Shown here: one piece after another, positions 1 through 64,000 of the stretch
Numbering within the stretch: the first letter of the stretch is position 1
Layout: each line of letters starts with the position of its first letter
DNA from: Alphaproteobacteria bacterium
GTDB taxonomy: Bacteria > Pseudomonadota > Alphaproteobacteria > Rickettsiales > JABDBP01
Length of the DNA stretch: 64,000 nt
NCBI GenBank assembly: GCA_013288565.1
Contig: JABDBP010000005.1
Coordinates: forward strand, 8,746 to 72,745
Direction: 5' to 3'
Notes under the pieces: model-generated
What the model was told of the DNA's origin: nothing
The model's input: the letters and a program-made list of their open reading frames with translations, nothing else
Database searches by the model: none
Position numbers and translations under genes: made by a program

Positions 1-786
1 CAAAAATCCCCTATACATGAATTGGCGGAAGCACATAGAATAGAGGTTTTAACTCCCATTTCGCTGAAAAATCCCGATGAACAGCAAAAATTCGCCGATT
101 TCCAGGCCGATATTGCGCTGGTTGCGGCCTACGGGTTACTGCTCCCCGAACCGATATTGAACGGCACGAAATACGGCTGCGTCAACATCCATCCCTCACT
201 TCTCCCACGCTGGCGGGGAGCAGCACCAATCCAGCGAGCTATAATCGCGGGCGATCCGGAAACCGGTGTCTGCATTATGAAAATGGATAAAGGCCTGGAC
301 ACCGGAGATATATTGGCCATGGAAAAATGCAAAATCCCGGCAAAAATGACCGCCGGGGAATTGCATGGTGCGCTGGCGGAAATCGGCGCTGAACTGGCTC
401 TCAAAACTATAGAAAAAATATCGAAAATCACGCCGATTAAACAGAATGCCTTGGGCGTGGAATACGCAAAAAAAATCACTCGCGAGGAAGAAAAAATCGA
501 CTGGCGGAAGCCGGTGAAAGAAATCGAAGCCTTAATCCGCGGATTGCAGCCGAGACCGGGCGCGTATTTTGAGTATACCGGCGAGCGGATAAAAATAATA
601 GCGGCGGATTTATCCCCGGAAAGCACTGGAAAACCGGCTGGAACAATACTAGACGAAAACCTCTCTATCGCCTCCGGCAGCGGGATTTTGCACCCGCTGA
701 AACTACAAAGGCCGGGGAAAAATATCGTGAGCGCGCGGGAATTTTTGAATGGGTTTCCGATAAAACCCGGTGCAATTCTTTCATAA
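1..786 (+). CDS. fmt: methionyl-tRNA formyltransferase, 5' end outside window
   Basis: Frame is open from base 1 (the listed M at 22 is an internal TTG). Fmt-like motif NIHPSLLPRWRGAAPIQRAI and a typical C-terminal domain. Confidence 0.9.
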   Translation, partial: QKSPIHELAEAHRIEVLTPISLKNPDEQQKFADFQADIALVAAYGLLLPEPILNGTKYGCVNIHPSLLPRWRGAAPIQRAIIAGDPETGVCIMKMDKGLDTGDILAMEKCKIPAKMTAGELHGALAEIGAELALKTIEKISKITPIKQNALGVEYAKKITREEEKIDWRKPVKEIEALIRGLQPRPGAYFEYTGERIKIIAADLSPESTGKPAGTILDENLSIASGSGILHPLKLQRPGKNIVSAREFLNGFPIKPGAILS

Positions 787-1523
787 TGCCCCGCTACAAA
801 ATCACCATCGAATATGACGGAAACGGCCTTGCCGGCTGGCAGCGACAGGATGACCAGCCTTCCGTACAACAGCACATCGAGACAGCGCTGGAAAAATTCT
901 CTGGCGAAAAAGCCCCAGTGTTTGCAGCTGGTCGCACTGATGCAGGGGTTCATGCGTGCGGTCAAGCAGCACATTTTGATTTGGTGAAGGAATTTCCGCC
1001 CCGGCAAATCCGCGATGGAATAAACTTCCACATAAAGCCAGCGGCGATTTCAGTCCTAAGCGCGGAAGAAGTTCCCGATGATTTTCACGCCAGATTTTCT
1101 GCAAAAAAACGTTATTACCGCTACCGCATAATCAACCGCATTTCGCCGCTCACTATTGACCGGGATTATGCCTGGCATATCAAGGAAAACCTGGATGAAA
1201 AAGCGATGCATGAAGCGGCACAAATCCTGGTCGGCAACCATGATTTCACGTCTTTTCGTGCCTCTGAATGCCAGGCGAAATCGCCGGTAAAAACCATCGA
1301 TGAAATCAGCGTTTTGCGCACCGGAGAGGAGGTTTTCATTGGTGTTTCCGCGCTTTCATTCCTGCATCACATGGTGCGTAATATCACGGGAACGCTGCGT
1401 TTGGTCGGCAGCGGAAAATGGAGCGCCGATGATTTGAAAAACGCTCTGTTAGCTAAAGACCGAAGCATGGGTGGCTCCACCGCGCCTGCGCATGGGCTTT
1501 ACTTTATGCGGGTGGAGTATTAG
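786..1523 (+). CDS. truA: tRNA pseudouridine(38-40) synthase
   Basis: 245 aa with TruA-like AAGRTDAGVHA catalytic Asp motif. Start overlaps the fmt stop (TAATG). Confidence 0.9.
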   Translation: MPRYKITIEYDGNGLAGWQRQDDQPSVQQHIETALEKFSGEKAPVFAAGRTDAGVHACGQAAHFDLVKEFPPRQIRDGINFHIKPAAISVLSAEEVPDDFHARFSAKKRYYRYRIINRISPLTIDRDYAWHIKENLDEKAMHEAAQILVGNHDFTSFRASECQAKSPVKTIDEISVLRTGEEVFIGVSALSFLHHMVRNITGTLRLVGSGKWSADDLKNALLAKDRSMGGSTAPAHGLYFMRVEY

Positions 1524-1532
1524 AAATTCCGT

Positions 1533-2123
1533 ATGTTCACCGGAATTATAACCGACATCGGCATCGTAGAAACAGTCGAGCATAACGGGAAAGACACGCG
1601 GCTTGTCATTTCTACCGGCTATGACGTTTTGTTGATCAAAATCGGCGCATCTGTTGCCTGCAATGGCACCTGCCTGACGGTTATGAGCAAGAAAAAAAAC
1701 CTACTGGTTTTTGATGCTTCCTACGAAACATTAAAAAAAACCGCCATTGGCACTTGGAAAAAAGGAGCGCGGGTGAATTTGGAGCAAGCGATGAAAATGG
1801 GCGAGGAATTCGGCGGACATATCGTCACCGGGCATATCGACGGTGTGGGAAAAATAATCTCGCGCAAACCGGCAGGCAAATCGGCGGATTTTTTGATTTC
1901 CTTTCCCGCCAAATTAAAAAAATTCATCGCGGCGAAAGGCTCGGTGGTATTGAACGGTGTCTCGCTCACAGTGAACGAGGTGCAGGGCAACGAATTTCGT
2001 GTCACCATAATACCGCACACGCTGAAACATACGGTTTTCTGTGATTTACAGCCGGGTGAGGCAGTGAGCATTGAAGTCGATATACTCGCCCGTTATGTTG
2101 CGAGAATACTGGAAGTGAAATAA
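1533..2123 (+). CDS. ribE: riboflavin synthase alpha chain
   Basis: 196 aa starting MFTGII. Two lumazine-binding repeats (..CLTV.. and ..GVSLTVNEV..). Confidence 0.85.
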   Translation: MFTGIITDIGIVETVEHNGKDTRLVISTGYDVLLIKIGASVACNGTCLTVMSKKKNLLVFDASYETLKKTAIGTWKKGARVNLEQAMKMGEEFGGHIVTGHIDGVGKIISRKPAGKSADFLISFPAKLKKFIAAKGSVVLNGVSLTVNEVQGNEFRVTIIPHTLKHTVFCDLQPGEAVSIEVDILARYVARILEVK

Positions 2124-2131
2124 ATAAAATA

Positions 2132-3244
2132 ATGCCCCACTCGAAACATCTCTCACCGATCGAAGAAATAATCGCCGACGCGAAGGCCGGGAAAATGTTC
2201 ATCCTGGTCGATGATGAAGCACGGGAAAATGAGGGCGATCTTATAATTCCGGCGGAAAAATCCAATCCCGAAGCCATCAATTTCATGGCGAAACACGGAC
2301 GGGGATTGATATGCCTATCGCTCACCAAATCCCGGGTTTCCGAACTGGGCTTGAAGCTAATGTCGCGCAATAACGCCTCAAGGCATTCCACCGCTTTCAC
2401 CGTTTCCATTGAAGCGCGTGAGGGCGTGACGACCGGAATTTCTTCAGCTGACCGTGCGCAAACCATTGCAGTTGCCATCGATCCGAAAAAGGGTGCGAAG
2501 GATATAATCAGCCCCGGGCACGTTTTTCCACTGGTGGCAAAGGACGGTGGTGTTCTCGTGCGCGCCGGTCATACCGAAGCAGCGGTCGATATTGCCAAGC
2601 TCGCCGGACTAAATCCTTCCGGCGTCATCTGCGAAATAATGAACGATGACGGTACGATGGCGCGAATGCCGGATCTGGTAAAATTCGCAGCTCAACATGG
2701 CCTGAAAATCGCGACGATAGCCGATCTCATCCATTATCGCCGCAAATATGATAAGTTGGTTGAGCGCAAGCTAGAAAGTGTTTTCAAAACTAAATTCGGC
2801 GGCGAGTTCAAATTATTTCTCTATATAAACAACGTTGAATATGCCGAGCATATCGTGCTGGTGAAAGGCGACATTTCTAATGGAAAACCAGCCCTCGTCC
2901 GCATGCACGCGTTCGATATATTGAACGACGCTCTTGGCGATTTATCGACGGGCAAGGCTGGAGAATTGCAGAAATCCATGGAAATAATTGCAGCAGAAAA
3001 TCGCGGTGCGGTGGTGATTCTACGCGAGCCCTTAAAAAACATTCTTTCGGAAACGGTGAAGCAGCGCTATCTCGATCATGAGCCAAAAATTCCCACGAAA
3101 AACTTGCGGAATTACGGTATCGGTGCGCAAATTTTGCTGGATTTGGGCATCAAGGAGATGATACTGCTCACCAATTCGGAACATACGGTGATCGGCCTTG
3201 AAGGCTATGGGCTTTCTATAAAAGGAACTAAGGGCATAAAATGA
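2132..3244 (+). CDS. ribB: 3,4-dihydroxy-2-butanone-4-phosphate synthase fused to a degenerate GTP cyclohydrolase II-like domain (RibBX-type)
   Basis: N-terminal half has the DHBP synthase motifs RENEGDLI and GHTEAAVD. The C-terminal half aligns to RibA but lacks the Cys zinc ligands (HAFDILNDALGDLSTGKAGELQ). Confidence 0.85.
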   Translation: MPHSKHLSPIEEIIADAKAGKMFILVDDEARENEGDLIIPAEKSNPEAINFMAKHGRGLICLSLTKSRVSELGLKLMSRNNASRHSTAFTVSIEAREGVTTGISSADRAQTIAVAIDPKKGAKDIISPGHVFPLVAKDGGVLVRAGHTEAAVDIAKLAGLNPSGVICEIMNDDGTMARMPDLVKFAAQHGLKIATIADLIHYRRKYDKLVERKLESVFKTKFGGEFKLFLYINNVEYAEHIVLVKGDISNGKPALVRMHAFDILNDALGDLSTGKAGELQKSMEIIAAENRGAVVILREPLKNILSETVKQRYLDHEPKIPTKNLRNYGIGAQILLDLGIKEMILLTNSEHTVIGLEGYGLSIKGTKGIK

Positions 3245-3663
3245 AAAAGAAAAAACGAGTTTTGGTAGTCGTTGCCGATTTCTATCCCGATCTGGCGAAG
3301 GAATTGCTGAAAGGTGCGGCAGCTTATTTAAAAAAATCCGGCGTGGAGTATTCGGTGATTGAAGTTCCTGGCGCACTGGAAATCCCGGCCACTATAGCTT
3401 TCGCGGGGAAAAAATATGACGGCTATGTTGCGCTCGGCTGCGTGATCCGTGGCGAGACGGGACATTATGACATCGTATGCAATGAAAGCGCGCGCGGATT
3501 GAATGAGCTCGCAATAACAAAAAAACTTGCGATCGGGAACGGGATTTTGACGGTGGAAAATCTCGCCCAGGCGAAACAGCGCGCCGCCGTAAAAGGTAGA
3601 AATAAGGGCGGTTTTGCCGCCAGGACGGTTTTACAAATGATGCAAATAAAGGAAAAAATTTAA
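3241..3663 (+). CDS. ribH: 6,7-dimethyl-8-ribityllumazine synthase
   Basis: 140 aa with VPGALEIP and GETGHYDIV motifs. ATGA overlap with the upstream gene. Confidence 0.85.
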   Translation: MKKKKRVLVVVADFYPDLAKELLKGAAAYLKKSGVEYSVIEVPGALEIPATIAFAGKKYDGYVALGCVIRGETGHYDIVCNESARGLNELAITKKLAIGNGILTVENLAQAKQRAAVKGRNKGGFAARTVLQMMQIKEKI

Positions 3664-4116
3664 GTGAAGGCACATGGAAAAAGCGCCGCCAGGGTAATGG
3701 CGCTACAGGCACTCTATCAGCAATACGTCACTGGCGAAATCGAGGATAATGATTCAGGCCTGCTCGCGGAAAAAATTTCCGGCATCTATAAAAATAATAA
3801 GGATTTGCGGCTTCCCGCGCCGCCCGACCGTAAATTATTGCGGAAATTAATCGAAGGCGCGCTGAAAAACCGCGAGAAAATCGACGTCATAATCGCCACC
3901 CGCCTGACGAGTGGATGGGATATGGAGCGGTTAGGCCCCACATTGCGTGGAATTTTGCGGTTAGGCATTTATGAGATGACATTCACCACCGCGCCAGTGA
4001 AAGTGATAATCAAGGAATATATCCGGTTGGCCGATGAATTTGTCGGCGTTAAAGAGGCAAAATTCGTGAATGGGATTCTTGATAAAATCGCGCGCGAATC
4101 GCGAAAAGATGGATGA
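3664..4116 (+). CDS. nusB: transcription antitermination factor NusB
   Basis: 150 aa, GTG start, NusB-like helical protein (ARVMALQALYQ, ERLGPTLRGILRLGIYEM). Conserved ribH-nusB-thiL order. Confidence 0.8.
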   Translation: MKAHGKSAARVMALQALYQQYVTGEIEDNDSGLLAEKISGIYKNNKDLRLPAPPDRKLLRKLIEGALKNREKIDVIIATRLTSGWDMERLGPTLRGILRLGIYEMTFTTAPVKVIIKEYIRLADEFVGVKEAKFVNGILDKIARESRKDG

Positions 4117-5065
4117 GTTTTCGCTAATCGAGAAATATTTACGGCCATTGGCGAAGGGCTGTAACGGGGCGTTTTCATTGACCGATGATGCAGCAGCAAT
4201 TGTACCTAAAAAAGGCAATCAATTCGTCATAACCAAAGATGCAATCGCCGAAGGCGTACATTTTCTGCCTGGAACATCGCCAGAATTAATTGCGAAAAAA
4301 CTGGTGCGGACAAATTTATCAGACATCGCCGCAATGGGAGCTAAGGCCAAATACTATCTCATCGCCGCGATGCTGAATTCCAAAATAAACGAAGAATGGA
4401 TTAAAAAATTCGCAGAGGCCCTTGCAGCGGAACAAAAAATTTTCGGCATTCATTTAATCGGCGGTGATACGATAAAAACCAAAGGCCCACTCGCTTTTTC
4501 ACTAACCATGATTGGTGAGGCGAGAAGCGGAAAAGCACTGCAAAGAAGCGGCGCGAAACCGGGTGACGGGATTTACGTATCGGGAACCATCGGCGATGCG
4601 GCGCTGGGAATAAAAATATTGCAAGGTGAAATCACGGTGGCTAAAGCTAAGGAAAAATTTCTTATCGACCGCTATTTGATTCCACATCCGCAGGTGGAAA
4701 TTGGCCAGAAACTGTCTGGAATTGCTTCATCCTGTATCGACATATCGGACGGAATGGCTGCGGATTTGGCTCATATTTGTAAGGTTTCTGGAGTTTCCGC
4801 AATTATCGAAAAGGAAAAAATCCCGGTTTCCAGGGCAGCGCGGGAAATATTGGCAAACCACCCGGAACTATGGAATTCAGTTATTTCCGGCGGCGATGAT
4901 TACGAACTGCTCTTCACTGTCCCACCGAAACGTGAGAAAATGCTCAGTAAATTCAAGAAAATCAGTAGAATAGGCCGGGTCGTCAAAAAATCCGCCAAAT
5001 CATTGAAAATCACCGAAAACGGCCAGGAGATCCGCATAAAAACCGCTGGATATAAACATTTTTAG
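4109..5065 (+). CDS. thiL: thiamine-monophosphate kinase
   Basis: AIR-synthase-like fold motifs (EFSLIEKY, DDAA, NLSDIAAMGA, GGDT, DISDGMAADL). Internal ATG at 4109 preferred over the ORF-track start at 4070. Confidence 0.85.
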   Translation: MDEFSLIEKYLRPLAKGCNGAFSLTDDAAAIVPKKGNQFVITKDAIAEGVHFLPGTSPELIAKKLVRTNLSDIAAMGAKAKYYLIAAMLNSKINEEWIKKFAEALAAEQKIFGIHLIGGDTIKTKGPLAFSLTMIGEARSGKALQRSGAKPGDGIYVSGTIGDAALGIKILQGEITVAKAKEKFLIDRYLIPHPQVEIGQKLSGIASSCIDISDGMAADLAHICKVSGVSAIIEKEKIPVSRAAREILANHPELWNSVISGGDDYELLFTVPPKREKMLSKFKKISRIGRVVKKSAKSLKITENGQEIRIKTAGYKHF

Positions 5066-5120
5066 CTAAAACCACCAAATCTTAATAAATTCTTAACAAT
5101 TTGCCGGTATAATATTCCTT

Positions 5121-5438
5121 ATGAGGAGAATATTGCCCATTGTGCTGCTTGCCGTTTTGGCCTCCTGCAGCCCCAGAACATCCTGGGTGCCGGACGTAAA
5201 TGGCTGGTTCGCACCGACGCCGATGTTCATGCGCAATATACCCGATGGCAACGACAGCTATAGCGTCGGCTTCCGGGACAGCTGCAACACTTATCTCGGC
5301 ATCATCGGCGTCGGTCCAGAGCAGTTGCACGGCTACCAGATTGATAACAGCAGAGTGCTGGTTGATGCAGCATATAACAAGGGAATGCTGGATGGCCGTT
5401 CCTATTGCACGCACTTCCTCGACCCGGCAATAAACTAA
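5121..5438 (+). CDS. small lipoprotein, divergent first member of the tandem paralog array
   Basis: 105 aa. Signal peptide plus lipobox LASC. Retains two Cys at positions comparable to the paralog motifs (FRDSC.., ..DGRSYC). Confidence 0.55.
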   Translation: MRRILPIVLLAVLASCSPRTSWVPDVNGWFAPTPMFMRNIPDGNDSYSVGFRDSCNTYLGIIGVGPEQLHGYQIDNSRVLVDAAYNKGMLDGRSYCTHFLDPAIN

Positions 5439-5439
5439 T

Positions 5440-5745
5440 ATGAAAAAAATATTCACATTATTAACTTTGGCGGCGGCTATTTCGGGCTGCGATCTGACAA
5501 AACCGGTATATTGGGATTTGACACCGCCGGACGGTCCGCCGGAATACCGCCAGGGCTGGGCCGATGGCTGCGAAAGCGCCAGAGATGCCAACGCCGATCA
5601 TTTCAATAAGGCGTTACTGACGGTCAGGCAGGATGCGGATTTGATGAAAAACCCGGTTTACGAGCGCGTATGGCATGACGCCTATAACTATTGCTGGTAC
5701 ATGCAGGAATCGATCTTGAGCAACGGCTGGGGAAATTATAAATGA
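5440..5745 (+). CDS. small lipoprotein, GWxDGC / WxDAYxYC family (uncharacterised)
   Basis: 101 aa, lipobox ISGC. Motifs QGWADGCES and VWHDAYNYC. Confidence 0.7.
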   Translation: MKKIFTLLTLAAAISGCDLTKPVYWDLTPPDGPPEYRQGWADGCESARDANADHFNKALLTVRQDADLMKNPVYERVWHDAYNYCWYMQESILSNGWGNYK

Positions 5746-6068
5746 CGCGGACACTAATTATGTTGTTCATATTCCTGGCGCTGGTTTCCTGCCGCCCGTA
5801 TCCAGGCCCGCCCTGGCAGGATTGGATGTATGACGGCCCTCCGCCGAGTCCGGATGGCAAGCCCTATCCGGATTTGTATGTACACGGCTGGCAGGATGGC
5901 TGCGAGACCGGCACCGCCGGGCAATCAAACCATTTCTACAAGATGTTCCACGGCTGGCGCCAGGATGCGACGCTGGCGCAGAACAAAGTCTATTACCGTG
6001 GCTGGCAAGACGCTTTCGGTTATTGCAGCCGTTATATTCAACAGTATATGAGCCGGCCGTTCTTTTAA
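5742..6068 (+). CDS. small lipoprotein, GWxDGC / WxDAxxYC family (uncharacterised)
   Basis: 108 aa, lipobox LVSC. Motifs HGWQDGCET and GWQDAFGYC. ATGA overlap with the upstream paralog. Confidence 0.7.
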   Translation: MTRTLIMLFIFLALVSCRPYPGPPWQDWMYDGPPPSPDGKPYPDLYVHGWQDGCETGTAGQSNHFYKMFHGWRQDATLAQNKVYYRGWQDAFGYCSRYIQQYMSRPFF

Positions 6069-6075
6069 GGGCGTT

Positions 6076-6513
6076 ATGAAAAAATATTTAGCACTATTGG
6101 CAATAGTTTTTCTCGCAGGCTGCAACAGTTTTGATTCCGATCTGCCCTACAAGCCCGGATTCATGCCGGAATTGCCGAAAGGCTCGCCGGAATTCACCCA
6201 AGGCTGGAAAGACGGCTGCGCTACCGGTCTTTCCGCCTACGGCAATGATATGTACAAAACCGTCTATCGCTACCGCAAAACCCCGGAATATGAAACCAAC
6301 GCGACATACACCGGCGCCTGGCGCGATGCTTATCAATATTGCCGCCAATACGCCAACACCTGGGACAAACAGGTATTCGCTTCGGGGCATTTCATGCCGT
6401 CCGATCCGGAGGATGCCGAAAATCCGTGGCTAGGACATTCCAAGGATGACGAGGAGCCAATGGACAATTTCCTATCATTGCCAACCGCCGGTGGATTTTT
6501 CGGAACCGATTGA
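6076..6513 (+). CDS. small lipoprotein, GWxDGC / WxDAYxYC family (uncharacterised), extended acidic C-terminus
   Basis: 145 aa, lipobox LAGC. Motifs QGWKDGCAT and AWRDAYQYC. Confidence 0.7.
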   Translation: MKKYLALLAIVFLAGCNSFDSDLPYKPGFMPELPKGSPEFTQGWKDGCATGLSAYGNDMYKTVYRYRKTPEYETNATYTGAWRDAYQYCRQYANTWDKQVFASGHFMPSDPEDAENPWLGHSKDDEEPMDNFLSLPTAGGFFGTD

Positions 6514-6514
6514 T

Positions 6515-6898
6515 ATGAAAAAACTACTACTGCTGACGTTTCTATTCCTCGCCGCCTGCATGCCGGGTTTCCCCCCGGTGATGAACCAAGGCCCGCCAAG
6601 CGATGCGCCAAAGGAGATAAAACAGGGCTGGGACGATGGCTGCCAGACCGGCGTGAATACCTATGGCAACGATATCTATAAAAGTTTCTACGGCTACAAA
6701 ATGGATCCGGCGATGATAAATAATAAGGCCTATTACGAAACCTGGCACGATGCCTATAACTATTGCCGCCACTGGATGAACAGTAACCTGCGCAACGGCT
6801 ATTTCGGCGCCGAATATAGTGATGACCTACGCGATACCCGTACTATCAAGCAGGATGGTGGTGGCGCAGGGCTCGTTCCGCCGTTTTTAGGGTGGTGA
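6515..6898 (+). CDS. small lipoprotein, GWxDGC / WxDAYxYC family (uncharacterised)
   Basis: Internal start MKKLLLLTFLFLAAC (lipobox LAAC), 2 nt after the upstream stop. Motifs QGWDDGCQT and TWHDAYNYC. Confidence 0.7.
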   Translation: MKKLLLLTFLFLAACMPGFPPVMNQGPPSDAPKEIKQGWDDGCQTGVNTYGNDIYKSFYGYKMDPAMINNKAYYETWHDAYNYCRHWMNSNLRNGYFGAEYSDDLRDTRTIKQDGGGAGLVPPFLGW

Positions 6899-6911
6899 TC
6901 TAAAAAGGGGC

Positions 6912-7712
6912 CTAGCTCTTCAATATTTTTCCCTCCTTATTTAACTTCATCGCCTCTTCTAAACTCCCCGGCAGTTTCGGCGATTTATATTGCGGTTCAT
7001 AGGCGTTGCCATAGATTTTTTCCGGCGGATTTATACTATTTGTTATCCCATAATGCGCACCCGCGAGAATCTCTGTGATCGCTGCGAATGGATCGGCATC
7101 AGCGCCGGGAACACGGTGTTCGATATGCCGGTTTTCCGGGGAAGCGGTGCTTTCGGGGATTCTGATCGCCACCGTGCGGTTATTCCCGCCCCAGCAGATT
7201 TTCGTCGGTGCGTTGTCATAGGTTTCACATTCAGAATTATAACCAGCAACGAATCTCTTATAGCTTTCCGCATTCGGCGCAAAATAAACCATCGATTCCG
7301 GCATGGCAGCCAGCAATCCGCCGATTGCATATAACATCTCCAGGGCTTCCTCACCCTCACGCTTGGCAAAAATATTTTTTCCGGAACCATCCAGTAGCGA
7401 TAAATGAATGTGCAACCCACTACCTGGGTGATTTTCATAGGGCTTGGCGGAAAAATCGGCTTTTAGTATTTTTTTTATTTTTACGATGTTTTCCGCAAGT
7501 GCCGTTATGTCCGGGGTCAACGGTAAGGCTATTTCAAATTGGTTCGGCCCCTTTTCCCGCTCGATTTTTATGACGGGAATTTTGTTTGCACCAAGTTTTT
7601 CCTGGATAGTTTCTGGAGTTTCAACATCGGAATAAAACTCCAATTCCGCCGCCATTATGGGAATAAGGACGATGTCGGATTTTATTTTTTTGACTATTTT
7701 TTTTATAACCAT
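6912..7712 (-). CDS. glutamine synthetase catalytic-domain-like protein, unusually short with no N-terminal beta-grasp domain
   Basis: 266 aa. GS motifs AAELEFY, PGSGLHIHLSL, NNRTVAIRIP and HIEHRVPGADADPF. The only sequence upstream is a 117-bp spacer. Confidence 0.6.
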   Translation of the reverse strand: MVIKKIVKKIKSDIVLIPIMAAELEFYSDVETPETIQEKLGANKIPVIKIEREKGPNQFEIALPLTPDITALAENIVKIKKILKADFSAKPYENHPGSGLHIHLSLLDGSGKNIFAKREGEEALEMLYAIGGLLAAMPESMVYFAPNAESYKRFVAGYNSECETYDNAPTKICWGGNNRTVAIRIPESTASPENRHIEHRVPGADADPFAAITEILAGAHYGITNSINPPEKIYGNAYEPQYKSPKLPGSLEEAMKLNKEGKILKS

Positions 7713-7742
7713 AAAACAATTTATATGAGGGGAATTCTAGGA

Positions 7743-7801
7743 GTTTTTAATTTTTAAACCGGAGCGTAGCAGCGCTACGTGAGGACTTAAAAATTAAAAA
7801 C
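7743..7801 (-). terminator. long imperfect palindrome downstream of ilvC (putative terminator)
   Basis: Outer arms tttttaatttttaa / ttaaaaattaaaaa enclose an inner cgtagc-agc-gctacg stem. Lies between the ilvC stop (7830) and the next gene start (7712). Confidence 0.5.
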
Positions 7802-7829
7802 GACGACGAAATCACCCATAGAAATCGTT

Positions 7830-8888
<1,059 letters not shown>

Positions 8889-8926
8889 CTAGAATCCGGA
8901 AACTGGAGATTTCTAGTTTCAAGTCT

Positions 8927-9454
8927 CTAATCTCCGATCTTCTCCATTCCCCGTGAAATCGCTGTAACACCGGTTCTGCTCAGTTCTATCAACCCCAGCG
9001 GCTTCATCAAATCAATAAACGAATCCAGCTTATGTGGCTGCCCGGTGATTTCAAAGACGAAAGATTTCGGCGTGGCGTCGACGACGCGGGCACGGAAAAT
9101 CTCGGCCATACGCAGCACCTCGACACGTTTTTCCCCACTGCCGACAACTTTTATCAGCGCCAATTCGCGCTCGACGAATTCCCCTTCGTCGGTCATGTCA
9201 CGCACTTCATGTACCGGAACCAGCCGGTTCAGCAACGCTTTTATCTGGTTGATTATTTTCGCCGAGCCGCTGGTGACGATGGTGATGCGGGATAAACTCT
9301 CAGCCTTCTCGGAAGCAACTTCCGCCACGGTCAGGCTTTCGATGTTGTAGCCGCGGCCGGAAAACAGCCCTATAACGCGCGCCAGCACGCCGAATTCGTT
9401 ATCAACCAGCACGGCAATGATGTGCCGCGATGGGGTTTCTTGGAGTTTTTTCAT
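8927..9454 (-). CDS. ilvH: acetolactate synthase small (regulatory) subunit
   Basis: ACT domain HIIAVLVDNEFGVLARVIGLFSGRGYNIESLTV plus a C-terminal AHAS-small domain. Start taken at MKKLQ. Confidence 0.85.
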   Translation of the reverse strand: MKKLQETPSRHIIAVLVDNEFGVLARVIGLFSGRGYNIESLTVAEVASEKAESLSRITIVTSGSAKIINQIKALLNRLVPVHEVRDMTDEGEFVERELALIKVVGSGEKRVEVLRMAEIFRARVVDATPKSFVFEITGQPHKLDSFIDLMKPLGLIELSRTGVTAISRGMEKIGD

Positions 9455-9763
9455 AAATATCAAAAACTTACGATAAGGAGGGGCATGATAATTAACCTGT
9501 TAAAGTAAATCAATTTTTATTTTTTCTTCTAAAATCAACCTGTTGTTAATCCCTTTGGTTTATCAGTGCAATTTCTGCACACACAAGAACATTGGAGAAT
9601 TATAAAATGGTGGGAAATAATCGATAGGCTCCGAACCGAATATTATAGGGATGTCATCCTGGGTTATGCCTGGTTGAAGACTCATCAGTTTGTAGGTATC
9701 TGATTTCCCATCACTCAAATACCGAAAGGGTTCTGCGCTGTGATAGTTGGAATTGGCAAATTC

Positions 9764-11227
9764 ATGGCTATGATAGATAGCATGATGAAGAATGAAAATG
9801 CCCAGACTGGAAATCGTTTGGAAAAAATAATAACAGCCGGGCTCACGCTGCTAGTCTGCCTGGCTCCCTTGCCGCTTGGCAGTAATAACCCGATTAGTTA
9901 TTCAATAATTGCGCTGATGACGGGAATTCTGCTGTTAATGTGGGTTGCCAATTATTTCTTGAGCAAAAAACTACTGGCAATTTCCTTCAAAAAAATATGG
10001 TTTATTGTGCTGCCGTTTTTTCTTGCTGTATCATGGATAATATTGCAAATATCGATACCTGCTCCAGCATCACCAAACCTATGGCTTTTTAATCTTGCTT
10101 CTGCCGCGCTGGCAACTCCGCTTCGGCCAATCATCAGTTTAAACCAGGAGCAAACATTGGATAGCCTAATACGACTCCTGAGTTATGGAGGAATATTCTG
10201 GCTTGCAATGCAAATTGGCCAAACAAAGGGCAATGCAAAGAGGATGTTTAAGGCTGTTACTATTTCAGCCGTTCTTTATGCATTATATGGCCTTATTATG
10301 TATCTTACCAATGCTCCGTATATCGTATGGAGAAAAAAGACCAGTAATTTTGATGTTGTTACCGGAACTTTCATAAATCACAATCACTATGCGACTTACG
10401 CCGGAATTTGTCTGATCGTCACGTGCGCATTGTGGATATCGACCGTCTTAAGGAATTTAGATGACAGCAACGCTAGATTAATTTTGAAGACATTGCTAGA
10501 AAATATAATCCGCAAGGGCTTTATACTTTTTAACATTATAATTATAATCGCCATTTCCCTGATGTTGACCAGTTCGCGCGCCGGGACATTCAGTAGCCTG
10601 TTGGGTTTGATCGCTTTTATTTGTGCTACTGCGCTAACAAAGCCTGTGCAGAATTTGCGTTACGTATTTTTTGGCATAGCCGTGGTAGTTCTATTATCGC
10701 TTTTTGCCGTATTGAATTTCACGGGCAAAGGTGTTTTGAACCGGCTTGCCTATATAGATTATGCAATTAATGATAGGATGCAAATTTATTCTGTCACCTT
10801 GGATGCGATAGCCGATTATAAAACCTACGGCTCCGGATTCGGCACTTTCGAGGAGATTTTTCAAGAATATAGGCCGGAAAGTATGTATAATAGTCGTGAA
10901 ATCCGGATGTGTTATGCTCACAACACTTACCTTGAAACCATACTCGAACTTGGTGCGACGGGATTTGCTGTATTGCTGCTCTGCAATTTAGGAATGTTTT
11001 ATATTTGCTTAGGTGGCTTAAAAAGGCGAACTGGCGGTTATATATACCCGGCAGCCGGCATAGGCATAATGATTCTTGTCGGCGTTCATTCCCTGTTTGA
11101 TTTTAGCATTCAATTACCAGCGGTGGCAGTTACATATTTCGCCCTACTCGGAATTTGCGTAGCGGGTTCATGGTCAAGCAGTGAGGGTACTAGACCTTTA
11201 AGTTTTGCAGCATGGGATATAAAGTGA
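9764..11227 (+). CDS. O-antigen ligase / Wzy_C-domain family membrane protein
   Basis: Polytopic membrane protein with NHNHYATY and LTSSRAGTFSSLLG segments and a large loop ending in H-containing CYAHNTYLE. Confidence 0.7.
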   Translation: MAMIDSMMKNENAQTGNRLEKIITAGLTLLVCLAPLPLGSNNPISYSIIALMTGILLLMWVANYFLSKKLLAISFKKIWFIVLPFFLAVSWIILQISIPAPASPNLWLFNLASAALATPLRPIISLNQEQTLDSLIRLLSYGGIFWLAMQIGQTKGNAKRMFKAVTISAVLYALYGLIMYLTNAPYIVWRKKTSNFDVVTGTFINHNHYATYAGICLIVTCALWISTVLRNLDDSNARLILKTLLENIIRKGFILFNIIIIIAISLMLTSSRAGTFSSLLGLIAFICATALTKPVQNLRYVFFGIAVVVLLSLFAVLNFTGKGVLNRLAYIDYAINDRMQIYSVTLDAIADYKTYGSGFGTFEEIFQEYRPESMYNSREIRMCYAHNTYLETILELGATGFAVLLLCNLGMFYICLGGLKRRTGGYIYPAAGIGIMILVGVHSLFDFSIQLPAVAVTYFALLGICVAGSWSSSEGTRPLSFAAWDIK

Positions 11228-11239
11228 TAATCGTAAGAA

Positions 11240-12739
11240 ATGCTTTTTAATTCTTACCAATTTATTTTTTTATATCTACCTACTGTCTTTCTTGGGTTTT
11301 TCTTTATTTCCAGAATAAGCCGCCACCTTGCCATTCTCTGGTTAGGGGCGGCTTCGCTTTTTTTCTATGGCTGGTGGAACCCAAAATTCGTTCTATTGCT
11401 ACTGGCTTCCATAATTTTTAATTATGGGATGGGGTACGCTATCGGGCATTTGAGAATCGTCTCCAAAGGTAAGGCTCTACTAACGATAGCAATCGGCAGC
11501 AATCTCGCGCTGCTTGGCTATTTCAAATATGCAAATTTTTTCATTAACACGATTGATGGCTTAGCCGATGGAGAAATTCCTCTAACTAATGTTACCCTTC
11601 CACTTGGTATCTCCTTCTTCACTTTTACTCAAATTGCGTTTTTGGTCGATGTCTATCGAGGAATAGCGCATGAGTATCGATTTATTCACTACTTGCTGTT
11701 TGTCAGTTATTTTCCTCACCTGATAGCGGGGCCAATATTACATCATAAACAAATAATTCCCCAATTTGCCGATCCGGTGATATATCAGGTGCGTAGCGAA
11801 AACGTAGCCCTTGGATTAATTATATTTACCATTGGACTTGCCAAAAAAGTTTTATTAGCCGATAGCTTTGCGGAATACGCCAATCCAATTTTCGATGCAA
11901 CGCAGGGTGGCGTGCAGCCCGGCTTAGTCGCGGCCTGGACGGGAGCATTGGCTTATACATTGCAGATTTACTTTGATTTTTCTGGGTATTCCGACATGGC
12001 GATCGGTGCGTCGCACCTGTTTAATATAGAAATACCTATCAATTTCAATTCACCCTATAAATCCAAAAATATTATTGAATTCTGGCGGCGCTGGCACATC
12101 ACGCTATCCCAGTTTCTAAAAGATTACCTTTATATTCCTCTAGGCGGGAACAGACATGGAAAAATCCGCCGCTATGAGAACCTTATAGTTACCATGCTGC
12201 TTGGCGGTTTATGGCATGGCGCTAATTGGACATTCGTAGCTTGGGGGGGATTACATGGTTTTTACCTGCTTATTAACCATGCATGGCATGAATTTCGGAC
12301 GCATATAAGTCTTCCGAGCAAAGAACCATCCTATCTTTCAACAATATTTGGTTCCGCGCTTACCTTTGTCCTTGTTGTTGTGGCATGGGTATTTTTTCGT
12401 GCGGAAAGTTTCCATACTGCTTTTGCGATACTGAAAGGTATGGGCAATATTGGTGAATTTAAGGAACTATACCCAAAAACCCTTTCTATGACTTTTGAGG
12501 GAATATACGACATTTATAAAGTGCCACAGGATAGTGGGGGTTACGTTTTAACCATTTTCTCCTTTGGCCTTGGCATTGTTTGGCTTCTCCAAAATACGCA
12601 AAAATTATCCTCGTATTATCGTTTTTCCGATTATAGAATTCATTTTTTTGTGATTGGAATGCTATGTTTTTGTATATTTATGCTGGTTACAATAAACGCT
12701 TCACGGGGTATTTCGGAATTTATTTATTTCAATTTTTAA
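11240..12739 (+). CDS. MBOAT family O-acyltransferase (AlgI/DltB-like)
   Basis: 499 aa polytopic protein. Motifs FWRRWHITLSQFLKDYLYIPLGGNR and LGGLWHGANW. Confidence 0.85.
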   Translation: MLFNSYQFIFLYLPTVFLGFFFISRISRHLAILWLGAASLFFYGWWNPKFVLLLLASIIFNYGMGYAIGHLRIVSKGKALLTIAIGSNLALLGYFKYANFFINTIDGLADGEIPLTNVTLPLGISFFTFTQIAFLVDVYRGIAHEYRFIHYLLFVSYFPHLIAGPILHHKQIIPQFADPVIYQVRSENVALGLIIFTIGLAKKVLLADSFAEYANPIFDATQGGVQPGLVAAWTGALAYTLQIYFDFSGYSDMAIGASHLFNIEIPINFNSPYKSKNIIEFWRRWHITLSQFLKDYLYIPLGGNRHGKIRRYENLIVTMLLGGLWHGANWTFVAWGGLHGFYLLINHAWHEFRTHISLPSKEPSYLSTIFGSALTFVLVVVAWVFFRAESFHTAFAILKGMGNIGEFKELYPKTLSMTFEGIYDIYKVPQDSGGYVLTIFSFGLGIVWLLQNTQKLSSYYRFSDYRIHFFVIGMLCFCIFMLVTINASRGISEFIYFNF

Positions 12740-12740
12740 G

Positions 12741-13790
12741 ATGAAATTCGCCAAGTATATATTTTTCTTTTTTCTTGGATTAACGGTTTCGATTGTAGTA
12801 TCGGAAGTTGGTTTGCAATTTCTTCCAGTGTCAAAAGGATTTTTTGGCACTAGGCCCACAAAAGAAATGCCTGTAAGTAGATTTATTCCGGATAAATATT
12901 ATACTTATTCTCTGGGGTGGAATTTTAGAGATATTGTTCATGGAAAGTTCAATAACCTCGGTTATATAAGCGATCACGATTATGTGGCAAAAGTTAAAAA
13001 CATAGCTGTTATAGGGAATAGTTATATTGAATCAAGAATGATATGTAATGGTAAGAGTATCAGTGATGACCTTGACAAAATGATGTCACCAAAAGTACAT
13101 GTGTATGCTTTTGGTCAACCAGGAGCCAATTTAGCAGGCTATTTATTGGCCGTTAATTATGCCATTAATACCTTTCACCCGAATTCCCTAATAATACTTA
13201 TAACAAATAAGGATATAGAAAAAAGTCTGAATTACCAACCATGGGGCTTTTGGTTTTCTGAGAAAGAGGGTGGTTTTAAAATAGAAAGCGGTAATACTTC
13301 TGATCTGCCAAATCCAAATTATTATCTTCGTAAATTTCTCCATTCTAGTAGTATTTTCTCCTACTTTCATAATAACTTAAGGTTCAGTAAAGAATTGCTT
13401 GTTGGGGCTGGTAAGATGGTGACTCGATCAGTAGCCCAGCAAGAAATCGGAGAAGTTGTCTTTAACGAGCAATCCCAGAGGGTTGGTGAATTTTTTATCA
13501 AATCACTTGTAGAGATTCATCACAAAACCGGATCGGAGATAATTTTGGTATTCGATGGGGATAGGAAAAGTATATATGAAGAAAAAGCCCCGAATAGATC
13601 GGAGGTTGATTTCCTAATGAATTTAGCAAAAAATAATAATATTAAGACGATTGATTTGCAAAAATACTTTGAGTTGGATTACTCGGTATTCAGAAAACCT
13701 TTTGACTATGAAAGGTTTGACGGTCACTGGAATGAGCGCGGCCATGCAGTTGCCGCCGCCGCTATATTTGATATTGTGAAAGGACTTTAA
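12741..13790 (+). CDS. SGNH / AlgX-AlgJ-like protein, probable partner of the MBOAT acyltransferase
   Basis: N-terminal TM anchor. Motifs AVIGNSYIES and C-terminal FDGHWNERGH. Starts 2 nt after the MBOAT stop. Confidence 0.55.
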   Translation: MKFAKYIFFFFLGLTVSIVVSEVGLQFLPVSKGFFGTRPTKEMPVSRFIPDKYYTYSLGWNFRDIVHGKFNNLGYISDHDYVAKVKNIAVIGNSYIESRMICNGKSISDDLDKMMSPKVHVYAFGQPGANLAGYLLAVNYAINTFHPNSLIILITNKDIEKSLNYQPWGFWFSEKEGGFKIESGNTSDLPNPNYYLRKFLHSSSIFSYFHNNLRFSKELLVGAGKMVTRSVAQQEIGEVVFNEQSQRVGEFFIKSLVEIHHKTGSEIILVFDGDRKSIYEEKAPNRSEVDFLMNLAKNNNIKTIDLQKYFELDYSVFRKPFDYERFDGHWNERGHAVAAAAIFDIVKGL

Positions 13791-13890
13791 CGAGAGCATT
13801 ACGCTAAAAATCAATAGGGGCATCATTGGGGACATCCATCAACTGCTGGTGATACAAAAATGCTTGTTGTCAATTAGTTACCCGCTTAGT

Positions 13891-14571
13891 ATGGCTGCCG
13901 TCACCGTGGTTAATCAAACAAAAAACAATCCTGTAACAAAAGCCGTGGTCGCTGGTGTATTGATTCCGGCGATTTTTCTGATTGTTTACGGCAGCTTATT
14001 ACTGCGTCAGGAAATAAAAAGGCTGCCGGTCATTGCAGCGGTGGAAAAAATTAATCTCAGCAAGCCTGTAAGCCCAGAAGAGCTGTCCGCTGCCATAAAA
14101 ACTGCAGTTGGCCTGATAAAAGAACGGAGAAGCAGTGAAATTCTAGCTGATCTAGCATTGCTTGAAATGGCACAAGCAGCTAACACTGCAAAAAATCAAG
14201 GTGAATCAGGGAAATATTTTCAGGATGCCAGGGTACACCTGACAGAAAGCCTATCACTCGCGCCTGCCAATCCTTTCGGATGGGCGAGGCTTGCTTATAT
14301 TGACATCAGCTTAAATTCAGCATCAGAGAAAACCGCAAAAGAATTATATCTTTCGGCAATGACCGGGCCTTATCTTCCGAACCTACTGTTGCCGAGGCTG
14401 GAAATGGCTTTGGCGTCGTGGCGATATTTTAATGAAGCCGGAAAGGCCTTATTCCGGGAACAAATCAGAGCCGCTTGGCGCAAGGAGCCTATGAAAGTAC
14501 TGGATTTGTCCAGAAAAGATGGATTCTATCCGATCATAATAGATGCGGTAAGGGAAGGGTCGGCTAGGTAG
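13891..14571 (+). CDS. hypothetical membrane-anchored helical-repeat protein
   Basis: One TM segment (VVAGVLIPAIFLIVYGSLLL) followed by a helical, TPR-like region. Start uncertain (GTG 13849 or ATG 13891). Confidence 0.4.
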   Translation: MAAVTVVNQTKNNPVTKAVVAGVLIPAIFLIVYGSLLLRQEIKRLPVIAAVEKINLSKPVSPEELSAAIKTAVGLIKERRSSEILADLALLEMAQAANTAKNQGESGKYFQDARVHLTESLSLAPANPFGWARLAYIDISLNSASEKTAKELYLSAMTGPYLPNLLLPRLEMALASWRYFNEAGKALFREQIRAAWRKEPMKVLDLSRKDGFYPIIIDAVREGSAR

Positions 14572-14597
14572 CATTTGCCCTTAAGACATCCAGGTTG

Positions 14598-14723
14598 TTA
14601 TCTGGTCGATAAAAACTTCATTATTTGACCTTGCAGCACTACGTCGTTTCCGGTGGCATAGCTTCTGGTATCGATTCCTATATCGCCCTTGTTGTCCCCT
14701 ATAATATTTCTTTGAAATATAGC
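14598..14723 (-). pseudogene. 3' fragment of a second metallophosphoesterase gene, paralogous to the 3' end of 18816-19577
   Basis: Translates to ..AIFQRNIIGDNKGDIGIDTRSYATGNDVVLQGQIMKFLSTR*. The intact gene reads ..TIFDKPFIGNGRIGIDTGSFATGKLTAVMLQGKVMKFLSTRE*. Stops close the frame upstream. Confidence 0.7.
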
Positions 14724-14765
14724 AGGTTACTATTAATTTTGATGTAATTGATATTGCGTTTTAGA

Positions 14766-15971
14766 ATGAATAATTCATATAACTCATTTGTGGCTCAATT
14801 TCTTAAAAATGCAGTACTTATCCTTGCAAGTATTTTTGTATCGCTGGCAATATGTGAAATCACGCTAAGGGTAATGCATTTTTCGGCACCGTTATTTTAT
14901 AAACCAGATCCTGAGGTTGGCGCGGTTCTGCGCCCTGGCGCTGCTGGCCTTCAAAAAATGGAGGGCGAGACTTATATTACCATCAACTCACAAGGGCTAC
15001 GCGACTATGAGCATTCGTCGGTTAAATCTGAAAATTCTATTCGGATAGCTGTACTTGGCGACTCCTATGCAGAAGCATTGCAAGTACCTATTGATAAAAC
15101 ATTCTGGAGTATTGCAAAGGATACTTTTGACAATCAATGTCCCAGCAACCAGAAAAAGCTGGAACCAATCAATTTGGGCGTTTCCGGATATGGAACCGCA
15201 CAGGAATTTATAAGGCTTCGCCGTGACGCATGGCAATATAACCCAGATATAGTGCTATTAGCTGTCACAGTAGGAAATGATATAAGAAATAATAGTAAAG
15301 AATTAGAGCCAGATAAAGCCAGGCCATTTCTAAATAAGGATAACACTTTCGATTTTTCTTATATTCATTCTCACATGAACACTTCGGGTTATAAGCTAAA
15401 AAACTCATGGATTGGAAGAATGGCAACTGAAGCCTCTAATCACCTACGCATAATACAGCTAGTATATTATTCAATAGATTTATACCTTTATAGAAATGCG
15501 CTATCTTTAACTTCTAAATCTACAAGCGAAGTAGGCATTGATGATTTTATATACCATCCTCCGCAAACGGATGCTGAAAAGGAAGCCTGGAATACCACAG
15601 AGAGGTTGCTTCTGATGATGAAGAAGGAAGTTGAGGGAAAAGGAAAGAAACTATTGGTAGTCACGCTCTCCTCAGGGATCCAAGTATCTCTTGATCGAGT
15701 AAAATATGAACAATTTAAACAATCATTCGAGAGGCAATATAAAACTCCATTCGAGCCTTTCTATCCAGACTATAGAATTAAGGCATTTCTGGAGAAAAAT
15801 AACATCAATTATCTAATTCTGGCACCGCAATTGCAAAGAACTGCGGTGGAAAAGAACATATATATGCATGGGTTTGGGAATAATCTTGGCGGCGGCCACT
15901 GGAATGAGAATGGACATCGCTATGCTGGTGAGATCATCGCAAACAAGCTATGCGGTATGTTATCCCAATAA
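14766..15971 (+). CDS. SGNH/GDSL-type hydrolase or acyltransferase-like protein, membrane anchored
   Basis: N-terminal TM. SGNH blocks AVLGDSYAEA, GVSGYG, VGNDIRNN and GGGHWNENGH. Confidence 0.6.
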   Translation: MNNSYNSFVAQFLKNAVLILASIFVSLAICEITLRVMHFSAPLFYKPDPEVGAVLRPGAAGLQKMEGETYITINSQGLRDYEHSSVKSENSIRIAVLGDSYAEALQVPIDKTFWSIAKDTFDNQCPSNQKKLEPINLGVSGYGTAQEFIRLRRDAWQYNPDIVLLAVTVGNDIRNNSKELEPDKARPFLNKDNTFDFSYIHSHMNTSGYKLKNSWIGRMATEASNHLRIIQLVYYSIDLYLYRNALSLTSKSTSEVGIDDFIYHPPQTDAEKEAWNTTERLLLMMKKEVEGKGKKLLVVTLSSGIQVSLDRVKYEQFKQSFERQYKTPFEPFYPDYRIKAFLEKNNINYLILAPQLQRTAVEKNIYMHGFGNNLGGGHWNENGHRYAGEIIANKLCGMLSQ

Positions 15972-16113
15972 TTCTGAAGAGGCTGAACTGCAGCAACTCA
16001 ATCACTATAGGCCAGATACTTACCCCTGTTAAACATCTTCAACAATTTTGTTTGCCAATAGAGAGGGGTAAAGAGAGTATAGTGTAAATTCCTATTTTGG
16101 CGGCGATTATTAA

Positions 16114-16551
16114 ATGAAATCAGAAATCAAGAGCAAAGTCATCAACCTGGCCTATTCCGAAGATGTTAAAATGCCTTCGGATAAGAAGTTCGGGCTAACG
16201 ATTGGTATTATTTTTCTTCTTATTTCCACTTTTCTTTATCTACATCATAAACATGCATCTTGGTATTTAATATCAGCTGCCGCAATTGTAATTACAGTAG
16301 TGCTAGTTTGTTCCAAGGCGCTGCATCCGCTAAACTGGACTTGGTTTAAAATCGGGATGTTGGTAAGTAAAATTACCAATCCTATTATTTTTGCCGGTAT
16401 GTTTTATGTTCTGATAACTCCGGCCGGACTAATCATGCGGGTTTTTGGAAAAAGGCCAATAACAAACAGTGTTTCAAAAAAAATAAGTAGTTACTGGATT
16501 GAAAGAAAAAATAATAATTTCAATATGGAAACGTTTAAGAACCAGTTTTGA
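16114..16551 (+). CDS. SxtJ-family small membrane protein
   Basis: 145 aa with three hydrophobic segments. Sits in the recurrent SxtJ / DUF5989 / carbamoyltransferase neighbourhood (from memory). Confidence 0.5.
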   Translation: MKSEIKSKVINLAYSEDVKMPSDKKFGLTIGIIFLLISTFLYLHHKHASWYLISAAAIVITVVLVCSKALHPLNWTWFKIGMLVSKITNPIIFAGMFYVLITPAGLIMRVFGKRPITNSVSKKISSYWIERKNNNFNMETFKNQF

Positions 16552-16555
16552 ATTT

Positions 16556-16708
16556 ATGCTCAGTATTCTTGCAGAATTATGGCGGTTTCTAAAAGTGCGT
16601 AAGAAATATTGGCTTATGCCGATATTGTTCGTGCTAATATTGTTTGGGACGTTAATTATCCTCGCGCAAGGTAGTGTCCTTGCACCCTTTATCTACACTC
16701 TTTTTTAG
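16556..16708 (+). CDS. DUF5989-like small membrane protein
   Basis: About 50 aa: MLSILAELWRFLKVRKKYWLMPILFVLILFGTLIIL. Lies directly upstream of the carbamoyltransferase. Confidence 0.5.
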   Translation: MLSILAELWRFLKVRKKYWLMPILFVLILFGTLIILAQGSVLAPFIYTLF

Positions 16709-16712
16709 CTTC

Positions 16713-18548
16713 GTGACCAGAATCCTAGGAATCTCGGCATTTTATCACGATAGCGCGGCGGCTCTTGTAAAAGATGGAATAATAATTGCGGCAGCACAGG
16801 AAGAAAGATTTAATAGAAAAAAGCATTACGCCGGTTTTCCCTATTCGGCCATTTCTTATTGCCTAGAAAAAGATAATATCAGCCTAAAAGATATTGATTA
16901 TGTGGTATTCTATGAGAAGCCTTTCCTAACTTTTGAAAGACTCCTGGAAACTTACCTTTCCTTCGCTCCGCGCGGTCTGATTTCTTTCGTTAAATCCATG
17001 CCCTTATGGATTAAGCATAAATTGTTTCAAAAGGAAATAATAAGGAAATCGCTGGTTAGTATTTCAGAAAACAAACAGATTCCTGAAATACTTTTTAGCG
17101 AGCATCACTTATCACACGCATCAAGCGCATTTTACCCTTCCCCATTTTCTAAGGCACTGATTCTTACGCTTGATGGGGTGGGAGAGTGGGCAACCACAAG
17201 CGTCGCTTTGGGCAATGAATCTAAAATTGAAATTAAGAAAGAGATATTCTTTCCGCATTCCATAGGCCTGCTCTATTCGAGCTTTACTTATTTTCTGGGA
17301 TTAAAGGTTAATTCAGGTGAGTATAAACTGATGGGACTCGCTCCCTATGGAGAGCCTAAATATGCCGATATTATTCTGGAGCATTTAATAGACTTAAAAG
17401 AAGATGGCTCCTACCGGCTCAACATGGGATATTTTGATTATTGTACCGGCTTAAAAATGACCAATAAGAAGTTCGAGAAACTTTTTGGTATTCCGCCCAG
17501 GAAGCCAGAAGAACTTCTAACCGAAAAGCACATGGATATTGCTGCCTCGATACAATTAGTAACCGAGAAAGTACTGCTTACCATGACCGATGTCTTGGCA
17601 AAAGAATTTCCGGAATATAAGAACTTATGCCTTGCTGGTGGCGTTGCGCTTAACTGCGTAGCTAATGGGAAAATATTGAAACAAGGGAATTTCAATAATA
17701 TTTGGATTCAGCCTGCGTCAGGCGATGCCGGTGGGGCTGTAGGGTCGGCGCTTGCTGCTTATCATCTGGCTCTTGGTAAACAACGCCAAGTTCAGGAAAA
17801 TGATGGTATGCAGGGCGGGTATCTTGGGCAGGAATATTCACAAGTAGAAATAGAATCCGAGTTGGATGCAACTGGAGCTAAATTCACAGTAATGGAAGAG
17901 GCAGAACTTTTGCAAAAAACTACTGAAGCATTAATTCAAGGTAAGGCCGTAGGATGGTTTCAAGGTAGAGCCGAATTTGGGCCAAGAGCGCTGGGGAATC
18001 GTTCAATTCTGGGAGATCCGACCAATAAAACTATGCAGAAAGACTTGAACCTGAAAGTCAAATTCCGTGAATCATTCCGGCCATTCGCCCCGGCAGTGCT
18101 TGAGGAGGATGTCTCCGAATGGTTTGATATGGACGTTGCAAGTCCATATATGCTGTTAGTATGCGAAGTGGCAAAGAAGCGCCAGGTGACAATGAAAGAA
18201 GAAGATAAGAAACTATTTGGCATAGATAAACTTAATGTTGCAAGGTCGGCAATACCATCTGTTACGCACGTTGATTACTCTGCCAGGGTGCAAACCGTTT
18301 CAAAAACAACTAATCCAAAATTCCATGCTCTTATTAGCGTCTTTAAGGAGAAAACCGGCTGCGGGGTTCTGGTAAATACAAGTTTTAATGTTCGCGGGGA
18401 GCCAATAGTAAATTCTCCAGGAGATGCCTTCCGTTGCTTTATGGGAACAGGAATTGAGACGCTTGTGATAGGGAATTGCTTTCTTGAGAAGGAAAAACAG
18501 GAGATAAGTTTGATAGAAGATTATAAGCATAAATTCGAGCTTGATTGA
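16713..18548 (+). CDS. carbamoyltransferase (NodU/CmcH family)
   Basis: Probable GTG start giving VTRILGISAFYHDSAAALV. YrdC/Kae1-like body and carbamoyltransferase C-terminal domain (NTSFNVRGEPIV). Confidence 0.9.
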   Translation: MTRILGISAFYHDSAAALVKDGIIIAAAQEERFNRKKHYAGFPYSAISYCLEKDNISLKDIDYVVFYEKPFLTFERLLETYLSFAPRGLISFVKSMPLWIKHKLFQKEIIRKSLVSISENKQIPEILFSEHHLSHASSAFYPSPFSKALILTLDGVGEWATTSVALGNESKIEIKKEIFFPHSIGLLYSSFTYFLGLKVNSGEYKLMGLAPYGEPKYADIILEHLIDLKEDGSYRLNMGYFDYCTGLKMTNKKFEKLFGIPPRKPEELLTEKHMDIAASIQLVTEKVLLTMTDVLAKEFPEYKNLCLAGGVALNCVANGKILKQGNFNNIWIQPASGDAGGAVGSALAAYHLALGKQRQVQENDGMQGGYLGQEYSQVEIESELDATGAKFTVMEEAELLQKTTEALIQGKAVGWFQGRAEFGPRALGNRSILGDPTNKTMQKDLNLKVKFRESFRPFAPAVLEEDVSEWFDMDVASPYMLLVCEVAKKRQVTMKEEDKKLFGIDKLNVARSAIPSVTHVDYSARVQTVSKTTNPKFHALISVFKEKTGCGVLVNTSFNVRGEPIVNSPGDAFRCFMGTGIETLVIGNCFLEKEKQEISLIEDYKHKFELD

Positions 18549-18769
18549 TGAGTGTCTCTGCCTCAAAGAGATATCAAAGATTCCTTCGACTAGTGATCAA
18601 AGCAAGAAAAGAGGCGGGCATAAGTCAACAGGAACTTGCCAATATGCTGAATAAGCCTCAATCCTTCATCTCAGAATATGAGTTAGGCAAGAAAAGCCTG
18701 AATGTGCAAGAATTTGCTGCAATCACCAGGAATCTAAAGATAAGTGCTGATGCGCTTATCAATCGTTAA
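18545..18769 (+). CDS. XRE-family helix-turn-helix protein
   Basis: 74 aa with HTH ISQQELANMLNKPQSFISEYELG. ATG overlaps the carbamoyltransferase stop (ATGA). Confidence 0.7.
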   Translation: MMSVSASKRYQRFLRLVIKARKEAGISQQELANMLNKPQSFISEYELGKKSLNVQEFAAITRNLKISADALINR

Positions 18770-18815
18770 AGAGATAATGTTATTCGGCAGTATATTGATT
18801 TGCTAAGTTAACCAG

Positions 18816-19577
18816 CTACTCCCTGGTCGATAAAAATTTCATTACTTTACCTTGCAACATTACGGCGGTGAGCTTTCCGGTGGCAAAGCTTCCGGTATCG
18901 ATTCCTATCCTCCCGTTCCCGATAAATGGCTTATCGAATATAGTATGGCCAAATACTATGGTTTTGCCGAAATCCTTGCGTGAATAAATGAATTCATCGC
19001 GGATCATCAGCATATCCGCCCCTGATTGCTGATCTAGCGGGATACCCGGGCGGAAACCGGCATGCACGAAAACATAATCTCCTTCCTCGTGCATCATTTT
19101 CAGCTCGGAAAAGAATTTTTTGTGGTGTTCCGGAATACAACTTTCTAGCTCCTTTGCGATTTTTTCCAGATCCGCTTGATTCAGCATATTAACATCCAGC
19201 TTTACCCCATAGCTCTGAATCGTAGCTTCACCTCCCCATAAAAACCATTGTTCGCTTCTTTCCGGCCCCTCTATGAACTCCAGCATCGCATGCTCGTGAT
19301 TTCCTTTTAGGAAAATTCTCTCAAAACCCGGCAGCGGAGAGGTAATTAGGTGTTCAATAACTTGTTTGGATTCTAACCTGCGGTCAACATAATCCCCAAG
19401 ATAAACCAGGACTTTTCGGGCTTCCGGATTAAAATTTTTCTCTTCCTTTAGGATTATTTCATGCAGGGAGAGTAATGGCTCCAGATTACCGTGGATATCA
19501 CCTATTGCGTAGATTCTGGTGTTTTCTGGAGTATTGTGGGGAATTTCCGGCTTAGTGAAAAGCTTATTAATCAGCAT
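18816..19577 (-). CDS. PPP-family metallophosphoesterase (PrpA/ApaH-like protein phosphatase)
   Basis: Motifs GDIHGN, GDYVDR, GNHE, VHAG and GHT. Start trimmed to MLINK because the longer ORF overlaps the upstream kinase gene. Confidence 0.8.
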   Translation of the reverse strand: MLINKLFTKPEIPHNTPENTRIYAIGDIHGNLEPLLSLHEIILKEEKNFNPEARKVLVYLGDYVDRRLESKQVIEHLITSPLPGFERIFLKGNHEHAMLEFIEGPERSEQWFLWGGEATIQSYGVKLDVNMLNQADLEKIAKELESCIPEHHKKFFSELKMMHEEGDYVFVHAGFRPGIPLDQQSGADMLMIRDEFIYSRKDFGKTIVFGHTIFDKPFIGNGRIGIDTGSFATGKLTAVMLQGKVMKFLSTRE

Positions 19578-19584
19578 TTGTAGC

Positions 19585-21771
19585 CTAACCAGCTTTGGCG
19601 CGACGGTAGTATTCCTTATAATAGCCATGATAATAACCACTATCCGCCGCGCCGTAATATTTGTGTTTGCTGAAATCCACCCTGGTAAGTACAGCCCCGG
19701 CGATTGGTGCATTGGCATCTTTCAACTGTTGCAGGGCAGCCATGACTATTCCTTGTGGAGTTACACCCCAACGCACCACGAAAAGGCAGGTATCAACCGT
19801 GCTGGAAAAGATCAAAGCATCTGAAATAGCCATTAGCGGCGCAGTATCAAAAATTATATAATCATAGCGACTGGATAGATAATCCATAAGGCGCTGCATT
19901 TTCTTCGAAGAAAGCAAATCTTGAGAATTTTCTATATTGCACCGTGCTGGTATGAAATCCGGGCCGCCTGTTTCAGCCTTAAGGATGATTTCTTCTTCCG
20001 TGACAGTAGAGTCAGTTAGGAAATCGCTTAAATCATACTGGAAACTTTCCCCGACCAGGCTTTCGCTTAGGGAGGCACGTTTCAGATCAGTATCTACGAG
20101 TATGGTTTTTTTCCCCGAGTTGGCAAGTATACTTGCTAGCGAGTGTGAGAAGAACGATTTTCCTTCATCGGGGATTGACGACGTTACCATTATTGTTTTT
20201 AGCAGGCGTTCTGTTCTAGGAAAATGTATAGAAGCGATAACCGCACGGATCGATTCATAATATATCGAAGATGAGCCCTCGGTTTCTTTTCCTTTCATCT
20301 CAGGCAGCATCGCTAACACACGAAGCCCGGTTCTTTCCCTAAGCTGCTGCGCCTGGCGGAACGAATGATCAAGGCTTTCTATAAGGAATGCCGTGATGAC
20401 TCCAAGCAAAATGCCTAAAACCAGGGCTATCAGGAAAAATAACTGTGGGTTGGGGTAAGAAGGTCCCACCGGCGTTTCGGCTTTAGAAATTATGCGTGCA
20501 TCGGCCTGCTCCGTTCCTTTGCTTTCTGAAGTTTGCTTAAATCTGGTAAGAAAGGATTCATATAATGTCCTGTTTGCATTCATCTCCCTTGTAAGTTCAG
20601 AGAGTTGCACCGAAGCACGGCTTGAATCTCCGGTTTTTTCTTTCAGATGTTCCAAGCTGTTTGTTAGTGCCTCTTCCCGGCTCTTTGCCACCTCCACTTC
20701 ATTCTGTAAGCTTTCGGTAATCTTGCCGATTTCAGCCCTTATCTTTTGATTAAGATCGGTTATTTCGGCGTTTATGTTGATCATTTTCGGGTGTTTTGGC
20801 CCATAACGATTGCTTAAGTCTGCCTTTTTTCTCAACAACTCGGTTTCCTGTCCACGCAACTGCTGAATAAGACCTGAGTTCAATACTTCCGGGCTTGAGT
20901 CGATTGAGATGCGTGAGTTACTTAGCTTGGCTTCAGCCTTGGCTCTTTCGGCATGCGCCGTGACCAGCTGGGTATTGATTTCGGAAAGCTGTTGATCGGT
21001 TATGGTGACCCCGCTGGCATTCTCCAGTAGGTTATTCTGCTCGCGGAAGTTCTGCACTTTTACTTCCGATTCATGCACGTTTTTCTCCAGCTCCACCAGC
21101 CTTTCGCTCAACCATTGATTGGCCTGTTCAGTGGCTTCGAATTTCCGAGCAAGCTGGCTGTTTATATATTCTTCGGCAATAGCGTTAACTATGTCTCTCG
21201 TCTTTTGCGGGAAGTGGGAAGAAAATTTCACGGTTATAGTGTAAGAATGCGGCCTCCTCACAACCACCAAGCGGTCAAGGTACTGGTTAATTACCTTGGT
21301 GCTTATTCCGCTTTTATCGTCTTTCGTATCTTTTCTCTGGTGCTCTTGTCCGAAGTAATTCATCACGCTAGAAGACAATCCGGCAAAAAATTTTTCCTTG
21401 GAAAGGCCGCCGTTGAACTCTGGATCATTCTCAAGGCCAAGTTTCTCTATAACCTTGGAGGCAAGGGATCGCGATTCTAAAATATCCAGTTCGCTTACTA
21501 TCGCGGAATCATCGGCGGAAATTGAAGATGTCACTGATTCTATATTGATTACTTTATTGGCAGGGATATTTATCTGCAGCACCGAGCTCGCAGTATAGAG
21601 CCTAGGCGTTACCGAGAGAAAAATTGCGGTCAGAACTAAAACAAAGAATATAATGCTGAAGATAGTGTATATATTACGCCTGAGCAGCATCGCTATTTCT
21701 TTGATGCTTAGATCAAAATTTTGCGATACAGCAGGCATCTGATTGTTATTTTCCTGAAATGTACCGCTCAT
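19585..21771 (-). CDS. polysaccharide co-polymerase / tyrosine autokinase (Wzc/ExoP family)
   Basis: 728 aa. Wzz-like N-terminal domain with a coiled coil, second TM, P-loop SSIPDEGKS, Walker B YDYIIFDTAPL, and a Tyr-rich tail KYYGAADSGYYHGYYKEYY. Confidence 0.85.
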   Translation of the reverse strand: MSGTFQENNNQMPAVSQNFDLSIKEIAMLLRRNIYTIFSIIFFVLVLTAIFLSVTPRLYTASSVLQINIPANKVINIESVTSSISADDSAIVSELDILESRSLASKVIEKLGLENDPEFNGGLSKEKFFAGLSSSVMNYFGQEHQRKDTKDDKSGISTKVINQYLDRLVVVRRPHSYTITVKFSSHFPQKTRDIVNAIAEEYINSQLARKFEATEQANQWLSERLVELEKNVHESEVKVQNFREQNNLLENASGVTITDQQLSEINTQLVTAHAERAKAEAKLSNSRISIDSSPEVLNSGLIQQLRGQETELLRKKADLSNRYGPKHPKMININAEITDLNQKIRAEIGKITESLQNEVEVAKSREEALTNSLEHLKEKTGDSSRASVQLSELTREMNANRTLYESFLTRFKQTSESKGTEQADARIISKAETPVGPSYPNPQLFFLIALVLGILLGVITAFLIESLDHSFRQAQQLRERTGLRVLAMLPEMKGKETEGSSSIYYESIRAVIASIHFPRTERLLKTIMVTSSIPDEGKSFFSHSLASILANSGKKTILVDTDLKRASLSESLVGESFQYDLSDFLTDSTVTEEEIILKAETGGPDFIPARCNIENSQDLLSSKKMQRLMDYLSSRYDYIIFDTAPLMAISDALIFSSTVDTCLFVVRWGVTPQGIVMAALQQLKDANAPIAGAVLTRVDFSKHKYYGAADSGYYHGYYKEYYRRAKAG

Positions 21772-21796
21772 CTAATTCCACACCGCATGAATAGCA

Positions 21797-22369
21797 TTAA
21801 AAAAATCTCTCAAGCACCCTGACAGTATCGCCAGCATAAACCGGAGTATCGTCCTGGCCTTTTTCTTCAACCTTCTCGCCATTTTTTTCACGGGTTATAA
21901 TGACTTCATTGGTTTTTGCCCGTTGCGTGTAACCCCCGGCTAACGCCACCGCATTTAAAACAGTCAAGCCGTTTACGTAAGGATAGCTGCCGGGTTTATT
22001 GACCTCCCCCAATATAAAAAATGGCCTGAAATTCAATACGTCAACACTAACCCGGGGATTCACCAGATAATCGCCTTTCAAGGCATCAACTACTTTCTTT
22101 TCTAATGCCCGGGAATCTAATCCGGCAGCTTTGACACTTCCTATAAACGGCAGGGAAACATAGCCTGAACCATCGATATCGAATTGGCCGGAAAGATCAT
22201 CCTCACCAAATACCGTCAGCTTGATTTTATCACCAGCCCCGAGCTTGTAACCACTGTTGCTGATGTTATTTTCGGCAATAGTAGCTTCTTGTGCTGCTAC
22301 AGACGAAACTCCTGCATAAAAAGCACAAAGGAAAAGGAGAACAGTGAAGAATACACGCATTCGACGCAA
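21797..22369 (-). CDS. polysaccharide export protein (Wza/ExoF-type, short form)
   Basis: 190 aa with a signal peptide. Poly_export motif YKLGAGDKIKLTVFGEDDLSG..DGSGYVSLPFIG followed by an SLBB-like segment. Confidence 0.8.
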   Translation of the reverse strand: MRRMRVFFTVLLFLCAFYAGVSSVAAQEATIAENNISNSGYKLGAGDKIKLTVFGEDDLSGQFDIDGSGYVSLPFIGSVKAAGLDSRALEKKVVDALKGDYLVNPRVSVDVLNFRPFFILGEVNKPGSYPYVNGLTVLNAVALAGGYTQRAKTNEVIITREKNGEKVEEKGQDDTPVYAGDTVRVLERFF

Positions 22370-22389
22370 TTATAGCCTAAAAACCCAGC

Positions 22390-23652
22390 TTATAAAGCAA
22401 TGCTTGCACCGACGATGATAATATTCTGTTGATAATTGTTATTAGGAACATTTGAATCACGCTGCCCATAGGAATAATCGGCCTTAAGCATTATGTTTTT
22501 ATTAATCAGATACCTTGCGCCCGTTGAAAGCAGATATACCCGGTCATCTTGGTTTATCCCCTCGTACTGGTAGTCATCATATCCCGCTCTGGCCAGTAGC
22601 TTTACGTCGCGCGTCAGATCATGCTCGATGCTACAGAAAACAGAAGTGTCTATAAAACTGTAAGCTTGCAGATAGAGAGTCTCATTAATTGAGCGCAGCC
22701 CACCGGCCTCGATTTTTGTGAGCCCGGTAACGTTCCAGGTCAGCTTACCACCACCATCAAACCCGCTTACTGCCCTATAAGCCGAATTGTCATACTCCTG
22801 GTCAAGATACCCTACATAGATTTCACCTTTGAGTTTCCCGGTTATTTCTATCGCAGTGCCGGTATCGGCACTGAAACCATAAGAATTCCGATTATTTAAT
22901 AATGCCTTATTTTCGTAACTGACAATATTACCCGTACCTTTTATAAATGCTTTGTATCCCGGTATTATTTCATAAGCGAGGCGTATGCCGGTGCCATATT
23001 CCAGCCGATTACGCGCATCCTGTTCTATCACTGTGCCACCACTGGTGGAGCCGTTACTATAATTAAAATCCCTCACTTCGGTGCCTACTGTGGCCGAGAT
23101 CCGGCTGACATCATGCGTGAATCCCAACTGTCCTACGGTTTCAGTGTAAACTACCGGCTTGACACCATTGTTCAAATCATCCGGAGTGCCCCGAGCTTCA
23201 TGACTCTTAGAATAATCGATGCCGCCCCATAAATAGTTGCCGCGTGTAATATCCAGACGCCCGTTACTGGCCACGTCGTAATCGTTAAAATTTTCGGAAG
23301 TATATCTGGCATATCGGCCTAAATCACCTGAGGCGAAAAAGTTTAAAGCATGGTTACCCCAATCCGAAGTTGCGACAACTGCAGGTTTTGCATCAGTTAT
23401 TGAATCACCTGCCTTCCCGGTTTGCACCGCATATATGTTATCGTTATAGGATTCTTCGGCTGTAAGTTCCGGATGAATCACAAAAGAGCCAACTTTTGCG
23501 CCGCCTCCAAGATATGTGCGATTGGTGTCGCCAACAGACAAAACATCATCGCCAAACTCTCCTGCCAGAGCCTGGTTTGGGATGTTATTAATTACAACTA
23601 TCGAAAAAAAACCGATTAGTAATAAACAAAAACCTTGCTTCTCCTGCATCAA
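22390..23652 (-). CDS. outer-membrane beta-barrel protein (EPS-associated BBP2-like)
   Basis: 420 aa with a signal peptide. Alternating beta-strand pattern rich in Y/G/N/D and an ESYNDNIY segment. Adjacent to Wza/Wzc. Confidence 0.55.
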   Translation of the reverse strand: MMQEKQGFCLLLIGFFSIVVINNIPNQALAGEFGDDVLSVGDTNRTYLGGGAKVGSFVIHPELTAEESYNDNIYAVQTGKAGDSITDAKPAVVATSDWGNHALNFFASGDLGRYARYTSENFNDYDVASNGRLDITRGNYLWGGIDYSKSHEARGTPDDLNNGVKPVVYTETVGQLGFTHDVSRISATVGTEVRDFNYSNGSTSGGTVIEQDARNRLEYGTGIRLAYEIIPGYKAFIKGTGNIVSYENKALLNNRNSYGFSADTGTAIEITGKLKGEIYVGYLDQEYDNSAYRAVSGFDGGGKLTWNVTGLTKIEAGGLRSINETLYLQAYSFIDTSVFCSIEHDLTRDVKLLARAGYDDYQYEGINQDDRVYLLSTGARYLINKNIMLKADYSYGQRDSNVPNNNYQQNIIIVGASIAL

Positions 23653-23691
23653 AAAACCACCTGGTTAGAAATTAAAATTAATGGCTGCGGC

Positions 23692-24180
23692 TTACCTATC
23701 CGTCGGATCCTCTGTAGACGCGGGGTTACTAAGGACAGTCATGGGGTTATGGAGAGCATTGCCGAACGCATCCCGGCCGAGTACGCCGGAAGTGCTGCCT
23801 GCGCCGCTGCCAGACCCGGTAGGTAAATTAGCAGTATTAGTTACTGTGCCAGCGTTGGCAGGAGCAGTAGATAACAAGTCGTTCTTAAGAGCCCCAGCAA
23901 TCGGGGACTCGCCATTTTTTTGAAGTTCACTTCGAAGTATTGCCTCAGCCATTGACCGATCTTCATGCACAATCAAGTAAGCTATTTCTTTCCTAAGCTC
24001 TGGATTTTGGTGGATGATGTTCTGAACCTCCACTGCATCACTGACTTTTATCGCTACGTTCAGTTGATCCAATATATGTTGAGGTATAGTTGGCTGCCCC
24101 GCTTGCACAGTGGTACTGATAGAAAGATAGGAAAATAACAAAATGCCAGCAACGGCTGCGGATAAACAAATTTTTTTCAT
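23692..24180 (-). CDS. secreted hypothetical protein
   Basis: Start at MKKICLSAAVAGILLF (signal peptide). C-terminal Gly/Ser/Thr/Asn-rich low-complexity tail. Confidence 0.45.
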   Translation of the reverse strand: MKKICLSAAVAGILLFSYLSISTTVQAGQPTIPQHILDQLNVAIKVSDAVEVQNIIHQNPELRKEIAYLIVHEDRSMAEAILRSELQKNGESPIAGALKNDLLSTAPANAGTVTNTANLPTGSGSGAGSTSGVLGRDAFGNALHNPMTVLSNPASTEDPTDR

Positions 24181-24401
24181 AAAGCCCTCCCCTATATGCA
24201 ACAGCCTTATGATAGCACCAAAGGCCCCTTAGCCCCTATTTAATCATTTTGTGCTAAACATTTATAAAATGAAAATAAAACTTTGTTGATTTAATATCAC
24301 AAGGGGCTAGCATAACCGCAGCTTTAGAAGCTAGAGATAAAAAACAGGTTGGAGGTAATCCCTAAAGTAAAAATTTTATTCCCAGGTATGGTCGAACATT
24401 A

Positions 24402-25538
24402 TTACCCCATTAACTTCCCATACTCTTTAATTGCATTATCGGCAGAAAATTCATGCATTTTATGTGCCTGGAAGTCTTTAGTCCTCTTCTCAGCAGCTTC
24501 AGGATCAGAAAGAACATCCAATATGGCAGATTTAAGAGCTTCAACATCGCCAACTGGAATAAGAATCCCATATTTACCACCTTCCAATATCTCATCAGGG
24601 CCGCTGGGACAATCGGTGGAAACAACCGAACAGCCAGAGGCTAGAGCTTCAATCAGGACTGTCGGCAACCCTTCAAAATCCGAGCTGAGGACAAAAATAT
24701 CGGCTTTGCTAAAAAAGGCATATGGGTTTTCATTAAATCCCGGTATGCTAATCGCATCAGTAATACCTAGTTCGGACGCTACTTTCTCAAGATCTTGCCT
24801 TTCCGGCCCTTCTCCCAGAATAATTAGGCGCATATCCGGCCGTTCTTTATAGGCTGCGGCAAATCCTCTAAGCAGCAGAGGAAAGTTTTTCTGGCTGGAT
24901 AGCCGTCCGGCAGCGAGGAGAACGGGAGTAGTTTTCTCAAGAAGCCATGGGTGATTAGCATTTTGGTTAGCTTTCTCAATTAATGCCGATGTTATTACCG
25001 GATTATATATGCGCTTGATTCTTTGCTCTGGAATAAAGGCTATTTTACTTAAATCGCGGATTAGAAAATCCGAGACAACTACTACCTGATCTGCGAAGCG
25101 GTATAGAATAATTATTGATATCCTTAAGACTAGTTTTAATAAAAAATGGTTTTTTCTGTTCCTAAGCCATATCAACGTCGGGCCTCGTTCGGAAATAATG
25201 ATTTTTGTTTTTTTGCCGGTACAGGAAAGAAATTTTGCAGCTACTAAGGTAATATTCGCTGCTGGCAAGCCAGTTATGATGAAATTAGGCCTTTCCTGCC
25301 TAATGGCTTTTGCCAGACGAAATATGCATTTTATATGGTCTAAGATTGCGAATGGCTTCAACCCTAGGTCTATGACTTTTACTTCGAGATCAAGGGAATT
25401 TAGGAAATGCCCCATAGCTGACATCAAGGCAAAACTAACTTTGTTTTTCGGATCGGACGAAAAATAATTGGCCATTCTGGTAAGATTTCCTTCTATCCCT
25501 CCAGCCCTTAAGAAAAAATAAAAAAACATCAACCGCAT
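24402..25538 (-). CDS. glycosyltransferase family 4 (GT-B)
   Basis: 378 aa. C-terminal EGLPTVLIEALASGCSVVSTDCPSGPDEIL motif. Confidence 0.85.
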   Translation of the reverse strand: MRLMFFYFFLRAGGIEGNLTRMANYFSSDPKNKVSFALMSAMGHFLNSLDLEVKVIDLGLKPFAILDHIKCIFRLAKAIRQERPNFIITGLPAANITLVAAKFLSCTGKKTKIIISERGPTLIWLRNRKNHFLLKLVLRISIIILYRFADQVVVVSDFLIRDLSKIAFIPEQRIKRIYNPVITSALIEKANQNANHPWLLEKTTPVLLAAGRLSSQKNFPLLLRGFAAAYKERPDMRLIILGEGPERQDLEKVASELGITDAISIPGFNENPYAFFSKADIFVLSSDFEGLPTVLIEALASGCSVVSTDCPSGPDEILEGGKYGILIPVGDVEALKSAILDVLSDPEAAEKRTKDFQAHKMHEFSADNAIKEYGKLMG

Positions 25539-25625
25539 ATTATGTTATAAGCCCATCATTTATTTTGCTGTTAACCAATTGAGTTTGTATAGTAAAACTC
25601 GGAACAAGCTCATTATAGGACAAAA

Positions 25626-26324
25626 ATGAAGTTGTTATTGAATTTTATTGAGAATCCATCCAATAGCCTGGATCATAATGCCAAGCTGTTGAAAGATCCA
25701 AGAATTAAGCGGTTAATGGATGTGATATTGAGTCTATTAGCATTAATCATTACCACCCCAGTTTTTATAATTATAGCCCTTATCATCAAGCTCGACGATA
25801 TGGGGCCAATTTTCTACTGCCAGCAACGCTTTACAAGAGGATTACAAAAATTTACTATAATAAAATTCCGTACAATGACAGCTGATGACCACCCCATAAA
25901 CAAAGAAGATTATGTTAAGAAGCAGGATCACAGGCTGACCAAAATTGGAAAATTTCTTAGGGATACAAGCCTTGACGAGTTACCACAACTAGTCAATGTC
26001 CTAAAAGGAGAGATGTCTGTCGTCGGTCCAAGACCGCAGGCGATTCCGCAGATTGAATATTACCTGGAGCATATAAAAAATTATAACGATCGCCATATGG
26101 TGAAGCCCGGACTTACCGGATTGGTCCAAATCTCCGATTTAAGGAGCGAGGTACGGCCGGAGGAGCAGGGAAAGCGGCTTAAATTTGATATTCTCTATAT
26201 TAATAACTGGTCGATATCACTGGATCTTTTTGTCATATCCTCAACCCTTATCATGTTGTGGTCGAGATATAAATCAAACTTGGCGATTTATGGATCCAGG
26301 TTGCGCGCCAGCAACAAGCTATAA
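25626..26324 (+). CDS. polyprenyl-phosphate sugar phosphotransferase (bacterial sugar transferase family, initiating enzyme)
   Basis: 232 aa. Motifs KRLMDVILSLLALIITTPVF, IIKFRTM and DELPQLVNVLKGEMSVVGPRP. Confidence 0.85.
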   Translation: MKLLLNFIENPSNSLDHNAKLLKDPRIKRLMDVILSLLALIITTPVFIIIALIIKLDDMGPIFYCQQRFTRGLQKFTIIKFRTMTADDHPINKEDYVKKQDHRLTKIGKFLRDTSLDELPQLVNVLKGEMSVVGPRPQAIPQIEYYLEHIKNYNDRHMVKPGLTGLVQISDLRSEVRPEEQGKRLKFDILYINNWSISLDLFVISSTLIMLWSRYKSNLAIYGSRLRASNKL

Positions 26325-26339
26325 CCAAGCATTAAGAGA

Positions 26340-27608
26340 ATGTTAAAAAGATTTATACCGGAAAATCTGCAGTCATTTTATTTTATGGTTGGGGGATCGG
26401 TGTTTTTTTATGCTATCGGTTATTCCTTTTCTTTAATTGCCTCAATACTAATGACACGCCATCTCGGTCCTGAAGGACGAGGACTCGTTACATCTATTGC
26501 TTCCCTTATAAGCATCGGATCGGTGCTTGCTTTATTCGGCATGACTCATGTAAATAAACTAGTCGCCGCAGAAAACAAGGATGCTGCAGGCGCACTTTTT
26601 CTCGTAAACATATTCATCTGCATTGCTTCCTCAATAATAATAGTCCCATTAATATATTGGCTTGGAAAAAATCCGGAACTCTCTGGAAAAAATAGCATGC
26701 TTCTTGTTAGCGGGCTGCTGTTTATACCAGTATTTGCAATTGCTGCAAGCTGTAATGATATATTGATGGGAATGCATAAGAGCAGAGAATACAACACCAT
26801 TTTTATAGTCGAAAAAGTGTTATATGCCGCTTTAATAATGGCTGCTATATCTCTAGGACTCATGACGGTTCCTGTTGCCCTGGCCCTGTTCTATACATCA
26901 CAGGTGATCAGGATTATTCTATTTTGTTTTTTTCTAAGCAAGTATTTCTCGCTGCAGCAATTGAGAAAGGTGGGGCTACTAAAGCTCGATGGCAATTTCA
27001 TCTTGGTCAACTATTATTCCTCGATATGTTTTGCTTTCAGCAGCAGCATATTGCCAATTCTGCTCAGCCGGTTCTCAAGCCTGGATGAGACAGGTTATTA
27101 TGCAGTAGCGCGGATGGTGGCAGATATGCTTGTGGTGCCTTCAACATTATACTCATCCTACGCAATTAATAAACTTGCGGGCGAACGGGAAAAACCCAAT
27201 TACCTGAAAACTAAAATCATCCTCATAATATCTATAATGTCCTTTGCTGCCTTTATAGCCTTGGCTTTTTACCTTATCTCCGAACCTTTAATACCGCTTT
27301 TGTTTGGAAGATCATTCAAAATAGCAACAACCTGCTTCCGATATTTACTACCAAGTGTTATTTTCGTTACCGGCTATCAGATGATGAACGTTATAATGCT
27401 GGTCGAGAAAAAATCCGGAAACATATTATTCTTGGTAAGTATTTATGCATTATTGCCAGCCATCCTGCCTTTCGTAATATTCCATAAAATCGACGCAGTA
27501 ACCGCCGCCGACAGCTATAGCATAGCCTGCCTGGTTACATTCATTGCTGCTGTTTTTCTGAATATAAGGAGCTTTCTGCCGAGGGTTTCGGCGAAATTTA
27601 TGACGTGA
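26340..27608 (+). CDS. polysaccharide flippase (Wzx / MOP superfamily)
   Basis: 422 aa with about 12 hydrophobic segments and typical Wzx-like topology. Confidence 0.7.
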   Translation: MLKRFIPENLQSFYFMVGGSVFFYAIGYSFSLIASILMTRHLGPEGRGLVTSIASLISIGSVLALFGMTHVNKLVAAENKDAAGALFLVNIFICIASSIIIVPLIYWLGKNPELSGKNSMLLVSGLLFIPVFAIAASCNDILMGMHKSREYNTIFIVEKVLYAALIMAAISLGLMTVPVALALFYTSQVIRIILFCFFLSKYFSLQQLRKVGLLKLDGNFILVNYYSSICFAFSSSILPILLSRFSSLDETGYYAVARMVADMLVVPSTLYSSYAINKLAGEREKPNYLKTKIILIISIMSFAAFIALAFYLISEPLIPLLFGRSFKIATTCFRYLLPSVIFVTGYQMMNVIMLVEKKSGNILFLVSIYALLPAILPFVIFHKIDAVTAADSYSIACLVTFIAAVFLNIRSFLPRVSAKFMT

Positions 27609-28830
27609 TCATAACTGGTTGTCTGCCCCGTAATTCCCGCTCGCGGGAGTATAGAATATTAAGCCCACAAATCATGCCGGAGATGATCCAGAAGTGCAGG
27701 AAATATGTAGTGTCTCCTATAAAGCTAAATACCAACATTCCGTAAAATATCGAAGTCACTGCCGCTGAAATTTTTGCGAACTCCCATGAGAATAAAGAAA
27801 TTCTAAAACTCAAAAATAATAAATATACCAGCAAAAGCAAATATAATGCCTCGCCCATATAGCCTCTCTCAAAAAGCACCTCCAGATAGCTGCTTTCCGC
27901 AGCATCAGCTCCCTTTATATTGTTATAAAAATTGCTCAGGTAAATAGAAATCTGCCCCGGTCCTACACCCAACGGATGCTCAAGGCTTTTCTCGAGCAAT
28001 ATATCATGCACCATGAACCTATCCACATCATATTCCTGTGCCTCAAACCTCATTCTTATCCTTTCGGTATAGTCAAACGCATCGGCAACCAACCATGCCG
28101 ATCCAATAAATACAATTAATCCAATAATACCAGCAATAAATCTAAGAAGCGCGGTTTTAGACTGACTCTGTACGGCAATAAAAAACGAATAACATATTAT
28201 CGAAACAACCAGCCCTATCCAACCGGCCCTTGAATATGTCAACAATAAGGTAAATACGAGCAACATAAGGGCCGCGAGGTTCTTTATCCTGCCAATTTTG
28301 CCGGATAAGCCCATCTTATAATAAAGGTACATCACACAAAAATTGAGTGCCAATCCGTAGTAATTCGGATTTCCGCAAAATCCGCTCAACCGGTCCCATA
28401 ATGTTACCTGATCATAGATCGGCAATATCCCAAAGAGACCCGCCAAAGAAGCAATTGCAGAAATTAAGATTAAAAAAGTAGAGCCTTTGAATATAATCCC
28501 AATCGGTTCGTAGCCATAGCTATAAATAAGGGCGGAAACAAATAGCATCAGTAAACAAAGATAGATACTGAAGCGAAAATAGGCCAGGCCTGTTTCCATA
28601 TCTATTGCATTTATTAAGGATATCAGTGAAACGATTGTGTAAAGAGCTAAAAATATCCATACCGGAGTATCCGAGGAAGAGAAGCGCACTTTGCCAGTTA
28701 ATATTATGAGCAGGAAAGCCGGGACAAAAAAAGAAAAAAACGGAAATGGTGCAATAAATACCAAAAAAGAAAGCAGGAAAAGTAAATATTTGATTAAAAC
28801 CGGCATAGTGATGTTTTTTTGTATGTTCAT
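27598..28830 (-). CDS. O-antigen polymerase/ligase-like membrane protein (Wzy-type)
   Basis: 410 aa polytopic protein. TYSRAGWIGLVVS segment typical of the Wzy_C domain. Confidence 0.65.
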   Translation of the reverse strand: MNIQKNITMPVLIKYLLFLLSFLVFIAPFPFFSFFVPAFLLIILTGKVRFSSSDTPVWIFLALYTIVSLISLINAIDMETGLAYFRFSIYLCLLMLFVSALIYSYGYEPIGIIFKGSTFLILISAIASLAGLFGILPIYDQVTLWDRLSGFCGNPNYYGLALNFCVMYLYYKMGLSGKIGRIKNLAALMLLVFTLLLTYSRAGWIGLVVSIICYSFFIAVQSQSKTALLRFIAGIIGLIVFIGSAWLVADAFDYTERIRMRFEAQEYDVDRFMVHDILLEKSLEHPLGVGPGQISIYLSNFYNNIKGADAAESSYLEVLFERGYMGEALYLLLLVYLLFLSFRISLFSWEFAKISAAVTSIFYGMLVFSFIGDTTYFLHFWIISGMICGLNILYSRERELRGRQPVMITS

Positions 28831-28903
28831 ATGAAAAAATGCAGCTCTTGTTAGATCGTTACTTGGCTCACAGTTAAACTTTTCATAGCTTATGATATAT
28901 CAG

Positions 28904-28978
28904 ATAAGGAATATGATTTCCGCAAAAACAAGCCGGGTCTCCTTCCTGGGCTTGTTTAAATTTATCCTGTGTGGTTGA
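28904..28978 (+). promoter_or_regulatory. leader region with a short uORF (MISAKTSRVSFLGLFKFILCG) and a hairpin upstream of the first methyltransferase
   Basis: A segment of about 27 bp (ataaggaatatgatttccgcaaaaaca) recurs at 29795-29823. Hairpin aaacaagcc..ggcttgttt. The uORF runs 28913-28978 and stops 4 nt before ATG 28983. Confidence 0.3.
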
Positions 28979-28982
28979 AGTT

Positions 28983-29798
28983 ATGAATCTAAAGAATATA
29001 GACAGCCATTTCCGGTTCGGTGATAATTGGCAATCTTATGCAAAAATTGTCGATGAGGACAGGATAGCGGAAGCACTAAAAGGACTGGAAAAACTTATTC
29101 CGGCCGATGGCTTGAAAGCAAAACAGTTTTTGGATATCGGCTGCGGTTCAGGGCTTTCCATGTTGGCAGCACTGCGGCTCGGCGCATCGAATGTTAAAGG
29201 TGTGGATATCGACCAGGCTTCGGTAGATACCGCCCACGCACTTCTTTCCCACCATGCGCCAGGAGAACAATGGCAGGTGGAACAGGCAAGCATATTCGAT
29301 CTCGATCCCGAGTGTTTCGGATTATTCGATGTGGTTTATAGCTGGGGAGTTCTTCACCATACCGGGGATATGTGGTCGGCTATTAGCAAAGCCGGAGCTT
29401 TGGTTAAGGGAAACGGCGTATTTATTATCGCCCTTTATCACAGGACGCCATCATGCAATTTATGGCGTATTGAAAAGAAATTTTATGCGCATACCGGAAA
29501 ATGGCAACAGTGGATAATCAGATGCATCTATAAAGCCGCTTTCATTGCCGGTCTTCTATCAACGGGAAGAAACCCTTTCAAATATATTCCCGGATATAAA
29601 GGAAGCCGCGGCATGAATTGGCATCATGACGTTCATGACTGGTTGGGCGGATATCCCTACGAGTCAACTACACAAAGCGAGATTGTTCCCTCATTACAAA
29701 ATATCGGTTTTGAGGTTGTGCGTATTTTTCAAGCCTCTACTACACGTACAGGCATATTCGGTGCCGGCTGCGATGAGTATGTATTTAGGCGCAAATAA
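28983..29798 (+). CDS. class I SAM-dependent methyltransferase
   Basis: SAM motif FLDIGCGSGLS and later VVYSWGVLHH. Start may be ATG 28983 or GTG 28971. Confidence 0.75.
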   Translation: MNLKNIDSHFRFGDNWQSYAKIVDEDRIAEALKGLEKLIPADGLKAKQFLDIGCGSGLSMLAALRLGASNVKGVDIDQASVDTAHALLSHHAPGEQWQVEQASIFDLDPECFGLFDVVYSWGVLHHTGDMWSAISKAGALVKGNGVFIIALYHRTPSCNLWRIEKKFYAHTGKWQQWIIRCIYKAAFIAGLLSTGRNPFKYIPGYKGSRGMNWHHDVHDWLGGYPYESTTQSEIVPSLQNIGFEVVRIFQASTTRTGIFGAGCDEYVFRRK

Positions 29799-29830
29799 GA
29801 AATATGATTTCCGTAAAAAAACCAGTATAA
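29795..29830 (+). promoter_or_regulatory. second copy of the leader repeat, with short uORF MISVKKPV ending directly at the start of the second methyltransferase
   Basis: ataagaaatatgatttccgtaaaaaaacca. The uORF runs 29804-29830, and its TAA is followed immediately by ATG 29831. Confidence 0.3.
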
Positions 29831-30664
29831 ATGTTATATATAAGATTTAAAAAGTGCCTGAAGAAAATCTTGCCATTAGACTGGTATTATAAGCTGGCTT
29901 TTCTTAAAGAGAATATTAAGGGAGAAATCTGGGGGTTGCTTTATCCGGGAGATGAGCGTTTCTGCCCATTTTGCGGGAAAAGCTATGGAAAATTCATGCC
30001 CTGCAAATACCCATACGGAATCACTGAAAAAGCAGACATAATCTCGGCCCAGACAATTGATAATCTAACCTGCCCCAATTGTTTTTCTAAAGACAGGCAA
30101 AGAGCATTATACTTCTATTTCCAGCAAAAAAATATATCATTTGCCAATAAAAAAATATTACATTTCGCTCCGGAACTCAGCCTCTACTCCCTAATCTCCC
30201 CTCAGAATCCTGCGGAATATATTTGCGGAGACATAGAACCCAAGGCCTATTCACATATTTCGCAGCCGGTAAGAAAATTGGATATTATAAATATAGATCT
30301 TCCCAGTGATTATTTTGATATAGTAATCTGCAATCATGTTCTGGAGCATATTGAGGATGATATCAAAGCCATGAAGGAACTTTTCCGGGTTCTGAAAAAA
30401 GGCGGGTTGGCGGTTTTACTGGTGCCCATCGGTGCCAACCTCGAAAAAACCTATGAGGATGCTTCTAAAATTACCGAAGAAGAAAGAGCCGAAGCTTTTG
30501 GTCAATCGGATCATATAAGAATATATTCAGAGAAGGGTTATTTAGAAAGACTAAGCTCGGTTGGGTTCGCTATGAGTGCGGAAAATGCCCGGTTGAGCCC
30601 TGAGGAAATATTCAAATATGCTATAAACCACAGAGAAAAATTATATATCGGAGATAAAAATTAA
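29831..30664 (+). CDS. SAM-dependent methyltransferase with an N-terminal Cys4 zinc-ribbon-like segment
   Basis: CPFCG...CPNC pairs, then a methyltransferase core (ILHFAPE, DIVICNHVLEHIEDD). Confidence 0.7.
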   Translation: MLYIRFKKCLKKILPLDWYYKLAFLKENIKGEIWGLLYPGDERFCPFCGKSYGKFMPCKYPYGITEKADIISAQTIDNLTCPNCFSKDRQRALYFYFQQKNISFANKKILHFAPELSLYSLISPQNPAEYICGDIEPKAYSHISQPVRKLDIINIDLPSDYFDIVICNHVLEHIEDDIKAMKELFRVLKKGGLAVLLVPIGANLEKTYEDASKITEEERAEAFGQSDHIRIYSEKGYLERLSSVGFAMSAENARLSPEEIFKYAINHREKLYIGDKN

Positions 30665-30722
30665 AACAACAGCCCCTATATGTTTATTTATTTCCGACCT
30701 CGGCGGCGGCGGTGCGCAAAGA

Positions 30723-31823
30723 ATGTTGGTAAATCTTGCTAATCAATTTGTGGAAAAGGGCCTGGAGATCCATTTGGTAGTTTTTCAGAAAACGGGAGAT
30801 TACTGGAATATTTTATCTCCTAAAGTAAAGGTAATTAATATAGATCGGAAAGGAATCCGTATCATTATTCCCTTTGCGAAATATATATTAAAGGAAAGAC
30901 CGGCTAGTATATTGGCGTTTATGAGAGGGCCAAACGTTATAGCCATAATTGCTAATGTTCTGGCCTTACGGAAAGCACGGCTGGTAATAAGCGAGCGTTG
31001 CACATATAGCAAGGAAAGATTGAATGTTTTGAAATGGCTAGTTGGAGACAGCATCCTGGCCGAGCATTTGGTAAAAAAAATCTTCGCAAAAATATTATAT
31101 CCGTTAGCCGATGAAATTATCGCAGTTTCCAGGAATGTTGCCGAGGATCTGGAAAAATATGGCGGCTATAAAAAAGGCCGGGTGAAATATATTTATAATC
31201 CCACGATCACGCCTGAGCTTTTCGAACTGGCAAAGGAAGAAATTCAGCATCCCTGGCTGGCTGGAACCGAGCCGACCATATTAGCAGTGGGCAGATTGAA
31301 CCCTCAGAAGAATTATTACATGCTTATCGAGGCTTTTGCCAAGGTGCGGAAATCGCTCAAAGCAAAACTGATCATTCTTGGCGATGTTTTTACCCCGGCA
31401 GAAAAAGAGGAAAAAATAAAACTCATGAATTTTGTAGATGATCTGGGCATTAAAGATGATGTCGATCTGGCGGGATTCCAGAAAAATCCTTATGCCTTTA
31501 TGTCGCGCACTACCCTGTTTGTATCATCTTCGAACTTCGAAGGTCTGCCAAATGTTTTGATTGAAGCTTTAGCTTGCGACGCTCCAGTCATATCTACCGA
31601 TTGCGAGAGCGGACCGAGAGAAATATTGGCGGATGGCAAATACGGAACCCTTGTCCCGGTAGGGAATAGAGAAATACTAGCTGAAGCAATTAAAGAGGCT
31701 TTAAGCAATCTAGAATCTCACAAACAAATGACGCTAAATTTTCAAAAAGACGCAATGTATCAATTTAAAAGAGAATATGCTGCTGAGAAATATCTGGATG
31801 TTTTACTTAGCTACACACGATAA
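30723..31823 (+). CDS. glycosyltransferase family 4, N-terminus possibly disrupted
   Basis: C-terminal EGLPNVLIEALACDAPVISTDCESGPREIL. The conserved N-terminal ISDLGGGGAQR is in frame upstream of the first ATG but has no canonical start codon. Confidence 0.8.
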   Translation: MLVNLANQFVEKGLEIHLVVFQKTGDYWNILSPKVKVINIDRKGIRIIIPFAKYILKERPASILAFMRGPNVIAIIANVLALRKARLVISERCTYSKERLNVLKWLVGDSILAEHLVKKIFAKILYPLADEIIAVSRNVAEDLEKYGGYKKGRVKYIYNPTITPELFELAKEEIQHPWLAGTEPTILAVGRLNPQKNYYMLIEAFAKVRKSLKAKLIILGDVFTPAEKEEKIKLMNFVDDLGIKDDVDLAGFQKNPYAFMSRTTLFVSSSNFEGLPNVLIEALACDAPVISTDCESGPREILADGKYGTLVPVGNREILAEAIKEALSNLESHKQMTLNFQKDAMYQFKREYAAEKYLDVLLSYTR

Positions 31824-33700
31824 TACCCCTTCCATTCCTGAAACATCAGAACACTCCATAGCGCAAATGAATTGTCCTCGATTCCATCCAGGTGGTTCTG
31901 CAAGGTTTTCCTTATTACATTCCCATCAAGAATTCCATCTTGCTCTAATTTTTTATGATCTAAAAGATTTTCCGCCCAATCGCGAAGAGGGCCACGCAAC
32001 CATTCATGCAATGGTGGCCCAAATCCTTGTTTGGGCCGGTCTATAAGCTTCTCTGGCACATATTTATACAAAGCCTTTCGTAATAGATATTTTGATTTTC
32101 CCTTTTTAAGCTTAAGTGAAAGCGGTAAAGAAAAGGCAAACTCGACAAGCCGATGATCAAGAAGCGGTTCGCGCGCTTCTAAACCATAGGCCATGCTGGC
32201 GCGGTCGACCTTAGTTAAAATATCGTCTGGCAGATAGAAGCTGGCATCTATTCTCTGCATATCCTCTATGTTTTCTAGCCGTTCGGGAACATATTTTTCT
32301 CTGTGCAATGCACTATATTCCGGAGAGAGCAGCGGCAGCTCCTCGCGCCATAGATTATTATAAAAATCTAATAATATTTCCTTTTTACCATCGGCTTTTA
32401 TGATTTTCTTTAATCTGTCAATTCTTCGCGATGTAACTTTTAAACCAAGCACTTTTCCAAACCCTTGCCATAAACCGAATGGCAAATTATCTATCATTGG
32501 CAATAAACAGCGCAGAGTTTTCTGAGGAATTCTTAAAAGCAGTGCAGCGGCTTTATATTTATCGTATCCGGTAAAAAGCTCGTCCCCACCATCACCGGAA
32601 AGCGATACCACAACTTGCTCCCTTGCGATTTTTGAAACTAGCATAGTCGGCAGCATTGAGAAATCAGCGAATGGTTCGTCATAATATTCAGGCAGAGTGG
32701 GAATGAGAGAGAACAGATCCTTTTCGTCCATTATTACTTCCGTATGGTCGGTGCCCAAATGATTCGCCACAGCCTTGGCATATTTCGATTCATCGAGCAC
32801 CGCGTTATTAAATCCTATACAGAATGTTTTAACTTTTCTGCTTACACTTTTCTGCATATAGGCCACGACCGCGCTGCTATCCACGCCCCCAGAAATAAAC
32901 GCGCCTACCGGCACATCGGCGCGCATGCGTAGTTTTATTGAACTTTTTAATATTTCTTCCAGCCTTTCCGAGGCTTCATTTTCACTGATAGCCAAACGCT
33001 CGGTTGGCAATGACCAGTAACATGATTGTTTTATCCAGCCATCTTGAGAAATCGCTACAATGTGCCCCGGCAGAACCTGCGCGGTGTTCTCATAAATGCT
33101 CTGACTCCGTGGTAAGTAACCATATTGAAGGTAGCCAGCAGTGGATTCCAAGGAAATAGCCGGTTTAAAATATGGATGTTTTAGAAAACTCTTCGACTGC
33201 GAAGCAAAAAGCACTGCCTGGTTTGCAATAATGGAATAATAAAGTGGCTTTACTCCCATGCGATCCCGAACCAGGAAAAGTTTCTGTTCTCCTCTATCCC
33301 ATAAAGCAAATGCAAACATGCCGATGCATTTTTTAACCGTAGCATCCAAGCCCCAAATAACGATGGCCTCGATAAGGACTTCTGTATCGGAATGGCCGCG
33401 AAACACCACTCCACCATTCTCAAGTTCTTTCCTTATTTCCTGAAAATTATATATTTCTCCATTGAAAGTGATGACAAACCGTTCATTAGCGGAAAGCATG
33501 GGCTGGCTACCGGCAGTTGAAAGATCAATAATCGATAAGCGGCGATGGCCGAACGCAACTCCAGCACTTTCTTCAATCCAAGTACCCTGCCCATCCGGAC
33601 CACGATGCGCAAGCACGGACGTCATGCTTTCTATGTTTTTTTGAAGCTCTTCCCTTCTTCTTAACGCCCTAAATTCCCAAAATCCCGAAATACCACACAT
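31811..33700 (-). CDS. asnB: asparagine synthase (glutamine-hydrolysing) family amidotransferase
   Basis: 629 aa. N-terminal MCGI nucleophile and PP-loop SGGVDSS. Confidence 0.9.
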   Translation of the reverse strand: MCGISGFWEFRALRRREELQKNIESMTSVLAHRGPDGQGTWIEESAGVAFGHRRLSIIDLSTAGSQPMLSANERFVITFNGEIYNFQEIRKELENGGVVFRGHSDTEVLIEAIVIWGLDATVKKCIGMFAFALWDRGEQKLFLVRDRMGVKPLYYSIIANQAVLFASQSKSFLKHPYFKPAISLESTAGYLQYGYLPRSQSIYENTAQVLPGHIVAISQDGWIKQSCYWSLPTERLAISENEASERLEEILKSSIKLRMRADVPVGAFISGGVDSSAVVAYMQKSVSRKVKTFCIGFNNAVLDESKYAKAVANHLGTDHTEVIMDEKDLFSLIPTLPEYYDEPFADFSMLPTMLVSKIAREQVVVSLSGDGGDELFTGYDKYKAAALLLRIPQKTLRCLLPMIDNLPFGLWQGFGKVLGLKVTSRRIDRLKKIIKADGKKEILLDFYNNLWREELPLLSPEYSALHREKYVPERLENIEDMQRIDASFYLPDDILTKVDRASMAYGLEAREPLLDHRLVEFAFSLPLSLKLKKGKSKYLLRKALYKYVPEKLIDRPKQGFGPPLHEWLRGPLRDWAENLLDHKKLEQDGILDGNVIRKTLQNHLDGIEDNSFALWSVLMFQEWKGYYRV

Positions 33701-33714
33701 AATTTATTTATTGT

Positions 33715-34779
33715 TTAGATCTTTATTAATAAATTCTTCAGCAATTTTCTTATTGGCAGTTCACCATAAATATGAATTAACGCTGATAGTATAATCACAG
33801 ATAAGATGGTAAGAGTTACAAGAGTAAAATCTCCAATCTTACCCGTGAAATGATGGATTATAATATATCCGACCATTTGGTGAATAAGATATAAAGGGTA
33901 AGTTAAGTTCCCAATAAAAATCCAGAGATTTTTATTCTTAAAGTGAGCGGGATTCTTTATTACTGCTATAAAAAGCAAAAGCAATACGGTATAAATCACT
34001 GCTGCTATGTAGCTATTAACATGCCCACCTGTAATAGAAAGGCCGCTGGACATTTTATCTATCTGCACCAAAGAGAGAAAATAAGAGACAATCAATAATA
34101 TATTTCTCAGCCTGGATGGTCCATTTAGATAGTTCAAGTAAAGTAGTGATCCTGCAGAGAAGAAGCCGAATACATCACATGCTAATGGGAGTGCCGTATG
34201 TCTTGGGAATGGAGTCCCAAAAATTGAATGACTCCAATACACTGTGGAAGCAGTGAGTCCAAAAATAATGAAGTATTCAATAAACTTTAATTTTCCAGTT
34301 AAAATTAGCAAAAATATATAGGCATAAAAAATTATTTCGTAGATCAGAGTCCAATATACTCCATCCATATATTCCACTTTAAATATTGTGCTGAGCATCG
34401 TCAGATTAACGATATACTGAACAAAGCCGGGCTTATGAAAATTAGGATCGTCTACAGGGATAAATCTACATGCCATAAAAGTAATTGTGGCGCAAATGAG
34501 GAATGCCGGATAAATCCTTAGAAACCTAGATATAAGAAATCTTTTTGCATCTTTTTCCAGCGCTGAATTCAATATTACAAAACCGCTGATTACAAAAAAT
34601 ATCTGCACTCCTAAGAAGCCATACTTAAATATCTCAGATAAGGAATGAATCTCGGTTTTAAGTAAAATTGGACTGTCAGAGAGTGTTCCGCGATAAAAAT
34701 AATGAAATAATACTACTGACAAGGCACATACAAACCTTAAGAAATCTATCCCTAAAAACCTGACGTTTTTATTATTCAC
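33715..34779 (-). CDS. acyltransferase family 3 membrane protein (OafA-like O-acetyltransferase)
   Basis: 354 aa polytopic protein. N-terminal FLGIDFLRFVCALSVVLFHY. Confidence 0.8.
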   Translation of the reverse strand: MNNKNVRFLGIDFLRFVCALSVVLFHYFYRGTLSDSPILLKTEIHSLSEIFKYGFLGVQIFFVISGFVILNSALEKDAKRFLISRFLRIYPAFLICATITFMACRFIPVDDPNFHKPGFVQYIVNLTMLSTIFKVEYMDGVYWTLIYEIIFYAYIFLLILTGKLKFIEYFIIFGLTASTVYWSHSIFGTPFPRHTALPLACDVFGFFSAGSLLYLNYLNGPSRLRNILLIVSYFLSLVQIDKMSSGLSITGGHVNSYIAAVIYTVLLLLFIAVIKNPAHFKNKNLWIFIGNLTYPLYLIHQMVGYIIIHHFTGKIGDFTLVTLTILSVIILSALIHIYGELPIRKLLKNLLIKI

Positions 34780-35031
34780 TTTAATTCAACCAAGATATTG
34801 AAGTACGTTTATAGTCTAAAAACTACTTTTTAGCAGAAAAGAAGCCACTCATCCAGAAGGAGTTCAGCCTGGGGATGAAGAAGTTCGTGAAATGGCTATT
34901 TTGGCTAATGATCGAGAAACAACAATTTCTTTGCTGAGTTATCCCTACGATGCGCCGAATAAATTTAACGAGGAAGAGGAACTTGAACTAACAGATTCCT
35001 ACGAATTTATGCAAAAGAGAGGCCTGTAAAA

Positions 35032-35108
35032 TGGTGGGAACGAGAGGATTCGAACCTCCGACCTAGCGATTAGGAATCGCTCGCTCTATCCAACTGAGCT
35101 ACGTCCCC
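35032..35108 (-). tRNA. tRNA-Arg (anticodon CCU)
   Basis: Hand-folded 77-nt cloverleaf. Acceptor GGGGACG/CGTTCCC, anticodon stem AGCGA/TCGCT, loop TTCCTAA, T-loop GGTTCGAAT, encoded CCA. Confidence 0.9.
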
Positions 35109-35310
35109 TTAGAATAAAAAATGATGTTTTTATAAGGGCGGTGCATCTTACTCGACCTCATGCACATTTTTCTAGTCCCTAGAAGTAAAAAAATTGGGGC
35201 AAGCATGAAAGCGTCCGCACCACTATCTGCTATCCTGCAGGACGTTTTAGTACCAGCACAGCAGATCCTGCGCTAGTGCCTTCGGCATTCCATGGGATGA
35301 CTCCAGCCTT

Positions 35311-36690
35311 TCATATATTTTCCACTATAAAACCTCTTAACTTTTCCGCGCTGTTCGGCAATATGACAAGTTTTTCCTTCTTGCGGGAAAGATTTGCAAG
35401 CGGATTTCCGGCCATCAGCACCCCGGCTTTTTTTATCGCTTCAGGAAATTTCGCCGGATGCGCGGTTGCCAAAGTTATCATCGGGGTTGATTTTTCCTTG
35501 AACTTCCCAGCAGCGCTTAACCCCACAGCGGTATGCGGATCGGCGATTTCGCCGGTTACATCATGGATTTTTTTTATCACCTCCCTAGTTTCCACGTCAT
35601 CAGCGCTATGGCCGGAAAATATTTTCCTTATCTCCCCCAGCACCTGCGGTGCTACCTTCAACCGTCCGGTTTTTTTGAAATCCGCCATCAGGCGGGAAAC
35701 TTCTCTCCCATCGCCATCATGCGCGAAAAACAAAAGCCGCTCGAAATTGCTGGAAACCTGGATGTCCATGCTGGGCGAAAGCGTCGTCCTAACCGATTTT
35801 TTAGCGTAATCATTGGCATTTATGAATCGCGCCAGTATATCGTTTTCGTTCGTCGCAATGATCAGTTTTGTTATCGGCAGGCCCATTTTATAAGCCATGA
35901 ATCCGGCGAAAATATCACCGAAATTGCCGGTCGGCACTGAAAAACTGACGGATTTAGCGGGACTCCCGAGTGCCACTGCCGCCGAGAAATAATACACGAT
36001 CTGCGCCATCACCCGCGCCCAGTTTATCGAATTCACTGCAACTAGCCTTCGGTTTTTTAAGAAATCACGCTGCGCGAAAAGACTTTTCACTATGTCCTGG
36101 CAATCATCGAATGTGCCTTTCACCGCGATGTTGTGGACGTTTTTAGCAGCAACCGTTGTCATCTGGCGACGCTGGATTTCCGAGGTTTTTCCATGCGGAT
36201 GCAGGATGAAAATCTCCGCATTCCGGCAATTTTTACAGCCATTAATCGCCGCCGATCCGGTATCGCCACTGGTGGCTCCTAGTATCACAATTTTTTCCTT
36301 CCGCTTTTCCAGGAAATAATCCAAAAGACGCCCGAGCAGTTGCAGCGCAAAATCCTTGAACGCCAGCGTCGGCCCGTGGAACAATTCCAGCAGCCATTCA
36401 TTTTCATCCAGCTGCTTCAAGGGCGCAACGGCGGGATGCCGGAAAACCTTATAAGTTTCCGCGATTATTTCTTTCAGCTTTTTCTCCGGAATCTCGCCAC
36501 CGATAAACGGATTTATTATTTCAAACGCCAATTCAGCATATGAAAGCCCGGCGAAACCGGCGATTTGTGCTGGAGAAAACTTAAGTATTTCCTCTGGCAC
36601 ATAAAGCCCACCGTCAGACGCCATTCCGGCGAACAAAACTTCCTCAAACCCCAGCTTCGCTGCTTCCCCGCGTGTACTGATGTATTTCAT
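35311..36690 (-). CDS. thrC: threonine synthase
   Basis: 459 aa. MKYISTRG start and the PLP lysine motif HGPTLAFKDFALQ. Confidence 0.95.
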   Translation of the reverse strand: MKYISTRGEAAKLGFEEVLFAGMASDGGLYVPEEILKFSPAQIAGFAGLSYAELAFEIINPFIGGEIPEKKLKEIIAETYKVFRHPAVAPLKQLDENEWLLELFHGPTLAFKDFALQLLGRLLDYFLEKRKEKIVILGATSGDTGSAAINGCKNCRNAEIFILHPHGKTSEIQRRQMTTVAAKNVHNIAVKGTFDDCQDIVKSLFAQRDFLKNRRLVAVNSINWARVMAQIVYYFSAAVALGSPAKSVSFSVPTGNFGDIFAGFMAYKMGLPITKLIIATNENDILARFINANDYAKKSVRTTLSPSMDIQVSSNFERLLFFAHDGDGREVSRLMADFKKTGRLKVAPQVLGEIRKIFSGHSADDVETREVIKKIHDVTGEIADPHTAVGLSAAGKFKEKSTPMITLATAHPAKFPEAIKKAGVLMAGNPLANLSRKKEKLVILPNSAEKLRGFIVENI

Positions 36691-38189
36691 GGTAAATACC
36701 TATTCTGCAAATGTTCTTTGAACGCTGAAGCATTTAAAGCCGATCCGGTGCTTTTTTTGAGCAGCTCCTCTGCCGTATAGTGCGAACCGTGCGAGTGCAA
36801 GTTTTCGGCCAGCCATTTTCGCATATTTTTAAAATCCCCGCGCTGGATTTCCCGCATGATTCCCGGTAATTGTTTTTTCATCGCTTTTGCCAATTGCGCC
36901 GCCGTCATTGCACCCAACGTATAAGTCGGGAAATAGCCGAAAGAGCCATCCGTCCAATGGATATCCTGCATACAGCCATCTTTATCATTCGGCACTTTTA
37001 CGTCGAGCAATTCGCGCATTCCCTTGCTCCATCTTTCCGGCAAATCGTCGATTTCCATACCACCGGAAATCAAATCCTTTTCTATTTCATAGCGCAGTAT
37101 TACATGCGCCGGGTAAGTTACTTCATCAGCCTCGACGCGTATTAGTCCGGGCTTTACGCAAGTGACCGTGTTGTATAAATTCTCGGCAGAAAATTCCTTA
37201 CCGGGGCGCTTAAATTCCTTGGCCGTAACAGGCGCGGCAAATTCGCAAAATTCGTAACTTCTGGCTATTTGCATTTCAATAAACAAGGATTGGCTTTCAT
37301 GCACACTCATGCCAAGCGCGCCGCCGACCGGCTGTGTCCGCCATTTTTCCGGCAAGCCAAACTCGTAAAGCGCATGGCCGGTTTCATGCAAAACGCCCAT
37401 GAAGCTCGGCAGGAAATTATCCTCATAATAGCGCGTGGTTATGCGGACATCCCCCGGGCCGCCGCCGCAGAACGGATGATGGCTGGTATCCAGCCGCCCG
37501 TGGGCGAAATCGAACCCGATTTTTTTCATCATCTTTTTCCCCAACTGCTTCTGCGTTGCGATCGGGAATTTGCCGGATATGGGGATGATTTTTTTCTTTT
37601 TCTGCCGCGTTAAAACCTTATCCAAAAATCCCGGCAGGAATTTTTTCAAATCACTAAATATTGCATCGATTTCCACTGATTTCCTTCCGGAATCATATTG
37701 GTCTAATAACGCATCATATTTTGAAAGCTTCAGCTTTTCCGCCTTTGCCACAGCCATTTCGCGCACTAGCTTCAACACTTTTTTCATATATTTGGCGAAT
37801 GTCTTGAAATCGTTTTCGCCCCTAGCTTTCCGCCATGCCATCTCGCATTCGGATCCGGCTTTCGATAATGCTACCACCAGCTTTTCATCGACCGCAGTTG
37901 CATGCAGCCAAGAATGCTCCATCAGCCGGAGATTGGCCTTCTGCCAGTCATTTAAATCTTCCGCCCGCTGTTTCGCTGCCTGGATTTTTTCTCCGACTTT
38001 CTTGGTTGCGAGAGTTTCATGATGCAGCGAATGCAGGAAAGCCAGCTGCTCGGCGCGCTCGGGAGCGGATTTTTCCGGCATCATTACCGCCGCATCCCAA
38101 TGCATTATGCCGGAAATGCCACCTATCCGGTGCAGCTTGGCAAAAATACGCTCAAGTTCCTGGTATGCACCCATGTTTTTTCCATTCAT
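36687..38189 (-). CDS. M32 family metallocarboxypeptidase (Taq-type)
   Basis: 500 aa. Motifs HETGHALYE (HExxH), HESQS and IRVEADEVTY. Confidence 0.85.
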   Translation of the reverse strand: MNGKNMGAYQELERIFAKLHRIGGISGIMHWDAAVMMPEKSAPERAEQLAFLHSLHHETLATKKVGEKIQAAKQRAEDLNDWQKANLRLMEHSWLHATAVDEKLVVALSKAGSECEMAWRKARGENDFKTFAKYMKKVLKLVREMAVAKAEKLKLSKYDALLDQYDSGRKSVEIDAIFSDLKKFLPGFLDKVLTRQKKKKIIPISGKFPIATQKQLGKKMMKKIGFDFAHGRLDTSHHPFCGGGPGDVRITTRYYEDNFLPSFMGVLHETGHALYEFGLPEKWRTQPVGGALGMSVHESQSLFIEMQIARSYEFCEFAAPVTAKEFKRPGKEFSAENLYNTVTCVKPGLIRVEADEVTYPAHVILRYEIEKDLISGGMEIDDLPERWSKGMRELLDVKVPNDKDGCMQDIHWTDGSFGYFPTYTLGAMTAAQLAKAMKKQLPGIMREIQRGDFKNMRKWLAENLHSHGSHYTAEELLKKSTGSALNASAFKEHLQNRYLP

Positions 38190-38871
38190 TCCTCATGAAC
38201 AGAAAATAAATCACGGCCAGGGTAAGAGCAAGTAAATACCAGGTTATCGCGTATCCAAGATGGTCGTTACGGAGCTTCACCTGCTGGTCGAGCGGAATCG
38301 GCAACTGACCGGGATTCGGGGAGATTTGCTGGATGATGTATCCGGGAAGGTTCGCGCCCACATAACTATTGATTTCCGCCGCATCGGTTGAGAACCAGAT
38401 ATTCTTCTCGGGCGAATTTTTCGGCATGAACCAATGCCGTGGAAACGCCGGGAATATTATGCCTTCAAGCGTAACCTTGCCGGGAATCAATGTTTTGGCC
38501 CTAGATTTTTGAGTGATTTTTTCCTCCGGCACCCAGCCTCGGTTTATCAACACCATCCGCCCACCCACTACCTTTAGCGGCGTCAAAATATAATATCCCG
38601 CCTGCCCACGATAATATTTCGCAGCTATATGGATTTCCTTGTTATGCAGGAAAACCCCGGAAATTCTCACTTTTTTGAATTGATCTTTTTCCAGTGATGC
38701 GTCGCGCGGCAGCGGAATCGCCGGTGCGGCAAATCCATGCTCGATTCCGGCAATCATAGAGGTTTTCCATTGCAATCTTTTTATCTGCCAAGTGCCGAGC
38801 GCAACCAGGATTAGGAAGGCCGAAAAGGCTGAAATTGTCAGGCCGGGATAATGGCGTAATATTCGAATCAT
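38152..38871 (-). CDS. SURF1 family cytochrome oxidase biogenesis protein
   Basis: 239 aa. N-terminal TM plus GTWQIKRLQWK, and a C-terminal TM after NDHLGYAITW. Confidence 0.75.
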   Translation of the reverse strand: MIRILRHYPGLTISAFSAFLILVALGTWQIKRLQWKTSMIAGIEHGFAAPAIPLPRDASLEKDQFKKVRISGVFLHNKEIHIAAKYYRGQAGYYILTPLKVVGGRMVLINRGWVPEEKITQKSRAKTLIPGKVTLEGIIFPAFPRHWFMPKNSPEKNIWFSTDAAEINSYVGANLPGYIIQQISPNPGQLPIPLDQQVKLRNDHLGYAITWYLLALTLAVIYFLFMRNEWKKHGCIPGT

Positions 38872-38877
38872 CGATTT

Positions 38878-39711
38878 TTACGACGATCCCCACCAGTAAA
38901 TGCATACGAACAGGAACAGCCACACCACATCGACGAAATGCCAGTACCAGGCGGCAAATTCAAATCCCAGATGATTCTCTGGCGTGAACTGACCCTTGCG
39001 CGCGCGAATCAGGCAGGTAATCAAGAATATCGTGCCGATTATAACGTGGAATCCGTGGAAGCCGGTGGCCATGAAGAAATTGGAAGGATAAATCCCCTGC
39101 TTGAAAGCAAACGGCGCATGGTGGTATTCAAATGCCTGCAGGCTGGTGAAGGAAATCCCGAGCAGGACGGTACAGGCAAGGCCCTGGATTAATCCCTTGC
39201 GGTCACCATGCATCAGCGCGTGATGCGCCCAGGTGACGGTGGTGCCGGAAAGCAAAAGAATCAGCGTGTTCATGAACGGCAAATCCCACGGGTCGAAGGT
39301 TTTTAAGCCGGCGGGCGGCCAGATTCCTTCTTTCACCACCCATACGCCATCCAAAATCCCGACCGGGAAAATGCTGGCCTTGAAGAACGAGCCGAAAAAC
39401 GCGGCGAAGAACATCACTTCCGAAAGGATGAACAACCCCATGCCCATCCTTAAACCCCGGCGCACCGGGGAAGTGTGGGCCTTGTCCGCAATGCTTTCTT
39501 TTATGACATCGCTCCACCAGCGGAACATGGTAAAAAGTATGAGGACGATGCCCATCGCCAGCAATAATTTCCCACCCGCTTTGGCATGGAACGTCATAGC
39601 CGAGCCTAGCGTCAGGCAAAACAATCCGATTGCCCCGATAATCGGCCACGGGCTTGGATTTACCAGATGGTATTGATGCGGCTGCTGGCCGGTTATGTGC
39701 ATTTTTTCCAT
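38878..39711 (-). CDS. ctaE: cytochrome c oxidase subunit III
   Basis: 277 aa. HQYHLVNPSPWP start, 7-TM pattern, FEFAAWYWHFVDVVWLFLF. Confidence 0.9.
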   Translation of the reverse strand: MEKMHITGQQPHQYHLVNPSPWPIIGAIGLFCLTLGSAMTFHAKAGGKLLLAMGIVLILFTMFRWWSDVIKESIADKAHTSPVRRGLRMGMGLFILSEVMFFAAFFGSFFKASIFPVGILDGVWVVKEGIWPPAGLKTFDPWDLPFMNTLILLLSGTTVTWAHHALMHGDRKGLIQGLACTVLLGISFTSLQAFEYHHAPFAFKQGIYPSNFFMATGFHGFHVIIGTIFLITCLIRARKGQFTPENHLGFEFAAWYWHFVDVVWLFLFVCIYWWGSS

Positions 39712-39721
39712 ATCAGAACTC

Positions 39722-40246
39722 TCATTTTTTTACCTTAAAAAACGTATATGACAAGGTAATAGTTTTTAAATTGGCCAAATCCTTGTCTTTTGTGATTTCC
39801 GGGTCGATAAAAAACACCACCGGCAACCTGATTTTTTGATGGGCTTTAAGCGTCTGGTTTTCGAAACAGAAGCACTGGATTTTATTGAAATAGGCAGCCG
39901 CCTCTTCCGGTGTCACGTTATATACGGCCTGGCCGGTTACCGGCTTGTCGCTTAAGTTTTCAGCCCGGTAGGCAACTTTTTTATTCTCACCGATTTTAAG
40001 CGTTATTTTCTTTTGCAGCGGATAGAATTTCCACGGCAAATTCGGATCGACATCGGCGTTGAAAGTGACGGTGATTTTCCGGTCAAGAATTTGCGAATGA
40101 TTAGCTTCTACCCGCTTGGTCGTGCCGTTGAACCCGGTGGCGGCGCAAAACAGCCGATATAATGGCACCGATGCATAAGCGATGCATACCATGCCTATAG
40201 CGATGGCGAGCAAGCTCAAGGCGAGATGATGGTTTTTTTTAGACAT
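39722..40246 (-). CDS. ctaG: cytochrome c oxidase assembly protein CtaG/Cox11
   Basis: 174 aa. TM anchor, SVPLYRLFCAATGFNGT, and the copper motif IQCFCF. Confidence 0.85.
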   Translation of the reverse strand: MSKKNHHLALSLLAIAIGMVCIAYASVPLYRLFCAATGFNGTTKRVEANHSQILDRKITVTFNADVDPNLPWKFYPLQKKITLKIGENKKVAYRAENLSDKPVTGQAVYNVTPEEAAAYFNKIQCFCFENQTLKAHQKIRLPVVFFIDPEITKDKDLANLKTITLSYTFFKVKK

Positions 40247-40343
40247 GCGGAAACCGCACGATCGTGATGCAGAAAAATAGAATCACGGTCGCCAGTAATA
40301 TCACTAGAAGCATGATGTTTTTTGCTTTCTGCTTCTTGTGCAT
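40239..40343 (-). CDS. possible 34-aa single-TM peptide between ctaB and ctaG
   Basis: Not in the ORF track (too short). ATG lies 2 nt after the ctaB stop. Sequence MHKKQKAKNIMLLVILLATVILFFCITIVRFPHV. The stop overlaps the ctaG start (ATGTCTAA). Confidence 0.4.
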   Translation of the reverse strand: MHKKQKAKNIMLLVILLATVILFFCITIVRFPHV

Positions 40344-40344
40344 A

Positions 40345-41652
<1,308 letters not shown>

Positions 41653-41725
41653 TTTAAGCGCTCAGCCAAACATTTTTAGTGACACACGCTTGGATTTTCG
41701 AGTAAATACGGCCAAATCTTTCGCC

Positions 41726-41802
41726 GGGCGGTTAGCTCAGTTGGTTAGAGCGCTACGTTGACATCGTAGAGGTCGTTGGTTCGAGCCCAATACCGCCCAC
41801 CA
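41726..41802 (+). tRNA. tRNA-Val (anticodon GAC)
   Basis: Hand-folded 77-nt cloverleaf. Acceptor GGGCGGT/ACCGCCC, anticodon stem CTACG/CGTAG, loop TTGACAT, T-loop GGTTCGAGC, encoded CCA. Confidence 0.9.
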
Positions 41803-42042
41803 TCCGCCTTCGCTTACGCTACGGCGCGACAAGCGTCGGAGTGTTAGAGAAGCGGATGCCGCGCTGTAGCCCGGAACGGGCGAAAGCGGGCTGGAGACTG
41901 GTTCGCATTAGACTGCACCCACCACCACGCTTCGCCTTCGGCTACGCATGGCGCAGCCACGACGGAGCCCGATCTTAGGCGAAGCAGTGTCCGGCGTAGC
42001 TCCGTTAGGAGCATAGACGGACTAAAGACTGGTTAGTTCAGG
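41797..42042 (+). repeat. two tandem, diverged units of about 120 bp, each starting with the tRNA 3'-end string CCCACCA and rich in internal stems
   Basis: Unit 1 is about 41797-41917 and unit 2 about 41918-42042. Shared landmarks in the same order: cccacca, cttcgc, gctacg, g(t/a)cggag, gaagc, gtagc, agactggtt. Confidence 0.7.
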
Positions 42043-42091
42043 AAGATAATACCTCGCATTATCGCAAGTGAGGCCATAGATTTTGATTGTA

Positions 42092-43519
42092 CTAACGAAT
42101 CGCACGGGGAGAAGTAGTTGTCTGAACTTCCAGAAGCCCTTGAAACAACTCCGGTCGTGCTATGATAGTGCGGCATGCTGTATAGAAATAACTGTGCAGT
42201 TCGTGGGTCATCATATCTCTAGTGTCAGCTGGCAACTGCCTGGAAAACGCATCGAAAGCACGCGCTGCTTGTACTCTCTCCTGTGTTCGTCCATCTGGAT
42301 CAAGAATTCCATCAAATAATGGCCGATGATCTCTGGCTACTCTGCATGTAGTAAACAGCATTATATCCCCCGGCCAACTTTTATCATTAGCATAACGTTT
42401 TAAATCATCCGGCAACCGTTCGACAAATGCCATATAGGCAGCTGAACCTTGACCTGTATTCCGTCGCAAAACATCATCCGATGCGGCAGCAGGTGCTGAA
42501 GCACGAAGTGCCTCAGCATTTGGCCTTGCTACTATTGCCGATGCATTTTCACCAGTTCCTGGTAAAACTCGTCGTTGCCAACCATCAGGCAAAGGCTGAC
42601 TTCTTCCGGGCGTTTGAAACCTATGCAATTCAGCTGGATCCTGCCCGTTAAATGCAGCTTCTATATCAGCCGCAGTGAAGCGCATCCCGGTTTCCGGTGC
42701 GCGTAAATATCGACCAACTTTTGATGGTTGCCTTCCATTATCCCTTTCTAGCACAAGCACATCTCTCAATATGCCATACCATGGGCCGCGATCCACTAGG
42801 GTGGGGCGCGCAAGGTCAAAATTAACCAGCGCCCGCATCGTCTCATCCGAATCATGGCACGTGCTGGCATATTGTAAGAGATGAAAGATACGCAATATAT
42901 TTGGATCTGGTGGAGTTGCTTGAAGAATACCCATAGTAATTTGATAATTATTTTTCTCAGCTATTTTATCAATGAGGTCAATTTCATATTGCGGTTTATA
43001 TCCCTCTATCTCGAAATCAAACACCTTGCGCGAAGGCGGTGGCGGATAAAATGTCAGTAACCCTCCGGGCGAAATTAAAGAATCTCCTCTCCTTGCAAGC
43101 GCATACTGCGGAGCCTGAGATTCACTAATATGGGCACCGCGATCAGCTAATATCCGAATTCCCTCAACAAAATCCCTTTCCAATGCAAATCCGAGGGGAT
43201 GTAATGACTCGAGCCCTATTATAGTGAATCCGGATTCAAGATCTTGCGAAGAATATCCACGGAATGTATCCCTGATTGCTGGAAGCTGCTGATTGGCGTT
43301 TGCACCTTGTGCCATTGCCTCTTCCAAAAGTGTCACATCTCTTTTTGCCAGCGCCTGCCACATTTTATCCATAGCTTCATCTTTAAAAGCTAGCCGGCAT
43401 ATAGGCTTCCCCATAAAGGCAGAAAATTGGGTAAAATCCACGCCATAGCCAATATTTATCGGCTGTTCCGGAACGGGAGATTGTACTGGTGGCGTGGTTT
43501 TAATTCGTTTTCTAGCCAT
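42092..43519 (-). CDS. orphan hypothetical protein with two ankyrin-like repeats near the N-terminus
   Basis: 475 aa with no family recognised. Segments ALAKRDVTLLEEAMAQGANAN and HPLGFALERDFVEGIRILADRGAHI resemble the ANK consensus. Confidence 0.5.
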   Translation of the reverse strand: MARKRIKTTPPVQSPVPEQPINIGYGVDFTQFSAFMGKPICRLAFKDEAMDKMWQALAKRDVTLLEEAMAQGANANQQLPAIRDTFRGYSSQDLESGFTIIGLESLHPLGFALERDFVEGIRILADRGAHISESQAPQYALARRGDSLISPGGLLTFYPPPPSRKVFDFEIEGYKPQYEIDLIDKIAEKNNYQITMGILQATPPDPNILRIFHLLQYASTCHDSDETMRALVNFDLARPTLVDRGPWYGILRDVLVLERDNGRQPSKVGRYLRAPETGMRFTAADIEAAFNGQDPAELHRFQTPGRSQPLPDGWQRRVLPGTGENASAIVARPNAEALRASAPAAASDDVLRRNTGQGSAAYMAFVERLPDDLKRYANDKSWPGDIMLFTTCRVARDHRPLFDGILDPDGRTQERVQAARAFDAFSRQLPADTRDMMTHELHSYFYTACRTIIARPELFQGLLEVQTTTSPRAIR

Positions 43520-43623
43520 AAATTATATGTAGCATCTTATTAACTTTTCCCTCATTATAATTGGTAATTATTAATAAAACGTTAACTACAAAGAAGGTAT
43601 TGCTAAATTATAATAGACTTGGC

Positions 43624-43691
43624 GTCATTCCAGCGAAAGCTGGAATCTTAACTTATTGATCTTTCTAGATTCCTGCTTACGCAGGAATGAC
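43624..43691. repeat. pair of REP-type palindromic elements in inverted orientation
   Basis: gtcattccagcgaaagctggaatc (43624-43647) and gattcctgcttacgcaggaatgac (43668-43691). Same family as the copies at 54063 and 54563. Confidence 0.75.
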
Positions 43692-43748
43692 GGCATTAGG
43701 GCAAATCTATAATTAGTTAGCAATTCCAATTTGACAACTATAACGCCA

Positions 43749-44363
43749 ATGCTCCGCACCCTCATCACCCGCGAATTACGGCTGTTATATAGGAAAAAAT
43801 CCGAGCTTTTGCAGCTCGTGGCATTCCTTGCCCTGGCGCTGATGATATTGCCTTTCGCAGTGGAAAATCCGCAAACCATTGCGCCCGGATATATCTGGAT
43901 CATCCAACTATTCTTGGTTTTCCTCTCGCTCAAATTCTTTTTCGATGATGACTGGCGGGATGGCAGCCTAGAGCAGCTTTTCCTGGGGCTCCCCTCGCCC
44001 ACCTATATAGTTATCGCCAAATATATCGCCTATTCGCTGGCGATAATCGCGGTTTCGCTTCCGGCGCTGCCGCTATTAGCGCTATTGTTCCGGGCGGATA
44101 TGGTAACTCTGGTGAAAACCGCTATTTCCCTGATAGCCGGAATCCCATGCTTAGCTGCAATCGGCGGATTCGGGGCGGCGCTGACGCTCGGCAGCAAAAA
44201 AGCCGGGATAATAATCCCAGTCATATTGATTCCGCTCTATATCCCGGTTTTGATATTCGCCGTTTCCGGGACTTTTGCTATGCAGGCCGCACTTTTGTTG
44301 CTCATCGCCCCACTTTCGATTTATTTTTCGGGCTTGGCGTTAAAAATCGCTATAAAAGAATAA
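43749..44363 (+). CDS. ccmB: heme exporter protein B (cytochrome c maturation)
   Basis: Six-TM protein with ELRLLYRKKSELLQ and DDWRDGSLEQL motifs. An alternative TTG start is at 43731. Confidence 0.8.
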   Translation: MLRTLITRELRLLYRKKSELLQLVAFLALALMILPFAVENPQTIAPGYIWIIQLFLVFLSLKFFFDDDWRDGSLEQLFLGLPSPTYIVIAKYIAYSLAIIAVSLPALPLLALLFRADMVTLVKTAISLIAGIPCLAAIGGFGAALTLGSKKAGIIIPVILIPLYIPVLIFAVSGTFAMQAALLLLIAPLSIYFSGLALKIAIKE

Positions 44364-44422
44364 CACTTGAATTGTGACTAAGTTTTCCCATATAAAAACA
44401 ATCCAACCAAAAGGAGATCAAC

Positions 44423-45025
44423 ATGACCGTTCTCGTCGGCAAACAAGCCCCGGATTTCAGCGCAAAAGCAGTAATGCCGGATAACACAATCAACGATAAT
44501 TTCAACCTGAAGAATTTCATCGGCGGCCATATCGGCATCCTGTTTTTCTATCCGCTGGATTTCACTTTCGTCTGCCCTTCGGAAATCATCGCCTTCAATA
44601 ACCGGCTACCGGAATTCAAAAGCCGTAATGCGGAATTGGTGGCCGTCAGCGTCGATTCGCATTTCAGCCATTTGGCGTGGAAGAATACTCCCGTCGAAAA
44701 AGGCGGCATCGGCAACGTGCAATTCCCGATGGTCGCGGATTTGACCAAATCCATCGCCCGGCAATATGATGTTCTGTTTCATGATGAAGTGGCGCTGCGC
44801 GGCACCTTCATGATCGATAAGGAAGGCGTAGTCCGGCACCAGGTGGTGAATGATCTGCCGCTGGGCCGGAACGTGGATGAAACCCTCCGCATGGTCGACT
44901 CGCTGATTTTCCACGAGGAGAACGGCGAGGTCTGCCCGGCGGGATGGAATAAAGGCGACCAGGGTATGAAAGCGACTTCGGAAGGAGTGGCGTCGTATTT
45001 AGCCGGACACGCGAAGAAATTGTAA
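44423..45025 (+). CDS. typical 2-Cys peroxiredoxin (AhpC/Prx1 type)
   Basis: 200 aa. Peroxidatic FTFVCPSE and resolving GEVCPAGW. AAGGAG RBS upstream. Confidence 0.9.
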   Translation: MTVLVGKQAPDFSAKAVMPDNTINDNFNLKNFIGGHIGILFFYPLDFTFVCPSEIIAFNNRLPEFKSRNAELVAVSVDSHFSHLAWKNTPVEKGGIGNVQFPMVADLTKSIARQYDVLFHDEVALRGTFMIDKEGVVRHQVVNDLPLGRNVDETLRMVDSLIFHEENGEVCPAGWNKGDQGMKATSEGVASYLAGHAKKL

Positions 45026-45080
45026 CTGGATGACTAGTAACTGGAAAGAATTCTAGTTACCAGTTACCAGCTATCCTCTT

Positions 45081-46007
45081 ATGCCTCAGCACCACACCCA
45101 CGTACTCATACTCGGCTCCGGCCCGGCGGGTTGCGCGGCCGCCATATACGCCGCGCGCGCCAACCGCCAACCGATATTGATTAATGGCATCCAGCCCGGC
45201 GGCCAACTCACCATCACCACCGATGTGGAAAATTACCCCGGTTTCGCCGATGTAATACAAGGCCCGTGGCTGATGGAGCAGATGATCAAACAGTGCGAGC
45301 ATGTCGGTACCCGCATTTTCAGTGACCACATCACCAAGGTGGATTTGAGCAAAAAACCGTTCACCGCAACCGGAGAATCTGGCACGGTTTATACCGGCGA
45401 TTCAATCATTATATGCACAGGAGCGCAGGCAAAATGGCTGGGCCTGGAATCAGAGAAAAAATTCCAGGGCTACGGCGTTTCCGGCTGCGCTACCTGCGAC
45501 GGATTTTTCTTTAAGGGCAAGGAAGTTGCGGTAGTGGGCGGCGGTAATAGCGCCGTTGAGGAGGCCTTATACCTCACTAATCACGCAAGCAAGGTAACGG
45601 TCATTCATAGGCGCGATAAATTCCGCGCGGAAAAAATCCTCCAGGATAGGCTGTTCAAAAACCCGAAAATAAACGTTATTTGGAATTCGCAGGTGAAGGA
45701 AGTTCTCGGCGGGGGAAATCCGCCGGGAGTTACGGGAGTGAAGATTATTGAATCAGGAAAAGAGCGGGAATTGAAAGTTGATGGCGTGTTCATTGCTATC
45801 GGCCATTTCCCGAACACCGCATTGTTCAAGGGCATGATCGATATGGATAATGATGGTTATATAATAACCAAAGCCAACAGCACGAAAACCAATATCCCTG
45901 GCGTTTTCGCTGCGGGGGACGTGCAGGATAAAATCTTCCGCCAGGCCGTCACTGCCGCCGGCACCGGCTGCATGGCGGCGCTGGAGATAGAGAAGTATTT
46001 GGGGTGA
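45081..46007 (+). CDS. trxB: thioredoxin-disulfide reductase
   Basis: 308 aa. GSGPAG, redox-active CATCDG, GGGNSAVEEA. Confidence 0.95.
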   Translation: MPQHHTHVLILGSGPAGCAAAIYAARANRQPILINGIQPGGQLTITTDVENYPGFADVIQGPWLMEQMIKQCEHVGTRIFSDHITKVDLSKKPFTATGESGTVYTGDSIIICTGAQAKWLGLESEKKFQGYGVSGCATCDGFFFKGKEVAVVGGGNSAVEEALYLTNHASKVTVIHRRDKFRAEKILQDRLFKNPKINVIWNSQVKEVLGGGNPPGVTGVKIIESGKERELKVDGVFIAIGHFPNTALFKGMIDMDNDGYIITKANSTKTNIPGVFAAGDVQDKIFRQAVTAAGTGCMAALEIEKYLG

Positions 46008-46023
46008 GACACGCAACAAAAAA

Positions 46024-46045
46024 GGCCGGGTTTCCCCGGCCTTTT
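46024..46045. terminator. bidirectional rho-independent terminator between trxB and the pilin-like gene
   Basis: ggccggg-tttc-cccggcc stem-loop, flanked by an A-run upstream and a T-run downstream. Confidence 0.75.
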
Positions 46046-46066
46046 CGTTAACAATCAATGGAGAGA

Positions 46067-46831
46067 TTAGTTACTGAGACGAATCGCAAAGCCGCATTCA
46101 GTCGCAGTGTCTACTTGGTTATATTTTAGACCACCGGTAAACACGCAATCACCAGCACCAGCCGCACCGATGAGACCTGCAGCACTTAAAGCAACACCGG
46201 CGGTACTATCGCGAGCTTGCACAAGGCCGGTGGTAGGAACACCGTCATCTAGTTTAGTGTCTATTTGGAAAGTCTGGTCAGCAGTATATTGAGGCCCAAG
46301 GACTGCGGCACCGGCAGCACCGTTATCCCCAAGTATCCCATATCTGACCCAGTTCTTATTAGTAGCGGCATCGCCATACAGCGTTATCCCACCACCAACC
46401 TTGGCAGCAATCAAATCACCCCCAGAGCTGGCAAAAGAGGAAGCACCGTTACCGCTCGGGTTAACAGCGACTCCGGGAACCAGACCCAGTTCCTCCAATT
46501 CGGCAACGGCATTGGCTTCTTCCGTAGCTTTGTATGTCGTTTCTTCAGCAGCAACACCAGTACCGATCAATCCATTTTGGTCACCTGCCGCAACACCAGC
46601 CGTGGCAAACCCTGCAATGTTCTTAGTATCGCCGGGTAAATAGCCGTTTCTTAAATAAAAGGCATTAACCGCAGTATCAATCTTATTAAACTGGGTTATT
46701 TCAGCTTGCAGTTTTGCTGAATTTATCAACGACTGCCCCGCCAGCACCCCACCGACGATAAGGCCGATGATCACCAGTACGATCGAAAGCTCAACTAGAG
46801 TAAAGCCGCGCTCATTCTTTCTGTTAGACAT
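46067..46831 (-). CDS. prepilin-type N-terminal cleavage/methylation domain protein (large pilin/pseudopilin-like)
   Basis: Start at MSNRKNERGFTLVELSIVLVIIGLIVGG with a GGAGGA RBS. Gly/Ala-rich body and a C-terminal Cys pair. Confidence 0.7.
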   Translation of the reverse strand: MSNRKNERGFTLVELSIVLVIIGLIVGGVLAGQSLINSAKLQAEITQFNKIDTAVNAFYLRNGYLPGDTKNIAGFATAGVAAGDQNGLIGTGVAAEETTYKATEEANAVAELEELGLVPGVAVNPSGNGASSFASSGGDLIAAKVGGGITLYGDAATNKNWVRYGILGDNGAAGAAVLGPQYTADQTFQIDTKLDDGVPTTGLVQARDSTAGVALSAAGLIGAAGAGDCVFTGGLKYNQVDTATECGFAIRLSN

Positions 46832-47002
46832 ATTTCCTCCAAATTTGTTAACCACGAGAAACAGTATAGCACTTGTTACCCCTTTGCACCTCAAAAAAAA
46901 GCATTTTTCGACGAAATAGTCGCAATAATTCGCATAAAATTTTAAGTAGTGGCTTATTTACACATGTGTATAAAATATGTATAAATATTTCGCCACTGAG
47001 AT

Positions 47003-47443
47003 TCAAGCACCGCTAGCATATAATACCCCCTCCTCGCTTCTTCTGGCAACCAGCCCAGGTATTATCCGGCCTTTCGCCCGTACCCATTTCATCAATTCCT
47101 TCGGTACCATGTTATCATCCCCAGCATTGACTTTCCGCCGTAGGGTTGAACGCTGCAGTGCCGCGCCGCCGAGGTTATAAGTAAAAGAAATAAGCGCCGC
47201 CTCCTGCTCTGGCTTAACCACCCGTTTTATGAGTCTTTTCACCACCCGATCAGCTATTTCCGCATCCGCGGCCAGCAGTTCCAGCGCCTTATCCTCAGCC
47301 AGCGGTTCGGCTATATGTTCATTTGGGCATATTTTATGTCCGTAACCAATAGTTTTATACCCGGCAGGACACAAATACGATATAGCGGAAAACCCCTCGT
47401 ATTTTTTTATTAACGGAATGGAAAGTTCCAGGGATTGAAACAT
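47003..47443 (-). CDS. phage-type lysozyme (GH24 endolysin)
   Basis: 146 aa. LIKKYEGFSAISYLCPAGYKTIGYGH with the catalytic Glu context. Confidence 0.8.
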   Translation of the reverse strand: MFQSLELSIPLIKKYEGFSAISYLCPAGYKTIGYGHKICPNEHIAEPLAEDKALELLAADAEIADRVVKRLIKRVVKPEQEAALISFTYNLGGAALQRSTLRRKVNAGDDNMVPKELMKWVRAKGRIIPGLVARRSEEGVLYASGA

Positions 47444-47510
47444 GATGTTAATAATGAGTAATTGGTGATTATAGCCTGATTTATAATGATTATCCTTTCT
47501 TTACTTACAG

Positions 47511-47936
47511 CTAACCCCGCATCTTCAAAATCGCCCGTTGCCCGAAATAAAAGCTGATGATGCTGGCGAAAATGATTTGGTCATCGCCGGTCCAGAGGGC
47601 TTCCAGATTCATGTTCAACACATGGAACTGGAAAACCTTGATCCCGGCATAAAGCAGGAAGAAAAAATAGGAAAGCACGGGCCGGACGCTTGCGTTCAGC
47701 GCATCTACCCAGCGCACACCGCTGTTGTAGGTTTTGTATAATTCCTTGGCCACTTCGGTATCGGCGTTGATTTTTATTTCCTCCAGATGGTTCTGAAAAC
47801 CGAGCTTCTCCTGCTCCATCTGCATCTGCAATATGTCAAGCTCGTGCCTCCTATCCGCCGCGTCGCCGATCATGCGGAGGATTTCCGGGAATGCGGAGGT
47901 TAAAAATCCGAGGAGTGAGCCGAAGAATGTGAGCAT
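47511..47936 (-). CDS. putative holin (3-TM GTA-type holin-like)
   Basis: 141 aa. N-terminal hydrophobic segment, helical linker, two C-terminal TM segments. Directly upstream of the lysozyme. Family assignment is from memory only. Confidence 0.5.
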   Translation of the reverse strand: MLTFFGSLLGFLTSAFPEILRMIGDAADRRHELDILQMQMEQEKLGFQNHLEEIKINADTEVAKELYKTYNSGVRWVDALNASVRPVLSYFFFLLYAGIKVFQFHVLNMNLEALWTGDDQIIFASIISFYFGQRAILKMRG

Positions 47937-48178
47937 TATTTACCTCCCATGATAAGGCTTTTCAGCGCCACCCACAGTAAATACAAAACCGCAGGAATCA
48001 GCACCGAAATCACCGCAAGTTTGATCCGCTCGTCATAACCCTGGCTGGATTTCCTGAGACGGCGTAGATAAAGCAGGTCGGCTTGGGTTTCGTTGATCTG
48101 ACGTAGGTCGAACCCAAGACTAGCCAATGTTTCCTGCACCGCCTCGCGAACGATTTTCCTGATGTCGTTATTAGGCAT
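47936..48178 (-). CDS. small C-terminally membrane-anchored protein (possibly lysis-associated)
   Basis: Start at MPNNDIRK overlaps the upstream stop (TGATG). C-terminal TM VISVLIPAVLYLLWVAL. Its stop overlaps the holin start. Confidence 0.45.
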   Translation of the reverse strand: MPNNDIRKIVREAVQETLASLGFDLRQINETQADLLYLRRLRKSSQGYDERIKLAVISVLIPAVLYLLWVALKSLIMGGK

Positions 48179-48768
48179 CAGGCCAAATTCCCAATCAAAA
48201 TCCACGTATTAGTCGCGGTTTGTTTCAGCGTTCCACCCGCATATTGCCCAGCCAAGTGGGTTTTCGTATTATACGAATTGATGGTGACGCCGCTGCCAGG
48301 GGAAATCCCCACCTGCCCAGCGCCAAGCTGGGCTATGTCGATTTCCGCACCAGTCGGGAAATTCACGCTAGAATTAGGCGGAACGGTCAGTGTTATCGCA
48401 CTTGCATTATTAAGCGTAACCAGATTCCCGGAATCACCTGCCGCCAGGGTATAACTCGTTCCCGTCTGTGCGTTAATCGGCCTATAGCCCTGAATTTGCA
48501 TCGGCGTCGTAGCACCCTGCGTCACACCGTCGATGTTGCCGCCGATGATAGCCACGCTACTTGCGCTTTGCGTTGCGATTGAACCCAACCCAAGGTTTGT
48601 CCGCGCACTGCTAGCACTCGAAACATCCGATAAATTATTAGATGCCAGCAGATTCGTCACCCATTTCACGCCGAGTGGTTTCGTATTGTCTGCCGCTAAG
48701 GATTGGCCACTAGCCGCACCTTGCAGGCTGAACCATGTCCTGAGTTTTGGCCCGATTTCCCCGAACAT
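48178..48768 (-). CDS. phage tail-fibre-like protein
   Basis: 196 aa. NLSDVSSASSARTNLGLGSIATQSASSVAIIGGNIDG resembles a common fibre N-terminal motif. Confidence 0.55.
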   Translation of the reverse strand: MFGEIGPKLRTWFSLQGAASGQSLAADNTKPLGVKWVTNLLASNNLSDVSSASSARTNLGLGSIATQSASSVAIIGGNIDGVTQGATTPMQIQGYRPINAQTGTSYTLAAGDSGNLVTLNNASAITLTVPPNSSVNFPTGAEIDIAQLGAGQVGISPGSGVTINSYNTKTHLAGQYAGGTLKQTATNTWILIGNLA

Positions 48769-49188
48769 CTAGAAATCCCCGCCAATTGCATTAATGCTTA
48801 TCAGCTTCGCCGAGGTAACTGTTGTGAGCGCCGTGCAGGTGAGAGTAGCGCCGTTTTTCAAATACAGGTATTTATTCCCGTTGGCATCATAGGCAAGGCC
48901 AGGCACTTGAGGGTTCCTTAAAATATCCACTGACGGAAGGGCATTAGTATTCCCGGAATTTGCGGGAATGTTCACCGTGCCAAGCAAATAATTTGTGCTG
49001 CTGATCGTTATAAAAAAAGAAATGTCGCGTGCTGACGTATCGCTCGAAGCGACAACCAGTGTTTCGATTTTTGATCCATTAGCACCGGCTGTGGCTATGG
49101 TTTTACTATTTGATGCATCGGCATTTGCGATCTGCACAACATAATTCTGTATGGTTTGCGGAAAGATAGGCGTTGCGGTGACAGTCAT
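48769..49188 (-). CDS. hypothetical phage structural protein
   Basis: 139 aa, Thr/Ser/Asn-rich and beta-rich. Tightly packed between the DUF2793 and fibre-like genes. Confidence 0.4.
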   Translation of the reverse strand: MTVTATPIFPQTIQNYVVQIANADASNSKTIATAGANGSKIETLVVASSDTSARDISFFITISSTNYLLGTVNIPANSGNTNALPSVDILRNPQVPGLAYDANGNKYLYLKNGATLTCTALTTVTSAKLISINAIGGDF

Positions 49189-49190
49189 GG

Positions 49191-49865
49191 TTAAACTCCT
49201 CCAAACATGGTGTGATAAACAAGATTGATAGTTGGTAAATCGGCAACGGTTAATGCGCGAAATGTGGGTGCGGCGGCGCTGCCTGAAGCAGGCCCAGCAT
49301 AAACCGTATTGGCGTTTTCATTTGCCTTGGTGATGGTCAGGGTGCCCGAGCCGGTAATCGGCGAGCCGGAAACGCTGAATTCCGTCGGCATGGAAATAGC
49401 GACGCTGGTGACGGTGCCGCTGCCACCACCGGTCGCATCATGCCATTTTCCAGTGCCGGAATTATAAGTAAGCACGCTGTTGCTCGCGATCGAGCCACTC
49501 AAACTCACATCCCCCAGCACCGAAAGCGAAGAATTAGTAACGAACCAGTTCGTGCCGTTATAGGCGTAAATCTTGCCCTGATCTTTCACGAACAGGCTCA
49601 TTCCCGCATTCGGCACGATGAACTGCCATATCTGGTTATACCAGGCGATGTTATTCGCCTGCCCCGCCCATGCGCCAGTGGGACTCGCCGCCACTATATA
49701 TAAGTCACCGGGATTGGGAGATGATGGCGGCGTAGCAATGGTTATGCTTTTCGCCCCAGTATTCATTAGTGCATCTATCGTCGTCAATGCTTCATTGACA
49801 GTAATTTCTTTTTGTGCTTGATTCTGCTGGAGTAGGAAAAAACCTAGGTTATTTGAAGTGGTCAT
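49191..49865 (-). CDS. DUF2793-domain protein (GTA/phage-associated)
   Basis: 224 aa. N-terminal QNQAQKEITVNEALTTIDAL, PGDLYIV, and WYNQIWQFIVPNAGMSLFVKD, as recalled for DUF2793. Confidence 0.6.
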   Translation of the reverse strand: MTTSNNLGFFLLQQNQAQKEITVNEALTTIDALMNTGAKSITIATPPSSPNPGDLYIVAASPTGAWAGQANNIAWYNQIWQFIVPNAGMSLFVKDQGKIYAYNGTNWFVTNSSLSVLGDVSLSGSIASNSVLTYNSGTGKWHDATGGGSGTVTSVAISMPTEFSVSGSPITGSGTLTITKANENANTVYAGPASGSAAAPTFRALTVADLPTINLVYHTMFGGV

Positions 49866-49900
49866 ATTTTTTAACTCTTAATTTCAACTCTAAAGGAGCG

Positions 49901-50377
49901 ATGGTTATGAAAAAAGTTTCAGCAGTTGTTATTGTCACCAGTTTGGCATTGGTTTCCGGGCTTTGCCTGGCGGCATTCGATTCATCTGCGGCTAATAACG
50001 CGAAAAGGGAAGCTTGCGAAAGCAAACTTTCCGCCAAGGCACAAGACGAACTTAAAAAACGCCGCGCGGCTTTCGCCAGCCTTACCGCGGCAGAAAAGAA
50101 CGACGTAAAGGCCGCTCGTGCTGATAGCAGGGCTCAGTATTACAAGCTCTCCCTCCCGGCCCAGGCGATCTTAAAAGCGCAAAACCAAGGCAAAACGCCT
50201 AACGAATCGAATAAGGACGCGCTGAAGGAAGCCGCCTCCTACCAAACCTGGGAGAAGGAAAGGATTGGCAAACTTTCGGATAAAGAACAGACCGCCGCTA
50301 CTCCACTTTCTGCAGCTACCAAGCAGGAATTGATGACCAAATGCGGCTCAAGGAACCGCAATAGCAGCCAGTCCTAA
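49901..50377 (+). CDS. secreted helical hypothetical protein encoded opposite to the phage-like genes
   Basis: AAGGAG RBS. Signal peptide MVMKKVSAVVIVTSLALVSGLCLAAF. Lys/Ala/Glu-rich mature part. The 3' end overlaps the g15-like stop by 4 nt. Confidence 0.55.
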   Translation: MVMKKVSAVVIVTSLALVSGLCLAAFDSSAANNAKREACESKLSAKAQDELKKRRAAFASLTAAEKNDVKAARADSRAQYYKLSLPAQAILKAQNQGKTPNESNKDALKEAASYQTWEKERIGKLSDKEQTAATPLSAATKQELMTKCGSRNRNSSQS

Positions 50378-53300
50378 ATATTGGCACTCCCCGGCCAGCC
50401 GCGCCCAACGATTGCGGAAAGCTGGTAGACATTAACCGAAACGCTGCTTTGTAGACTGCCGAAATCGGTTGTCTGTAGGGTAGCGCTGTAATAGGCCGAA
50501 GGCGAGGTGATCCCGGAAATTGTCCTGACCACGTTGGTTCTATTCATAATATCCACGCTGTAGGCTTCTGTTTCCTCCGAAAGCGGAACATCTGAATAAT
50601 CCAGCCATGCGCCGCCAACCCGCGTCCTTCTTATCCAGTTCATCGTGAGATTCCCAGAACCGTCCCGCAATCCACTGATATTCACCGGTGAATAAGGTTT
50701 TAAACATAGTGCCTGATAGGTGAAATCCTGCTCGGTGACATCGCTCAAATCCTGCCCGAAAGTGCCGCCTTTGTATTGGCGCAAAACATTTATCAGCGCC
50801 GTTGGATAAGCCGTGGAAACTATGCTGTTATCAAGCAGCGTGAAATTTTCCCCCGCGGCATGGCTTGAAATCTGCCCTTCCGTCCCCAGCCGCCCGCGCA
50901 AAAGCGTACTCAGCATATATTTATTGGGCGCAACCAAAGTCGCATTCTGGAACTGGATTATTTCATTCCCGAGGAGTGCGGTGTTCGCACCATTCAGTAG
51001 CGAAAGCCGGTCGGTACTTGCCAATTCGCCGGAAACTAATATTACCGTAACCGTATTTATTATATCGAAAACACAATAATTTGCCGGCGCCGCGAGAACC
51101 GTCGAAGCCTGGCCTGTCGTCCCGGCAACGCTTATAGTGGCAATTGGCGAATATGAATTCCCGCCATCGTCAGAACGGAAAACCTTCGCTCCCGACCATC
51201 CGGTCTGCAACCCCGCACCGGAAAACCGCAGATACGGCTGGTTCCATGCATCACCGGGATATGCAGAAATATCCAGAATACCCAAATCGGTGGCTGCAAT
51301 GGCAGGAATCGCCGCCGTAGTAGGAGCAGCGACAACCGGGGTACTGTGAATATTATAAATCGAAATATTTTCCGCCACGCCCGTAACTTTGGTCACACCC
51401 GCCTTGGAATAATGCGCGTCGGTAATACGGATCGTATGCACCGCACCGTTATCTGCCGTGATCGTTATCACATCTGCTGGATCGAGATAACTATATTGCT
51501 GCGGCAAATAAAACTGATAGCTGGTCCGCCCCATCCAGTAACTGTAAAGCGTAGTATCAGCGATATTTTTTGCTTCCTGATCGGTCAGCACTATCGGCAG
51601 ATTGACGGTTAGCTTCGCCACACTTTCAGTGGTGATTTTTTCCGAATGCTGGTTGCATGGCTGATAATCGATGGCGTAGCTTAAATAATTCACGTCCACT
51701 TTCTGTGGCAGCGCAACTTCCATGTCGCGCTTGATCGCAAGCGGCATATCGGATTTATCGGTTCTGGCCAGGCTATCCTCCGCGATAGTCAGCGCCGAAG
51801 CATTACCGCGCGGGATAAATTTCAATATCCCGTCGGTTTCCACTGCATCGAAAAAATACGCCGCTTGCAAAGTTTCGATCGCGCCGCGGAAAGTTCCCTG
51901 CGAAACTATCGTGTACCCATCAACTTCCTGGGTGAGTCGGCTCACATCGAAATCGGTTTCTTGCATTCCGGCGCGCAGGCAAATATCGGCAACGATGGCA
52001 CCGAGATCGGAAATCCCGAGTTTCCCCTCCACCCAATGTCCATATTGCCACAGCGGACCGTCAGTCCACACATTCACCAGATTTGGCCAATAAGGAAACG
52101 GTCGGGCATCCCAAGTCCAGACGAATTTCTGCTGGATCATTGATGAACCAGCCCATTGCAATTCTGTGCCGATAAGGCCGATGCGCTGCGCCATGAAATC
52201 TATATGTCCCTGCGAAAAATATGGCAACCCGCCCTGTACTGAATTCGGATCATAAAAAATATTCGGCTGATTGGTCGCGCAATCGACGCTCGGGAACCCG
52301 TATTCGGTGAACCAGATCGGTTTGGAATTTGGCACCCAGGAAGTTATCGTGCTATCAGGGTTCACATGGTGATTACTCCACCACCAAGCAATGTTTTTCC
52401 AAGCGTAAGGCGCGGAAAGCGAAGCCTGGATGGTGCGTGGCGTGTCGGTATAATAAAAGCTCCATCCCTCCCCGCTCGTCCAGCCATTGATGACTTCCTG
52501 AACATTATAATCCTCCACCGTTTTTGCCGTCAGCGGGAAATATGCGTCAATTCCTACCACGTCGATATTCGATGATGCCCACAGCGGATCAAGGTTATAC
52601 CAGCCTCCGGTTGTATGATGATATTCACTCCAATCGGCAGCGTATGTAACCTTCACGCTTGAACCTAAAATTCCCTTCACCGTTGCTGCGAGCGATACCA
52701 GTGCATCCACCGCCGGATAATCGGTTCCAGTTCCCGCCACGCTAGTCAGCCCGATCAATTCAGAGCCGATGACGAACGCATCGACGTATCCGTTTACCAG
52801 ATTCGCATAGTGCTCAACGAAGGTGTTGTATCCGTTGGTTTTCGTGAAAAAATTCGCAACGTCGGTGGCACTTCCTGTCACTTTTCCGCGCCAGGGCTTT
52901 CCGGTCACGTCCATGAAAAACATCGGGTAGAACATGATTTTATAACCGCTATTTCTGAGTTGCGTCAGATAGCGTAAAACCCCGGCATCATTCGGTGTTC
53001 CGCCATAAATCGGATCACCGTTGGAATCTAGCGTAATCTGGTGCGCGGTTGAGCGCATGAAGCTTCCAACGCTCCATATATCCGGCTCGGTCGTAGCACC
53101 GGTTTGATATTCCACTCCCGGAACAATCGTGCAGCTTCCGGCATTGGTGGAATTCCCGAACCACGTCACCACCAGCGCCACCCACTCAACATTCGGCAAT
53201 GTCTGCTGCAACTGCGAAAGCGCCACCAACGAATCCGCCACGCCGCTGCCGTTATTCCGGTTTATCGGCACCGAGGTTCCACTCTGCGCGAATCCGCTGC

Positions 53301-54051
53301 CGACCGTTTCGCCCTCGACTTTGGTTTCGACGACTGTGTCGTACACAAATTCACCGGAGCCGGGGATCATCACGATACCGCTGATGATTTCTTCCAGCGA
53401 TTGCCCGCTGCCGTTATCCACGGGCTTCGCGCGCTTCTTCACCTCAAAAGTGAAATTCGGGATGCGGTTGCCAAACGCCGCCAACGGGAAATTCTCGACA
53501 AAAACATAAGCGAGCCCCCGATATGCTGGCGTCGTCCCCACGCCTTGCACGCTCTGGATATAAGTATCCGGCTCCTGCGTTTCGCTGCCGGTATAAACGC
53601 GGTACGTTCCCTGGCTGGTATCGAGTAGCAGCGCATCCGCCCAAATGCGGATCACTTCGTCGATTTGCCCTAAGCAAATCCCGATAGCCATAGTGACGGA
53701 ATAGCTGTAGGTGGTTTCGCTGTTCGATTGCACCAGCCCGCCGCCCTTGCCGCCGCCGATGGAAGTCGTCGTCGCGGTCTGATGAATCTGCTCTGCCCAG
53801 ATCACGTTCCCCGCCACGCGCATATTGCCGTAAACGATGGGAATCATTTTCCCGTAAGTCGAAGTCTGCACCGAAAGATCGGCGAGCTGTAAGCCCTGGC
53901 GCGACGCGGGAAGGATTTTATTATCGATGGCGTTGCCGACGTAAGTTGCGCCGATGCGCAAGGCGGAATTCAGGAACGGCCCGAAAATCCCGCCGCTGCC
54001 AATATCACCCGCCACCGCGCCAGCCGCTGCGGTTAAAATTAAAGTTGCCAT
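50374..54051 (-). CDS. RcGTA g15-like large tail/host-specificity protein
   Basis: 1225 aa. N-terminus MATLILTAAAGAV...QTSTYGKMIPIVYGNMRVAGNVIWA and a central TIM-barrel-like region (WFTEYGFPS), as recalled for GTA g15 homologues. Confidence 0.8.
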   Translation of the reverse strand: MATLILTAAAGAVAGDIGSGGIFGPFLNSALRIGATYVGNAIDNKILPASRQGLQLADLSVQTSTYGKMIPIVYGNMRVAGNVIWAEQIHQTATTTSIGGGKGGGLVQSNSETTYSYSVTMAIGICLGQIDEVIRIWADALLLDTSQGTYRVYTGSETQEPDTYIQSVQGVGTTPAYRGLAYVFVENFPLAAFGNRIPNFTFEVKKRAKPVDNGSGQSLEEIISGIVMIPGSGEFVYDTVVETKVEGETVGSGFAQSGTSVPINRNNGSGVADSLVALSQLQQTLPNVEWVALVVTWFGNSTNAGSCTIVPGVEYQTGATTEPDIWSVGSFMRSTAHQITLDSNGDPIYGGTPNDAGVLRYLTQLRNSGYKIMFYPMFFMDVTGKPWRGKVTGSATDVANFFTKTNGYNTFVEHYANLVNGYVDAFVIGSELIGLTSVAGTGTDYPAVDALVSLAATVKGILGSSVKVTYAADWSEYHHTTGGWYNLDPLWASSNIDVVGIDAYFPLTAKTVEDYNVQEVINGWTSGEGWSFYYTDTPRTIQASLSAPYAWKNIAWWWSNHHVNPDSTITSWVPNSKPIWFTEYGFPSVDCATNQPNIFYDPNSVQGGLPYFSQGHIDFMAQRIGLIGTELQWAGSSMIQQKFVWTWDARPFPYWPNLVNVWTDGPLWQYGHWVEGKLGISDLGAIVADICLRAGMQETDFDVSRLTQEVDGYTIVSQGTFRGAIETLQAAYFFDAVETDGILKFIPRGNASALTIAEDSLARTDKSDMPLAIKRDMEVALPQKVDVNYLSYAIDYQPCNQHSEKITTESVAKLTVNLPIVLTDQEAKNIADTTLYSYWMGRTSYQFYLPQQYSYLDPADVITITADNGAVHTIRITDAHYSKAGVTKVTGVAENISIYNIHSTPVVAAPTTAAIPAIAATDLGILDISAYPGDAWNQPYLRFSGAGLQTGWSGAKVFRSDDGGNSYSPIATISVAGTTGQASTVLAAPANYCVFDIINTVTVILVSGELASTDRLSLLNGANTALLGNEIIQFQNATLVAPNKYMLSTLLRGRLGTEGQISSHAAGENFTLLDNSIVSTAYPTALINVLRQYKGGTFGQDLSDVTEQDFTYQALCLKPYSPVNISGLRDGSGNLTMNWIRRTRVGGAWLDYSDVPLSEETEAYSVDIMNRTNVVRTISGITSPSAYYSATLQTTDFGSLQSSVSVNVYQLSAIVGRGWPGSANI

Positions 54052-54062
54052 AAATCTATTTT

Positions 54063-54086
54063 GTCATTCCGGCGAAAGCCGGAATC
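54063..54086. repeat. REP-type palindromic element overlapping the 3' end of the g14-like gene
   Basis: gtcattccggcgaaagccggaatc. On the minus strand it encodes the last codons (..SGFRLSPE) and the TGA stop of the NlpC/P60 gene. Confidence 0.75.
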
Positions 54087-54552
54087 CAGAATCAAAAAAA
54101 CTATAAACTCCGACGATTTTTTCCCGCCAATAATCATCCAGCCGGTGTTCTACCACCTGCCCAACCTGGCGGAAGCAATGGATTAATCCAAACCCACCGG
54201 GATAATCACTGATGATACCGAGATGCTGCGGATTGCGCCCGAATTTCAGCAGCAGAACATCGGCCATATCCATATTTTTCGCATCGACCGGATAGAGCAG
54301 ATTTTCTAATCTCTCCTGCAATTTTTTCCCGTTCGGAATGCGCGTATATGCGGTATCGTCGAACTGCGAAAGGAACGCACGGGATTTATTCTTGGGTGAG
54401 TGCATTTGCAAATCCCTGGCAACACCGACCAGTAGGCCCAAACAATCGCACCCGCCATGATTTGCCGCGGATTTTTTCAGGCGTCCCTGATGATGGAATT
54501 TCGTCCCGATCCAACTTCTTGCCTCGGTGATAATTTGTTCGCGTGTGGTCAT
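54064..54552 (-). CDS. NlpC/P60 family cell-wall peptidase (RcGTA g14-like)
   Basis: Start at MTTREQII (the earlier MTIAK codons come from the REP element). Motif GGCDCLGLLVGV with the catalytic Cys, and LGIISDYPG..LIHC with the His. Confidence 0.8.
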   Translation of the reverse strand: MTTREQIITEARSWIGTKFHHQGRLKKSAANHGGCDCLGLLVGVARDLQMHSPKNKSRAFLSQFDDTAYTRIPNGKKLQERLENLLYPVDAKNMDMADVLLLKFGRNPQHLGIISDYPGGFGLIHCFRQVGQVVEHRLDDYWREKIVGVYSFFDSGFRLSPE

Positions 54553-54562
54553 TTTTGCTATT

Positions 54563-54634
54563 GTCATTCCCGCGCAGGCGGGAATCTATATTCAAGAATT
54601 CGTGGTTATGGATCCCCGCTTTCGCGGGGACGAC
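54563..54634. repeat. pair of REP-type palindromic elements in inverted orientation between the g13- and g14-like genes
   Basis: gtcattcccgcgcaggcgggaatc (54563-54586) and gatccccgctttcgcggggacgac (54611-34). Confidence 0.75.
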
Positions 54635-54635
54635 A

Positions 54636-55484
54636 CTAAGTGGAGCGTGTCCCAGAAGTAGTGAGAACCGCATCTGTCCCGGGAATAAATGGCTCGCCGC
54701 GGAAATTCACGGCGTTGTTGAACCGCGTGCAGCAAGTGGTGAAAGTCTTGTCGCAACCCGCCTTCATGCTGTAAGTATCGCCGATCGAAATGGTATAATA
54801 TGCGGGCAACGCCAGCGTGATTTGCGTGCCGGCAAAATTCATCACATCCATGCTGCGCCCGCTGTTCAACCCGCTGGTGAAGGTAATAACCCCGGCACTG
54901 AAATATCCGCTTGCCTCGGTGCGCGACGAATCGGAAAACACGCTGTTGCTGACAACTGCCGTCACCGTCCCGGTTTTGCTGAAAGGCGTCATATTTATCG
55001 TGCAATTCGCATCGCCAAGTTGTGCACGGCAAGCGCCAGAATATAACGCTCCCATAGTGCCAGAGAGTCGCTGGGTAAGGCCGCGCACCTCGGCGGTGAA
55101 TTGGTTTTTGTTGAACGAAACTTCGCCAATGAAACCGCGTTTCAGGTTCATCTGGCCTTGCGTCAACTCGCTGTAATTTACGATAAAAACTTCCATTTCC
55201 GCGTAATCATAACGCCCGGAAAGTATATCATCCTCCTTGATGACCACTGAATCTATGATCCCTTCCACGTCCAGATTATCTACCGAAAGATCGGAGTTGG
55301 ACGCAATGGCAGTCGGAGAAAATCCAGTCGCAGCTAGGTACGTCACACCGCTGTAAATAATATTTTGGTCATGGTCAGTGAAACCCAAAACCGTGGAATC
55401 AGTGAGCGTCAACTTCCAGCAAGTCGCAATGGTGGTAACATCCCCGGCGATGTGCGCCTGGAGTGCGGTGCTTATGGTTTTCAT
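54636..55484 (-). CDS. DUF2163 / BR0599-family protein (RcGTA g13-like tail hub)
   Basis: 282 aa. TALQAHIAGDVTTIATCWKLTLTDSTVLGFTDHD and a C-terminal CDKTFTTCCTRFNN Cys cluster. Confidence 0.8.
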   Translation of the reverse strand: MKTISTALQAHIAGDVTTIATCWKLTLTDSTVLGFTDHDQNIIYSGVTYLAATGFSPTAIASNSDLSVDNLDVEGIIDSVVIKEDDILSGRYDYAEMEVFIVNYSELTQGQMNLKRGFIGEVSFNKNQFTAEVRGLTQRLSGTMGALYSGACRAQLGDANCTINMTPFSKTGTVTAVVSNSVFSDSSRTEASGYFSAGVITFTSGLNSGRSMDVMNFAGTQITLALPAYYTISIGDTYSMKAGCDKTFTTCCTRFNNAVNFRGEPFIPGTDAVLTTSGTRST

Positions 55485-55494
55485 ATTGACAAGA

Positions 55495-56094
55495 TTAGAT
55501 TTTTATTTCCACAATCGGAATATTCAGCCAAGAATTGCTACCGTAGGAATCAAGCGTGGCCGCTAGCTTGTCGGTATCGAATCTGACCGGTACATCGAAC
55601 TGGAAATCCGCAGTTATCGCCACGCCGGAACCGGGCGCGGTGGAAAAAGTCACTGACCCCGTCGTAGTATCGTAAGAAACGCCGGAATTCTGCACCACGC
55701 TATTTAAATAAACCACCACCGTTCCCGCCACCGGCTTTTTCACATTCCGGTTTTCGCTGATCCCGCCATTGACATAAGTTTTCACCAATTGGAAAATTTT
55801 CGTCGTCCCGTTCCCGGTACCGATATTTTGCCCGATGATTGAATAATCCGTCCAGTCCTTGAATCGAAAACCGTAGGCGCGGCCTTTGCGCGCGCGGAAA
55901 AATGCAATCAGCGCATTCAACTGTGTCTGCGTCTTCACGCCATGCGCTACATTGTATTTCGCTCGCGCTTCTGCCCAGTTGACGTTGCGCTGCTCATAGC
56001 CGCTGTTCAGCTCAACCACATCGGTTGAATATTCCGGCCCACCGGTTGAACCATAGGAGATGTCGGCGGGAAATTGCACTTCCACGAATGACAT
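55495..56094 (-). CDS. DUF2460-family protein (RcGTA g12-like distal tail protein)
   Basis: 199 aa. MSFVEVQFPADISYGSTGGPEYSTDVVELNSGYEQRN matches the recalled family N-terminus. Confidence 0.8.
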   Translation of the reverse strand: MSFVEVQFPADISYGSTGGPEYSTDVVELNSGYEQRNVNWAEARAKYNVAHGVKTQTQLNALIAFFRARKGRAYGFRFKDWTDYSIIGQNIGTGNGTTKIFQLVKTYVNGGISENRNVKKPVAGTVVVYLNSVVQNSGVSYDTTTGSVTFSTAPGSGVAITADFQFDVPVRFDTDKLAATLDSYGSNSWLNIPIVEIKI

Positions 56095-56123
56095 AGGATA
56101 AAATTTTTCTTGAGAGTTAAGAA

Positions 56124-56582
56124 TTAATGGGAGGGAGTGAAATCATCATCGCCGGGAAATTGCTCCACCTGCTCCGTGTGCGATTTATGATGCTTATGCT
56201 TTTCCGTATGCGGTTTGTGGTGCTCATGGTGATGCTCTGTCTTCGCATGGTGTTCATGATGATGGTGATGTTGATGCCCGTGTCCGTGATGAGAATGCGC
56301 CGCCGCGGGACCTTTACCGTGCAAGTGGTGTAGATTTAAAAACCTGCCGTCGGTCAGATGCCGTTGCAGCGTTTCGTTCACCCTTGGGCCTGCATCCTCC
56401 CCCATATCGGCCAAAGCTTCTAATATCAGGTTCAGCTTATTCAAGTATTTATCGATTTTCCTGGCGAATTCTTTTTCGTGCGGTAAATGCTCTCCCCCCC
56501 GCTTATTTTTTTTGCGGCGTTTTTGGAACCTTTGGATCTGGGGCAGGAGCAACCACTTTGGGTGCAGCCAGTCTATGAGCAT
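56124..56582 (-). CDS. histidine-rich hypothetical protein at the position expected for the tail chaperone and tape-measure genes
   Basis: 152 aa. AGGGGAG RBS 8 nt upstream of the ATG. Basic/helical N-terminal half. C-terminal HSHHGHGHQHHHHHEHHAKTEHHHEHHKPHTEKHKHHKSH tract. Confidence 0.6.
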   Translation of the reverse strand: MLIDWLHPKWLLLPQIQRFQKRRKKNKRGGEHLPHEKEFARKIDKYLNKLNLILEALADMGEDAGPRVNETLQRHLTDGRFLNLHHLHGKGPAAAHSHHGHGHQHHHHHEHHAKTEHHHEHHKPHTEKHKHHKSHTEQVEQFPGDDDFTPSH

Positions 56583-56666
56583 AATTTTTTACTCCCCTAG
56601 CTAATAATACCACAAAATTCCAAACCCTTTGTAACACTTTTATTAAGATTTTTATCAGAACCATGT

Positions 56667-57077
56667 TTACCCCCTTGTGTATGTGATATTTCCAGCGCTT
56701 TGCAACGTGATCGAATAGATTTCCGCATCACCGTATTCCCCTGATTTTTTAAAGGAATTCACGGCAAAACTGCCGAGTAACGTGTCTCCATTGCCGAAAG
56801 TGAGCCGATAATCGTTGATGCCAGCGTTGAAGGCATTTTCCCTTAAATTTTCCTCCGCCGCCGAATTGGTGAAAATCCCGGAAGCGTCAATGGAAAGCGA
56901 CTGTATCCCGCCGGAAATCGCCCTTTGCCACTGGCCGGATTCTAGGTTGTTGCTGACCAGTATTTTATTGTTCAGCTTGAATTCGGTGGTTTTTAAGCCT
57001 CCGACGGTGGTGAAATTCTCTGGGCTTGCGCCGTCGCCAATCTGGAGCAGAAATAATGTACCGCTTTGCGCAGCCAT
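56667..57077 (-). CDS. phage major tail protein, TP901-1 family (RcGTA g9-like)
   Basis: 136 aa. GTLFLLQIGDGASPENFTTVGGLKTTEF....SGIF. Confidence 0.8.
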   Translation of the reverse strand: MAAQSGTLFLLQIGDGASPENFTTVGGLKTTEFKLNNKILVSNNLESGQWQRAISGGIQSLSIDASGIFTNSAAEENLRENAFNAGINDYRLTFGNGDTLLGSFAVNSFKKSGEYGDAEIYSITLQSAGNITYTRG

Positions 57078-57078
57078 A

Positions 57079-57483
57079 TCAACCCTCCTCCGTCAGCGCT
57101 TTGAACTTCACGGCTGCCTCATAGGTCACGCCATCAGCCATACGTTTTATCTCTATGTTTTGAAAAGTGAGATTAGTTATGGTGTGCCCGGTCATGATGA
57201 TGGTCGCCCCGCGCAGCGTATCGGTCGCCCGCGAGATTATTCCGAGCAGAGCCGTGTCCTGCATATCGCGTGAATAGGCTTTCAAAGTTAGGCTGCACGA
57301 CGCTCCATTGCTGGTTTTGGTCGACCAATCGGCAGCAGTTATTTCGTTCACCACCAGATACGGAAACCCCGTCCCTTGCGGTACATATTCATAAATCCCC
57401 GTCACCATTGCGGTCAAAGTGGAATCGGCGCTAAGTACCCCGTAAACCGCCTTTTGCAATTGGAAAATTACGTCTGAACTCAT
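57079..57483 (-). CDS. DUF3168 tail-completion protein (RcGTA g8-like)
   Basis: 134 aa. LQKAVYGVLSADSTLTAMVTGIYEYVPQGTGFPYLV. Confidence 0.75.
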   Translation of the reverse strand: MSSDVIFQLQKAVYGVLSADSTLTAMVTGIYEYVPQGTGFPYLVVNEITAADWSTKTSNGASCSLTLKAYSRDMQDTALLGIISRATDTLRGATIIMTGHTITNLTFQNIEIKRMADGVTYEAAVKFKALTEEG

Positions 57484-57815
57484 GTGTCCATTTTCTCCCC
57501 TAATATCTCCAGCATTTCGTTTTTCAGGCCGCTGTTGATTATCGAACGGATGTTGTAGTAATCGCCGGAAAACGAAATCCGCATAGTGGGAGTCACGCCG
57601 TCCAGGTAGCGAATGGTGAAAGTTGCATACTGCACCTCCTCCATGTGGTCAGAATCGAATATTTCCCTGCCGGTTGCTGGCACCACTTCCGCCCAGACAG
57701 TCGCGAACGTATTCCAACTGGTGGTGAATCCACCAGCCCCGTTCGCGGTCATTGTCGGCGACTCAATAGTAATCTGCCGGTTCATGCGCGAGGCGAGATT
57801 TAAAATTCCGCTCAT
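57480..57815 (-). CDS. head-tail adaptor / head-closure protein (RcGTA g7-like, SPP1 gp16 family)
   Basis: 111 aa. MNRQITIE...WNTFATVWAEVVPATGRE...TFTIRY. Confidence 0.75.
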   Translation of the reverse strand: MSGILNLASRMNRQITIESPTMTANGAGGFTTSWNTFATVWAEVVPATGREIFDSDHMEEVQYATFTIRYLDGVTPTMRISFSGDYYNIRSIINSGLKNEMLEILGEKMDT

Positions 57816-58357
57816 ATCCTCATCACCTTATATTGGTCGTAAAGCGCGGTGATTGGGTCTTTCAGTGAAACACTCATTGAGCGGTTCTCATACATGTCAG
57901 CGATATGTGAAAGCATTCCGGTCAGAAGCGGCTGCGGCACGTTGGTTTCCGCGGCTCCATATCCTGCCTGGTAGGTGACTTGGATTTCGTGCCCAAGCGG
58001 TATCGCATCGAATACAACCACATCGCCCAGCGCACTCACATAATAGCTGGTAAAACTTTGCACACTGCTATCCCGGTGCACGATGTTCACCGAAGTCACC
58101 GATTGCACCGGCCCGCGGGGCAGGAAAACTTTCCTTGGGACGAAATGATCGTAGGAAAGCATCCAGGTCTGGGTAATGAATGAGCGCTTGGTGTAACTCT
58201 CAGCGATTTCCCTCGCCGCCGTGATCAGCCCGGTAATCAGGCTATCCTCGCTGGTAGTGCTCACGCGCAAATAGAGTTTGGTTTCGCTTAAGCTCAACGG
58301 CTCTATAGAGGGCGGCGTCACTAAAGTCAGCCCAGGTATGTGGTCATAATCAGGCAT
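57812..58357 (-). CDS. head-tail connector protein (gp6-like, RcGTA g6-like)
   Basis: Start at MPDYD. LSLSETKLYLRVSTTSEDSLITGLITAAREIAESYTKRSFITQTW. Confidence 0.75.
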   Translation of the reverse strand: MPDYDHIPGLTLVTPPSIEPLSLSETKLYLRVSTTSEDSLITGLITAAREIAESYTKRSFITQTWMLSYDHFVPRKVFLPRGPVQSVTSVNIVHRDSSVQSFTSYYVSALGDVVVFDAIPLGHEIQVTYQAGYGAAETNVPQPLLTGMLSHIADMYENRSMSVSLKDPITALYDQYKVMRI

Positions 58358-58359
58358 GA

Positions 58360-58554
58360 TTATTCCTTTATGTTTTTCTTGATAGGAACGGCACAACCGG
58401 CAGCGAAAAATGCCAGTGCCAAATAGTCGCGCACTTCGTATTTCTCGCCTGCCGTATATTGCTTGACGATACGCCCATCCTCAGTTCCCCTGCGGGTTTC
58501 CAGCATTTTTATCAGCATAATGAGTTGTGAGTGCAGAGTGAATCTACTCGGCAT
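58360..58554 (-). CDS. small hypothetical protein (extra gene between the capsid and connector genes)
   Basis: Up to 64 aa; internal starts at 58518 and 58506 are possible. Stop lies 2 nt before the g6-like start. No family recognised. Confidence 0.35.
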   Translation of the reverse strand: MPSRFTLHSQLIMLIKMLETRRGTEDGRIVKQYTAGEKYEVRDYLALAFFAAGCAVPIKKNIKE

Positions 58555-58577
58555 TCACAACCCAGCACTCAGCATTA

Positions 58578-58994
58578 TTAATAAATAACCGGCTTGTAAG
58601 CCGCACTGCCTCTGAGCGAGGTGATACCGATGATGGTACCGTTGGTCATGGTACCGGTCTTGGTGGCTACAGCCTTCACGTAACGCTGCGAGCCGATATA
58701 GCCAAGCTTGTAGCTTGCTGAGTCCTGGCCGAGCGCCACGGTCACGCTGCTTACGCCCGCACTCATATCGCTGGTTGCCACGGCGGTATAGGTACCACCG
58801 CTGGTCGCGCATTCAGTGAGGCTGAGCGTCCAGTAGACGCTGCTGGAAAGAGTATCGCCCGAAGCGCCCATATTGAACAGCACGATAGCAGAATTGAATC
58901 CCTGCAAATCGATTGCCGAAGAAGTGACGGTTGCAGTCGCAACCGCCGGTGTGGTAACCTGCGTTACCGAAACGTTATCATATAAATCGCGCAT
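58578..58994 (-). CDS. hypothetical phage structural protein (extra gene after the capsid gene, possibly head decoration)
   Basis: 138 aa, Thr/Ser/Ala/Val/Gly-rich and beta-rich. Not part of the canonical RcGTA order. Confidence 0.5.
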   Translation of the reverse strand: MRDLYDNVSVTQVTTPAVATATVTSSAIDLQGFNSAIVLFNMGASGDTLSSSVYWTLSLTECATSGGTYTAVATSDMSAGVSSVTVALGQDSASYKLGYIGSQRYVKAVATKTGTMTNGTIIGITSLRGSAAYKPVIY

Positions 58995-59023
58995 AATTTT
59001 TTCCTTTTATTATTAAATAAAAT

Positions 59024-59150
59024 GAGAGCGGTTTCAGATTGCTTTATGCTAGGAGCGCAAGTCCGAGCGAGCTGAGTGTACACTCAGCGTACATGAGCAT
59101 CGCGAGAGGCGAAGCGCGACGACGCAGAAAGCAAAAATGAAACCGCTCTT
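59024..59150 (-). promoter_or_regulatory. imperfect palindrome of about 127 bp (long stem-loop) immediately downstream of the major capsid gene
   Basis: Outer arms gagagcggtttcagattgctttatgc / gcagaaagcaaaaatgaaaccgctctt. Central perfect palindrome gctgagtgtacactcagc. Confidence 0.5.
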
Positions 59151-59153
59151 GGA

Positions 59154-60347
59154 TTAAGACAGCAGCAACAGCTTGATCGCCTCGAAATTGACGACGTCGC
59201 CGCCGGTTCTTTTCGTGGTATAGAAATTCACGAACGGTTTTTCCGTGAACGGATCGCGCAATATGCGGATGCCGATGCGATCAACAATCTGATACGCCTT
59301 GGAAAAATCGCCAAACACCACGGAAAGGCTTGCCGCCGTAGGCGAAGGCATGTCAGCCGCCAGTTTTACCGGCACGCCTAGCAGCGTATCGGGAGTTCCC
59401 GCCGCCAGGCCGGGTTGCCACATATATTGGTTGGTGGTAGTTTCCTTGAGAAGCCGCACCGCCTGGGTGGTAGCACGATTCATCAGGAAAGTCGCATTCA
59501 CCGTATATGGTTCTTTGAGGGTGTAATAAAGGGTGATTAGCGAGTCGGAAGTGATGACGCCGGAAGAACCGGTTCCGACTTGCTGGATTTGCCCCCAGTT
59601 CGTGCCACTTGCATAAGTCAAGATTCCGCGCGGCTGGCTGACGCCAGTACCGCTGACGAATGCAGTATTTTCCTTGCGCGAGAAATTATCGGCAAGTTTT
59701 CCCGCCAGCCATTTTTCGATGTCGATGCTGGAATCGTCGATCAATTTCTGCGTCGCTTTCGGCTGGGCATACAACTCATAGACCGGGATGTTTTTCTTAC
59801 CGATTTGCGGCGTCGCCGTATCAGCTACCGTCGTGGTTTCACCAGTCCAGCCAGAGGCTATATCGTTGATATCCTCAATGATGTCCAGCGAATCGCTCGA
59901 TATGGTTTCGACCGAGCAAATCTGGCGCATCGGCGAGGTTTCGAATATCGCCTGCACGATATTGCTAGATATTGTAGGTGTTACCAAATAGCCGCCGTCC
60001 GGGTCGCTGCCGACTGAAAGCGCCTTGGTTTCGAGTCGGGAAAGCCCGGATTCCGTGCCTTTACGCAAGTAATTACAGAAAGCGGTTTTATGTTCAGCAG
60101 CCAGGCCATCGTCGGCGAGGCCGTATTCTAGGGTTTTTGCCGGGCGGCGCATCGCCGTTTCCACTTTTGCGAGCCGGGATTTATGATTATCCAGAGCGTC
60201 GTTGATTTTATTAAGTTGCTCCAGCGTCAGCGGATCGGCTGCACCTTTGCGTTTGATTTCATCGAGCTTTCGCTCGTTGACGGATTTAAATTCCTCCCAG
60301 GCATGGCCTAGGGCATTCACCTTTACGGCAATTTCCGGATTTTGCAT
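59154..60347 (-). CDS. HK97-family major capsid protein (RcGTA g5-like)
   Basis: 397 aa. N-terminal coiled delta-like region and the GGYLVP-type motif (DPDGGYLVTPT). Confidence 0.85.
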   Translation of the reverse strand: MQNPEIAVKVNALGHAWEEFKSVNERKLDEIKRKGAADPLTLEQLNKINDALDNHKSRLAKVETAMRRPAKTLEYGLADDGLAAEHKTAFCNYLRKGTESGLSRLETKALSVGSDPDGGYLVTPTISSNIVQAIFETSPMRQICSVETISSDSLDIIEDINDIASGWTGETTTVADTATPQIGKKNIPVYELYAQPKATQKLIDDSSIDIEKWLAGKLADNFSRKENTAFVSGTGVSQPRGILTYASGTNWGQIQQVGTGSSGVITSDSLITLYYTLKEPYTVNATFLMNRATTQAVRLLKETTTNQYMWQPGLAAGTPDTLLGVPVKLAADMPSPTAASLSVVFGDFSKAYQIVDRIGIRILRDPFTEKPFVNFYTTKRTGGDVVNFEAIKLLLLS

Positions 60348-60361
60348 ATTTTTCCTTTTGG

Positions 60362-61015
60362 TTAATTGGTTAGTATTGATATGGCCCTGTCCAAAACGGC
60401 AGAAAGCTCATATATTTCCTCTTCCTCTCCAGCATCCCGCTGATCGGAAAAGCTTTCAAAACCGCGCACGGCGATCAATTTTGCCGCCTTACGCGAATAT
60501 CCTGCTTCCCGCAGGAAATCTTCGAATTCTCTGATCGTTGCTGGCGCGGATTTCAAACGGTTCACCACCGCATGCGGATTGGCCGGGAACGTCACCAGAC
60601 TTACTTCCCACAGTTCCACCTGCTTTAAAAGCCGCACTCCCGTCTTGTAATCAGTTTCGTAATCGACCGGCGTATAGCCAATGGAAAGGCCGTTTATCGC
60701 CCCGGATTTCAGCAACGCATAAGCCTCGCGCGCCCTTTGCACATCAAGCAGTAACCGGCCTTCCATATATAGCCCGAATTCATCCTCACGCATCTTGCTG
60801 ATAACGCCGATCGGCTCGTCCGGCTGGTGCTGCCATAGCAATTTTATCCCATTACCATTTCCTGCGATGGTTTTTTTAAACGCGCCTTTTAAAACTACAT
60901 CTTTCTGGCTGTCGATATTTCCGAAGACGCTGGCGTAACCGGCAAACGCGCCGTCATCAGCTATTGATTTCAGTTCAAGCGGGAAATCTAAATGTTTGGT
61001 TTCAAGTTTTTGCAT
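60362..61015 (-). CDS. HK97-family prohead protease (RcGTA g4-like)
   Basis: 217 aa. GYASVFGNIDSQKDVVLKGAF, LWQHQ, LSIGY. Confidence 0.85.
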   Translation of the reverse strand: MQKLETKHLDFPLELKSIADDGAFAGYASVFGNIDSQKDVVLKGAFKKTIAGNGNGIKLLWQHQPDEPIGVISKMREDEFGLYMEGRLLLDVQRAREAYALLKSGAINGLSIGYTPVDYETDYKTGVRLLKQVELWEVSLVTFPANPHAVVNRLKSAPATIREFEDFLREAGYSRKAAKLIAVRGFESFSDQRDAGEEEEIYELSAVLDRAISILTN

Positions 61016-61017
61016 GA

Positions 61018-62310
61018 TTATTTCTTTGTTGGGTTGGTATCCAAAATATCGCCGCCATTAATCGGGCTTAAACCAACTGACGCGCGTTTTTCGTTGATCG
61101 TCATAAAATTCACGCCCTGCAATTTCGACCATAATCCCTCGCGGCGCGGTGCCATCGCACTGATGTTATCGATGTCGATATCCAGGCAGAGATTCTCGCC
61201 GAACAGTGGCAGAAGCCAGCCGTTCAGGGCATTCGCCAGGCTTTGCAGCATCGGGATCACCGTCTGCTCCCATAGCGAAAGTTTTGCCTCGGCCATGTTG
61301 TTATAAGTTGAGTCGCCCGGAATCCCAAGCAGTTGCGGCGGTACACCGAATGCCAGCGCAATATCCCGCGCCGACGAATATTTGATGTTCAGAAAATCCA
61401 TGTCGCGCGGCTTCAGGCTCATTTCCTTCCAATCCAACCCGCCCTCAAGCAGCAGTGGACGCCCGGCATTTCTCGCGCTGGAATATTGATCGTCGATCTG
61501 CCCCTTCAGCCGGGTGAATTGCTCATCGCTTAAAGTCACCGCCTGGTTGTTGGCGTTTCTCACCACCAGCGCACCGCTAGGGCGTGCACCATTTTGCAAT
61601 AGCGACTGGTTCCATACCGCCGCCTGATTATGCTGATCAATGCTGTAAGCCGCCGCTTCCATTGGCGACAATCCATACCAATCATTCAGTGGATGGAAAT
61701 GTTTCAGGTGCAGTATCTCTGATTGCCCGGTCAGCCGATCCACTGGAAAATCTTTATAAATACCGTCATCGCCGACGGCATATCTATAAGCCTGCGGCAG
61801 GTAATTATTTCCTGCAATTAACGTCACGCGATCGGGCCGGAGCAGATATAATTCCGAAGGAGCACCCTCGCCGTCAATTCTTTGTATGTATGTGTTGCCG
61901 CTAATCATGCGGTAAATGAACAGGCTTTCGATGAATTCGTTACCGCCCATGCCAGGATTCGGCTTATCCAGCAAATCCAATACCGGATGCGCAGCTATTT
62001 GTTTCCTCGTACCGCCATCCGCCTGATATAATAACCAGGGAACGCTTGCCGCGCTTTGCGCCACCAGAGAAATCGAGCGGAACGCAATGACGTTACGGCT
62101 ATAACCCTCGTCGGAGAATTTCCAGTAATTCCTTGGTGTCCATACCGGCTCACCCGGCGCAGTGATATATGATTGGTAAGCGCTGGAAAGCAGGAATTCC
62201 GGTATCAAACCGAATTTCTTTCCCGCCAGCTTTCTCACTTTATCTTTCGCCCTGACGAAAATAGAGAATGGATTTCTCTTTCCGCTTTTTGAGTTAAGCA
62301 GATAATTCAT
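61018..62310 (-). CDS. HK97-family portal protein (RcGTA g3-like)
   Basis: 430 aa. Portal-like body with LLQNGARPSGAL and FGVPPQLLG segments. Confidence 0.85.
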   Translation of the reverse strand: MNYLLNSKSGKRNPFSIFVRAKDKVRKLAGKKFGLIPEFLLSSAYQSYITAPGEPVWTPRNYWKFSDEGYSRNVIAFRSISLVAQSAASVPWLLYQADGGTRKQIAAHPVLDLLDKPNPGMGGNEFIESLFIYRMISGNTYIQRIDGEGAPSELYLLRPDRVTLIAGNNYLPQAYRYAVGDDGIYKDFPVDRLTGQSEILHLKHFHPLNDWYGLSPMEAAAYSIDQHNQAAVWNQSLLQNGARPSGALVVRNANNQAVTLSDEQFTRLKGQIDDQYSSARNAGRPLLLEGGLDWKEMSLKPRDMDFLNIKYSSARDIALAFGVPPQLLGIPGDSTYNNMAEAKLSLWEQTVIPMLQSLANALNGWLLPLFGENLCLDIDIDNISAMAPRREGLWSKLQGVNFMTINEKRASVGLSPINGGDILDTNPTKK

Positions 62311-62429
62311 GCTCTGTCCTTGGATTAATTTTAGAAGGAGGAAGTAGTTTCAGGCGTTAATTTCGTAGCCTATATTTATCTTCTACTTGCGCTTTGAAAA
62401 ACGCGGAAGGGGAAATTTCTAAAAATTTT

Positions 62430-62756
62430 TCAGTGCATCTTTTCCATTACCCGAACGCCCAGCATTTCCAGTTGTTTCCGGGCGGAATCGGTGAGGCAGA
62501 TGGTGTGGATGTGCCAATCGCCGAAACTGCTTTCCTGGATGGAGTAATCTTCCGAATCGCTGAAATCGAGCCGGACGAATTCTTTTTCTAGGCGGACTAT
62601 GTTATCGACTTTTAGATCGGAATAATAGAAAGCAAATTTTTTTTGCAGATGATATTTTTTCCTGGTTTCATGATTGAAATACAGCCAGGAAACGTGCAGG
62701 CTGTTTATCGCCCGCGCCGATTCCGCCAATTCCGGTTGCTCGTATTGTTCCAGCAT
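62430..62756 (-). CDS. hypothetical protein inserted between the terminase and portal genes
   Basis: 108 aa, flanked by non-coding spacers of about 110-120 bp. A TATAAT hexamer lies in the upstream spacer. No family recognised. Confidence 0.45.
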   Translation of the reverse strand: MLEQYEQPELAESARAINSLHVSWLYFNHETRKKYHLQKKFAFYYSDLKVDNIVRLEKEFVRLDFSDSEDYSIQESSFGDWHIHTICLTDSARKQLEMLGVRVMEKMH

Positions 62757-62864
62757 TACGATCCGCTCCAGGTTAATGCTTCATTATAGTCCAAAATGGT
62801 TAACAAAAGGTTAATATCGGGATAAAAAATCATAAAAATTCAGGCATTTCGCCTCAATTTTTAT

Positions 62865-64000
62865 TCAAATGCTCCTTATCCGTGCCTGTCCTGGGGTTCG
62901 ACCAGTGATCCATTCCAGAAACTGACTGGTTGAATCCATCTGATCGTCATATTTCGTGCCAGGAAACCCGAAGATTTCCCTTTCATATTCAGCAAGCCAG
63001 ATGGCTTGCCGAGGCAAAAACACCTTTCCCGCCTCGATTAAACAACTGATTTTCGCCGCTCTTTCAATCTTACTAAGCGATGATTTGATAGCGATCACCG
63101 GCAGATTTTTTTTCTTCCGCAACTCCTGGATTAACGATTGCCCATTCGCCTGATCCTCAATCAAAATAGCCGCAGGCTTCCATTTTTCCGCCAGACCTAT
63201 CATCTCCTTTTTTAGCAACGGATATTCTAGTCGCGCGCGAAAAATATCCAGAAGATTATATCCTTCCACAGTTTCATTCCATATCGCACATACGGAAAAA
63301 TCGTTGTTTTCGCCGGTTTTTATCGCCGTATCCCAGCTTTGGAAAATCGTTCCGCTGGGCTTAGCGTCATATCGCCGGATCCATTCCGGATTTATCATAT
63401 TTCCACCAGCTGCTAGTGGATTCTGCTGATATTGCGCTGCAAACCCGCCCGAGCCCAAATCTTTTTTTGCCTTCTCAATTTCCTCGATATTTTCCCTTTC
63501 TGCCTGGAGCAATTCGCCTCGCTTCCTACCCATCCGCAATTTTCCGCGAGCATAAGTTTTCTTCTCTTCAGCGATTGCCGGAATCGCCAGGATTTCCCAG
63601 CCTTTTTCCGCCAGATGCCCACTCAAATCCTCCTCGTGCAACCGCTGCATCACCAGAACGAATACGCCTTTCTTCTTGTTATCGAGCCGCGTCGAAAAGG
63701 TTTTGTCAAACCATTCGATTACATTCCGACGCTTGGCGGCGCTGTTGATGTGGACCGGGTTGTGCGGATCGTCGATAATCAGAAAATTCCCGCCCTCGCC
63801 GGTAATTGAACCACCAACCGAGGTCGCGATTCTGTACCCGCGCTTTGTCGTCATAAATTTCGCTTTCTGGTTTTGCCCGCTGGCGATTTGAAACTCCGGA
63901 AAAACTTTTTTATACCAATCGGAAGTCACCACCCGGCGACAATCAAGCGAATGCTTATTGCTTAAACTTTGCGCGTAGCTGGCTGCAATTACCCGTCGCG
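62865..64000 (-). CDS. phage terminase large subunit (RcGTA g2-like), 5' end outside window
   Basis: The frame stays open from the listed GTG (63932) to the window edge (..IAASYAQSLSNKHSLDCRRVVTSDWYKK). Also GGNFLIIDDPH and a nuclease domain. Confidence 0.85.
   Translation of the reverse strand, partial: RRVIAASYAQSLSNKHSLDCRRVVTSDWYKKVFPEFQIASGQNQKAKFMTTKRGYRIATSVGGSITGEGGNFLIIDDPHNPVHINSAAKRRNVIEWFDKTFSTRLDNKKKGVFVLVMQRLHEEDLSGHLAEKGWEILAIPAIAEEKKTYARGKLRMGRKRGELLQAERENIEEIEKAKKDLGSGGFAAQYQQNPLAAGGNMINPEWIRRYDAKPSGTIFQSWDTAIKTGENNDFSVCAIWNETVEGYNLLDIFRARLEYPLLKKEMIGLAEKWKPAAILIEDQANGQSLIQELRKKKNLPVIAIKSSLSKIERAAKISCLIEAGKVFLPRQAIWLAEYEREIFGFPGTKYDDQMDSTSQFLEWITGRTPGQARIRSI

Follow-up and report, generated by a model that had tools for sequence, protein, structure and literature searches.

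The question raised by this locus is whether five similar lipoprotein genes standing side by side result from a local amplification, as an earlier note on this DNA proposed, or represent an older set of proteins that act together. The locus lies within a stretch of 64,000 nucleotides, all of which was analysed and which is called the window here. According to the ORF list and the raw sequence, five ORFs on the + strand span positions 5121-6898 and encode products of 101-145 aa. The features are as follows.

5121..5438, + strand: paralog 1, 105 aa, the divergent "position-1" subunit
5440..5745, + strand: paralog 2, 101 aa, C-terminus GWGNYK
5742..6068, + strand: paralog 3, 108 aa, C-terminus SRPFF
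6076..6513, + strand: paralog 4, 145 aa, C-terminus FFGTD
6515..6898, + strand: paralog 5, 127 aa, flexible tail with C-terminus PPFLGW
6906..6935, + strand: weak terminator-like hairpin and T-run, 3' of paralog 5, from a consensus scan only
6912-7712, - strand: Gln-synt_C gene, downstream of the array and convergent to it

The spacings within the array are +1, -4, +7 and +1 nt, where -4 is an ATGA shared by the end of paralog 2 and the start of paralog 3, and the tight packing originally described, from a 4-nt overlap to 7 nt, is thereby confirmed. For paralog 5 the start at 6515 (MKKLLLL) is preferred over the upstream ATG at 6446, and agrees with the orthologs P0001 and P0006; paralog 5 (P0001) and P0006 are 80% identical. 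Orthologs of paralog 2 are P0005, P0007 and P0009. Terminator-like sites in this region of the window are no more numerous than in shuffled sequence, and the hairpin at 6906..6935 is therefore weak evidence. The genes on either side are unrelated housekeeping genes, with thiL upstream and the Gln-synt_C gene and ilvC downstream.

All five proteins have a charged n-region containing K or R, followed by a hydrophobic h-region and a lipobox of the form [LVI][ASTVI][GAS]C, which reads LASC, ISGC, LVSC, LAGC and LAAC in paralogs 1 to 5. The signal peptide and lipobox ascribed to each protein are thus present in the sequence, and lipidation itself is predicted. A strict lipobox filter is passed by 34-36 of 42 orthologs at every position, and the Pfam model LPAM_1 gives sub-threshold scores of 11-17.5 bits against the five proteins (cut-off 20). 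Two further signals were considered and rejected. Paralog 2 ends in GNYK, which could suggest a C-terminal Lys tether like that of Braun lipoprotein, but most orthologs end in Arg. The Asp at +2 of paralog 2, a candidate Lol-avoidance signal, is not conserved among position-2 orthologs, and no localisation can be read from it.

Outside the lipobox, two conserved Cys are found in all five proteins, as previously noted. The motifs that contain them are VGFRDSC...DGRSYC in paralog 1, QGWADGCES...WHDAYNYC in paralog 2, HGWQDGCET...WQDAFGYC in paralog 3, QGWKDGCAT...WRDAYQYC in paralog 4 and QGWDDGCQT...WHDAYNYC in paralog 5. The signature QGW(A/Q/K/D)DGC, given in the earlier note for members 2-5, holds for members 2, 4 and 5, while member 3 departs from it in having H instead of Q. 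Trp, Tyr, Asp, Asn and Arg are abundant in the conserved core. Between the lipobox and this core, paralog 2 has the tether PPDGPPEY. The paralogs share only 24-40% identity with one another and their tails are divergent. Among orthologs, position-specific C-termini are conserved: the short C-terminus of paralog 1, CTHFLDPAIN, is typical of position-1 orthologs, and at positions 4 and 5 the orthologs repeatedly end in aromatic/Gly/Trp motifs.

Paralog 1 matches the family HMM with E = 1e-6, and a profile of position-1 orthologs aligned against a profile of members 2-5 gives an hhalign probability of 99.4% (E = 1.1e-21). Judged by these profiles, paralog 1 is homologous to members 2-5 and not merely matched to them by its Cys, so that its description as a divergent copy that keeps the two Cys is correct. 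The family can be defined by two motif helices, G-[WFYM]-x-D-G-C and W-x-[DEN]-[AG]-[YF]-x-[YF]-C, approximately 41 residues apart. The array in the window has the lipobox, both motif helices, and five domains in one same-strand array in which the divergent copy comes first.

No model in Pfam, NCBIfam or PADLOC matches any of the five window proteins. When 141 family members were scanned singly against Pfam and NCBIfam, only lipoprotein signal-peptide models were matched, and a sequence profile search of the PDB found only signal-peptide matches to unrelated lipoproteins. No relevant account of such a family or cassette turned up in searches of the literature. The initial impression that the motif does not belong to a described family is borne out by the HMM and profile searches, and by Foldseek against the PDB and BFVD, none of which returned a domain match. 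The five genes therefore encode members of one previously undescribed lipoprotein family. Neither the sequence family nor the predicted fold is represented in Pfam, NCBIfam or the PDB. The cassette offers a clean signature by which a new domain family could be defined, of the kind given a DUF-type entry.

An exhaustive HMM search found 584 cluster representatives (50% identity) at E <= 1e-3, and 257 at <= 1e-10. All of these clusters come from MAGs and metagenomes, and most are labelled Rickettsiales. In GTDB species genomes there are 57 family loci, all in MAGs, with 41 of the loci labelled within Rickettsiales; several of the MAGs come from the Lake Mendota series. Metagenomes added a further 54 loci and no new type of context. 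Since tandem arrays recur in 57 genome and 54 metagenome loci, the motif pattern is far beyond chance. The cassette could also serve as a marker for Rickettsiales-like lineages.

The domain structure was predicted using AlphaFold2 for the monomer of paralog 4. Its core, approximately residues 31-100, is predicted to be all helical at pLDDT 88-97, with helices at residues 38-55, 58-63 and 76-102. The tail of around 45 residues is acidic and of low predicted order (pLDDT 54-61). The two conserved Cys sit on the two long predicted helices, 38-55 and 76-102, which is consistent with the proposal of a disulfide-stabilised periplasmic domain, the bond itself being predicted. The models thus suggest that the family domain is an all-helical unit of about 70 residues, probably stapled by a disulfide. 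Foldseek found no match with E < 2 for the single-domain model against the PDB (best E 4.3), nor for a model of two fused domains, described below, against the PDB and BFVD (best PDB E 3.5). A helix-turn-helix with a Cys on each helix, located in an oxidising compartment, is known from the mitochondrial CHCH twin-CX9C proteins and from the Sel1-like repeats of Helicobacter Hcp proteins. The present family differs in that it has one pair of Cys, spaced about 41 residues from each other, and not a twin CX9C, and has no Sel1 or CHCH match in Pfam and no similarity in Foldseek.

The number of domains is strikingly constant. Exactly five are found in one array in 47 of 60 loci, and more than five in none; metagenome contigs of sufficient length likewise show five. 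Five loci (L039, L050, L026, L017 and L031) have only 1-3 members, away from contig ends, a point against the complex proposed below. The order is conserved as well. A colinear assignment of paralogs is optimal in 51% of 861 locus pairs, against a random expectation of 1/120, and position 1 nearly always has its counterpart in position 1. The best match to paralog 1 is the position-1 ortholog in 36/41 loci, and the best match to paralog 3 is the position-3 ortholog, also in 36/41. Judged from this colinearity, the five-copy set is ancient and ordered, with orthologous gene order across clades. The local five-fold amplification suggested by the earlier note is not what these loci show.

Domain number is maintained even where genes have fused. 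Paralogs 2 and 3, whose genes overlap by ATGA in the window, are joined into a single lipoprotein in L034, L038 and L040, and this fusion subfamily comprises about 21 clusters at 90% identity that have diverged to 46% identity. A 4+5-like fusion also occurs (P0019). The fused loci retain five domains in four genes. AlphaFold2 predicts the 2+3 fusion with a mean pLDDT of 82.7 and a pTM of 0.78, both domains being above 90; in this model, the pTM on its own implies that the two domains pack against each other in a defined way. A rule of five domains that survives fusion would be an unusually clear sign, at the level of the genome, that the stoichiometry of a hetero-oligomer is obligate.

We hypothesise that the cassette encodes five distinct, non-redundant subunits of one family, which form a hetero-oligomeric, membrane-anchored envelope complex, and we regard this reading as evenly poised between right and wrong. 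Its disulfide, its periplasmic or outer-membrane localisation, the formation of the hetero-oligomer and the partner are features that we infer. Each subunit would be exported by Sec, lipidated at the lipobox Cys, and reach into the periplasm by way of a short tether rich in Pro (PPxGPPEY) bearing the helical domain of about 70 residues, in which the Cys-Cys pair would lock the two long helices. A G-x3-G-x3-G face (GWxDGCxxG) may allow close packing of helices. The five paralogs would have arisen once, long before the present lineages split, been kept as an ordered 1-2-3-4-5 cassette, and assemble side by side into the hetero-oligomer. The flexible tails of paralogs 4 and 5, with their aromatic/Gly/Trp endings, may dock onto a partner, for which the best lead would be a type IV filament machine (Tad or type IV pilus). 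If this is true, a conserved envelope complex of five subunits is present throughout an order-level lineage of uncultured Rickettsiales-like Alphaproteobacteria.

In its logic, such a complex comes closest to the minor (pseudo)pilins (GspG-H-I-J-K of type II secretion; FimU-PilV-W-X-E of type IVa pili). These too are a fixed set of around five small envelope proteins that are paralogs of one another and come from a single ordered operon, each non-redundant and jointly forming one hetero-oligomeric assembly. There is no homology between the two. Pilins have a class-III prepilin leader, an N-terminal transmembrane helix and a β-sheet head, whereas the cassette proteins have a lipobox and a predicted all-helical domain; both the class-III signal peptide (G/A-F-T/S-L-I/V-E) and the N-terminal methylation motif are absent from all five. 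Small Lol-sorted lipoproteins are also stoichiometric subunits of other envelope complexes, as in BamB-E, LptE/LptM and VirB7/TrbH, and in VirB7 a conserved Cys forms a disulfide to a partner. Those subunits are mutually unrelated, whereas the subunits of the cassette are paralogs. The LptM, LvhB7, VirB7 and TrbH models gave signal-peptide matches only, far below cut-offs (for LvhB7, VirB7 and TrbH, residues 1-19 with E 0.03-1). A link to the rvh type IV secretion system was considered and rejected. TrbL/VirB6 and CagX genes lie on two contigs of the fused clade, but the VirB6/TrbL query from L117 had no match in the other loci scanned, and no type IV secretion gene is recurrent beside the cassette among them.

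The gene neighbourhoods bear on a more specific proposal, namely that the cassette serves a type IV filament (Tad or type IVa pilus) as a dedicated accessory, its products being pilotin-like or ring-like lipoproteins that assemble, anchor or gate the secretin. We consider this rather unlikely. Support comes from four species of one clade (L001/L016, L003, L021 and L028), in which the cassette directly follows rcpC-secretin-cpaD-tadZ-tadA-tadB-tadC(-selO) in the same orientation, at a distance of 36-125 nt, and so occupies the slot where tadD-E-F-G normally follow tadC. In this clade a gene for a cytoplasmic-type SelO sits between tadC and the cassette, and since it is interposed, adjacency does not guarantee a shared function. 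No Flp pilin or prepilin peptidase was found within 800 nt upstream of rcpC in L016. Elsewhere, in five species (L043, L046, L049, L056 and L057), the cassette is preceded at a distance of 0-13 nt by genes whose products have a class-III prepilin leader (KKAFSLVELSMV...), a prepilin-type gene lies 97 nt upstream in L034, and in L023 two prepilin-type genes are convergent downstream, within 1.3 kb. A LamG pilin-like protein is encoded at L003 and L043. In L019 a convergent pair of PilT/PilU-like ATPase genes comes right after the cassette. One prepilin-type protein is encoded in the window's own genome (46067-46894; N_methyl at 33.6 bits, exceeding the cut-off), and both type IV pili and Tad pili have been reported in basal Rickettsiales (PMC9352585).

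Against this proposal, most genomic contexts of the cassette consist of unrelated housekeeping genes. The 64 kb of the window yielded no homolog of Tad proteins or secretins, and the adjacency is also absent at most other loci and in most clades. Each linkage is limited to a single clade, giving at most about five independent events, and the filament class differs among the three linkages (Tad, FSLVEL-type pilins and PilT). Nor are the proteins similar in sequence or fold to PulS/OutS, TadD, RcpB, CpaD or PilP. The linkage to type IV filament genes, whether to the Tad operon, to pilin-like genes or to PilT/U, is thus recurrent but clade-limited, and we take it as a lead to a partner.

The comparison with the secretin pilotins of type II secretion and type IV pili (PulS/OutS/GspS/AspS; TadD/CpaI in Tad systems) runs both ways. 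These are also small periplasmic lipoproteins encoded in or beside secretin operons, and pilotins of the PulS class are all-helical and contain a disulfide; in the four species of the Tad clade the cassette stands in the tadD slot after a secretin/ATPase operon. However, the family matches neither the pilotin families of Pfam and NCBIfam nor the PDB pilotins in Foldseek. Pilotins are single genes, whereas the cassette is an obligate set of five paralogs, and most cassettes, including that of the window, are not near a secretin. If the filament proposal is true, the cassette would represent a new class of type IV filament component, made of paralogous lipoproteins instead of pilins or TPR pilotins. 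If the five-subunit reading holds, it is also a testable candidate for an envelope or type IV filament accessory in bacteria near the transition from free-living to host-associated life. The most far-reaching combination, of a new five-subunit lipoprotein assembly with a new disulfide-stapled helical fold, forming a lineage-specific, essential-like part of the Rickettsiales envelope and supplying the missing accessory, pilotin-like or ring-like and sited in the outer membrane or periplasm, of Tad or type IV pili, seems to us improbable.

The proteins could also be five independent periplasmic lipoproteins with a binding or protective role (towards glycan, peptidoglycan or LPS, or in hydrolase inhibition), having five ligands and not forming one complex. 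The composition of the conserved core may point in this direction through a putative likeness to carbohydrate-binding surfaces, as do the position-specific tails, which differ between paralogs. In a distant clade a gene for a GT4 glycosyltransferase overlaps the first cassette gene by 3-7 nt and is preceded by one for an EptA-like transferase, and in the window an exopolysaccharide cluster starts 2.8 kb from the cassette. The proteins match no known glycan-binding or inhibitor family. Obligate co-function fits better than independent activities, because the strict five-domain count survives gene fusion, the gene order is conserved, and the fused pair has a high pTM. Independent binders are accordingly doubtful as an explanation; they would still constitute a new, well-delimited lipoprotein family, of narrower interest.

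Far less probable is the reading with which this locus was first presented, here taken to mean that lipoproteins of the surface or of host interaction were amplified locally and recently and evolve under diversifying selection. No observation made here suggests exposure at the surface or a role towards a host. The low identity between paralogs and their divergent tails are compatible with it, as is the labelling of the organisms as Rickettsiales, a largely host-associated order. It is already largely refuted: orthologs of each position stand in the same order across deeply diverged loci, no array exceeds five domains, and the copy number, which the earlier note proposed to check across related genomes, does not vary between close relatives, with five in the window, L004 and L005 alike. 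Nor is the suggested diversifying pressure apparent. Compared with the closest relative, L004, dN/dS is 0.18, 0.17, 0.17, 0.16 and 0.11 for paralogs 1-5, a range equal to that of the flanking housekeeping genes (thiL 0.135, nusB 0.163 and the Gln-synt_C gene 0.175), and the five genes are therefore under purifying selection.

An immunity, defence or toxin-antidote array, for which tandem small paralogous periplasmic lipoproteins would generally be typical, is scarcely credible and already disfavoured, there being no PADLOC match and no toxin, T6SS or CDI gene conserved beside the arrays, and a fixed number and order under purifying selection being the opposite of an arms-race array. The lineage carrying the cassette includes forms that possess the rvh type IV secretion system as well as forms that possess Tad and type IV pili.

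The cassette consists of five genes, as follows (window coordinates).

5121-5438, + strand: paralog 1, 105 aa, lipobox LASC, motifs VGFRDSC...DGRSYC
5440-5745, + strand: paralog 2, 101 aa, lipobox ISGC, motifs QGWADGCES...WHDAYNYC
5742-6068, + strand: paralog 3, 108 aa, lipobox LVSC, motifs HGWQDGCET...WQDAFGYC
6076-6513, + strand: paralog 4, 145 aa, lipobox LAGC, motifs QGWKDGCAT...WRDAYQYC
6515-6898, + strand: paralog 5, 127 aa, lipobox LAAC, motifs QGWDDGCQT...WHDAYNYC

The intergenic spacings are, in gene order, +1, -4, +7 and +1 nt, the -4 nt between genes 2 and 3 being an ATGA overlap. All five products have a basic n-region, followed by a hydrophobic stretch and then the lipobox. When the five are aligned, G, D and C of the first motif and Y, D, Y and C of the second are invariant. 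The earlier note had regarded the first member as a divergent copy of the others; a profile of position-1 orthologs compared with a profile of members 2-5 gives an hhalign probability of 99.4% (E = 1.1e-21), which indicates that it is a genuine paralog. Since coordinates, spacings, lipoboxes and motifs are also reproduced, the earlier description of five packed lipoprotein genes with two-cysteine motifs is accurate, apart from one detail: the first motif starts with Q in members 2, 4 and 5, and with H in member 3.

As the earlier note supposed, the motif lies outside described families. The mature domains of the five proteins have no match in Pfam, NCBIfam or PADLOC; when 141 diverse members were scanned one by one, only lipoprotein signal-peptide models matched; and a family profile run against all PDB chains matched only within signal peptides. 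All members are named 'hypothetical protein' in their source, and none has a precomputed Pfam domain. The five-paralog cassette is nevertheless real and conserved, though so far undescribed. Searched exhaustively with HMMER, 1.84 billion cluster representatives gave 584 matches at E <= 1e-3 and 257 at E <= 1e-10. With one genome scanned per GTDB species, 57 loci were found, every one from MAGs, of which 41 are labelled within Rickettsiales and the remainder Alphaproteobacteria or similar; a metagenome scan gave 54 further loci. Tests for membership of known systems (sequence models, fold search, prepilin leader, T4SS linkage) all failed, the generic lipoprotein signal being the sole exception, and the cassette is therefore classed as new both in its family and in its architecture, and not as a member or variant of these systems.

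Family domains were counted by scanning a purpose-built HMM over six frames of every locus. Exactly five, in one same-strand array, are found in 47 of the 60 loci (window counted in), and no array among the 60 has more. Loci with fewer than five are mostly at contig ends, and one MAG has its domains split over two loci (two in L017, three in L031). All metagenome contigs of sufficient length have the five-member pattern. The order is also conserved. Best matches between loci are in most cases to the same position, giving a diagonal-dominant matrix, and the optimal 5x5 assignment is colinear in 438 of 861 locus pairs (51%), against a random expectation of 1/120; position 1 pairs with position 1 nearly always. 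The C-termini are conserved position by position, with CT[YF]xxDxDx at position 1, ...RxF[FL] at position 3, and longer tails ending in aromatic/Gly/Trp motifs at positions 4 and 5. Between the window and its closest relative, L004 (~80% amino-acid identity), dN/dS for genes 1-5 is 0.18, 0.17, 0.17, 0.16 and 0.11, and for the flanking genes 0.135 (thiL), 0.163 (nusB), 0.175 (the Gln-synt_C gene), 0.044 (ribBA) and 0.057 (ilvC). The domain count, the order and the dN/dS values together indicate that the five-fold duplication predates the divergence of the lineages carrying the cassette, and that its genes are under ordinary purifying selection. They do not support the earlier proposal of a local amplification under diversifying pressure, or a recent date for it.

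Some genomes have two separate cassettes, up to two complete five-domain arrays, implying either whole-cassette duplication or two ancient cassette types. L030 and L033 are both on contig JBEVNR010000016.1, about 19 kb apart, and the locus pairs L035/L037, L022/L036 and L024/L026 each come from a single MAG. The best assignment of L030 to the window is cyclically shifted (2,3,4,5,1).

Three loci (L034, L038, L040) have four genes and still five domains, paralogs 2 and 3 being one lipoprotein with a single signal peptide. A search with an alignment of such fusions gave about 21 distinct clusters (90% identity) whose members measure 200-239 aa and match over both halves. Since their identity is as low as 46%, the 2+3 fusion is a stable state inherited throughout a clade and not an assembly error. 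In L117 and L118, from this clade, the arrangement is 107 aa, fusion, about 160 aa and about 150 aa. The protein P0019, from the Tad-linked clade, is a separate, 4+5-like type of fusion. The fusions, together with the ATGA overlap of genes 2 and 3 in the window, are evidence for joint action of the paralogs.

The AlphaFold2 model of paralog 4 (53-sequence alignment) has a core at residues about 31-100 with pLDDT 88-97, helices at 38-55, 58-63 and 76-102, and a tail scoring 54-61. The earlier note had suggested a disulfide-stabilised domain. The predicted monomer is consistent with this in that the conserved C48 and C89 sit on two long helices, the first of which carries a G-x3-G-x3-G face (G43, G47, G51); from the model we infer a C48-C89 disulfide and tight helix packing. 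For the 2+3 fusion P0198 (64-sequence alignment), the mean pLDDT is 82.7 and pTM 0.78, both domains being >90. The 225-residue chain modelled includes the signal peptide and a low-confidence linker, and such a pTM despite these implies that the relative placement of the two roughly 70-residue domains is predicted with confidence, which supports a defined 2-3 interface. Foldseek found no PDB neighbour for paralog 4 or the fusion (best E 4.3 and 3.5) and no BFVD neighbour for the fusion (best E 2.4). In the family member P0195 (298 aa), a Tyr/Arg/Lys-rich insert of roughly 100 residues separates the two conserved helices, flanked by GWQHGCESG ... WKDSFNFCRHY, which shows that large insertions are tolerated in the inter-helix loop.

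As the most likely reading, with belief and doubt about evenly balanced, we hypothesise that the five proteins are non-redundant subunits of one hetero-oligomeric, lipid-anchored periplasmic envelope complex, whose building block would be a new helical domain, disulfide-stapled and borne on a Pro-rich tether. The lipid anchor and tether of these predicted lipoproteins would carry the helical domain in the periplasm, and subunits 4 and 5 may dock through their flexible tails. In logic the cassette comes closest to the (pseudo)pilin sets, ordered and with five members, that serve type II secretion and type IVa pili. In protein type it comes closest to secretin pilotins, which are small and helical, and to the lipoproteins that are accessory to the Bam, Lpt and VirB machines. 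The family is new and cleanly defined; its stoichiometric signature is unusual, its predicted fold lacks a PDB neighbour, and its possible link to type IV filaments can be tested. Its function is inferred only, none of the organisms that carry it is in culture, and it does not directly settle any long-standing question.

A more specific reading, compatible with the envelope complex, is that it is a dedicated accessory of Tad or type IV pilus machines; we consider this improbable. The surroundings differ by clade. In the window's clade, ribBA-ribH-nusB-thiL lies upstream and a Gln-synt_C-only gene and ilvC are convergent downstream. In a four-species clade the cassette directly follows rcpC-secretin-cpaD-tadZ-tadA-tadB-tadC-selO. 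In a distant clade it is translationally coupled to a GT4 glycosyltransferase (preceded by an EptA-like gene) or to a protein of roughly 300 aa with a class-III prepilin leader (KKAFSLVELSMV...) and a LamG-like domain. The following prepilin-leader, LamG/ConA-like proteins, of roughly 250-300 aa, are encoded by genes recorded as coupled to the cassette (locus coordinates).

L043: 8364-9284
L046: 1727-2536
L049: 2232-3095
L056: 1739-2629
L057: 8361-9254
L034: 7657-8421

L043, L057 and L034 have a second such paralog several kb off. Pilin-like genes picked up by a prepilin-leader regex lie 97 nt upstream of the cassette in L034 (one gene) and within 1.3 kb of it in L023 (two genes), and in L019 a convergent PilT/PilU-like ATPase pair lies immediately downstream. 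Every other neighbour tested is housekeeping (panC, secF, gcvP, CNNM, an RND efflux system, hisS and others). The window's 64 kb contains no Tad homolog. It does encode, at 46067-46894 (- strand), a 275-aa prepilin-type protein (leader ERGFTLVELSIVLVIIGL; Pfam N_methyl, 33.6 bits, above cut-off), with no adjoining pilus-assembly genes; similarly long pilin-like genes adjoin the cassette in other lineages. Type IV pili as well as Tad pili have been reported from the genomes of basal Rickettsiales (PMC9352585). By rough estimate, roughly 25 context types include about five in which type IV filament genes have independently come to lie beside the cassette, each a clade-limited event. This is more than we would expect from chance, but given the roughness of the estimate, the clade-limited events and the unrelated SelO gene interposed in the Tad clade, it is a lead and not a result.

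The SelO gene, of the protein adenylyltransferase type, lies at about 7100-8500 in locus coordinates and overlaps the end of tadC in L001/L016, L003, L021 and L028. Decay has left only a 180-aa C-terminal fragment of it in L001, where the five lipoprotein genes are intact.

That the five are instead independent binding or protective lipoproteins, for example glycan-directed, also seems doubtful. The diversifying surface-protein expansion of the earlier note is very improbable, an ancient ordered set with dN/dS like that of its flanks speaking against it, and an immunity or defence array is the least likely of all.

Besides the cassette, contigs of one clade have genes for TrbL/VirB6 (989 aa) and CagX/VirB9. 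The rvh type IV secretion system of Rickettsiales typically includes large VirB6 paralogs. In the window itself there are cox/SURF1, ilv, thr, rib and thi genes, together with an EPS and an RcGTA-like cluster, content that points to a metabolically fairly complete alphaproteobacterium. The exopolysaccharide or capsule-type cluster occupies both strands of 9740-23652 and includes the following.

9740-11227: Wzy_C O-antigen-ligase-like protein
11240-12739: MBOAT protein
12741-15971, + strand: three ORFs with no Pfam match
16674-18548: carbamoyltransferase
19585-21771, - strand: Wzc-like chain-length/tyrosine-kinase protein
21797-22369, - strand: Poly_export/SLBB Wza-like protein
22390-23652, - strand: BBP2_2 beta-barrel porin

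An ORF at 42092-43519 (- strand) and the three at 12741-15971 (475, 349, 240 and 407 aa) have no Pfam match at E <= 1e-3. The only Rfam matches in the window above gathering score are two tRNA genes.

35035-35108, - strand: tRNA gene
41726-41799, + strand: tRNA gene

An RcGTA-like gene-transfer-agent or prophage tail cluster extends on the - strand from 47003 to about 58400, and probably to the window end. Among its products are a phage lysozyme, DUF2793, Gp84_N + BR0599, DUF2460, a tail tube protein, a head-tail connector and the following protein.

50374-54051: 1225-aa GTA_TIM/Phage-tail_3/Rcc01698_C protein

Finally, the gene at 6912-7712 (- strand) encodes a 266-aa protein consisting of Gln-synt_C alone (profile positions 74-310), with no N-terminal domain. 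It is kept at the same place in L004 (268 aa), and its dN/dS of 0.175 makes a functional, short GS-like enzyme more probable than a pseudogene.

Follow-up and report, generated by a model that had tools for sequence, protein, structure and literature searches.

Gene transfer agents (GTAs) of the RcGTA type, found in Rhodobacter capsulatus, Ruegeria, Leisingera, Sulfitobacter and the 'Clade 1' Alphaproteobacteria, encode their particles in the order portal, protease, capsid, g6, g7, g8 and g9, followed further on by g12, g13, g14 and g15. They have a small g1-like ORF upstream of the large terminase (TerL), a CtrA-type promoter motif and a fixed site, lack integrase and replication genes, and are under purifying selection. 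In RcGTA, the fibre and lysis genes are placed at separate loci. GTA clusters that lack some of the tail parts and are maintained by selection have been described in Rickettsiales and Holosporaceae, and repurposing was proposed for the reduced clusters of endosymbionts (George et al. 2022, PMC9254644). RcGTA-like tails also occur in siphophages. In RDJL Phi 1, RcDormio and the metagenomic phage MW202777, a DUF2793 fibre gene directly follows g12-g15, and in the latter two the lysis genes come next.

Here, we analysed a window of 64,000 nucleotides from the genome assembly of an uncultured alphaproteobacterium and found a particle gene cluster of ~17.6 kb on the minus strand, extending from 47003 to about 64594, past the end of the window. 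Genes were assigned with Pfam, NCBIfam and PHROGs profile searches. The cluster shares all the features of RcGTA-type GTAs listed above except the placement of the fibre and lysis genes, which are encoded in cis. It also differs by a TerL that is not homologous, by the absence of g10, g10.1 and g11, and by three extra genes, orf108, orf138 and orf64. Identities to RcGTA-type proteins are 30-46% (portal 42, protease 46, capsid 44, g12 44, g13 35, g15 32), no higher than those to true phages, and the siphophages with an RcGTA-like tail equal or exceed them. MW202777 even matches the cluster in the entire order from terminase to lysis. Unlike the window element, those siphophages carry replication, lysogeny or integrase genes and tape-measure genes of 1.9-3.1 kb with chaperones, whereas the element occupies a conserved site in the host and its synonymous divergence is host-like. 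The Rickettsiales and Holosporaceae clusters resemble it in having small-genome alphaproteobacterial hosts outside Clade 1, in keeping the genes for head/portal and distal tail/hub/megatron but lacking further tail components, and in being under purifying selection with no intact prophage context. In contrast to these clusters, the present element is one contiguous, near-complete locus with tail tube, fibre and lysis cassette, and the endosymbiont-type capsids in a class-wide sample probably form a different clade.

Packaging and head genes and the predicted CtrA-type promoter

TerL (62865-64000 in the window, full gene to 64253, minus strand, 462 aa) matches Terminase_6C and TIGR01630 and has a dN/dS of 0.069 against its counterpart in the related lineage L319. 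A g1-like ORF of 114 aa, the candidate small terminase, lies upstream at 64250-64594, outside the window; its dS is saturated, and hence no dN/dS could be computed. BLAST detected no similarity between TerL and the TerL proteins of Rhodobacterales GTA clusters, and the best phage matches were the Roseobacter phages CRP-901/902 (39%). By sequence, TerL thus belongs to a lineage other than that of RcGTA g2. The first-pass annotation had described the GTA-type order from large terminase to g15; the order itself stands, whereas the unrelated TerL and the absent g10, g10.1 and g11 depart from it.

The TerL stop codon is directly followed by a terminator-like hairpin at 62832-62864 (minus strand; inverted repeat I2 with 14-nt arms, 93% complementary). 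Next to it, at 62783-62814 on the minus strand, we identified a CtrA-type promoter composed of a TTAACCTTTTGTTAAC box, 10 nt and TATAAT, 42 nt upstream of orf108. The genome contains 99 copies of the motif TTAA-N7-TTAAC, where about 12 would be expected; they show an extended promoter consensus and include copies upstream of ftsZ, mnmG and other genes. The box, the 10 nt and the -10 element are kept at the same spot in L319 and in G001, a genome of the same family, thus in three lineages, and the promoter in this TerL-orf108 spacer is conserved although neutral sites are saturated. This predicted host promoter just 3' of TerL would most likely drive orf108, portal and the remaining structural genes. 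A CtrA equivalog was found in G001 and other relatives. Two findings count against the GTA-like reading here, however: no ctrA was detected in the 70% of this genome that is assembled, and boxes of the CtrA type are likewise present in other relatives whose status is unknown.

orf108 (62430-62756, minus strand, dN/dS 0.096) encodes a small lineage-specific protein with no Pfam, PHROG or NCBIfam match; only G001 (44%) and L319 (60%) yielded homologues. The head genes follow on the minus strand: a g3-like portal at 61018-62310 (Phage_portal, E 3e-86; dN/dS 0.083), a g4-like prohead protease at 60362-61015 (Peptidase_S78; 0.11) and a g5-like HK97-type major capsid at 59154-60347 (Phage_capsid, E 6e-85; 0.096). 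The conserved phage protein orf138 (58578-58994, minus strand; phrog_5707, E 4e-23; dN/dS 0.12), possibly head-associated, has homologues in relatives and in Azospirillum phage Cd and is absent from the RcGTA gene set. Between orf138 and g6, the small ORF orf64 (58360-58554, minus strand, dN/dS 0.26) has tblastn matches (38-69%) in many relatives at the corresponding position. The g6-like head-tail connector (57812-58357; Phage_connect_1, TIGR02215), the g7-like head completion protein (57480-57815; Phage_HCP), the g8-like tail completion/terminator protein (57079-57483; Tail_completion_gp17, dN/dS 0.07) and the g9-like tail tube (56667-57077; Phage_tail_2, dN/dS 0.064) complete this part on the same strand.

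The reduced tail, the fibre and the lysis cassette

The gap from g9 to g12 is just 572 bp, and no homologue of g10, g10.1 or g11, the chaperones and tape measure, was found in the cluster or in the rest of the 70%-complete genome. The slot (56124-56664, minus strand) holds two overlapping ORFs, ORF53 (56503-56664) with a hydrophobic N-terminus and the histidine-rich ORF152 (56124-56582), neither with a family match in Pfam, PHROGs or NCBIfam. Changing an A8 run to A7 would join them into one 178-aa protein; without slippage of the ribosome or polymerase, or initiation at an internal start, the run interrupts the gene, which, like the missing chaperones and tape measure, counts against the GTA-like reading. 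The slot sequence is identical in an independent Logan contig, and the ORF152 frame is kept in the JGI contig L321 with in-frame indels and a dN/dS of 0.062. This conserved histidine-rich protein takes the place of the usual chaperones and tape measure and may be a very short, diverged tape measure.

The RcGTA-type baseplate genes follow on the minus strand. The g12-like distal tail protein (55495-56094; DUF2460, E 1e-77; dN/dS 0.037) and the g13-like baseplate hub (54636-55484; Phage_phiJL001_Gp84_N and Phage_BR0599; 0.095) precede a g14-like NlpC/P60 cell-wall peptidase at 54064-54552. The peptidase reaches TIGR02219 at 58.6 bits, below the cut-off, and phrog_329; its GCDCxGL and HxG motifs are present in the sequence, and its G001 orthologue matches NLPC_P60. 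The g15-like megatron of 1225 aa (50374-54051; GTA_TIM, Phage-tail_3, Rcc01698_C; dN/dS 0.055) scores 1102 bits with NF048004 GTA_megatron, passing the equivalog cut-off of 800.

Downstream of g15, a small secreted protein of 156 aa with a signal peptide is encoded on the opposite, plus strand (49907-50377). The gene is kept at the same place in L321 with a dN/dS of 0.29 and is probably cargo. The N-terminal part of the tail fibre (49191-49865, minus strand; DUF2793, E 1e-26) resembles Rcc00171, a DUF2793 tail fibre, and its residues 1-143 share 88% identity with the single 361-aa fibre of L321. The C-terminal, receptor-binding-like part of 196 aa (48178-48768, minus strand) matches the C-termini of phage fibres and minor tail proteins in PHROGs over its last 100 aa, and over residues 43-196 it shares 82% identity with the C-terminal end of the L321 fibre. 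A stretch of ~830 bp missing from L321 splits the fibre gene in this lineage, a finding that counts against the GTA-like reading. Within it, orf139 (48769-49188, minus strand) has no family match in Pfam or PHROGs, is absent from L321, and gave no tblastn match in G001 or any other locus.

The lysis cassette closes the cluster on the minus strand. An 89-aa protein with one TM helix at residues 63-81 (47936-48205; phrog_6420; dN/dS 0.027) is a candidate lysis accessory protein, holin or antiholin. The holin candidate of 141 aa (47511-47936; dN/dS 0.016) matches GTA_holin_3TM below the cut-off (E 1.3e-3), phrog_6637 and, weakly, the holin family phrog_3427; three hydrophobic stretches are visible by eye, although a hydropathy scan with a threshold of 1.6 flagged no TM segment. 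The last gene encodes a GH24 endolysin (47003-47443; Phage_lysozyme, E 1e-33; dN/dS 0.15) whose E-x8-C-x5-T triad is intact in the sequence. The gene content and order initially proposed after g15, namely a DUF2793 protein, a 139-aa protein, a fibre-like protein, two membrane-type proteins and a GH24 lysozyme, were confirmed. The position of the fibre and lysis genes beside g15 is no novelty of a GTA: it is the ordinary layout in the related phages RDJL Phi 1, RcDormio and MW202777.

A g1-like ORF and TerL for packaging, an HK97-type head, connectors and tail tube, an RcGTA-type baseplate (g12-g15), a DUF2793 fibre and its own lysis cassette are all encoded together, and therefore this single locus could build, arm and release particles. 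Such particles might have been domesticated for a purpose other than transfer, for instance to kill or to adhere, to carry protein or metal in their capsid, or to interact with a host. The unorthodox tail with a His-rich protein instead of a standard tape measure would fit this explanation, as would the secreted-protein and pilin-like genes travelling with the cluster and the repurposing raised for similar reduced clusters (George et al. 2022). We nonetheless consider it unlikely. The terminase, g1-like ORF and portal are kept, and the strong constraint on terminase and portal (0.07-0.08) argues that DNA packaging matters. The very strongly constrained holin-endolysin cassette (0.016-0.15) fits GTA-style release by lysis, and ComEC is intact in this genome, which also supports the GTA-like reading.

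Chromosomal site, divergence and selection

Beyond 64000, the g1-like ORF is followed by host genes for a PQ-loop protein, LepA and an ABC transporter. On the other side, the lysozyme gene is adjoined by a pilin-like gene (46067-46894, minus strand; N_methyl, with an N-terminal methylation motif), TrxB, AhpC and CcmB. The pilin-like gene borders the lysozyme in three lineages, including G001 (two copies) and L321/L322, and is either host flank or cargo. Pili and many sensor kinases were observed in hosts of this element type, and from these genes the hosts appear to be free-living or facultative.

The same chromosomal site is occupied in two other lineages. G001 has LepA on the g1-TerL side and the lysozyme-pilin-TrxB-AhpC border, and the contig L321/L322 has lysozyme-pilin-TrxB-AhpC-CcmB, the same flank as the window. 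No integrase, repressor or replication gene was found in the cluster or its extension past 64000, as had been noted for the 17 kb within the window. The contig has no PF00589 recombinase, and no att-like direct repeat of at least 11 bp is common to both borders. The cluster has no means of excision, integration or replication of its own.

A phage or satellite that is still mobile, with integration and replication provided in trans or elsewhere and the same site targeted repeatedly, would be compatible with several observations in relatives: in G003, G036 and G014, TerL is either distant from the tail genes or located downstream of them, an integrase is found 8-10 kb past the lysis genes in some, the closest relative of g12/g13 by identity is not the G001 copy, and the left flank differs in L319, where its lack of conservation also weighs against the GTA-like reading. 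This scenario seems highly improbable given the host genes at both borders without an att-like repeat. G001, which is 100% complete, has just two PF00589 matches, open frames of ~300-310 aa that are Xer-sized and not at the element. Moreover, repeated recent insertions would not yield a dS equal to that of neighbouring host genes, and the g15 tree resolves the copies of the window and G001 as sisters.

Compared with L321/L322, the element genes have a dS of 0.84-1.56, with one at 2.3, and the adjacent host genes trxB, ahpC and ccmB one of 0.98-1.23. Every structural and lysis gene has a dN/dS of 0.016-0.15, against 0.04-0.07 for the host flanks. Compared with G001, dS is saturated and dN is 0.25-0.61, and all ORFs are still open. 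The GC content is 50.2% for the cluster and 48.6% for the genome. Long residence had previously been argued from REP palindromes colonising the spacers, but only the g13/g14 spacer carries a host REP-like element (54568-54635; two GC-rich hairpins, [T/C]CCCGC-N4-GCGGG[A/G]), of which about 7 further copies lie on other contigs; the remaining cluster spacers have none. Synteny and matching synonymous divergence are much better evidence, and they uphold the long residence itself.

The missing tape measure and chaperones and the split fibre gene could alternatively suggest a defective prophage remnant without current function, in which what is left of a temperate siphophage, after the loss of its integrase, lysogeny, replication and tape-measure modules, is now decaying. 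In this order, elements related to it are frequently incomplete or pseudogenised (G012, G013, G019, G005, G040), true prophages with the same modules exist, and the G001 copy is rearranged to g13-g14-g12 with a DUF6973 gene after g12 at the contig end. Decay is nevertheless quite improbable, because all genes are intact under low dN/dS over a synonymous divergence of ~1 that equals that of the flanking host genes, the ORFs remain open against G001 despite saturation, the internal promoter is kept in three lineages, and the tape-measure-slot gene is itself strongly constrained. We therefore disfavour it, and a chromosomally fixed, phage-derived, GTA-like element retained by the host is the reading we regard as rather probable.

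Phylogenetic origin and a proposed independent domestication

In trees of the capsid and of g15, the cluster falls into a clade formed by its own bacterial order and not into that of the Rhodobacterales GTAs; it is not a member of the canonical RcGTA lineage. This placement, like the unrelated TerL, counts against the GTA-like reading. The capsids of this order group with that of Azospirillum phage Cd at 99% support, and among named capsids the phage Cd protein is the closest (43% identity). This phage has its orf138 homologue directly after the capsid gene, but, being complete with 62 kb, it differs from the cluster in terminase, portal lineage and tail. Among the close relatives of the structural module are multi-copy prophages of the same order that bear an integrase; examples with an RcGTA-like tail module are G009:C1 and G036:C2. 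Measured against the age of the order, the phage origin is therefore recent, which also counts against the GTA-like reading. The cluster probably descends from temperate siphophages that are endemic in this order, a group of Alphaproteobacteria with small genomes whose MAGs are labelled 'Rickettsiales bacterium' in NCBI, and these phages share its layout of tail, fibre and lysis genes.

The first-pass annotation had left the choice between an ancestral-like or alternative GTA architecture and a defective prophage, with structural genes grouping among true phages instead of the GTA clade, or an integrase, repressor and replication genes upstream, as evidence to the contrary. The former was found and the latter was not. 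Its observation is thereby partly confirmed and its interpretation partly supported: a GTA architecture fits better because of the missing integrase, the fixed site, the co-divergence with the host and the strong purifying selection, though not one of the canonical RcGTA lineage.

In summary, the shared site, host-like dS, low dN/dS and conserved CtrA-type promoter indicate a domesticated cluster, and, lacking descent from the classical RcGTA lineage, an independent domestication. Being immobile, non-replicating and chromosomally inherited under strong selection, the block is a candidate for a separately arisen GTA, one that might package and transfer host DNA. Under control by CtrA, its expression would depend on the regulator of the host cell cycle, like that of the known alphaproteobacterial GTAs.

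Gene content and chromosomal borders

The window corresponds to C5:8746–72745 in a source assembly of 1.34 Mb (42 contigs, ~70% complete, 48.6% GC). Family searches (Pfam, NCBIfam, and PHROGs) placed the genes of the element in order along the minus strand, between 64253 and 47003. The large terminase (TerL, Terminase_6C), starting at 64253, is followed by a 108-aa ORF (orf108), the portal, the S78 prohead protease, the HK97-type capsid, a 138-aa phage protein (orf138, phrog_5707), a conserved 64-aa ORF (orf64), the connector proteins g6, g7, and g8, and the tail tube g9, in RcGTA numbering. Then come g12 (DUF2460), the hub g13 (Gp84_N+BR0599), g14 (NlpC/P60-like), and the megatron g15 (1225 aa), which carries GTA_TIM, Phage-tail_3, and Rcc01698_C domains and scores 1102 bits on the NCBIfam GTA_megatron equivalog with its cut-off of 800. 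The array continues with a DUF2793 protein as part of the fibre, a 139-aa ORF (orf139), a 196-aa ORF whose C-terminus resembles phage fibre C-termini, an 89-aa single-TM protein (orf89), a 141-aa protein weakly matching GTA_holin_3TM (orf141), and, ending at 47003, a GH24 lysozyme with an intact E-x8-C-x5-T triad. Eleven RcGTA homologues, g3–g9 and g12–g15, are thus recognisable in conserved order by Pfam and NCBIfam, and the single-locus arrangement with DUF2793, fibre, and lysozyme genes described in the first-pass annotation was borne out by these searches. Over 49154–62592, the window has the same sequence as an independent Logan assembly made from run SRR8424233.

Between g15 and the fibre gene, the plus strand encodes a 156-aa secreted Lys/Ala/Glu-rich protein (49907–50377), which is kept at the same place in the close-relative contig L321 with a dN/dS of 0.29. 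This interval looks like a cargo slot. In G001, a 100% complete genome of the same family and another genus, it holds a different, unrelated 366-aa opposite-strand ORF.

Host genes border the cluster on both sides. Past 64000, a basic 114-aa ORF, g1-like by size and position only and additional to the eleven homologues, overlaps the TerL start and is followed by genes for a PQ-loop protein, LepA, and a metal ABC transporter. On the downstream side, the lysozyme is succeeded by genes for a pilin-like protein, TrxB, AhpC, and CcmB. The tyrosine recombinase family (PF00589) has zero matches on the contig, and Pfam scans of ORFs of at least ~70 aa in and beside the cluster returned no serine recombinases. 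No ORF in or beside the cluster matched integrase, repressor, replication, or lysogeny-control families in Pfam, PHROG, or NCBIfam, and no att-like direct repeat of at least 11 bp common to the two borders was found. The earlier statement that no integrase, repressor, or replication gene is visible therefore also holds beyond 64000, where an integrase, repressor, and replication module with att sites had been proposed as the sign of a true prophage. A functional temperate prophage would carry an integrase with att sites, lysogeny and replication modules, and a complete tail-assembly set with a recognisable tape measure, none of which we found in this element.

Two further features adjoin the borders. 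A 16-nt AT-rich near-perfect palindrome (TTACCAATAAATAATG ... CATTATTATTGGTAA) lies just outside the window at ~64600–64640 (C5:73345–73385) and stops 5 nt short of the start codon of the g1-like ORF; it is not conserved in G001 or in L319, a third contig used for comparison. The pilin-like gene, with its N-terminal methylation motif, comes straight after the lysozyme, and on its strand, in each of the three lineages compared, with two copies in G001 (window 46067–46894; L111:9054–10617; L322:10001–10777), and pilin-like N-terminal matches adjoin g14 in the relatives' loci L122 and L128.

Tail-assembly slot, fibre, and lysis genes

The canonical GTA order suggested at first does not extend to the interval between g9 and g12, the normal place of the g10/g10.1 chaperones and the g11 tape measure. 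These genes are missing from the interval, which spans 572 bp. When the typical g10/g10.1/g11 set of L130 (a locus of the relative G027, with a tape measure of 185 aa) was used as queries, there were zero matches in the whole genome of the window, which is ~70% complete. The slot (56124–56664, minus strand) instead holds two ORFs overlapping by 80 nt: ORF53, beginning 3 nt past the g9 stop and having a hydrophobic N-terminus, and the histidine-rich ORF152, which is unrelated to g10/g10.1/g11 and has no family match in Pfam, PHROGs, or NCBIfam. An A8 run (CAAAAAAAAT) at ~56510 is followed by a G7 run; with A7, the two ORFs would fuse into a 178-aa protein, and the sequence looks like a chaperone-type frameshift site or one prone to slippage. 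A large protein database contains no homologue of the His-rich ORF, because in the only relative the gene call is interrupted by an N-run: the L321 slot is masked by 10 N at the place of the A8 run. DNA alignment recovered the homologue there, with a dN/dS of 0.062. This conserved slot protein of ~150–180 aa could possibly be a diverged tape measure.

Other slots in the same bacterial order differ. In G001 (L016, G001:C33, 876–3951), the slot encodes an unrelated 230-aa protein, and the order is g9, slot protein, g13, g14, and g12, with a DUF6973 gene after g12 at the contig end; this baseplate region is rearranged with intact ORFs. In L124 (G040:C6, 8155–9158) and L152 (5745–6834), g8 abuts g12 without a tube, chaperone, or tape-measure gene, and the TerL of G040 sits on a different contig from its g8 and g12 genes. 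In this order, tail modules have become shortened more than once.

In L321 and G001, one gene encodes the whole fibre (361 and 421 aa, respectively). In the window, it is split by a stretch of ~830 bp absent from L321 into the DUF2793 part, orf139, and the C-terminal part; none of these three ORFs is interrupted, and neighbouring ends touch or share a few bases. The first-pass annotation had also described REP palindromes colonising the intergenic spacers. We found a dispersed double-hairpin REP element, with about seven other copies genome-wide, in the g13/g14 spacer (54568–54635), and none in any other spacer of the cluster, all of which were tested.

Fibre and lysis genes in cis after g15 are a phage layout. 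The RcGTA tail fibre Rcc00171 is a DUF2793 protein, and its homologue in RDJL Phi 1 lies immediately downstream of the g12–g15 homologues (Hynes et al. 2016), in agreement with the GenBank record of that phage, in which the DUF2793 fibre gene directly follows g12–g15. In RcDormio (GenBank), g12–g15 are followed by three ORFs and then by holin and endolysin genes. The complete metagenomic phage MW202777 runs from terminase, portal, protease, and capsid through tube, chaperone, tape measure, and g12–g15 to fibre and muramidase, and then to replication genes.

Evidence for vertical inheritance and a putative host-type promoter

Comparing the locus across relatives, as had been suggested, revealed the same site, host-like dS, and low dN/dS; this comparison of synteny and selection rests on three to four lineages, with divergence calculated by NG86. 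One contig of G001 carries LepA, two inserted genes, the g1-like ORF, TerL, the orf108 homologue, and portal through g9, and another carries g15, fibre, the orf89 homologue, a holin-like gene, lysozyme, two pilin-like genes, TrxB, and AhpC. The only two tyrosine-recombinase matches in G001 are both open frames of ~300–310 aa, the size of Xer proteins. The JGI contig L321/L322 has g8, g9, the same slot, g12–g15, the same opposite-strand ORF, fibre, the orf89 homologue, holin-like gene, and lysozyme, followed by pilin-like, TrxB, AhpC, and CcmB genes. The right flank is hence common to the window, G001, and L322, and the lepA-side left flank is matched by G001 only. In L319, unrelated genes have entered the head module: a DUF488 gene separates the orf108 homologue from portal (6135–6971), and two ORFs, of 232 and 124 aa, stand between portal and protease (8414–9493). 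Its structural genes are undisrupted.

Against L321/L322, the element genes g8, g9, g12–g15, orf89, lysozyme, and the His-rich ORF have dS of 0.84–1.56 and dN/dS of 0.027–0.15 (g12 0.037, g15 0.055, g9 0.064, g13 0.095, lysozyme 0.15), and the holin-like orf141 has a dS of 2.3 and a dN/dS of 0.016. The flanking host genes trxB, ahpC, and ccmB have dS of 0.98–1.23 and dN/dS of 0.04–0.07. Against L319, dN/dS is 0.069 for TerL, 0.083 for portal, and 0.096 for capsid. Against G001, all ORFs are open and dN is 0.25–0.61; dS is at saturation in both element and host genes, and we dropped dN/dS against this genome as an uninformative measure of selection for that reason. The similar dS of element and flank argues for co-divergence with the chromosome, and the low dN/dS argues that every gene is under selection, the lysis genes and the slot gene among them. 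With the shared flanks, these values argue that the element has been inherited vertically, at a conserved site of the chromosome, and kept by purifying selection.

The spacer between TerL and orf108 might contain a promoter under host control. TTAA-N7-TTAA(C) is the established CtrA site of Alphaproteobacteria. TTAA-N7-TTAAC occurs 99 times in the genome of the window compared with ~12 expected, within an extended consensus GTTAAC..TTT.TTAACC (also GTTAAC-N6-GTTAAC(C)) followed after ~10 nt by a TATAAT-like hexamer. These boxes lie upstream of ftsZ, mnmG (twice), a PilB-type ATPase, sensor/histidine kinases, and dozens of uncharacterised genes, as identified by recognising the sequences of the downstream genes, and this promoter class is probably the CtrA regulon of the organism. 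One box stands on the coding strand of the element at 62799–62814, with TATAAT at 62783–62788, and is preceded by a terminator-like hairpin right after TerL. The box, the 10-nt spacing, and the -10 hexamer are kept at the same spot in G001 and L319, although neutral sites are saturated. By analogy with the established site, we infer that CtrA would bind this box. The CtrA equivalog scores above its curated cut-off in G001, G027, G037, and G003; with this model, ctrA was not found in the assembled part of the window's genome (~70% complete), where a CtrA probe gave matches of only 36%. Host-type promoter boxes also recur inside related elements at different positions. In three loci of another subclade (L162:10814, L174:8165, and L179:5925), TTAA-N7-TTAAC with a -10-like element lies ~70–80 nt upstream of g15, and the motif alone is therefore no proof of domestication.

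Relationship to gene transfer agents and phages

The locus had been described as RcGTA-like from the large terminase onward. This does not apply to TerL itself, which had no tblastn match even at E = 10 in four Rhodobacterales GTA loci (Leisingera, Ruegeria, and Pseudosulfitobacter), nor in MW202777, RcDormio, RDJL Phi 1, or Cd; among phages, the nearest terminases belong to Roseobacter phages CRP-901/902 (39% identity). The named Rhodobacterales references (Leisingera, Ruegeria, Sulfitobacter, Phaeobacter, and others) were gathered by searching for capsids across the class and by a second search for loci. Identities to Rhodobacterales GTAs versus true phages are 42% versus 46% for portal, 44% versus 41–43% for capsid, 44% versus 41–49% for g12, 35% versus 39–46% for g13, and 32% versus 31–34% for g15; protease and g14 are 46% and 31% identical to Rhodobacterales GTA loci by tblastn.

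We placed the capsid and g15 in quick ML trees with SH-aLRT support only and with Rhodobacterales as the only GTA references. In the capsid tree, the window falls inside a 100%-supported clade of its order, which is joined by Azospirillum phage Cd (99%); the capsids of Rhodobacterales GTAs lie on the opposite side, in a long-branched clade of their own, and small-genome capsids of the same class form another. In the g15 tree, all elements of the window's order form one clade, in which the window and G001 are sisters (SH-aLRT 94–97), and the Rhodobacterales GTAs group with RDJL Phi 1, RcDormio, and MW202777. Both trees place the element outside the Rhodobacterales GTA clade. Within the limits of these trees, it does not descend from the classical RcGTA lineage. 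The element shares with RcGTA the order of g3–g9 and g12–g15, the lack of mobility genes, a fixed site, and purifying selection, whereas it differs by its non-homologous TerL, the lack of g10/g10.1/g11, and its placement in the trees.

A locus search with a single g13 protein returned nothing, and an alignment of g13 from relatives was required for it. In the window's own order, 32 of 41 genomes contain g13, often in multiple copies (up to seven), and most copies have DUF2793, the orf89 homologue, a holin-like gene, and lysozyme within a few kb beyond. Some are true prophages with an integrase 8–10 kb past the lysis genes (G009:C1, G036:C2, and G018:C7), many others have no integrase nearby (G037, G003, G014, G030, G038, G027, G034, and G028), and others are decayed (G012, G013, G019, and G005). 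A contig-end ORF of G012 was rejected as g15; near trxB, all that this genome retains are decayed pieces of DUF2793 and holin-like genes. The trxB–lepA interval of G027, which contains only host genes, was rejected as an empty site in the strict sense. The competence gene comEC is present in all 41 relatives with or without the element and gives no discriminating signal; its intactness in the window's genome adds little, as it is near-universal in the order. Stop codons in comEC occur only in G012:C14:33881–34327 and G019:C1:1716563–1717411, both with decayed remnants; the remaining 39 relatives have comEC intact or merely truncated at contig ends, and it is intact in G013 and G005 despite their decayed elements. 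The coincidence is anecdotal.

Large clusters (at least nine homologues) were reported only from 'Clade 1', and only small clusters from Rickettsiales, Rhodospirillales, Micavibrio, and SAR116 (Shakya et al. 2017). Selection-maintained GTA gene sets are described in Rickettsiales and Holosporaceae, in which head/portal and distal tail/hub/megatron genes are kept and other tail parts are missing (George et al. 2022, PMC9254644). By the count of Shakya et al., the element is a large cluster, in MAGs labelled Rickettsiales or unclassified Alphaproteobacteria at NCBI. In the searchable literature, we found no such contiguous cluster, complete with fibre and lysis genes, described for these lineages.

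The element is best read as a domesticated, vertically inherited, phage-derived particle cluster that arose independently and whose tail-assembly slot is unorthodox. It is GTA-like in every feature accessible from sequence, and we infer that it might transfer genes. Real grounds for doubting this function in the present lineage are the lack of the chaperones, the A8 run with its frameshift-like character, and the splitting of the fibre gene. Tentatively, and with somewhat more doubt than confidence, we consider it an independently domesticated, self-contained GTA of a deep-branching small-genome order outside 'Clade 1', with packaging, head, tail, fibre, and lysis genes in one locus, a CtrA-type promoter, and a His-rich protein, possibly made via A8 slippage, replacing the chaperones and tape measure. 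The His-rich protein poses a testable question, namely how tail length and assembly might be set without the canonical chaperones and tape measure.

Large RcGTA-like clusters were thought to be confined to 'Clade 1', and deeper lineages were reported with only small or reduced sets. If the element is functional, GTA-type domestication of this phage morphotype would have occurred more than once. The element would offer a single-locus model of a stage before the dispersal of fibre and lysis genes. As integrase-bearing phage relatives still exist in the same order, the transition from phage to GTA would be visible at several stages, and the relatives would constitute a natural series of true prophages, integrase-less intact clusters, and decayed remnants, which could be used to study how a phage becomes an organelle-like device of its host.

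Follow-up and report, generated by a model that had tools for sequence, protein, structure and literature searches.

All long non-contractile tails, and all agents of the RcGTA type, are to our knowledge considered to rely on a tape measure and frameshifted chaperones. The locus described here, from an Alphaproteobacteria bacterium (GCA_013288565.1, JABDBP010000005.1), raises the question of what stands in the place of these genes when the space between the tail tube gene g9 and the distal tail gene g12 is too small to look familiar and is largely taken up by a short, extremely His-rich ORF. The whole stretch of DNA that was analysed, 64,000 nucleotides long, is called the window below.

The RcGTA-type cluster and the space between g9 and g12

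Matches to Pfam and PHROGs showed a head-tail-lysis cluster of the RcGTA type on the minus strand of the window, in the order terminase, portal, protease, capsid, adaptor, head completion, tail terminator, g9, the slot under study, g12 to g15, fibre-like genes, holin and lysozyme. For comparison we used L124, the metagenomic JGI scaffold Ga0206851_1069, which was found through its g9 homologue (P0004) at 85% identity and which shares the synteny from g8 to the lysozyme. The main features of the cluster are as follows.

47003..63932 (-): RcGTA-type head-tail-lysis cluster
62865-63932 (-): large terminase, cut by the end of the window
57079-57483 (-): tail terminator (Pfam)
56667..57077 (-): g9, tail tube protein (PF06199 Phage_tail_2, E 8.6e-27; 85% identical to L124, dN/dS 0.125)
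55495..56094 (-): g12, distal tail protein (PF09343 DUF2460, E 9.5e-78; 90.5% identical to L124, dN/dS 0.08)
47003-47443 (-): phage lysozyme, end of the cluster

The assignment to the RcGTA type made in the initial annotation was confirmed, with g9, g12, g13, g14 and g15 all present and their GTA-specific domains standing in canonical order: g13 carries PF09931 and PF09356, g14 is an NlpC/P60-like peptidase by Pfam, and g15, of 1225 aa, carries GTA_TIM, Phage-tail_3 and Rcc01698_C (PF13547, PF13550 and PF23666). The match of the holin to the GTA-type family PF11351 was weak (19.7 bits, under its cutoff). The rest of the window is ordinary chromosomal DNA, with genes for polysaccharide synthesis, threonine synthase, peroxiredoxin and others.

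From the g9 stop to the g12 start there are 572 bp, and the window is contiguous there; the gap and its His-rich ORF, first noticed in the initial annotation, were exact in their coordinates, and both bounding genes were identified by Pfam. The space contains an ORF of 152 aa at 56124-56582 (-), co-oriented with g9 and g12 and in an arrangement equivalent to that of L124, and g12 starts 29 nt downstream of its stop with no terminator found in between. The space had been described as holding one ORF, which is correct for the 152-aa ORF but missed an additional ORF of 53 aa at 56503-56664. The 152-aa ORF encodes 30 His (19.7%, versus 1.7% in the 26 other genes of the window), 23 of them among its last 59 residues, and a composition scan of the window's genes found no second tract of this kind. 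When the region was shuffled 5000 times with its dinucleotide content preserved, an ORF of at least 152 aa on the minus strand arose in 0.34% of the cases (p about 0.003). The His codons are mixed (17 CAT and 13 CAC), so the tract is no simple repeat at the DNA level, and searches for tandem and for dispersed repeats likewise showed that it is not a DNA microsatellite. The codon-usage score of the ORF was weakly positive and below that of the neighbouring genes, a score which is uninformative for the His tract and for the region of overlap with the 53-aa ORF.

Organization of the His-rich protein

Four parts can be distinguished in the protein, namely a basic segment (KRRKKNKRGG), a short coiled coil with a second helix, a His-rich disordered tract and an acidic tail. 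Downstream of its N-terminal residues, which are treated below together with the start codon, the segments are located as follows.

56310..56507 (-): helical domain, residues 26-91 (N26-G91, NKRGGEHLP...HLHGKG), 63/66 identical to L124, helices by AlphaFold2
56187..56309 (-): His-rich predicted disordered tract, about 38% His, with 11 HxH motifs over residues 92-152, pLDDT below 50
56124..56186 (-): acidic C-terminal tail KSHTEQVEQFPGDDDFTPSH and stop codon, 86% identical over 21 residues to L124

The sequence of basic N-terminal segment, His tract and acidic tail that had been read from the ORF was thus found again, with the tail kept in L124. In the helical domain, the residues F39, I43, Y46, L50, I53, L57 and M60 form three clean heptads, as read from the sequence. 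The single-sequence AlphaFold2 model placed helices at residues 8-29, 35-60, 64-77 and 81-86, the last three of them at pLDDT 64-78, and predicted disorder from residue 84 onward. This agrees with a helical N-terminal half and a disordered C-terminal half, as far as a model of low confidence with a mean pLDDT of 56 can indicate. Nowhere else in the cluster are the window and L124 as well conserved as over the coiled coil and second helix. The His tract spans about 40-55 residues in the two homologues, with about 37% His, and metal binding by it is plausible from its composition.

Extreme His content together with Glu, Lys and Gly and with predicted disorder is also found in Hpn, the C-terminal tails of SlyD and UreE, the N terminus of HypB, and ZrgA. 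The protein studied here has no homology to any of these, and it differs from them in being encoded in a tail operon and in having its His tract fused to a conserved coiled-coil domain.

Searches for homologues and for the missing tail genes

Neither the 152-aa nor the 53-aa ORF gave a meaningful match in Pfam, PHROGs or NCBIfam. The only family signal for the His-rich ORF was to ZrgA (zinc uptake), at 17.8 bits against a cutoff of 185, and was compositional; a sequence search of the PDB returned only unrelated helical proteins, at E 0.001 or above. Only the protein itself was returned when 5.8 billion proteins were searched by word index and when 1.84 billion representatives were scanned exhaustively by HMMER with residues 1-100; the protein search with the 53-aa ORF gave no match, and no relative was found in viral contigs (by DNA pattern and by protein) or in 50,697 phage genomes. 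Alignment by hhalign to the families that occupy the slot in relatives (tape measure, g10, g10.1, F170, F190, F330, F600a/b) was negative, with a probability of 0.1% for the relatives' tape-measure profile, and the C-terminal motif of the canonical tape measures (YLVGExGPELF) does not occur in the protein.

The missing genes were sought in the DNA as well. Profiles of the tape measure, g10 and g10.1, the latter two built from 7 and 3 relatives, respectively, gave only E values above 0.3 against the six frames of the 64-kb window and of L124, and above 5 in the six-frame hmmsearch with the tape-measure profile. No chaperone signal of PF11836 or PF09550 was found in the slot, and tblastn of the relatives' slot proteins against the window found no remnants of g10 or g11. 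The ORF had been said to show no chaperone or tape-measure features, and the family, PDB and profile-profile searches all agree with this; likewise, the Pfam, PHROGs, tblastn and six-frame results support the claim that g10, g10.1 and g11 are missing from the slot. The profile search that had been proposed as a way to overturn this reading found no match to g11 or to tape-measure families.

A 15-nt repeat links the C terminus of the His-rich protein (VEQFPGDD) to the N terminus of g12 (VEVQFPADI) and was considered as a duplication scar. L124 has YVPGDD at this place, and the resemblance was put down to chance.

A homologous gene under purifying selection in L124

The gene order in L124 is g8, g9, slot, g12, g13, g14, g15, an antisense gene for a secreted protein, fibre, holin, lysozyme and a pilin-like gene. 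Its slot measures 616 bp, which is a minimum since a scaffold gap of ten N (1128-1137) lies inside it, and encodes a homologue of the His-rich protein that had been left uncalled, with an antisense ORF of 100 aa called in its place. The His-rich protein seemed a singleton among 15 billion proteins because this homologue was missed by gene calling, and the practical lesson is that a real gene can disappear from protein collections when an antisense ORF is called instead.

The comparison of the two sequences showed strong constraint in the His frame. In the helical domain 63 of the 66 residues are identical (95%), with pS 0.65, pN 0.022 and a dN/dS of 0.03, whereas either of the other frames gives a value above 2. 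Taken as a whole, the protein encoded past the A run shares 84% of its residues with L124, at a dN/dS of 0.14. The His tracts are distinguished by three indels (3, 30 and 12 nt) that each preserve the frame, the tract of L124 being 13 residues longer; the His content is about 36-38% in both homologues, with 11 HxH motifs in the window and 9 in L124, and the acidic tail is kept (KSHTEQVE..PGDDDFTPS). Between window and L124, dN/dS was 0.13 for g8, 0.125 for g9, 0.08 for g12, 0.16 for g13, 0.19 for g14, 0.10 for g15, 0.05 for the holin and 0.25 for the lysozyme, at a pS of 0.52-0.72 in the neighbouring genes, which means saturated synonymous divergence.

Because low dN/dS is found in the His frame only, the indels are in frame and the neighbouring genes are constrained, these results show that the His-rich gene is a real protein-coding gene under strong purifying selection and that the tail module is not decaying but is under purifying selection in both lineages. 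A defective tail module, one of the possibilities raised at first, is contradicted by the same architecture in L124 and by dN/dS values of 0.14 for the His-rich protein (0.03 for its domain) and 0.05-0.25 for g8 to g15, holin and lysozyme. The view that loss of g10 to g11 left a meaningless ORF and a dead tail module is extremely improbable: the ORF is an orphan in 15 billion proteins, its codon-usage score is weaker than its neighbours' and the A8 junction resembles a frameshift, but its dN/dS of 0.03-0.14 in the correct frame only, its in-frame indels and the intact, selected tail genes of two lineages at a pS of about 0.6 speak against a pseudogene.

The non-canonical slot is common to the window and L124, and the replacement is therefore older than their split. 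It is firmly established that a conserved orphan gene has taken the place of the chaperone/tape-measure module, and that the GTA-type cluster around it remains under selection. Two diverged genomes thus keep an otherwise complete tail module in which neither a tape measure nor chaperones can be recognised, with an orphan of unusual composition, equally constrained, in their place.

Gene content between g9 and g12 in relatives

The canonical layout was read from g9-anchored loci in metagenome and viral collections. After g9 come a g10 of about 115 aa and, in the -1 frame relative to it, a g10.1 of about 46-50 aa; a short tape measure of 167-185 aa then precedes g12. The distance from g9 to g12 was 1224-1542 bp in six canonical loci, so that the 572 bp of the window are less than half the canonical size, and this comparison of syntenic clusters bears out the early remark that the slot is unusually short. 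The canonical tape measures (L084-L108, L050) stand directly before g12 and all carry the C-terminal motif GGPV...YLVGExGPELFxP; in L050, g10 was identified by Pfam (PF11836) and the 185-aa tape measure by PHROG matches down to 2.4e-9. The tape measure of RcGTA itself (g11, Rcc01694) has 216 aa, is trimeric, and fills the tube lumen with an N-terminal helix of 113 residues (PMC7296036), and g11 to g15 are normally consecutive in RcGTA-type clusters (PMC11409702).

A survey of the slot in 80 loci anchored on g12 showed that this part of the cluster varies widely. With the tape-measure profile from relatives, a tape measure was recognisable in 40 of the 80 loci. In 26 (L001-L030, L034, L046, L072) there is a slot of about 7 kb with large ORFs, Ala/Gly-rich and with hydrophobic or membrane-like segments, of about 600 aa twice and about 330 aa; these families (F600 and F330) have no Pfam or PHROG match. 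Three loci (L017, L024, L039) carry tandem paralogues of a family of roughly 170 aa, and in L017 these copies are all that lies between g9 and g12 (1387 bp), with no recognisable tape measure. Among these 'Rickettsiales-like' alphaproteobacterial MAGs the slot shows unusual plasticity. The window and L124 have the most compact g9-g12 slot among the loci found, and the His-rich protein bears no resemblance to the other slot occupants of relatives.

Homologues of g9 at 53% identity (L125-L128) were found in unrelated contexts, alone beside a TonB-dependent receptor or unknown genes, so that some related genomes have their GTA tail genes scattered.

Translation start and the A8 run

The 5' end of the His-rich gene allows two readings, which depend on the following features.

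56503..56664 (-): 53-aa ORF (frame A), starting 3 nt past the g9 stop with the Shine-Dalgarno sequence AAGGGGG; 62% identical over 45 residues to L124/L081
56506..56513 (-): A8 run, which ends the 53-aa ORF as CAA AAA AAA TAA, read from the sequence
56508..56582 (-): annotated N terminus of the 152-aa ORF (MLIDWLHPKW...KRRKK), a candidate coding segment; Shine-Dalgarno sequence GGGGAG and ATG kept in L124

The 53-aa ORF has a hydrophobic N terminus and a Pro/Lys-rich tail and shares 80 nt with the 152-aa ORF; it may be where the His-rich gene really begins. A +1 or -2 shift at the A8 run, or the loss of one A, would join it to the His frame to give a protein of 179 aa, while a -1 slip would give a mere extension by 21 residues. 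As judged from the sequence, eight A's just suffice for the perfect re-pairing of two Lys-tRNAs after a -2 slip. The A8 run is followed by a G7 run at 56494-56500.

Frame A is open in L124/L081 up to the scaffold gap, and the His frame read from the L124 equivalent of the ATG at 56582 closes after 21 codons. No conserved start codon was found between window and L124 downstream of the poorly conserved linker (52-62% identity). The closed frame and the lack of a conserved downstream start favour a start at 56664 with a change of frame at the A8 run. The good Shine-Dalgarno sequence noticed earlier at the ATG at 56582 is indeed kept in L124, but with the frame closing there this ATG may not be the true start.

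The pattern of substitutions points the other way. The region 56560-56664, the first 105 nt past g9, is 88% identical to L124, and frame A has a pS of 0.15 (about 0.6 in the flanking genes) with a dN/dS of about 0.8, which is unlike purifying selection and argues against a start at 56664. These values suggest a region constrained at the nucleotide level, which might hold embedded start signals or another cis element. The Shine-Dalgarno sequence and ATG of the His frame are almost invariant, and the eight codons that follow contain two substitutions, both synonymous in that frame, which points to a start at 56582. Neither an Rfam scan nor folding of the RNA, applied to the spacer and to the stretch following the A run, revealed any element or stimulatory structure (z about 0).

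The N10 gap of L124 (1128-1137) coincides exactly with the A8 run of the window, which may reflect heterogeneity of the run length in the population or a weakness of the assembly. NCBI, JGI and Logan all record the 152-aa product in identical form, which argues against a one-off assembly error in the window. Translation starts either at the ATG at 56582, or at the ATG at 56664 with a +1/-2 shift at the A8 run.

Possible functions of the His-rich protein

The explanation that we tentatively prefer is a non-homologous inner-tail protein in the tape-measure position, which would oligomerise as a coiled coil and bind metal through its His tail. A single lineage-specific gene would have replaced g10, g10.1 and g11 before the window and L124 split. 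The order of genes in tail modules is conserved even where their sequence diverges; because of this, and because the tail genes are still maintained, we infer that the protein most likely performs the function normally served from the tape-measure position. As an oligomer joined by its coiled coil, it would occupy the lumen of the g9 tube, where it would plug the channel and set the length. The HxH motifs of the His tract might bind a divalent metal, perhaps stapling the oligomer, by analogy with phage fibres; alternatively, the tract could act as a pH-sensitive release element through protonation of its His residues.

With RcGTA g11 and the 167-185-aa tape measures the His-rich gene shares its place between the tube gene and g12, co-oriented and tightly packed, and the protein resembles RcGTA-like tape measures in its small size and in an N-terminal part that is predicted to be helical and is likely oligomeric. 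It differs from them in having no sequence or profile similarity, no C-terminal motif, a shorter helical part, a disordered tract with about 37% His and no accompanying g10/g10.1 chaperones. At 152 aa, or 179 aa if fused, it reaches 70-100% of the length of GTA-type tape measures (167-216 aa). The description as a radically shortened tape-measure analogue was therefore overstated, given canonical lengths of 167-185 aa and 216 aa in RcGTA, and it is mainly the chaperone pair that is missing. Several points count against a tape-measure role. The predicted helices cover about 50-80 residues in comparison to 113 in RcGTA. Tape measures normally need a chaperone, and none is recognisable in the window. 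A His-rich disordered tail is not known from the literature for any tape measure. The helical domain is, in addition, more conserved than the tube protein, which is unusual for a tape measure.

Two further systems may be compared in respect of metal binding and channel plugging. HxH motifs bind iron in trimeric phage fibres such as the T4 gp37 tip, according to the statement in PMC11705849 that cites the T4 gp37 structure. The many HxH motifs beside an oligomerisation element recall such fibres, by analogy only: in the fibres the motifs are spaced in a folded, beta-structured needle, while in the His-rich protein they crowd in a low-complexity tract at positions not conserved between the homologues. 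The RcGTA tape measure was reported to resemble the P22 gp26 tail needle (PMC7296036), a coiled-coil plug of the tail channel, to which the His-rich protein has no detectable similarity, its coiled coil being much shorter.

If the protein is an inner-tail protein, the role of the tape measure would be open to takeover by an unrelated metal-binding protein, and the locus would offer a small, tractable system in which to find the minimal features of a tail-lumen protein.

A somewhat unlikely alternative is that the gene encodes an accessory His-rich protein that binds or buffers a metal (Ni, Zn, Co or Cu) and is carried as cargo in the tail operon, with the tape measure and chaperones elsewhere. 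Its composition resembles that of His-rich metal-binding proteins, as reflected in the ZrgA match of 17.8 bits, although this score is far under the cutoff of 185. GTA genes are scattered in related lineages, as in the case of the solitary g9 of L125 next to a TonB receptor, the 7-kb insertions part g9 from g12 in 26 of the 80 loci and make the slot a hot spot for unrelated genes, and an antisense cargo gene is likewise kept within the cluster. The tight packing in the operon, with 29 nt before g12 and no terminator, and the usual consecutive order of g11 to g15 (PMC11409702) speak against this alternative, as does the lack of a tape measure anywhere in the 64 kb. A tape measure encoded elsewhere in the genome is possible because the DNA past the terminase gene lies outside the window; it would mean that the most conserved block of the GTA cluster has been broken up, with a conserved cargo gene in its place.

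Distinctly unlikely, in our judgement, is a chaperone-like pair of the G/GT type, in which the 53-aa ORF and the His frame would be linked by programmed slippage at the A8 run and would serve in assembly and stay out of the particle. Like the chaperones of the lambda gpG/gpGT type (g10/g10.1, PF11836/PF09550), the two ORFs stand directly past the tube gene and overlap in different frames at a slippery homopolymer, whose eight A's are exactly enough for two Lys-tRNAs to re-pair after a -2 slip. The canonical relatives have g10.1 in the -1 frame of g10, and a -2 shift would have a precedent, since such a frameshift in a tail chaperone was reportedly described for phage Mu by Xu et al. in 2004. 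In L124 the 53-aa frame is open to the gap and the ATG ORF of the His frame is closed, which also fits a recoded pair. However, the shift needed is +1/-2 and not the usual -1, the upstream 'G' part of 53 aa is far below known chaperone lengths, and the N-terminal part is basic and not acidic. Neither a family match (PF11836 or PF09550) nor a stimulatory RNA structure (z about 0) was found, no tape measure is left to be chaperoned, and the A run is hidden in L124 by the N10 gap.

An elaboration of the inner-tail explanation is bolder, and we consider it improbable. It would be a GTA lineage without tape measure or chaperones, in which an unrelated mini-protein, made by programmed +1/-2 recoding or by phase-variable slippage at the A8 run, builds or plugs the tail, its His tail being stapled into a rod by metal or released by protonation. 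If true, this would be a new solution to the determination of tail length and the gating of the channel in siphovirus-like particles, and the first metal-dependent inner-tail protein.

Other features of the cluster and its surroundings

The stretch of the window from about 10000 to 35000 has a low GC content (0.38-0.42, in comparison to about 0.49 elsewhere) and contains genes for a Wzy-like ligase, MBOAT, carbamoyltransferase, Wzz/tyrosine-kinase and asparagine synthase, and probably represents an O-antigen or capsule island. For an ORF of 138 aa at 58578-58994 (-), which lies between the genes for capsid and head-tail adaptor, no family match was obtained; it is conserved at full length in the metagenome contig L082 (Ga0206835_1624). 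At positions 1-360 of this contig a g9 fragment is joined to g8 in inverted orientation; the contig, which runs in the wrong direction and was uninformative, probably arose as an assembly chimera.

Between g15 and the tail-fibre genes, an antisense gene at 49814-50377 (+) encodes a secreted-looking protein with a counterpart in L124 (7282-7752, -); the two proteins, of 156-187 aa, are 61% identical, and their family match is a weak, Spy-like one. REP-like palindromic elements lie within the GTA cluster at 54560-54630, between g13 and g14, and at 54060-54098, at the 3' end of g14. Their core, GCGGGAATGAC, occurs in 7 copies in the window at no more than one mismatch, in comparison to 1.3 expected, and the last nine residues of g14 in the window (DSGFRLSPE), which do not occur in the L124 homologue, derive from a REP-like element.
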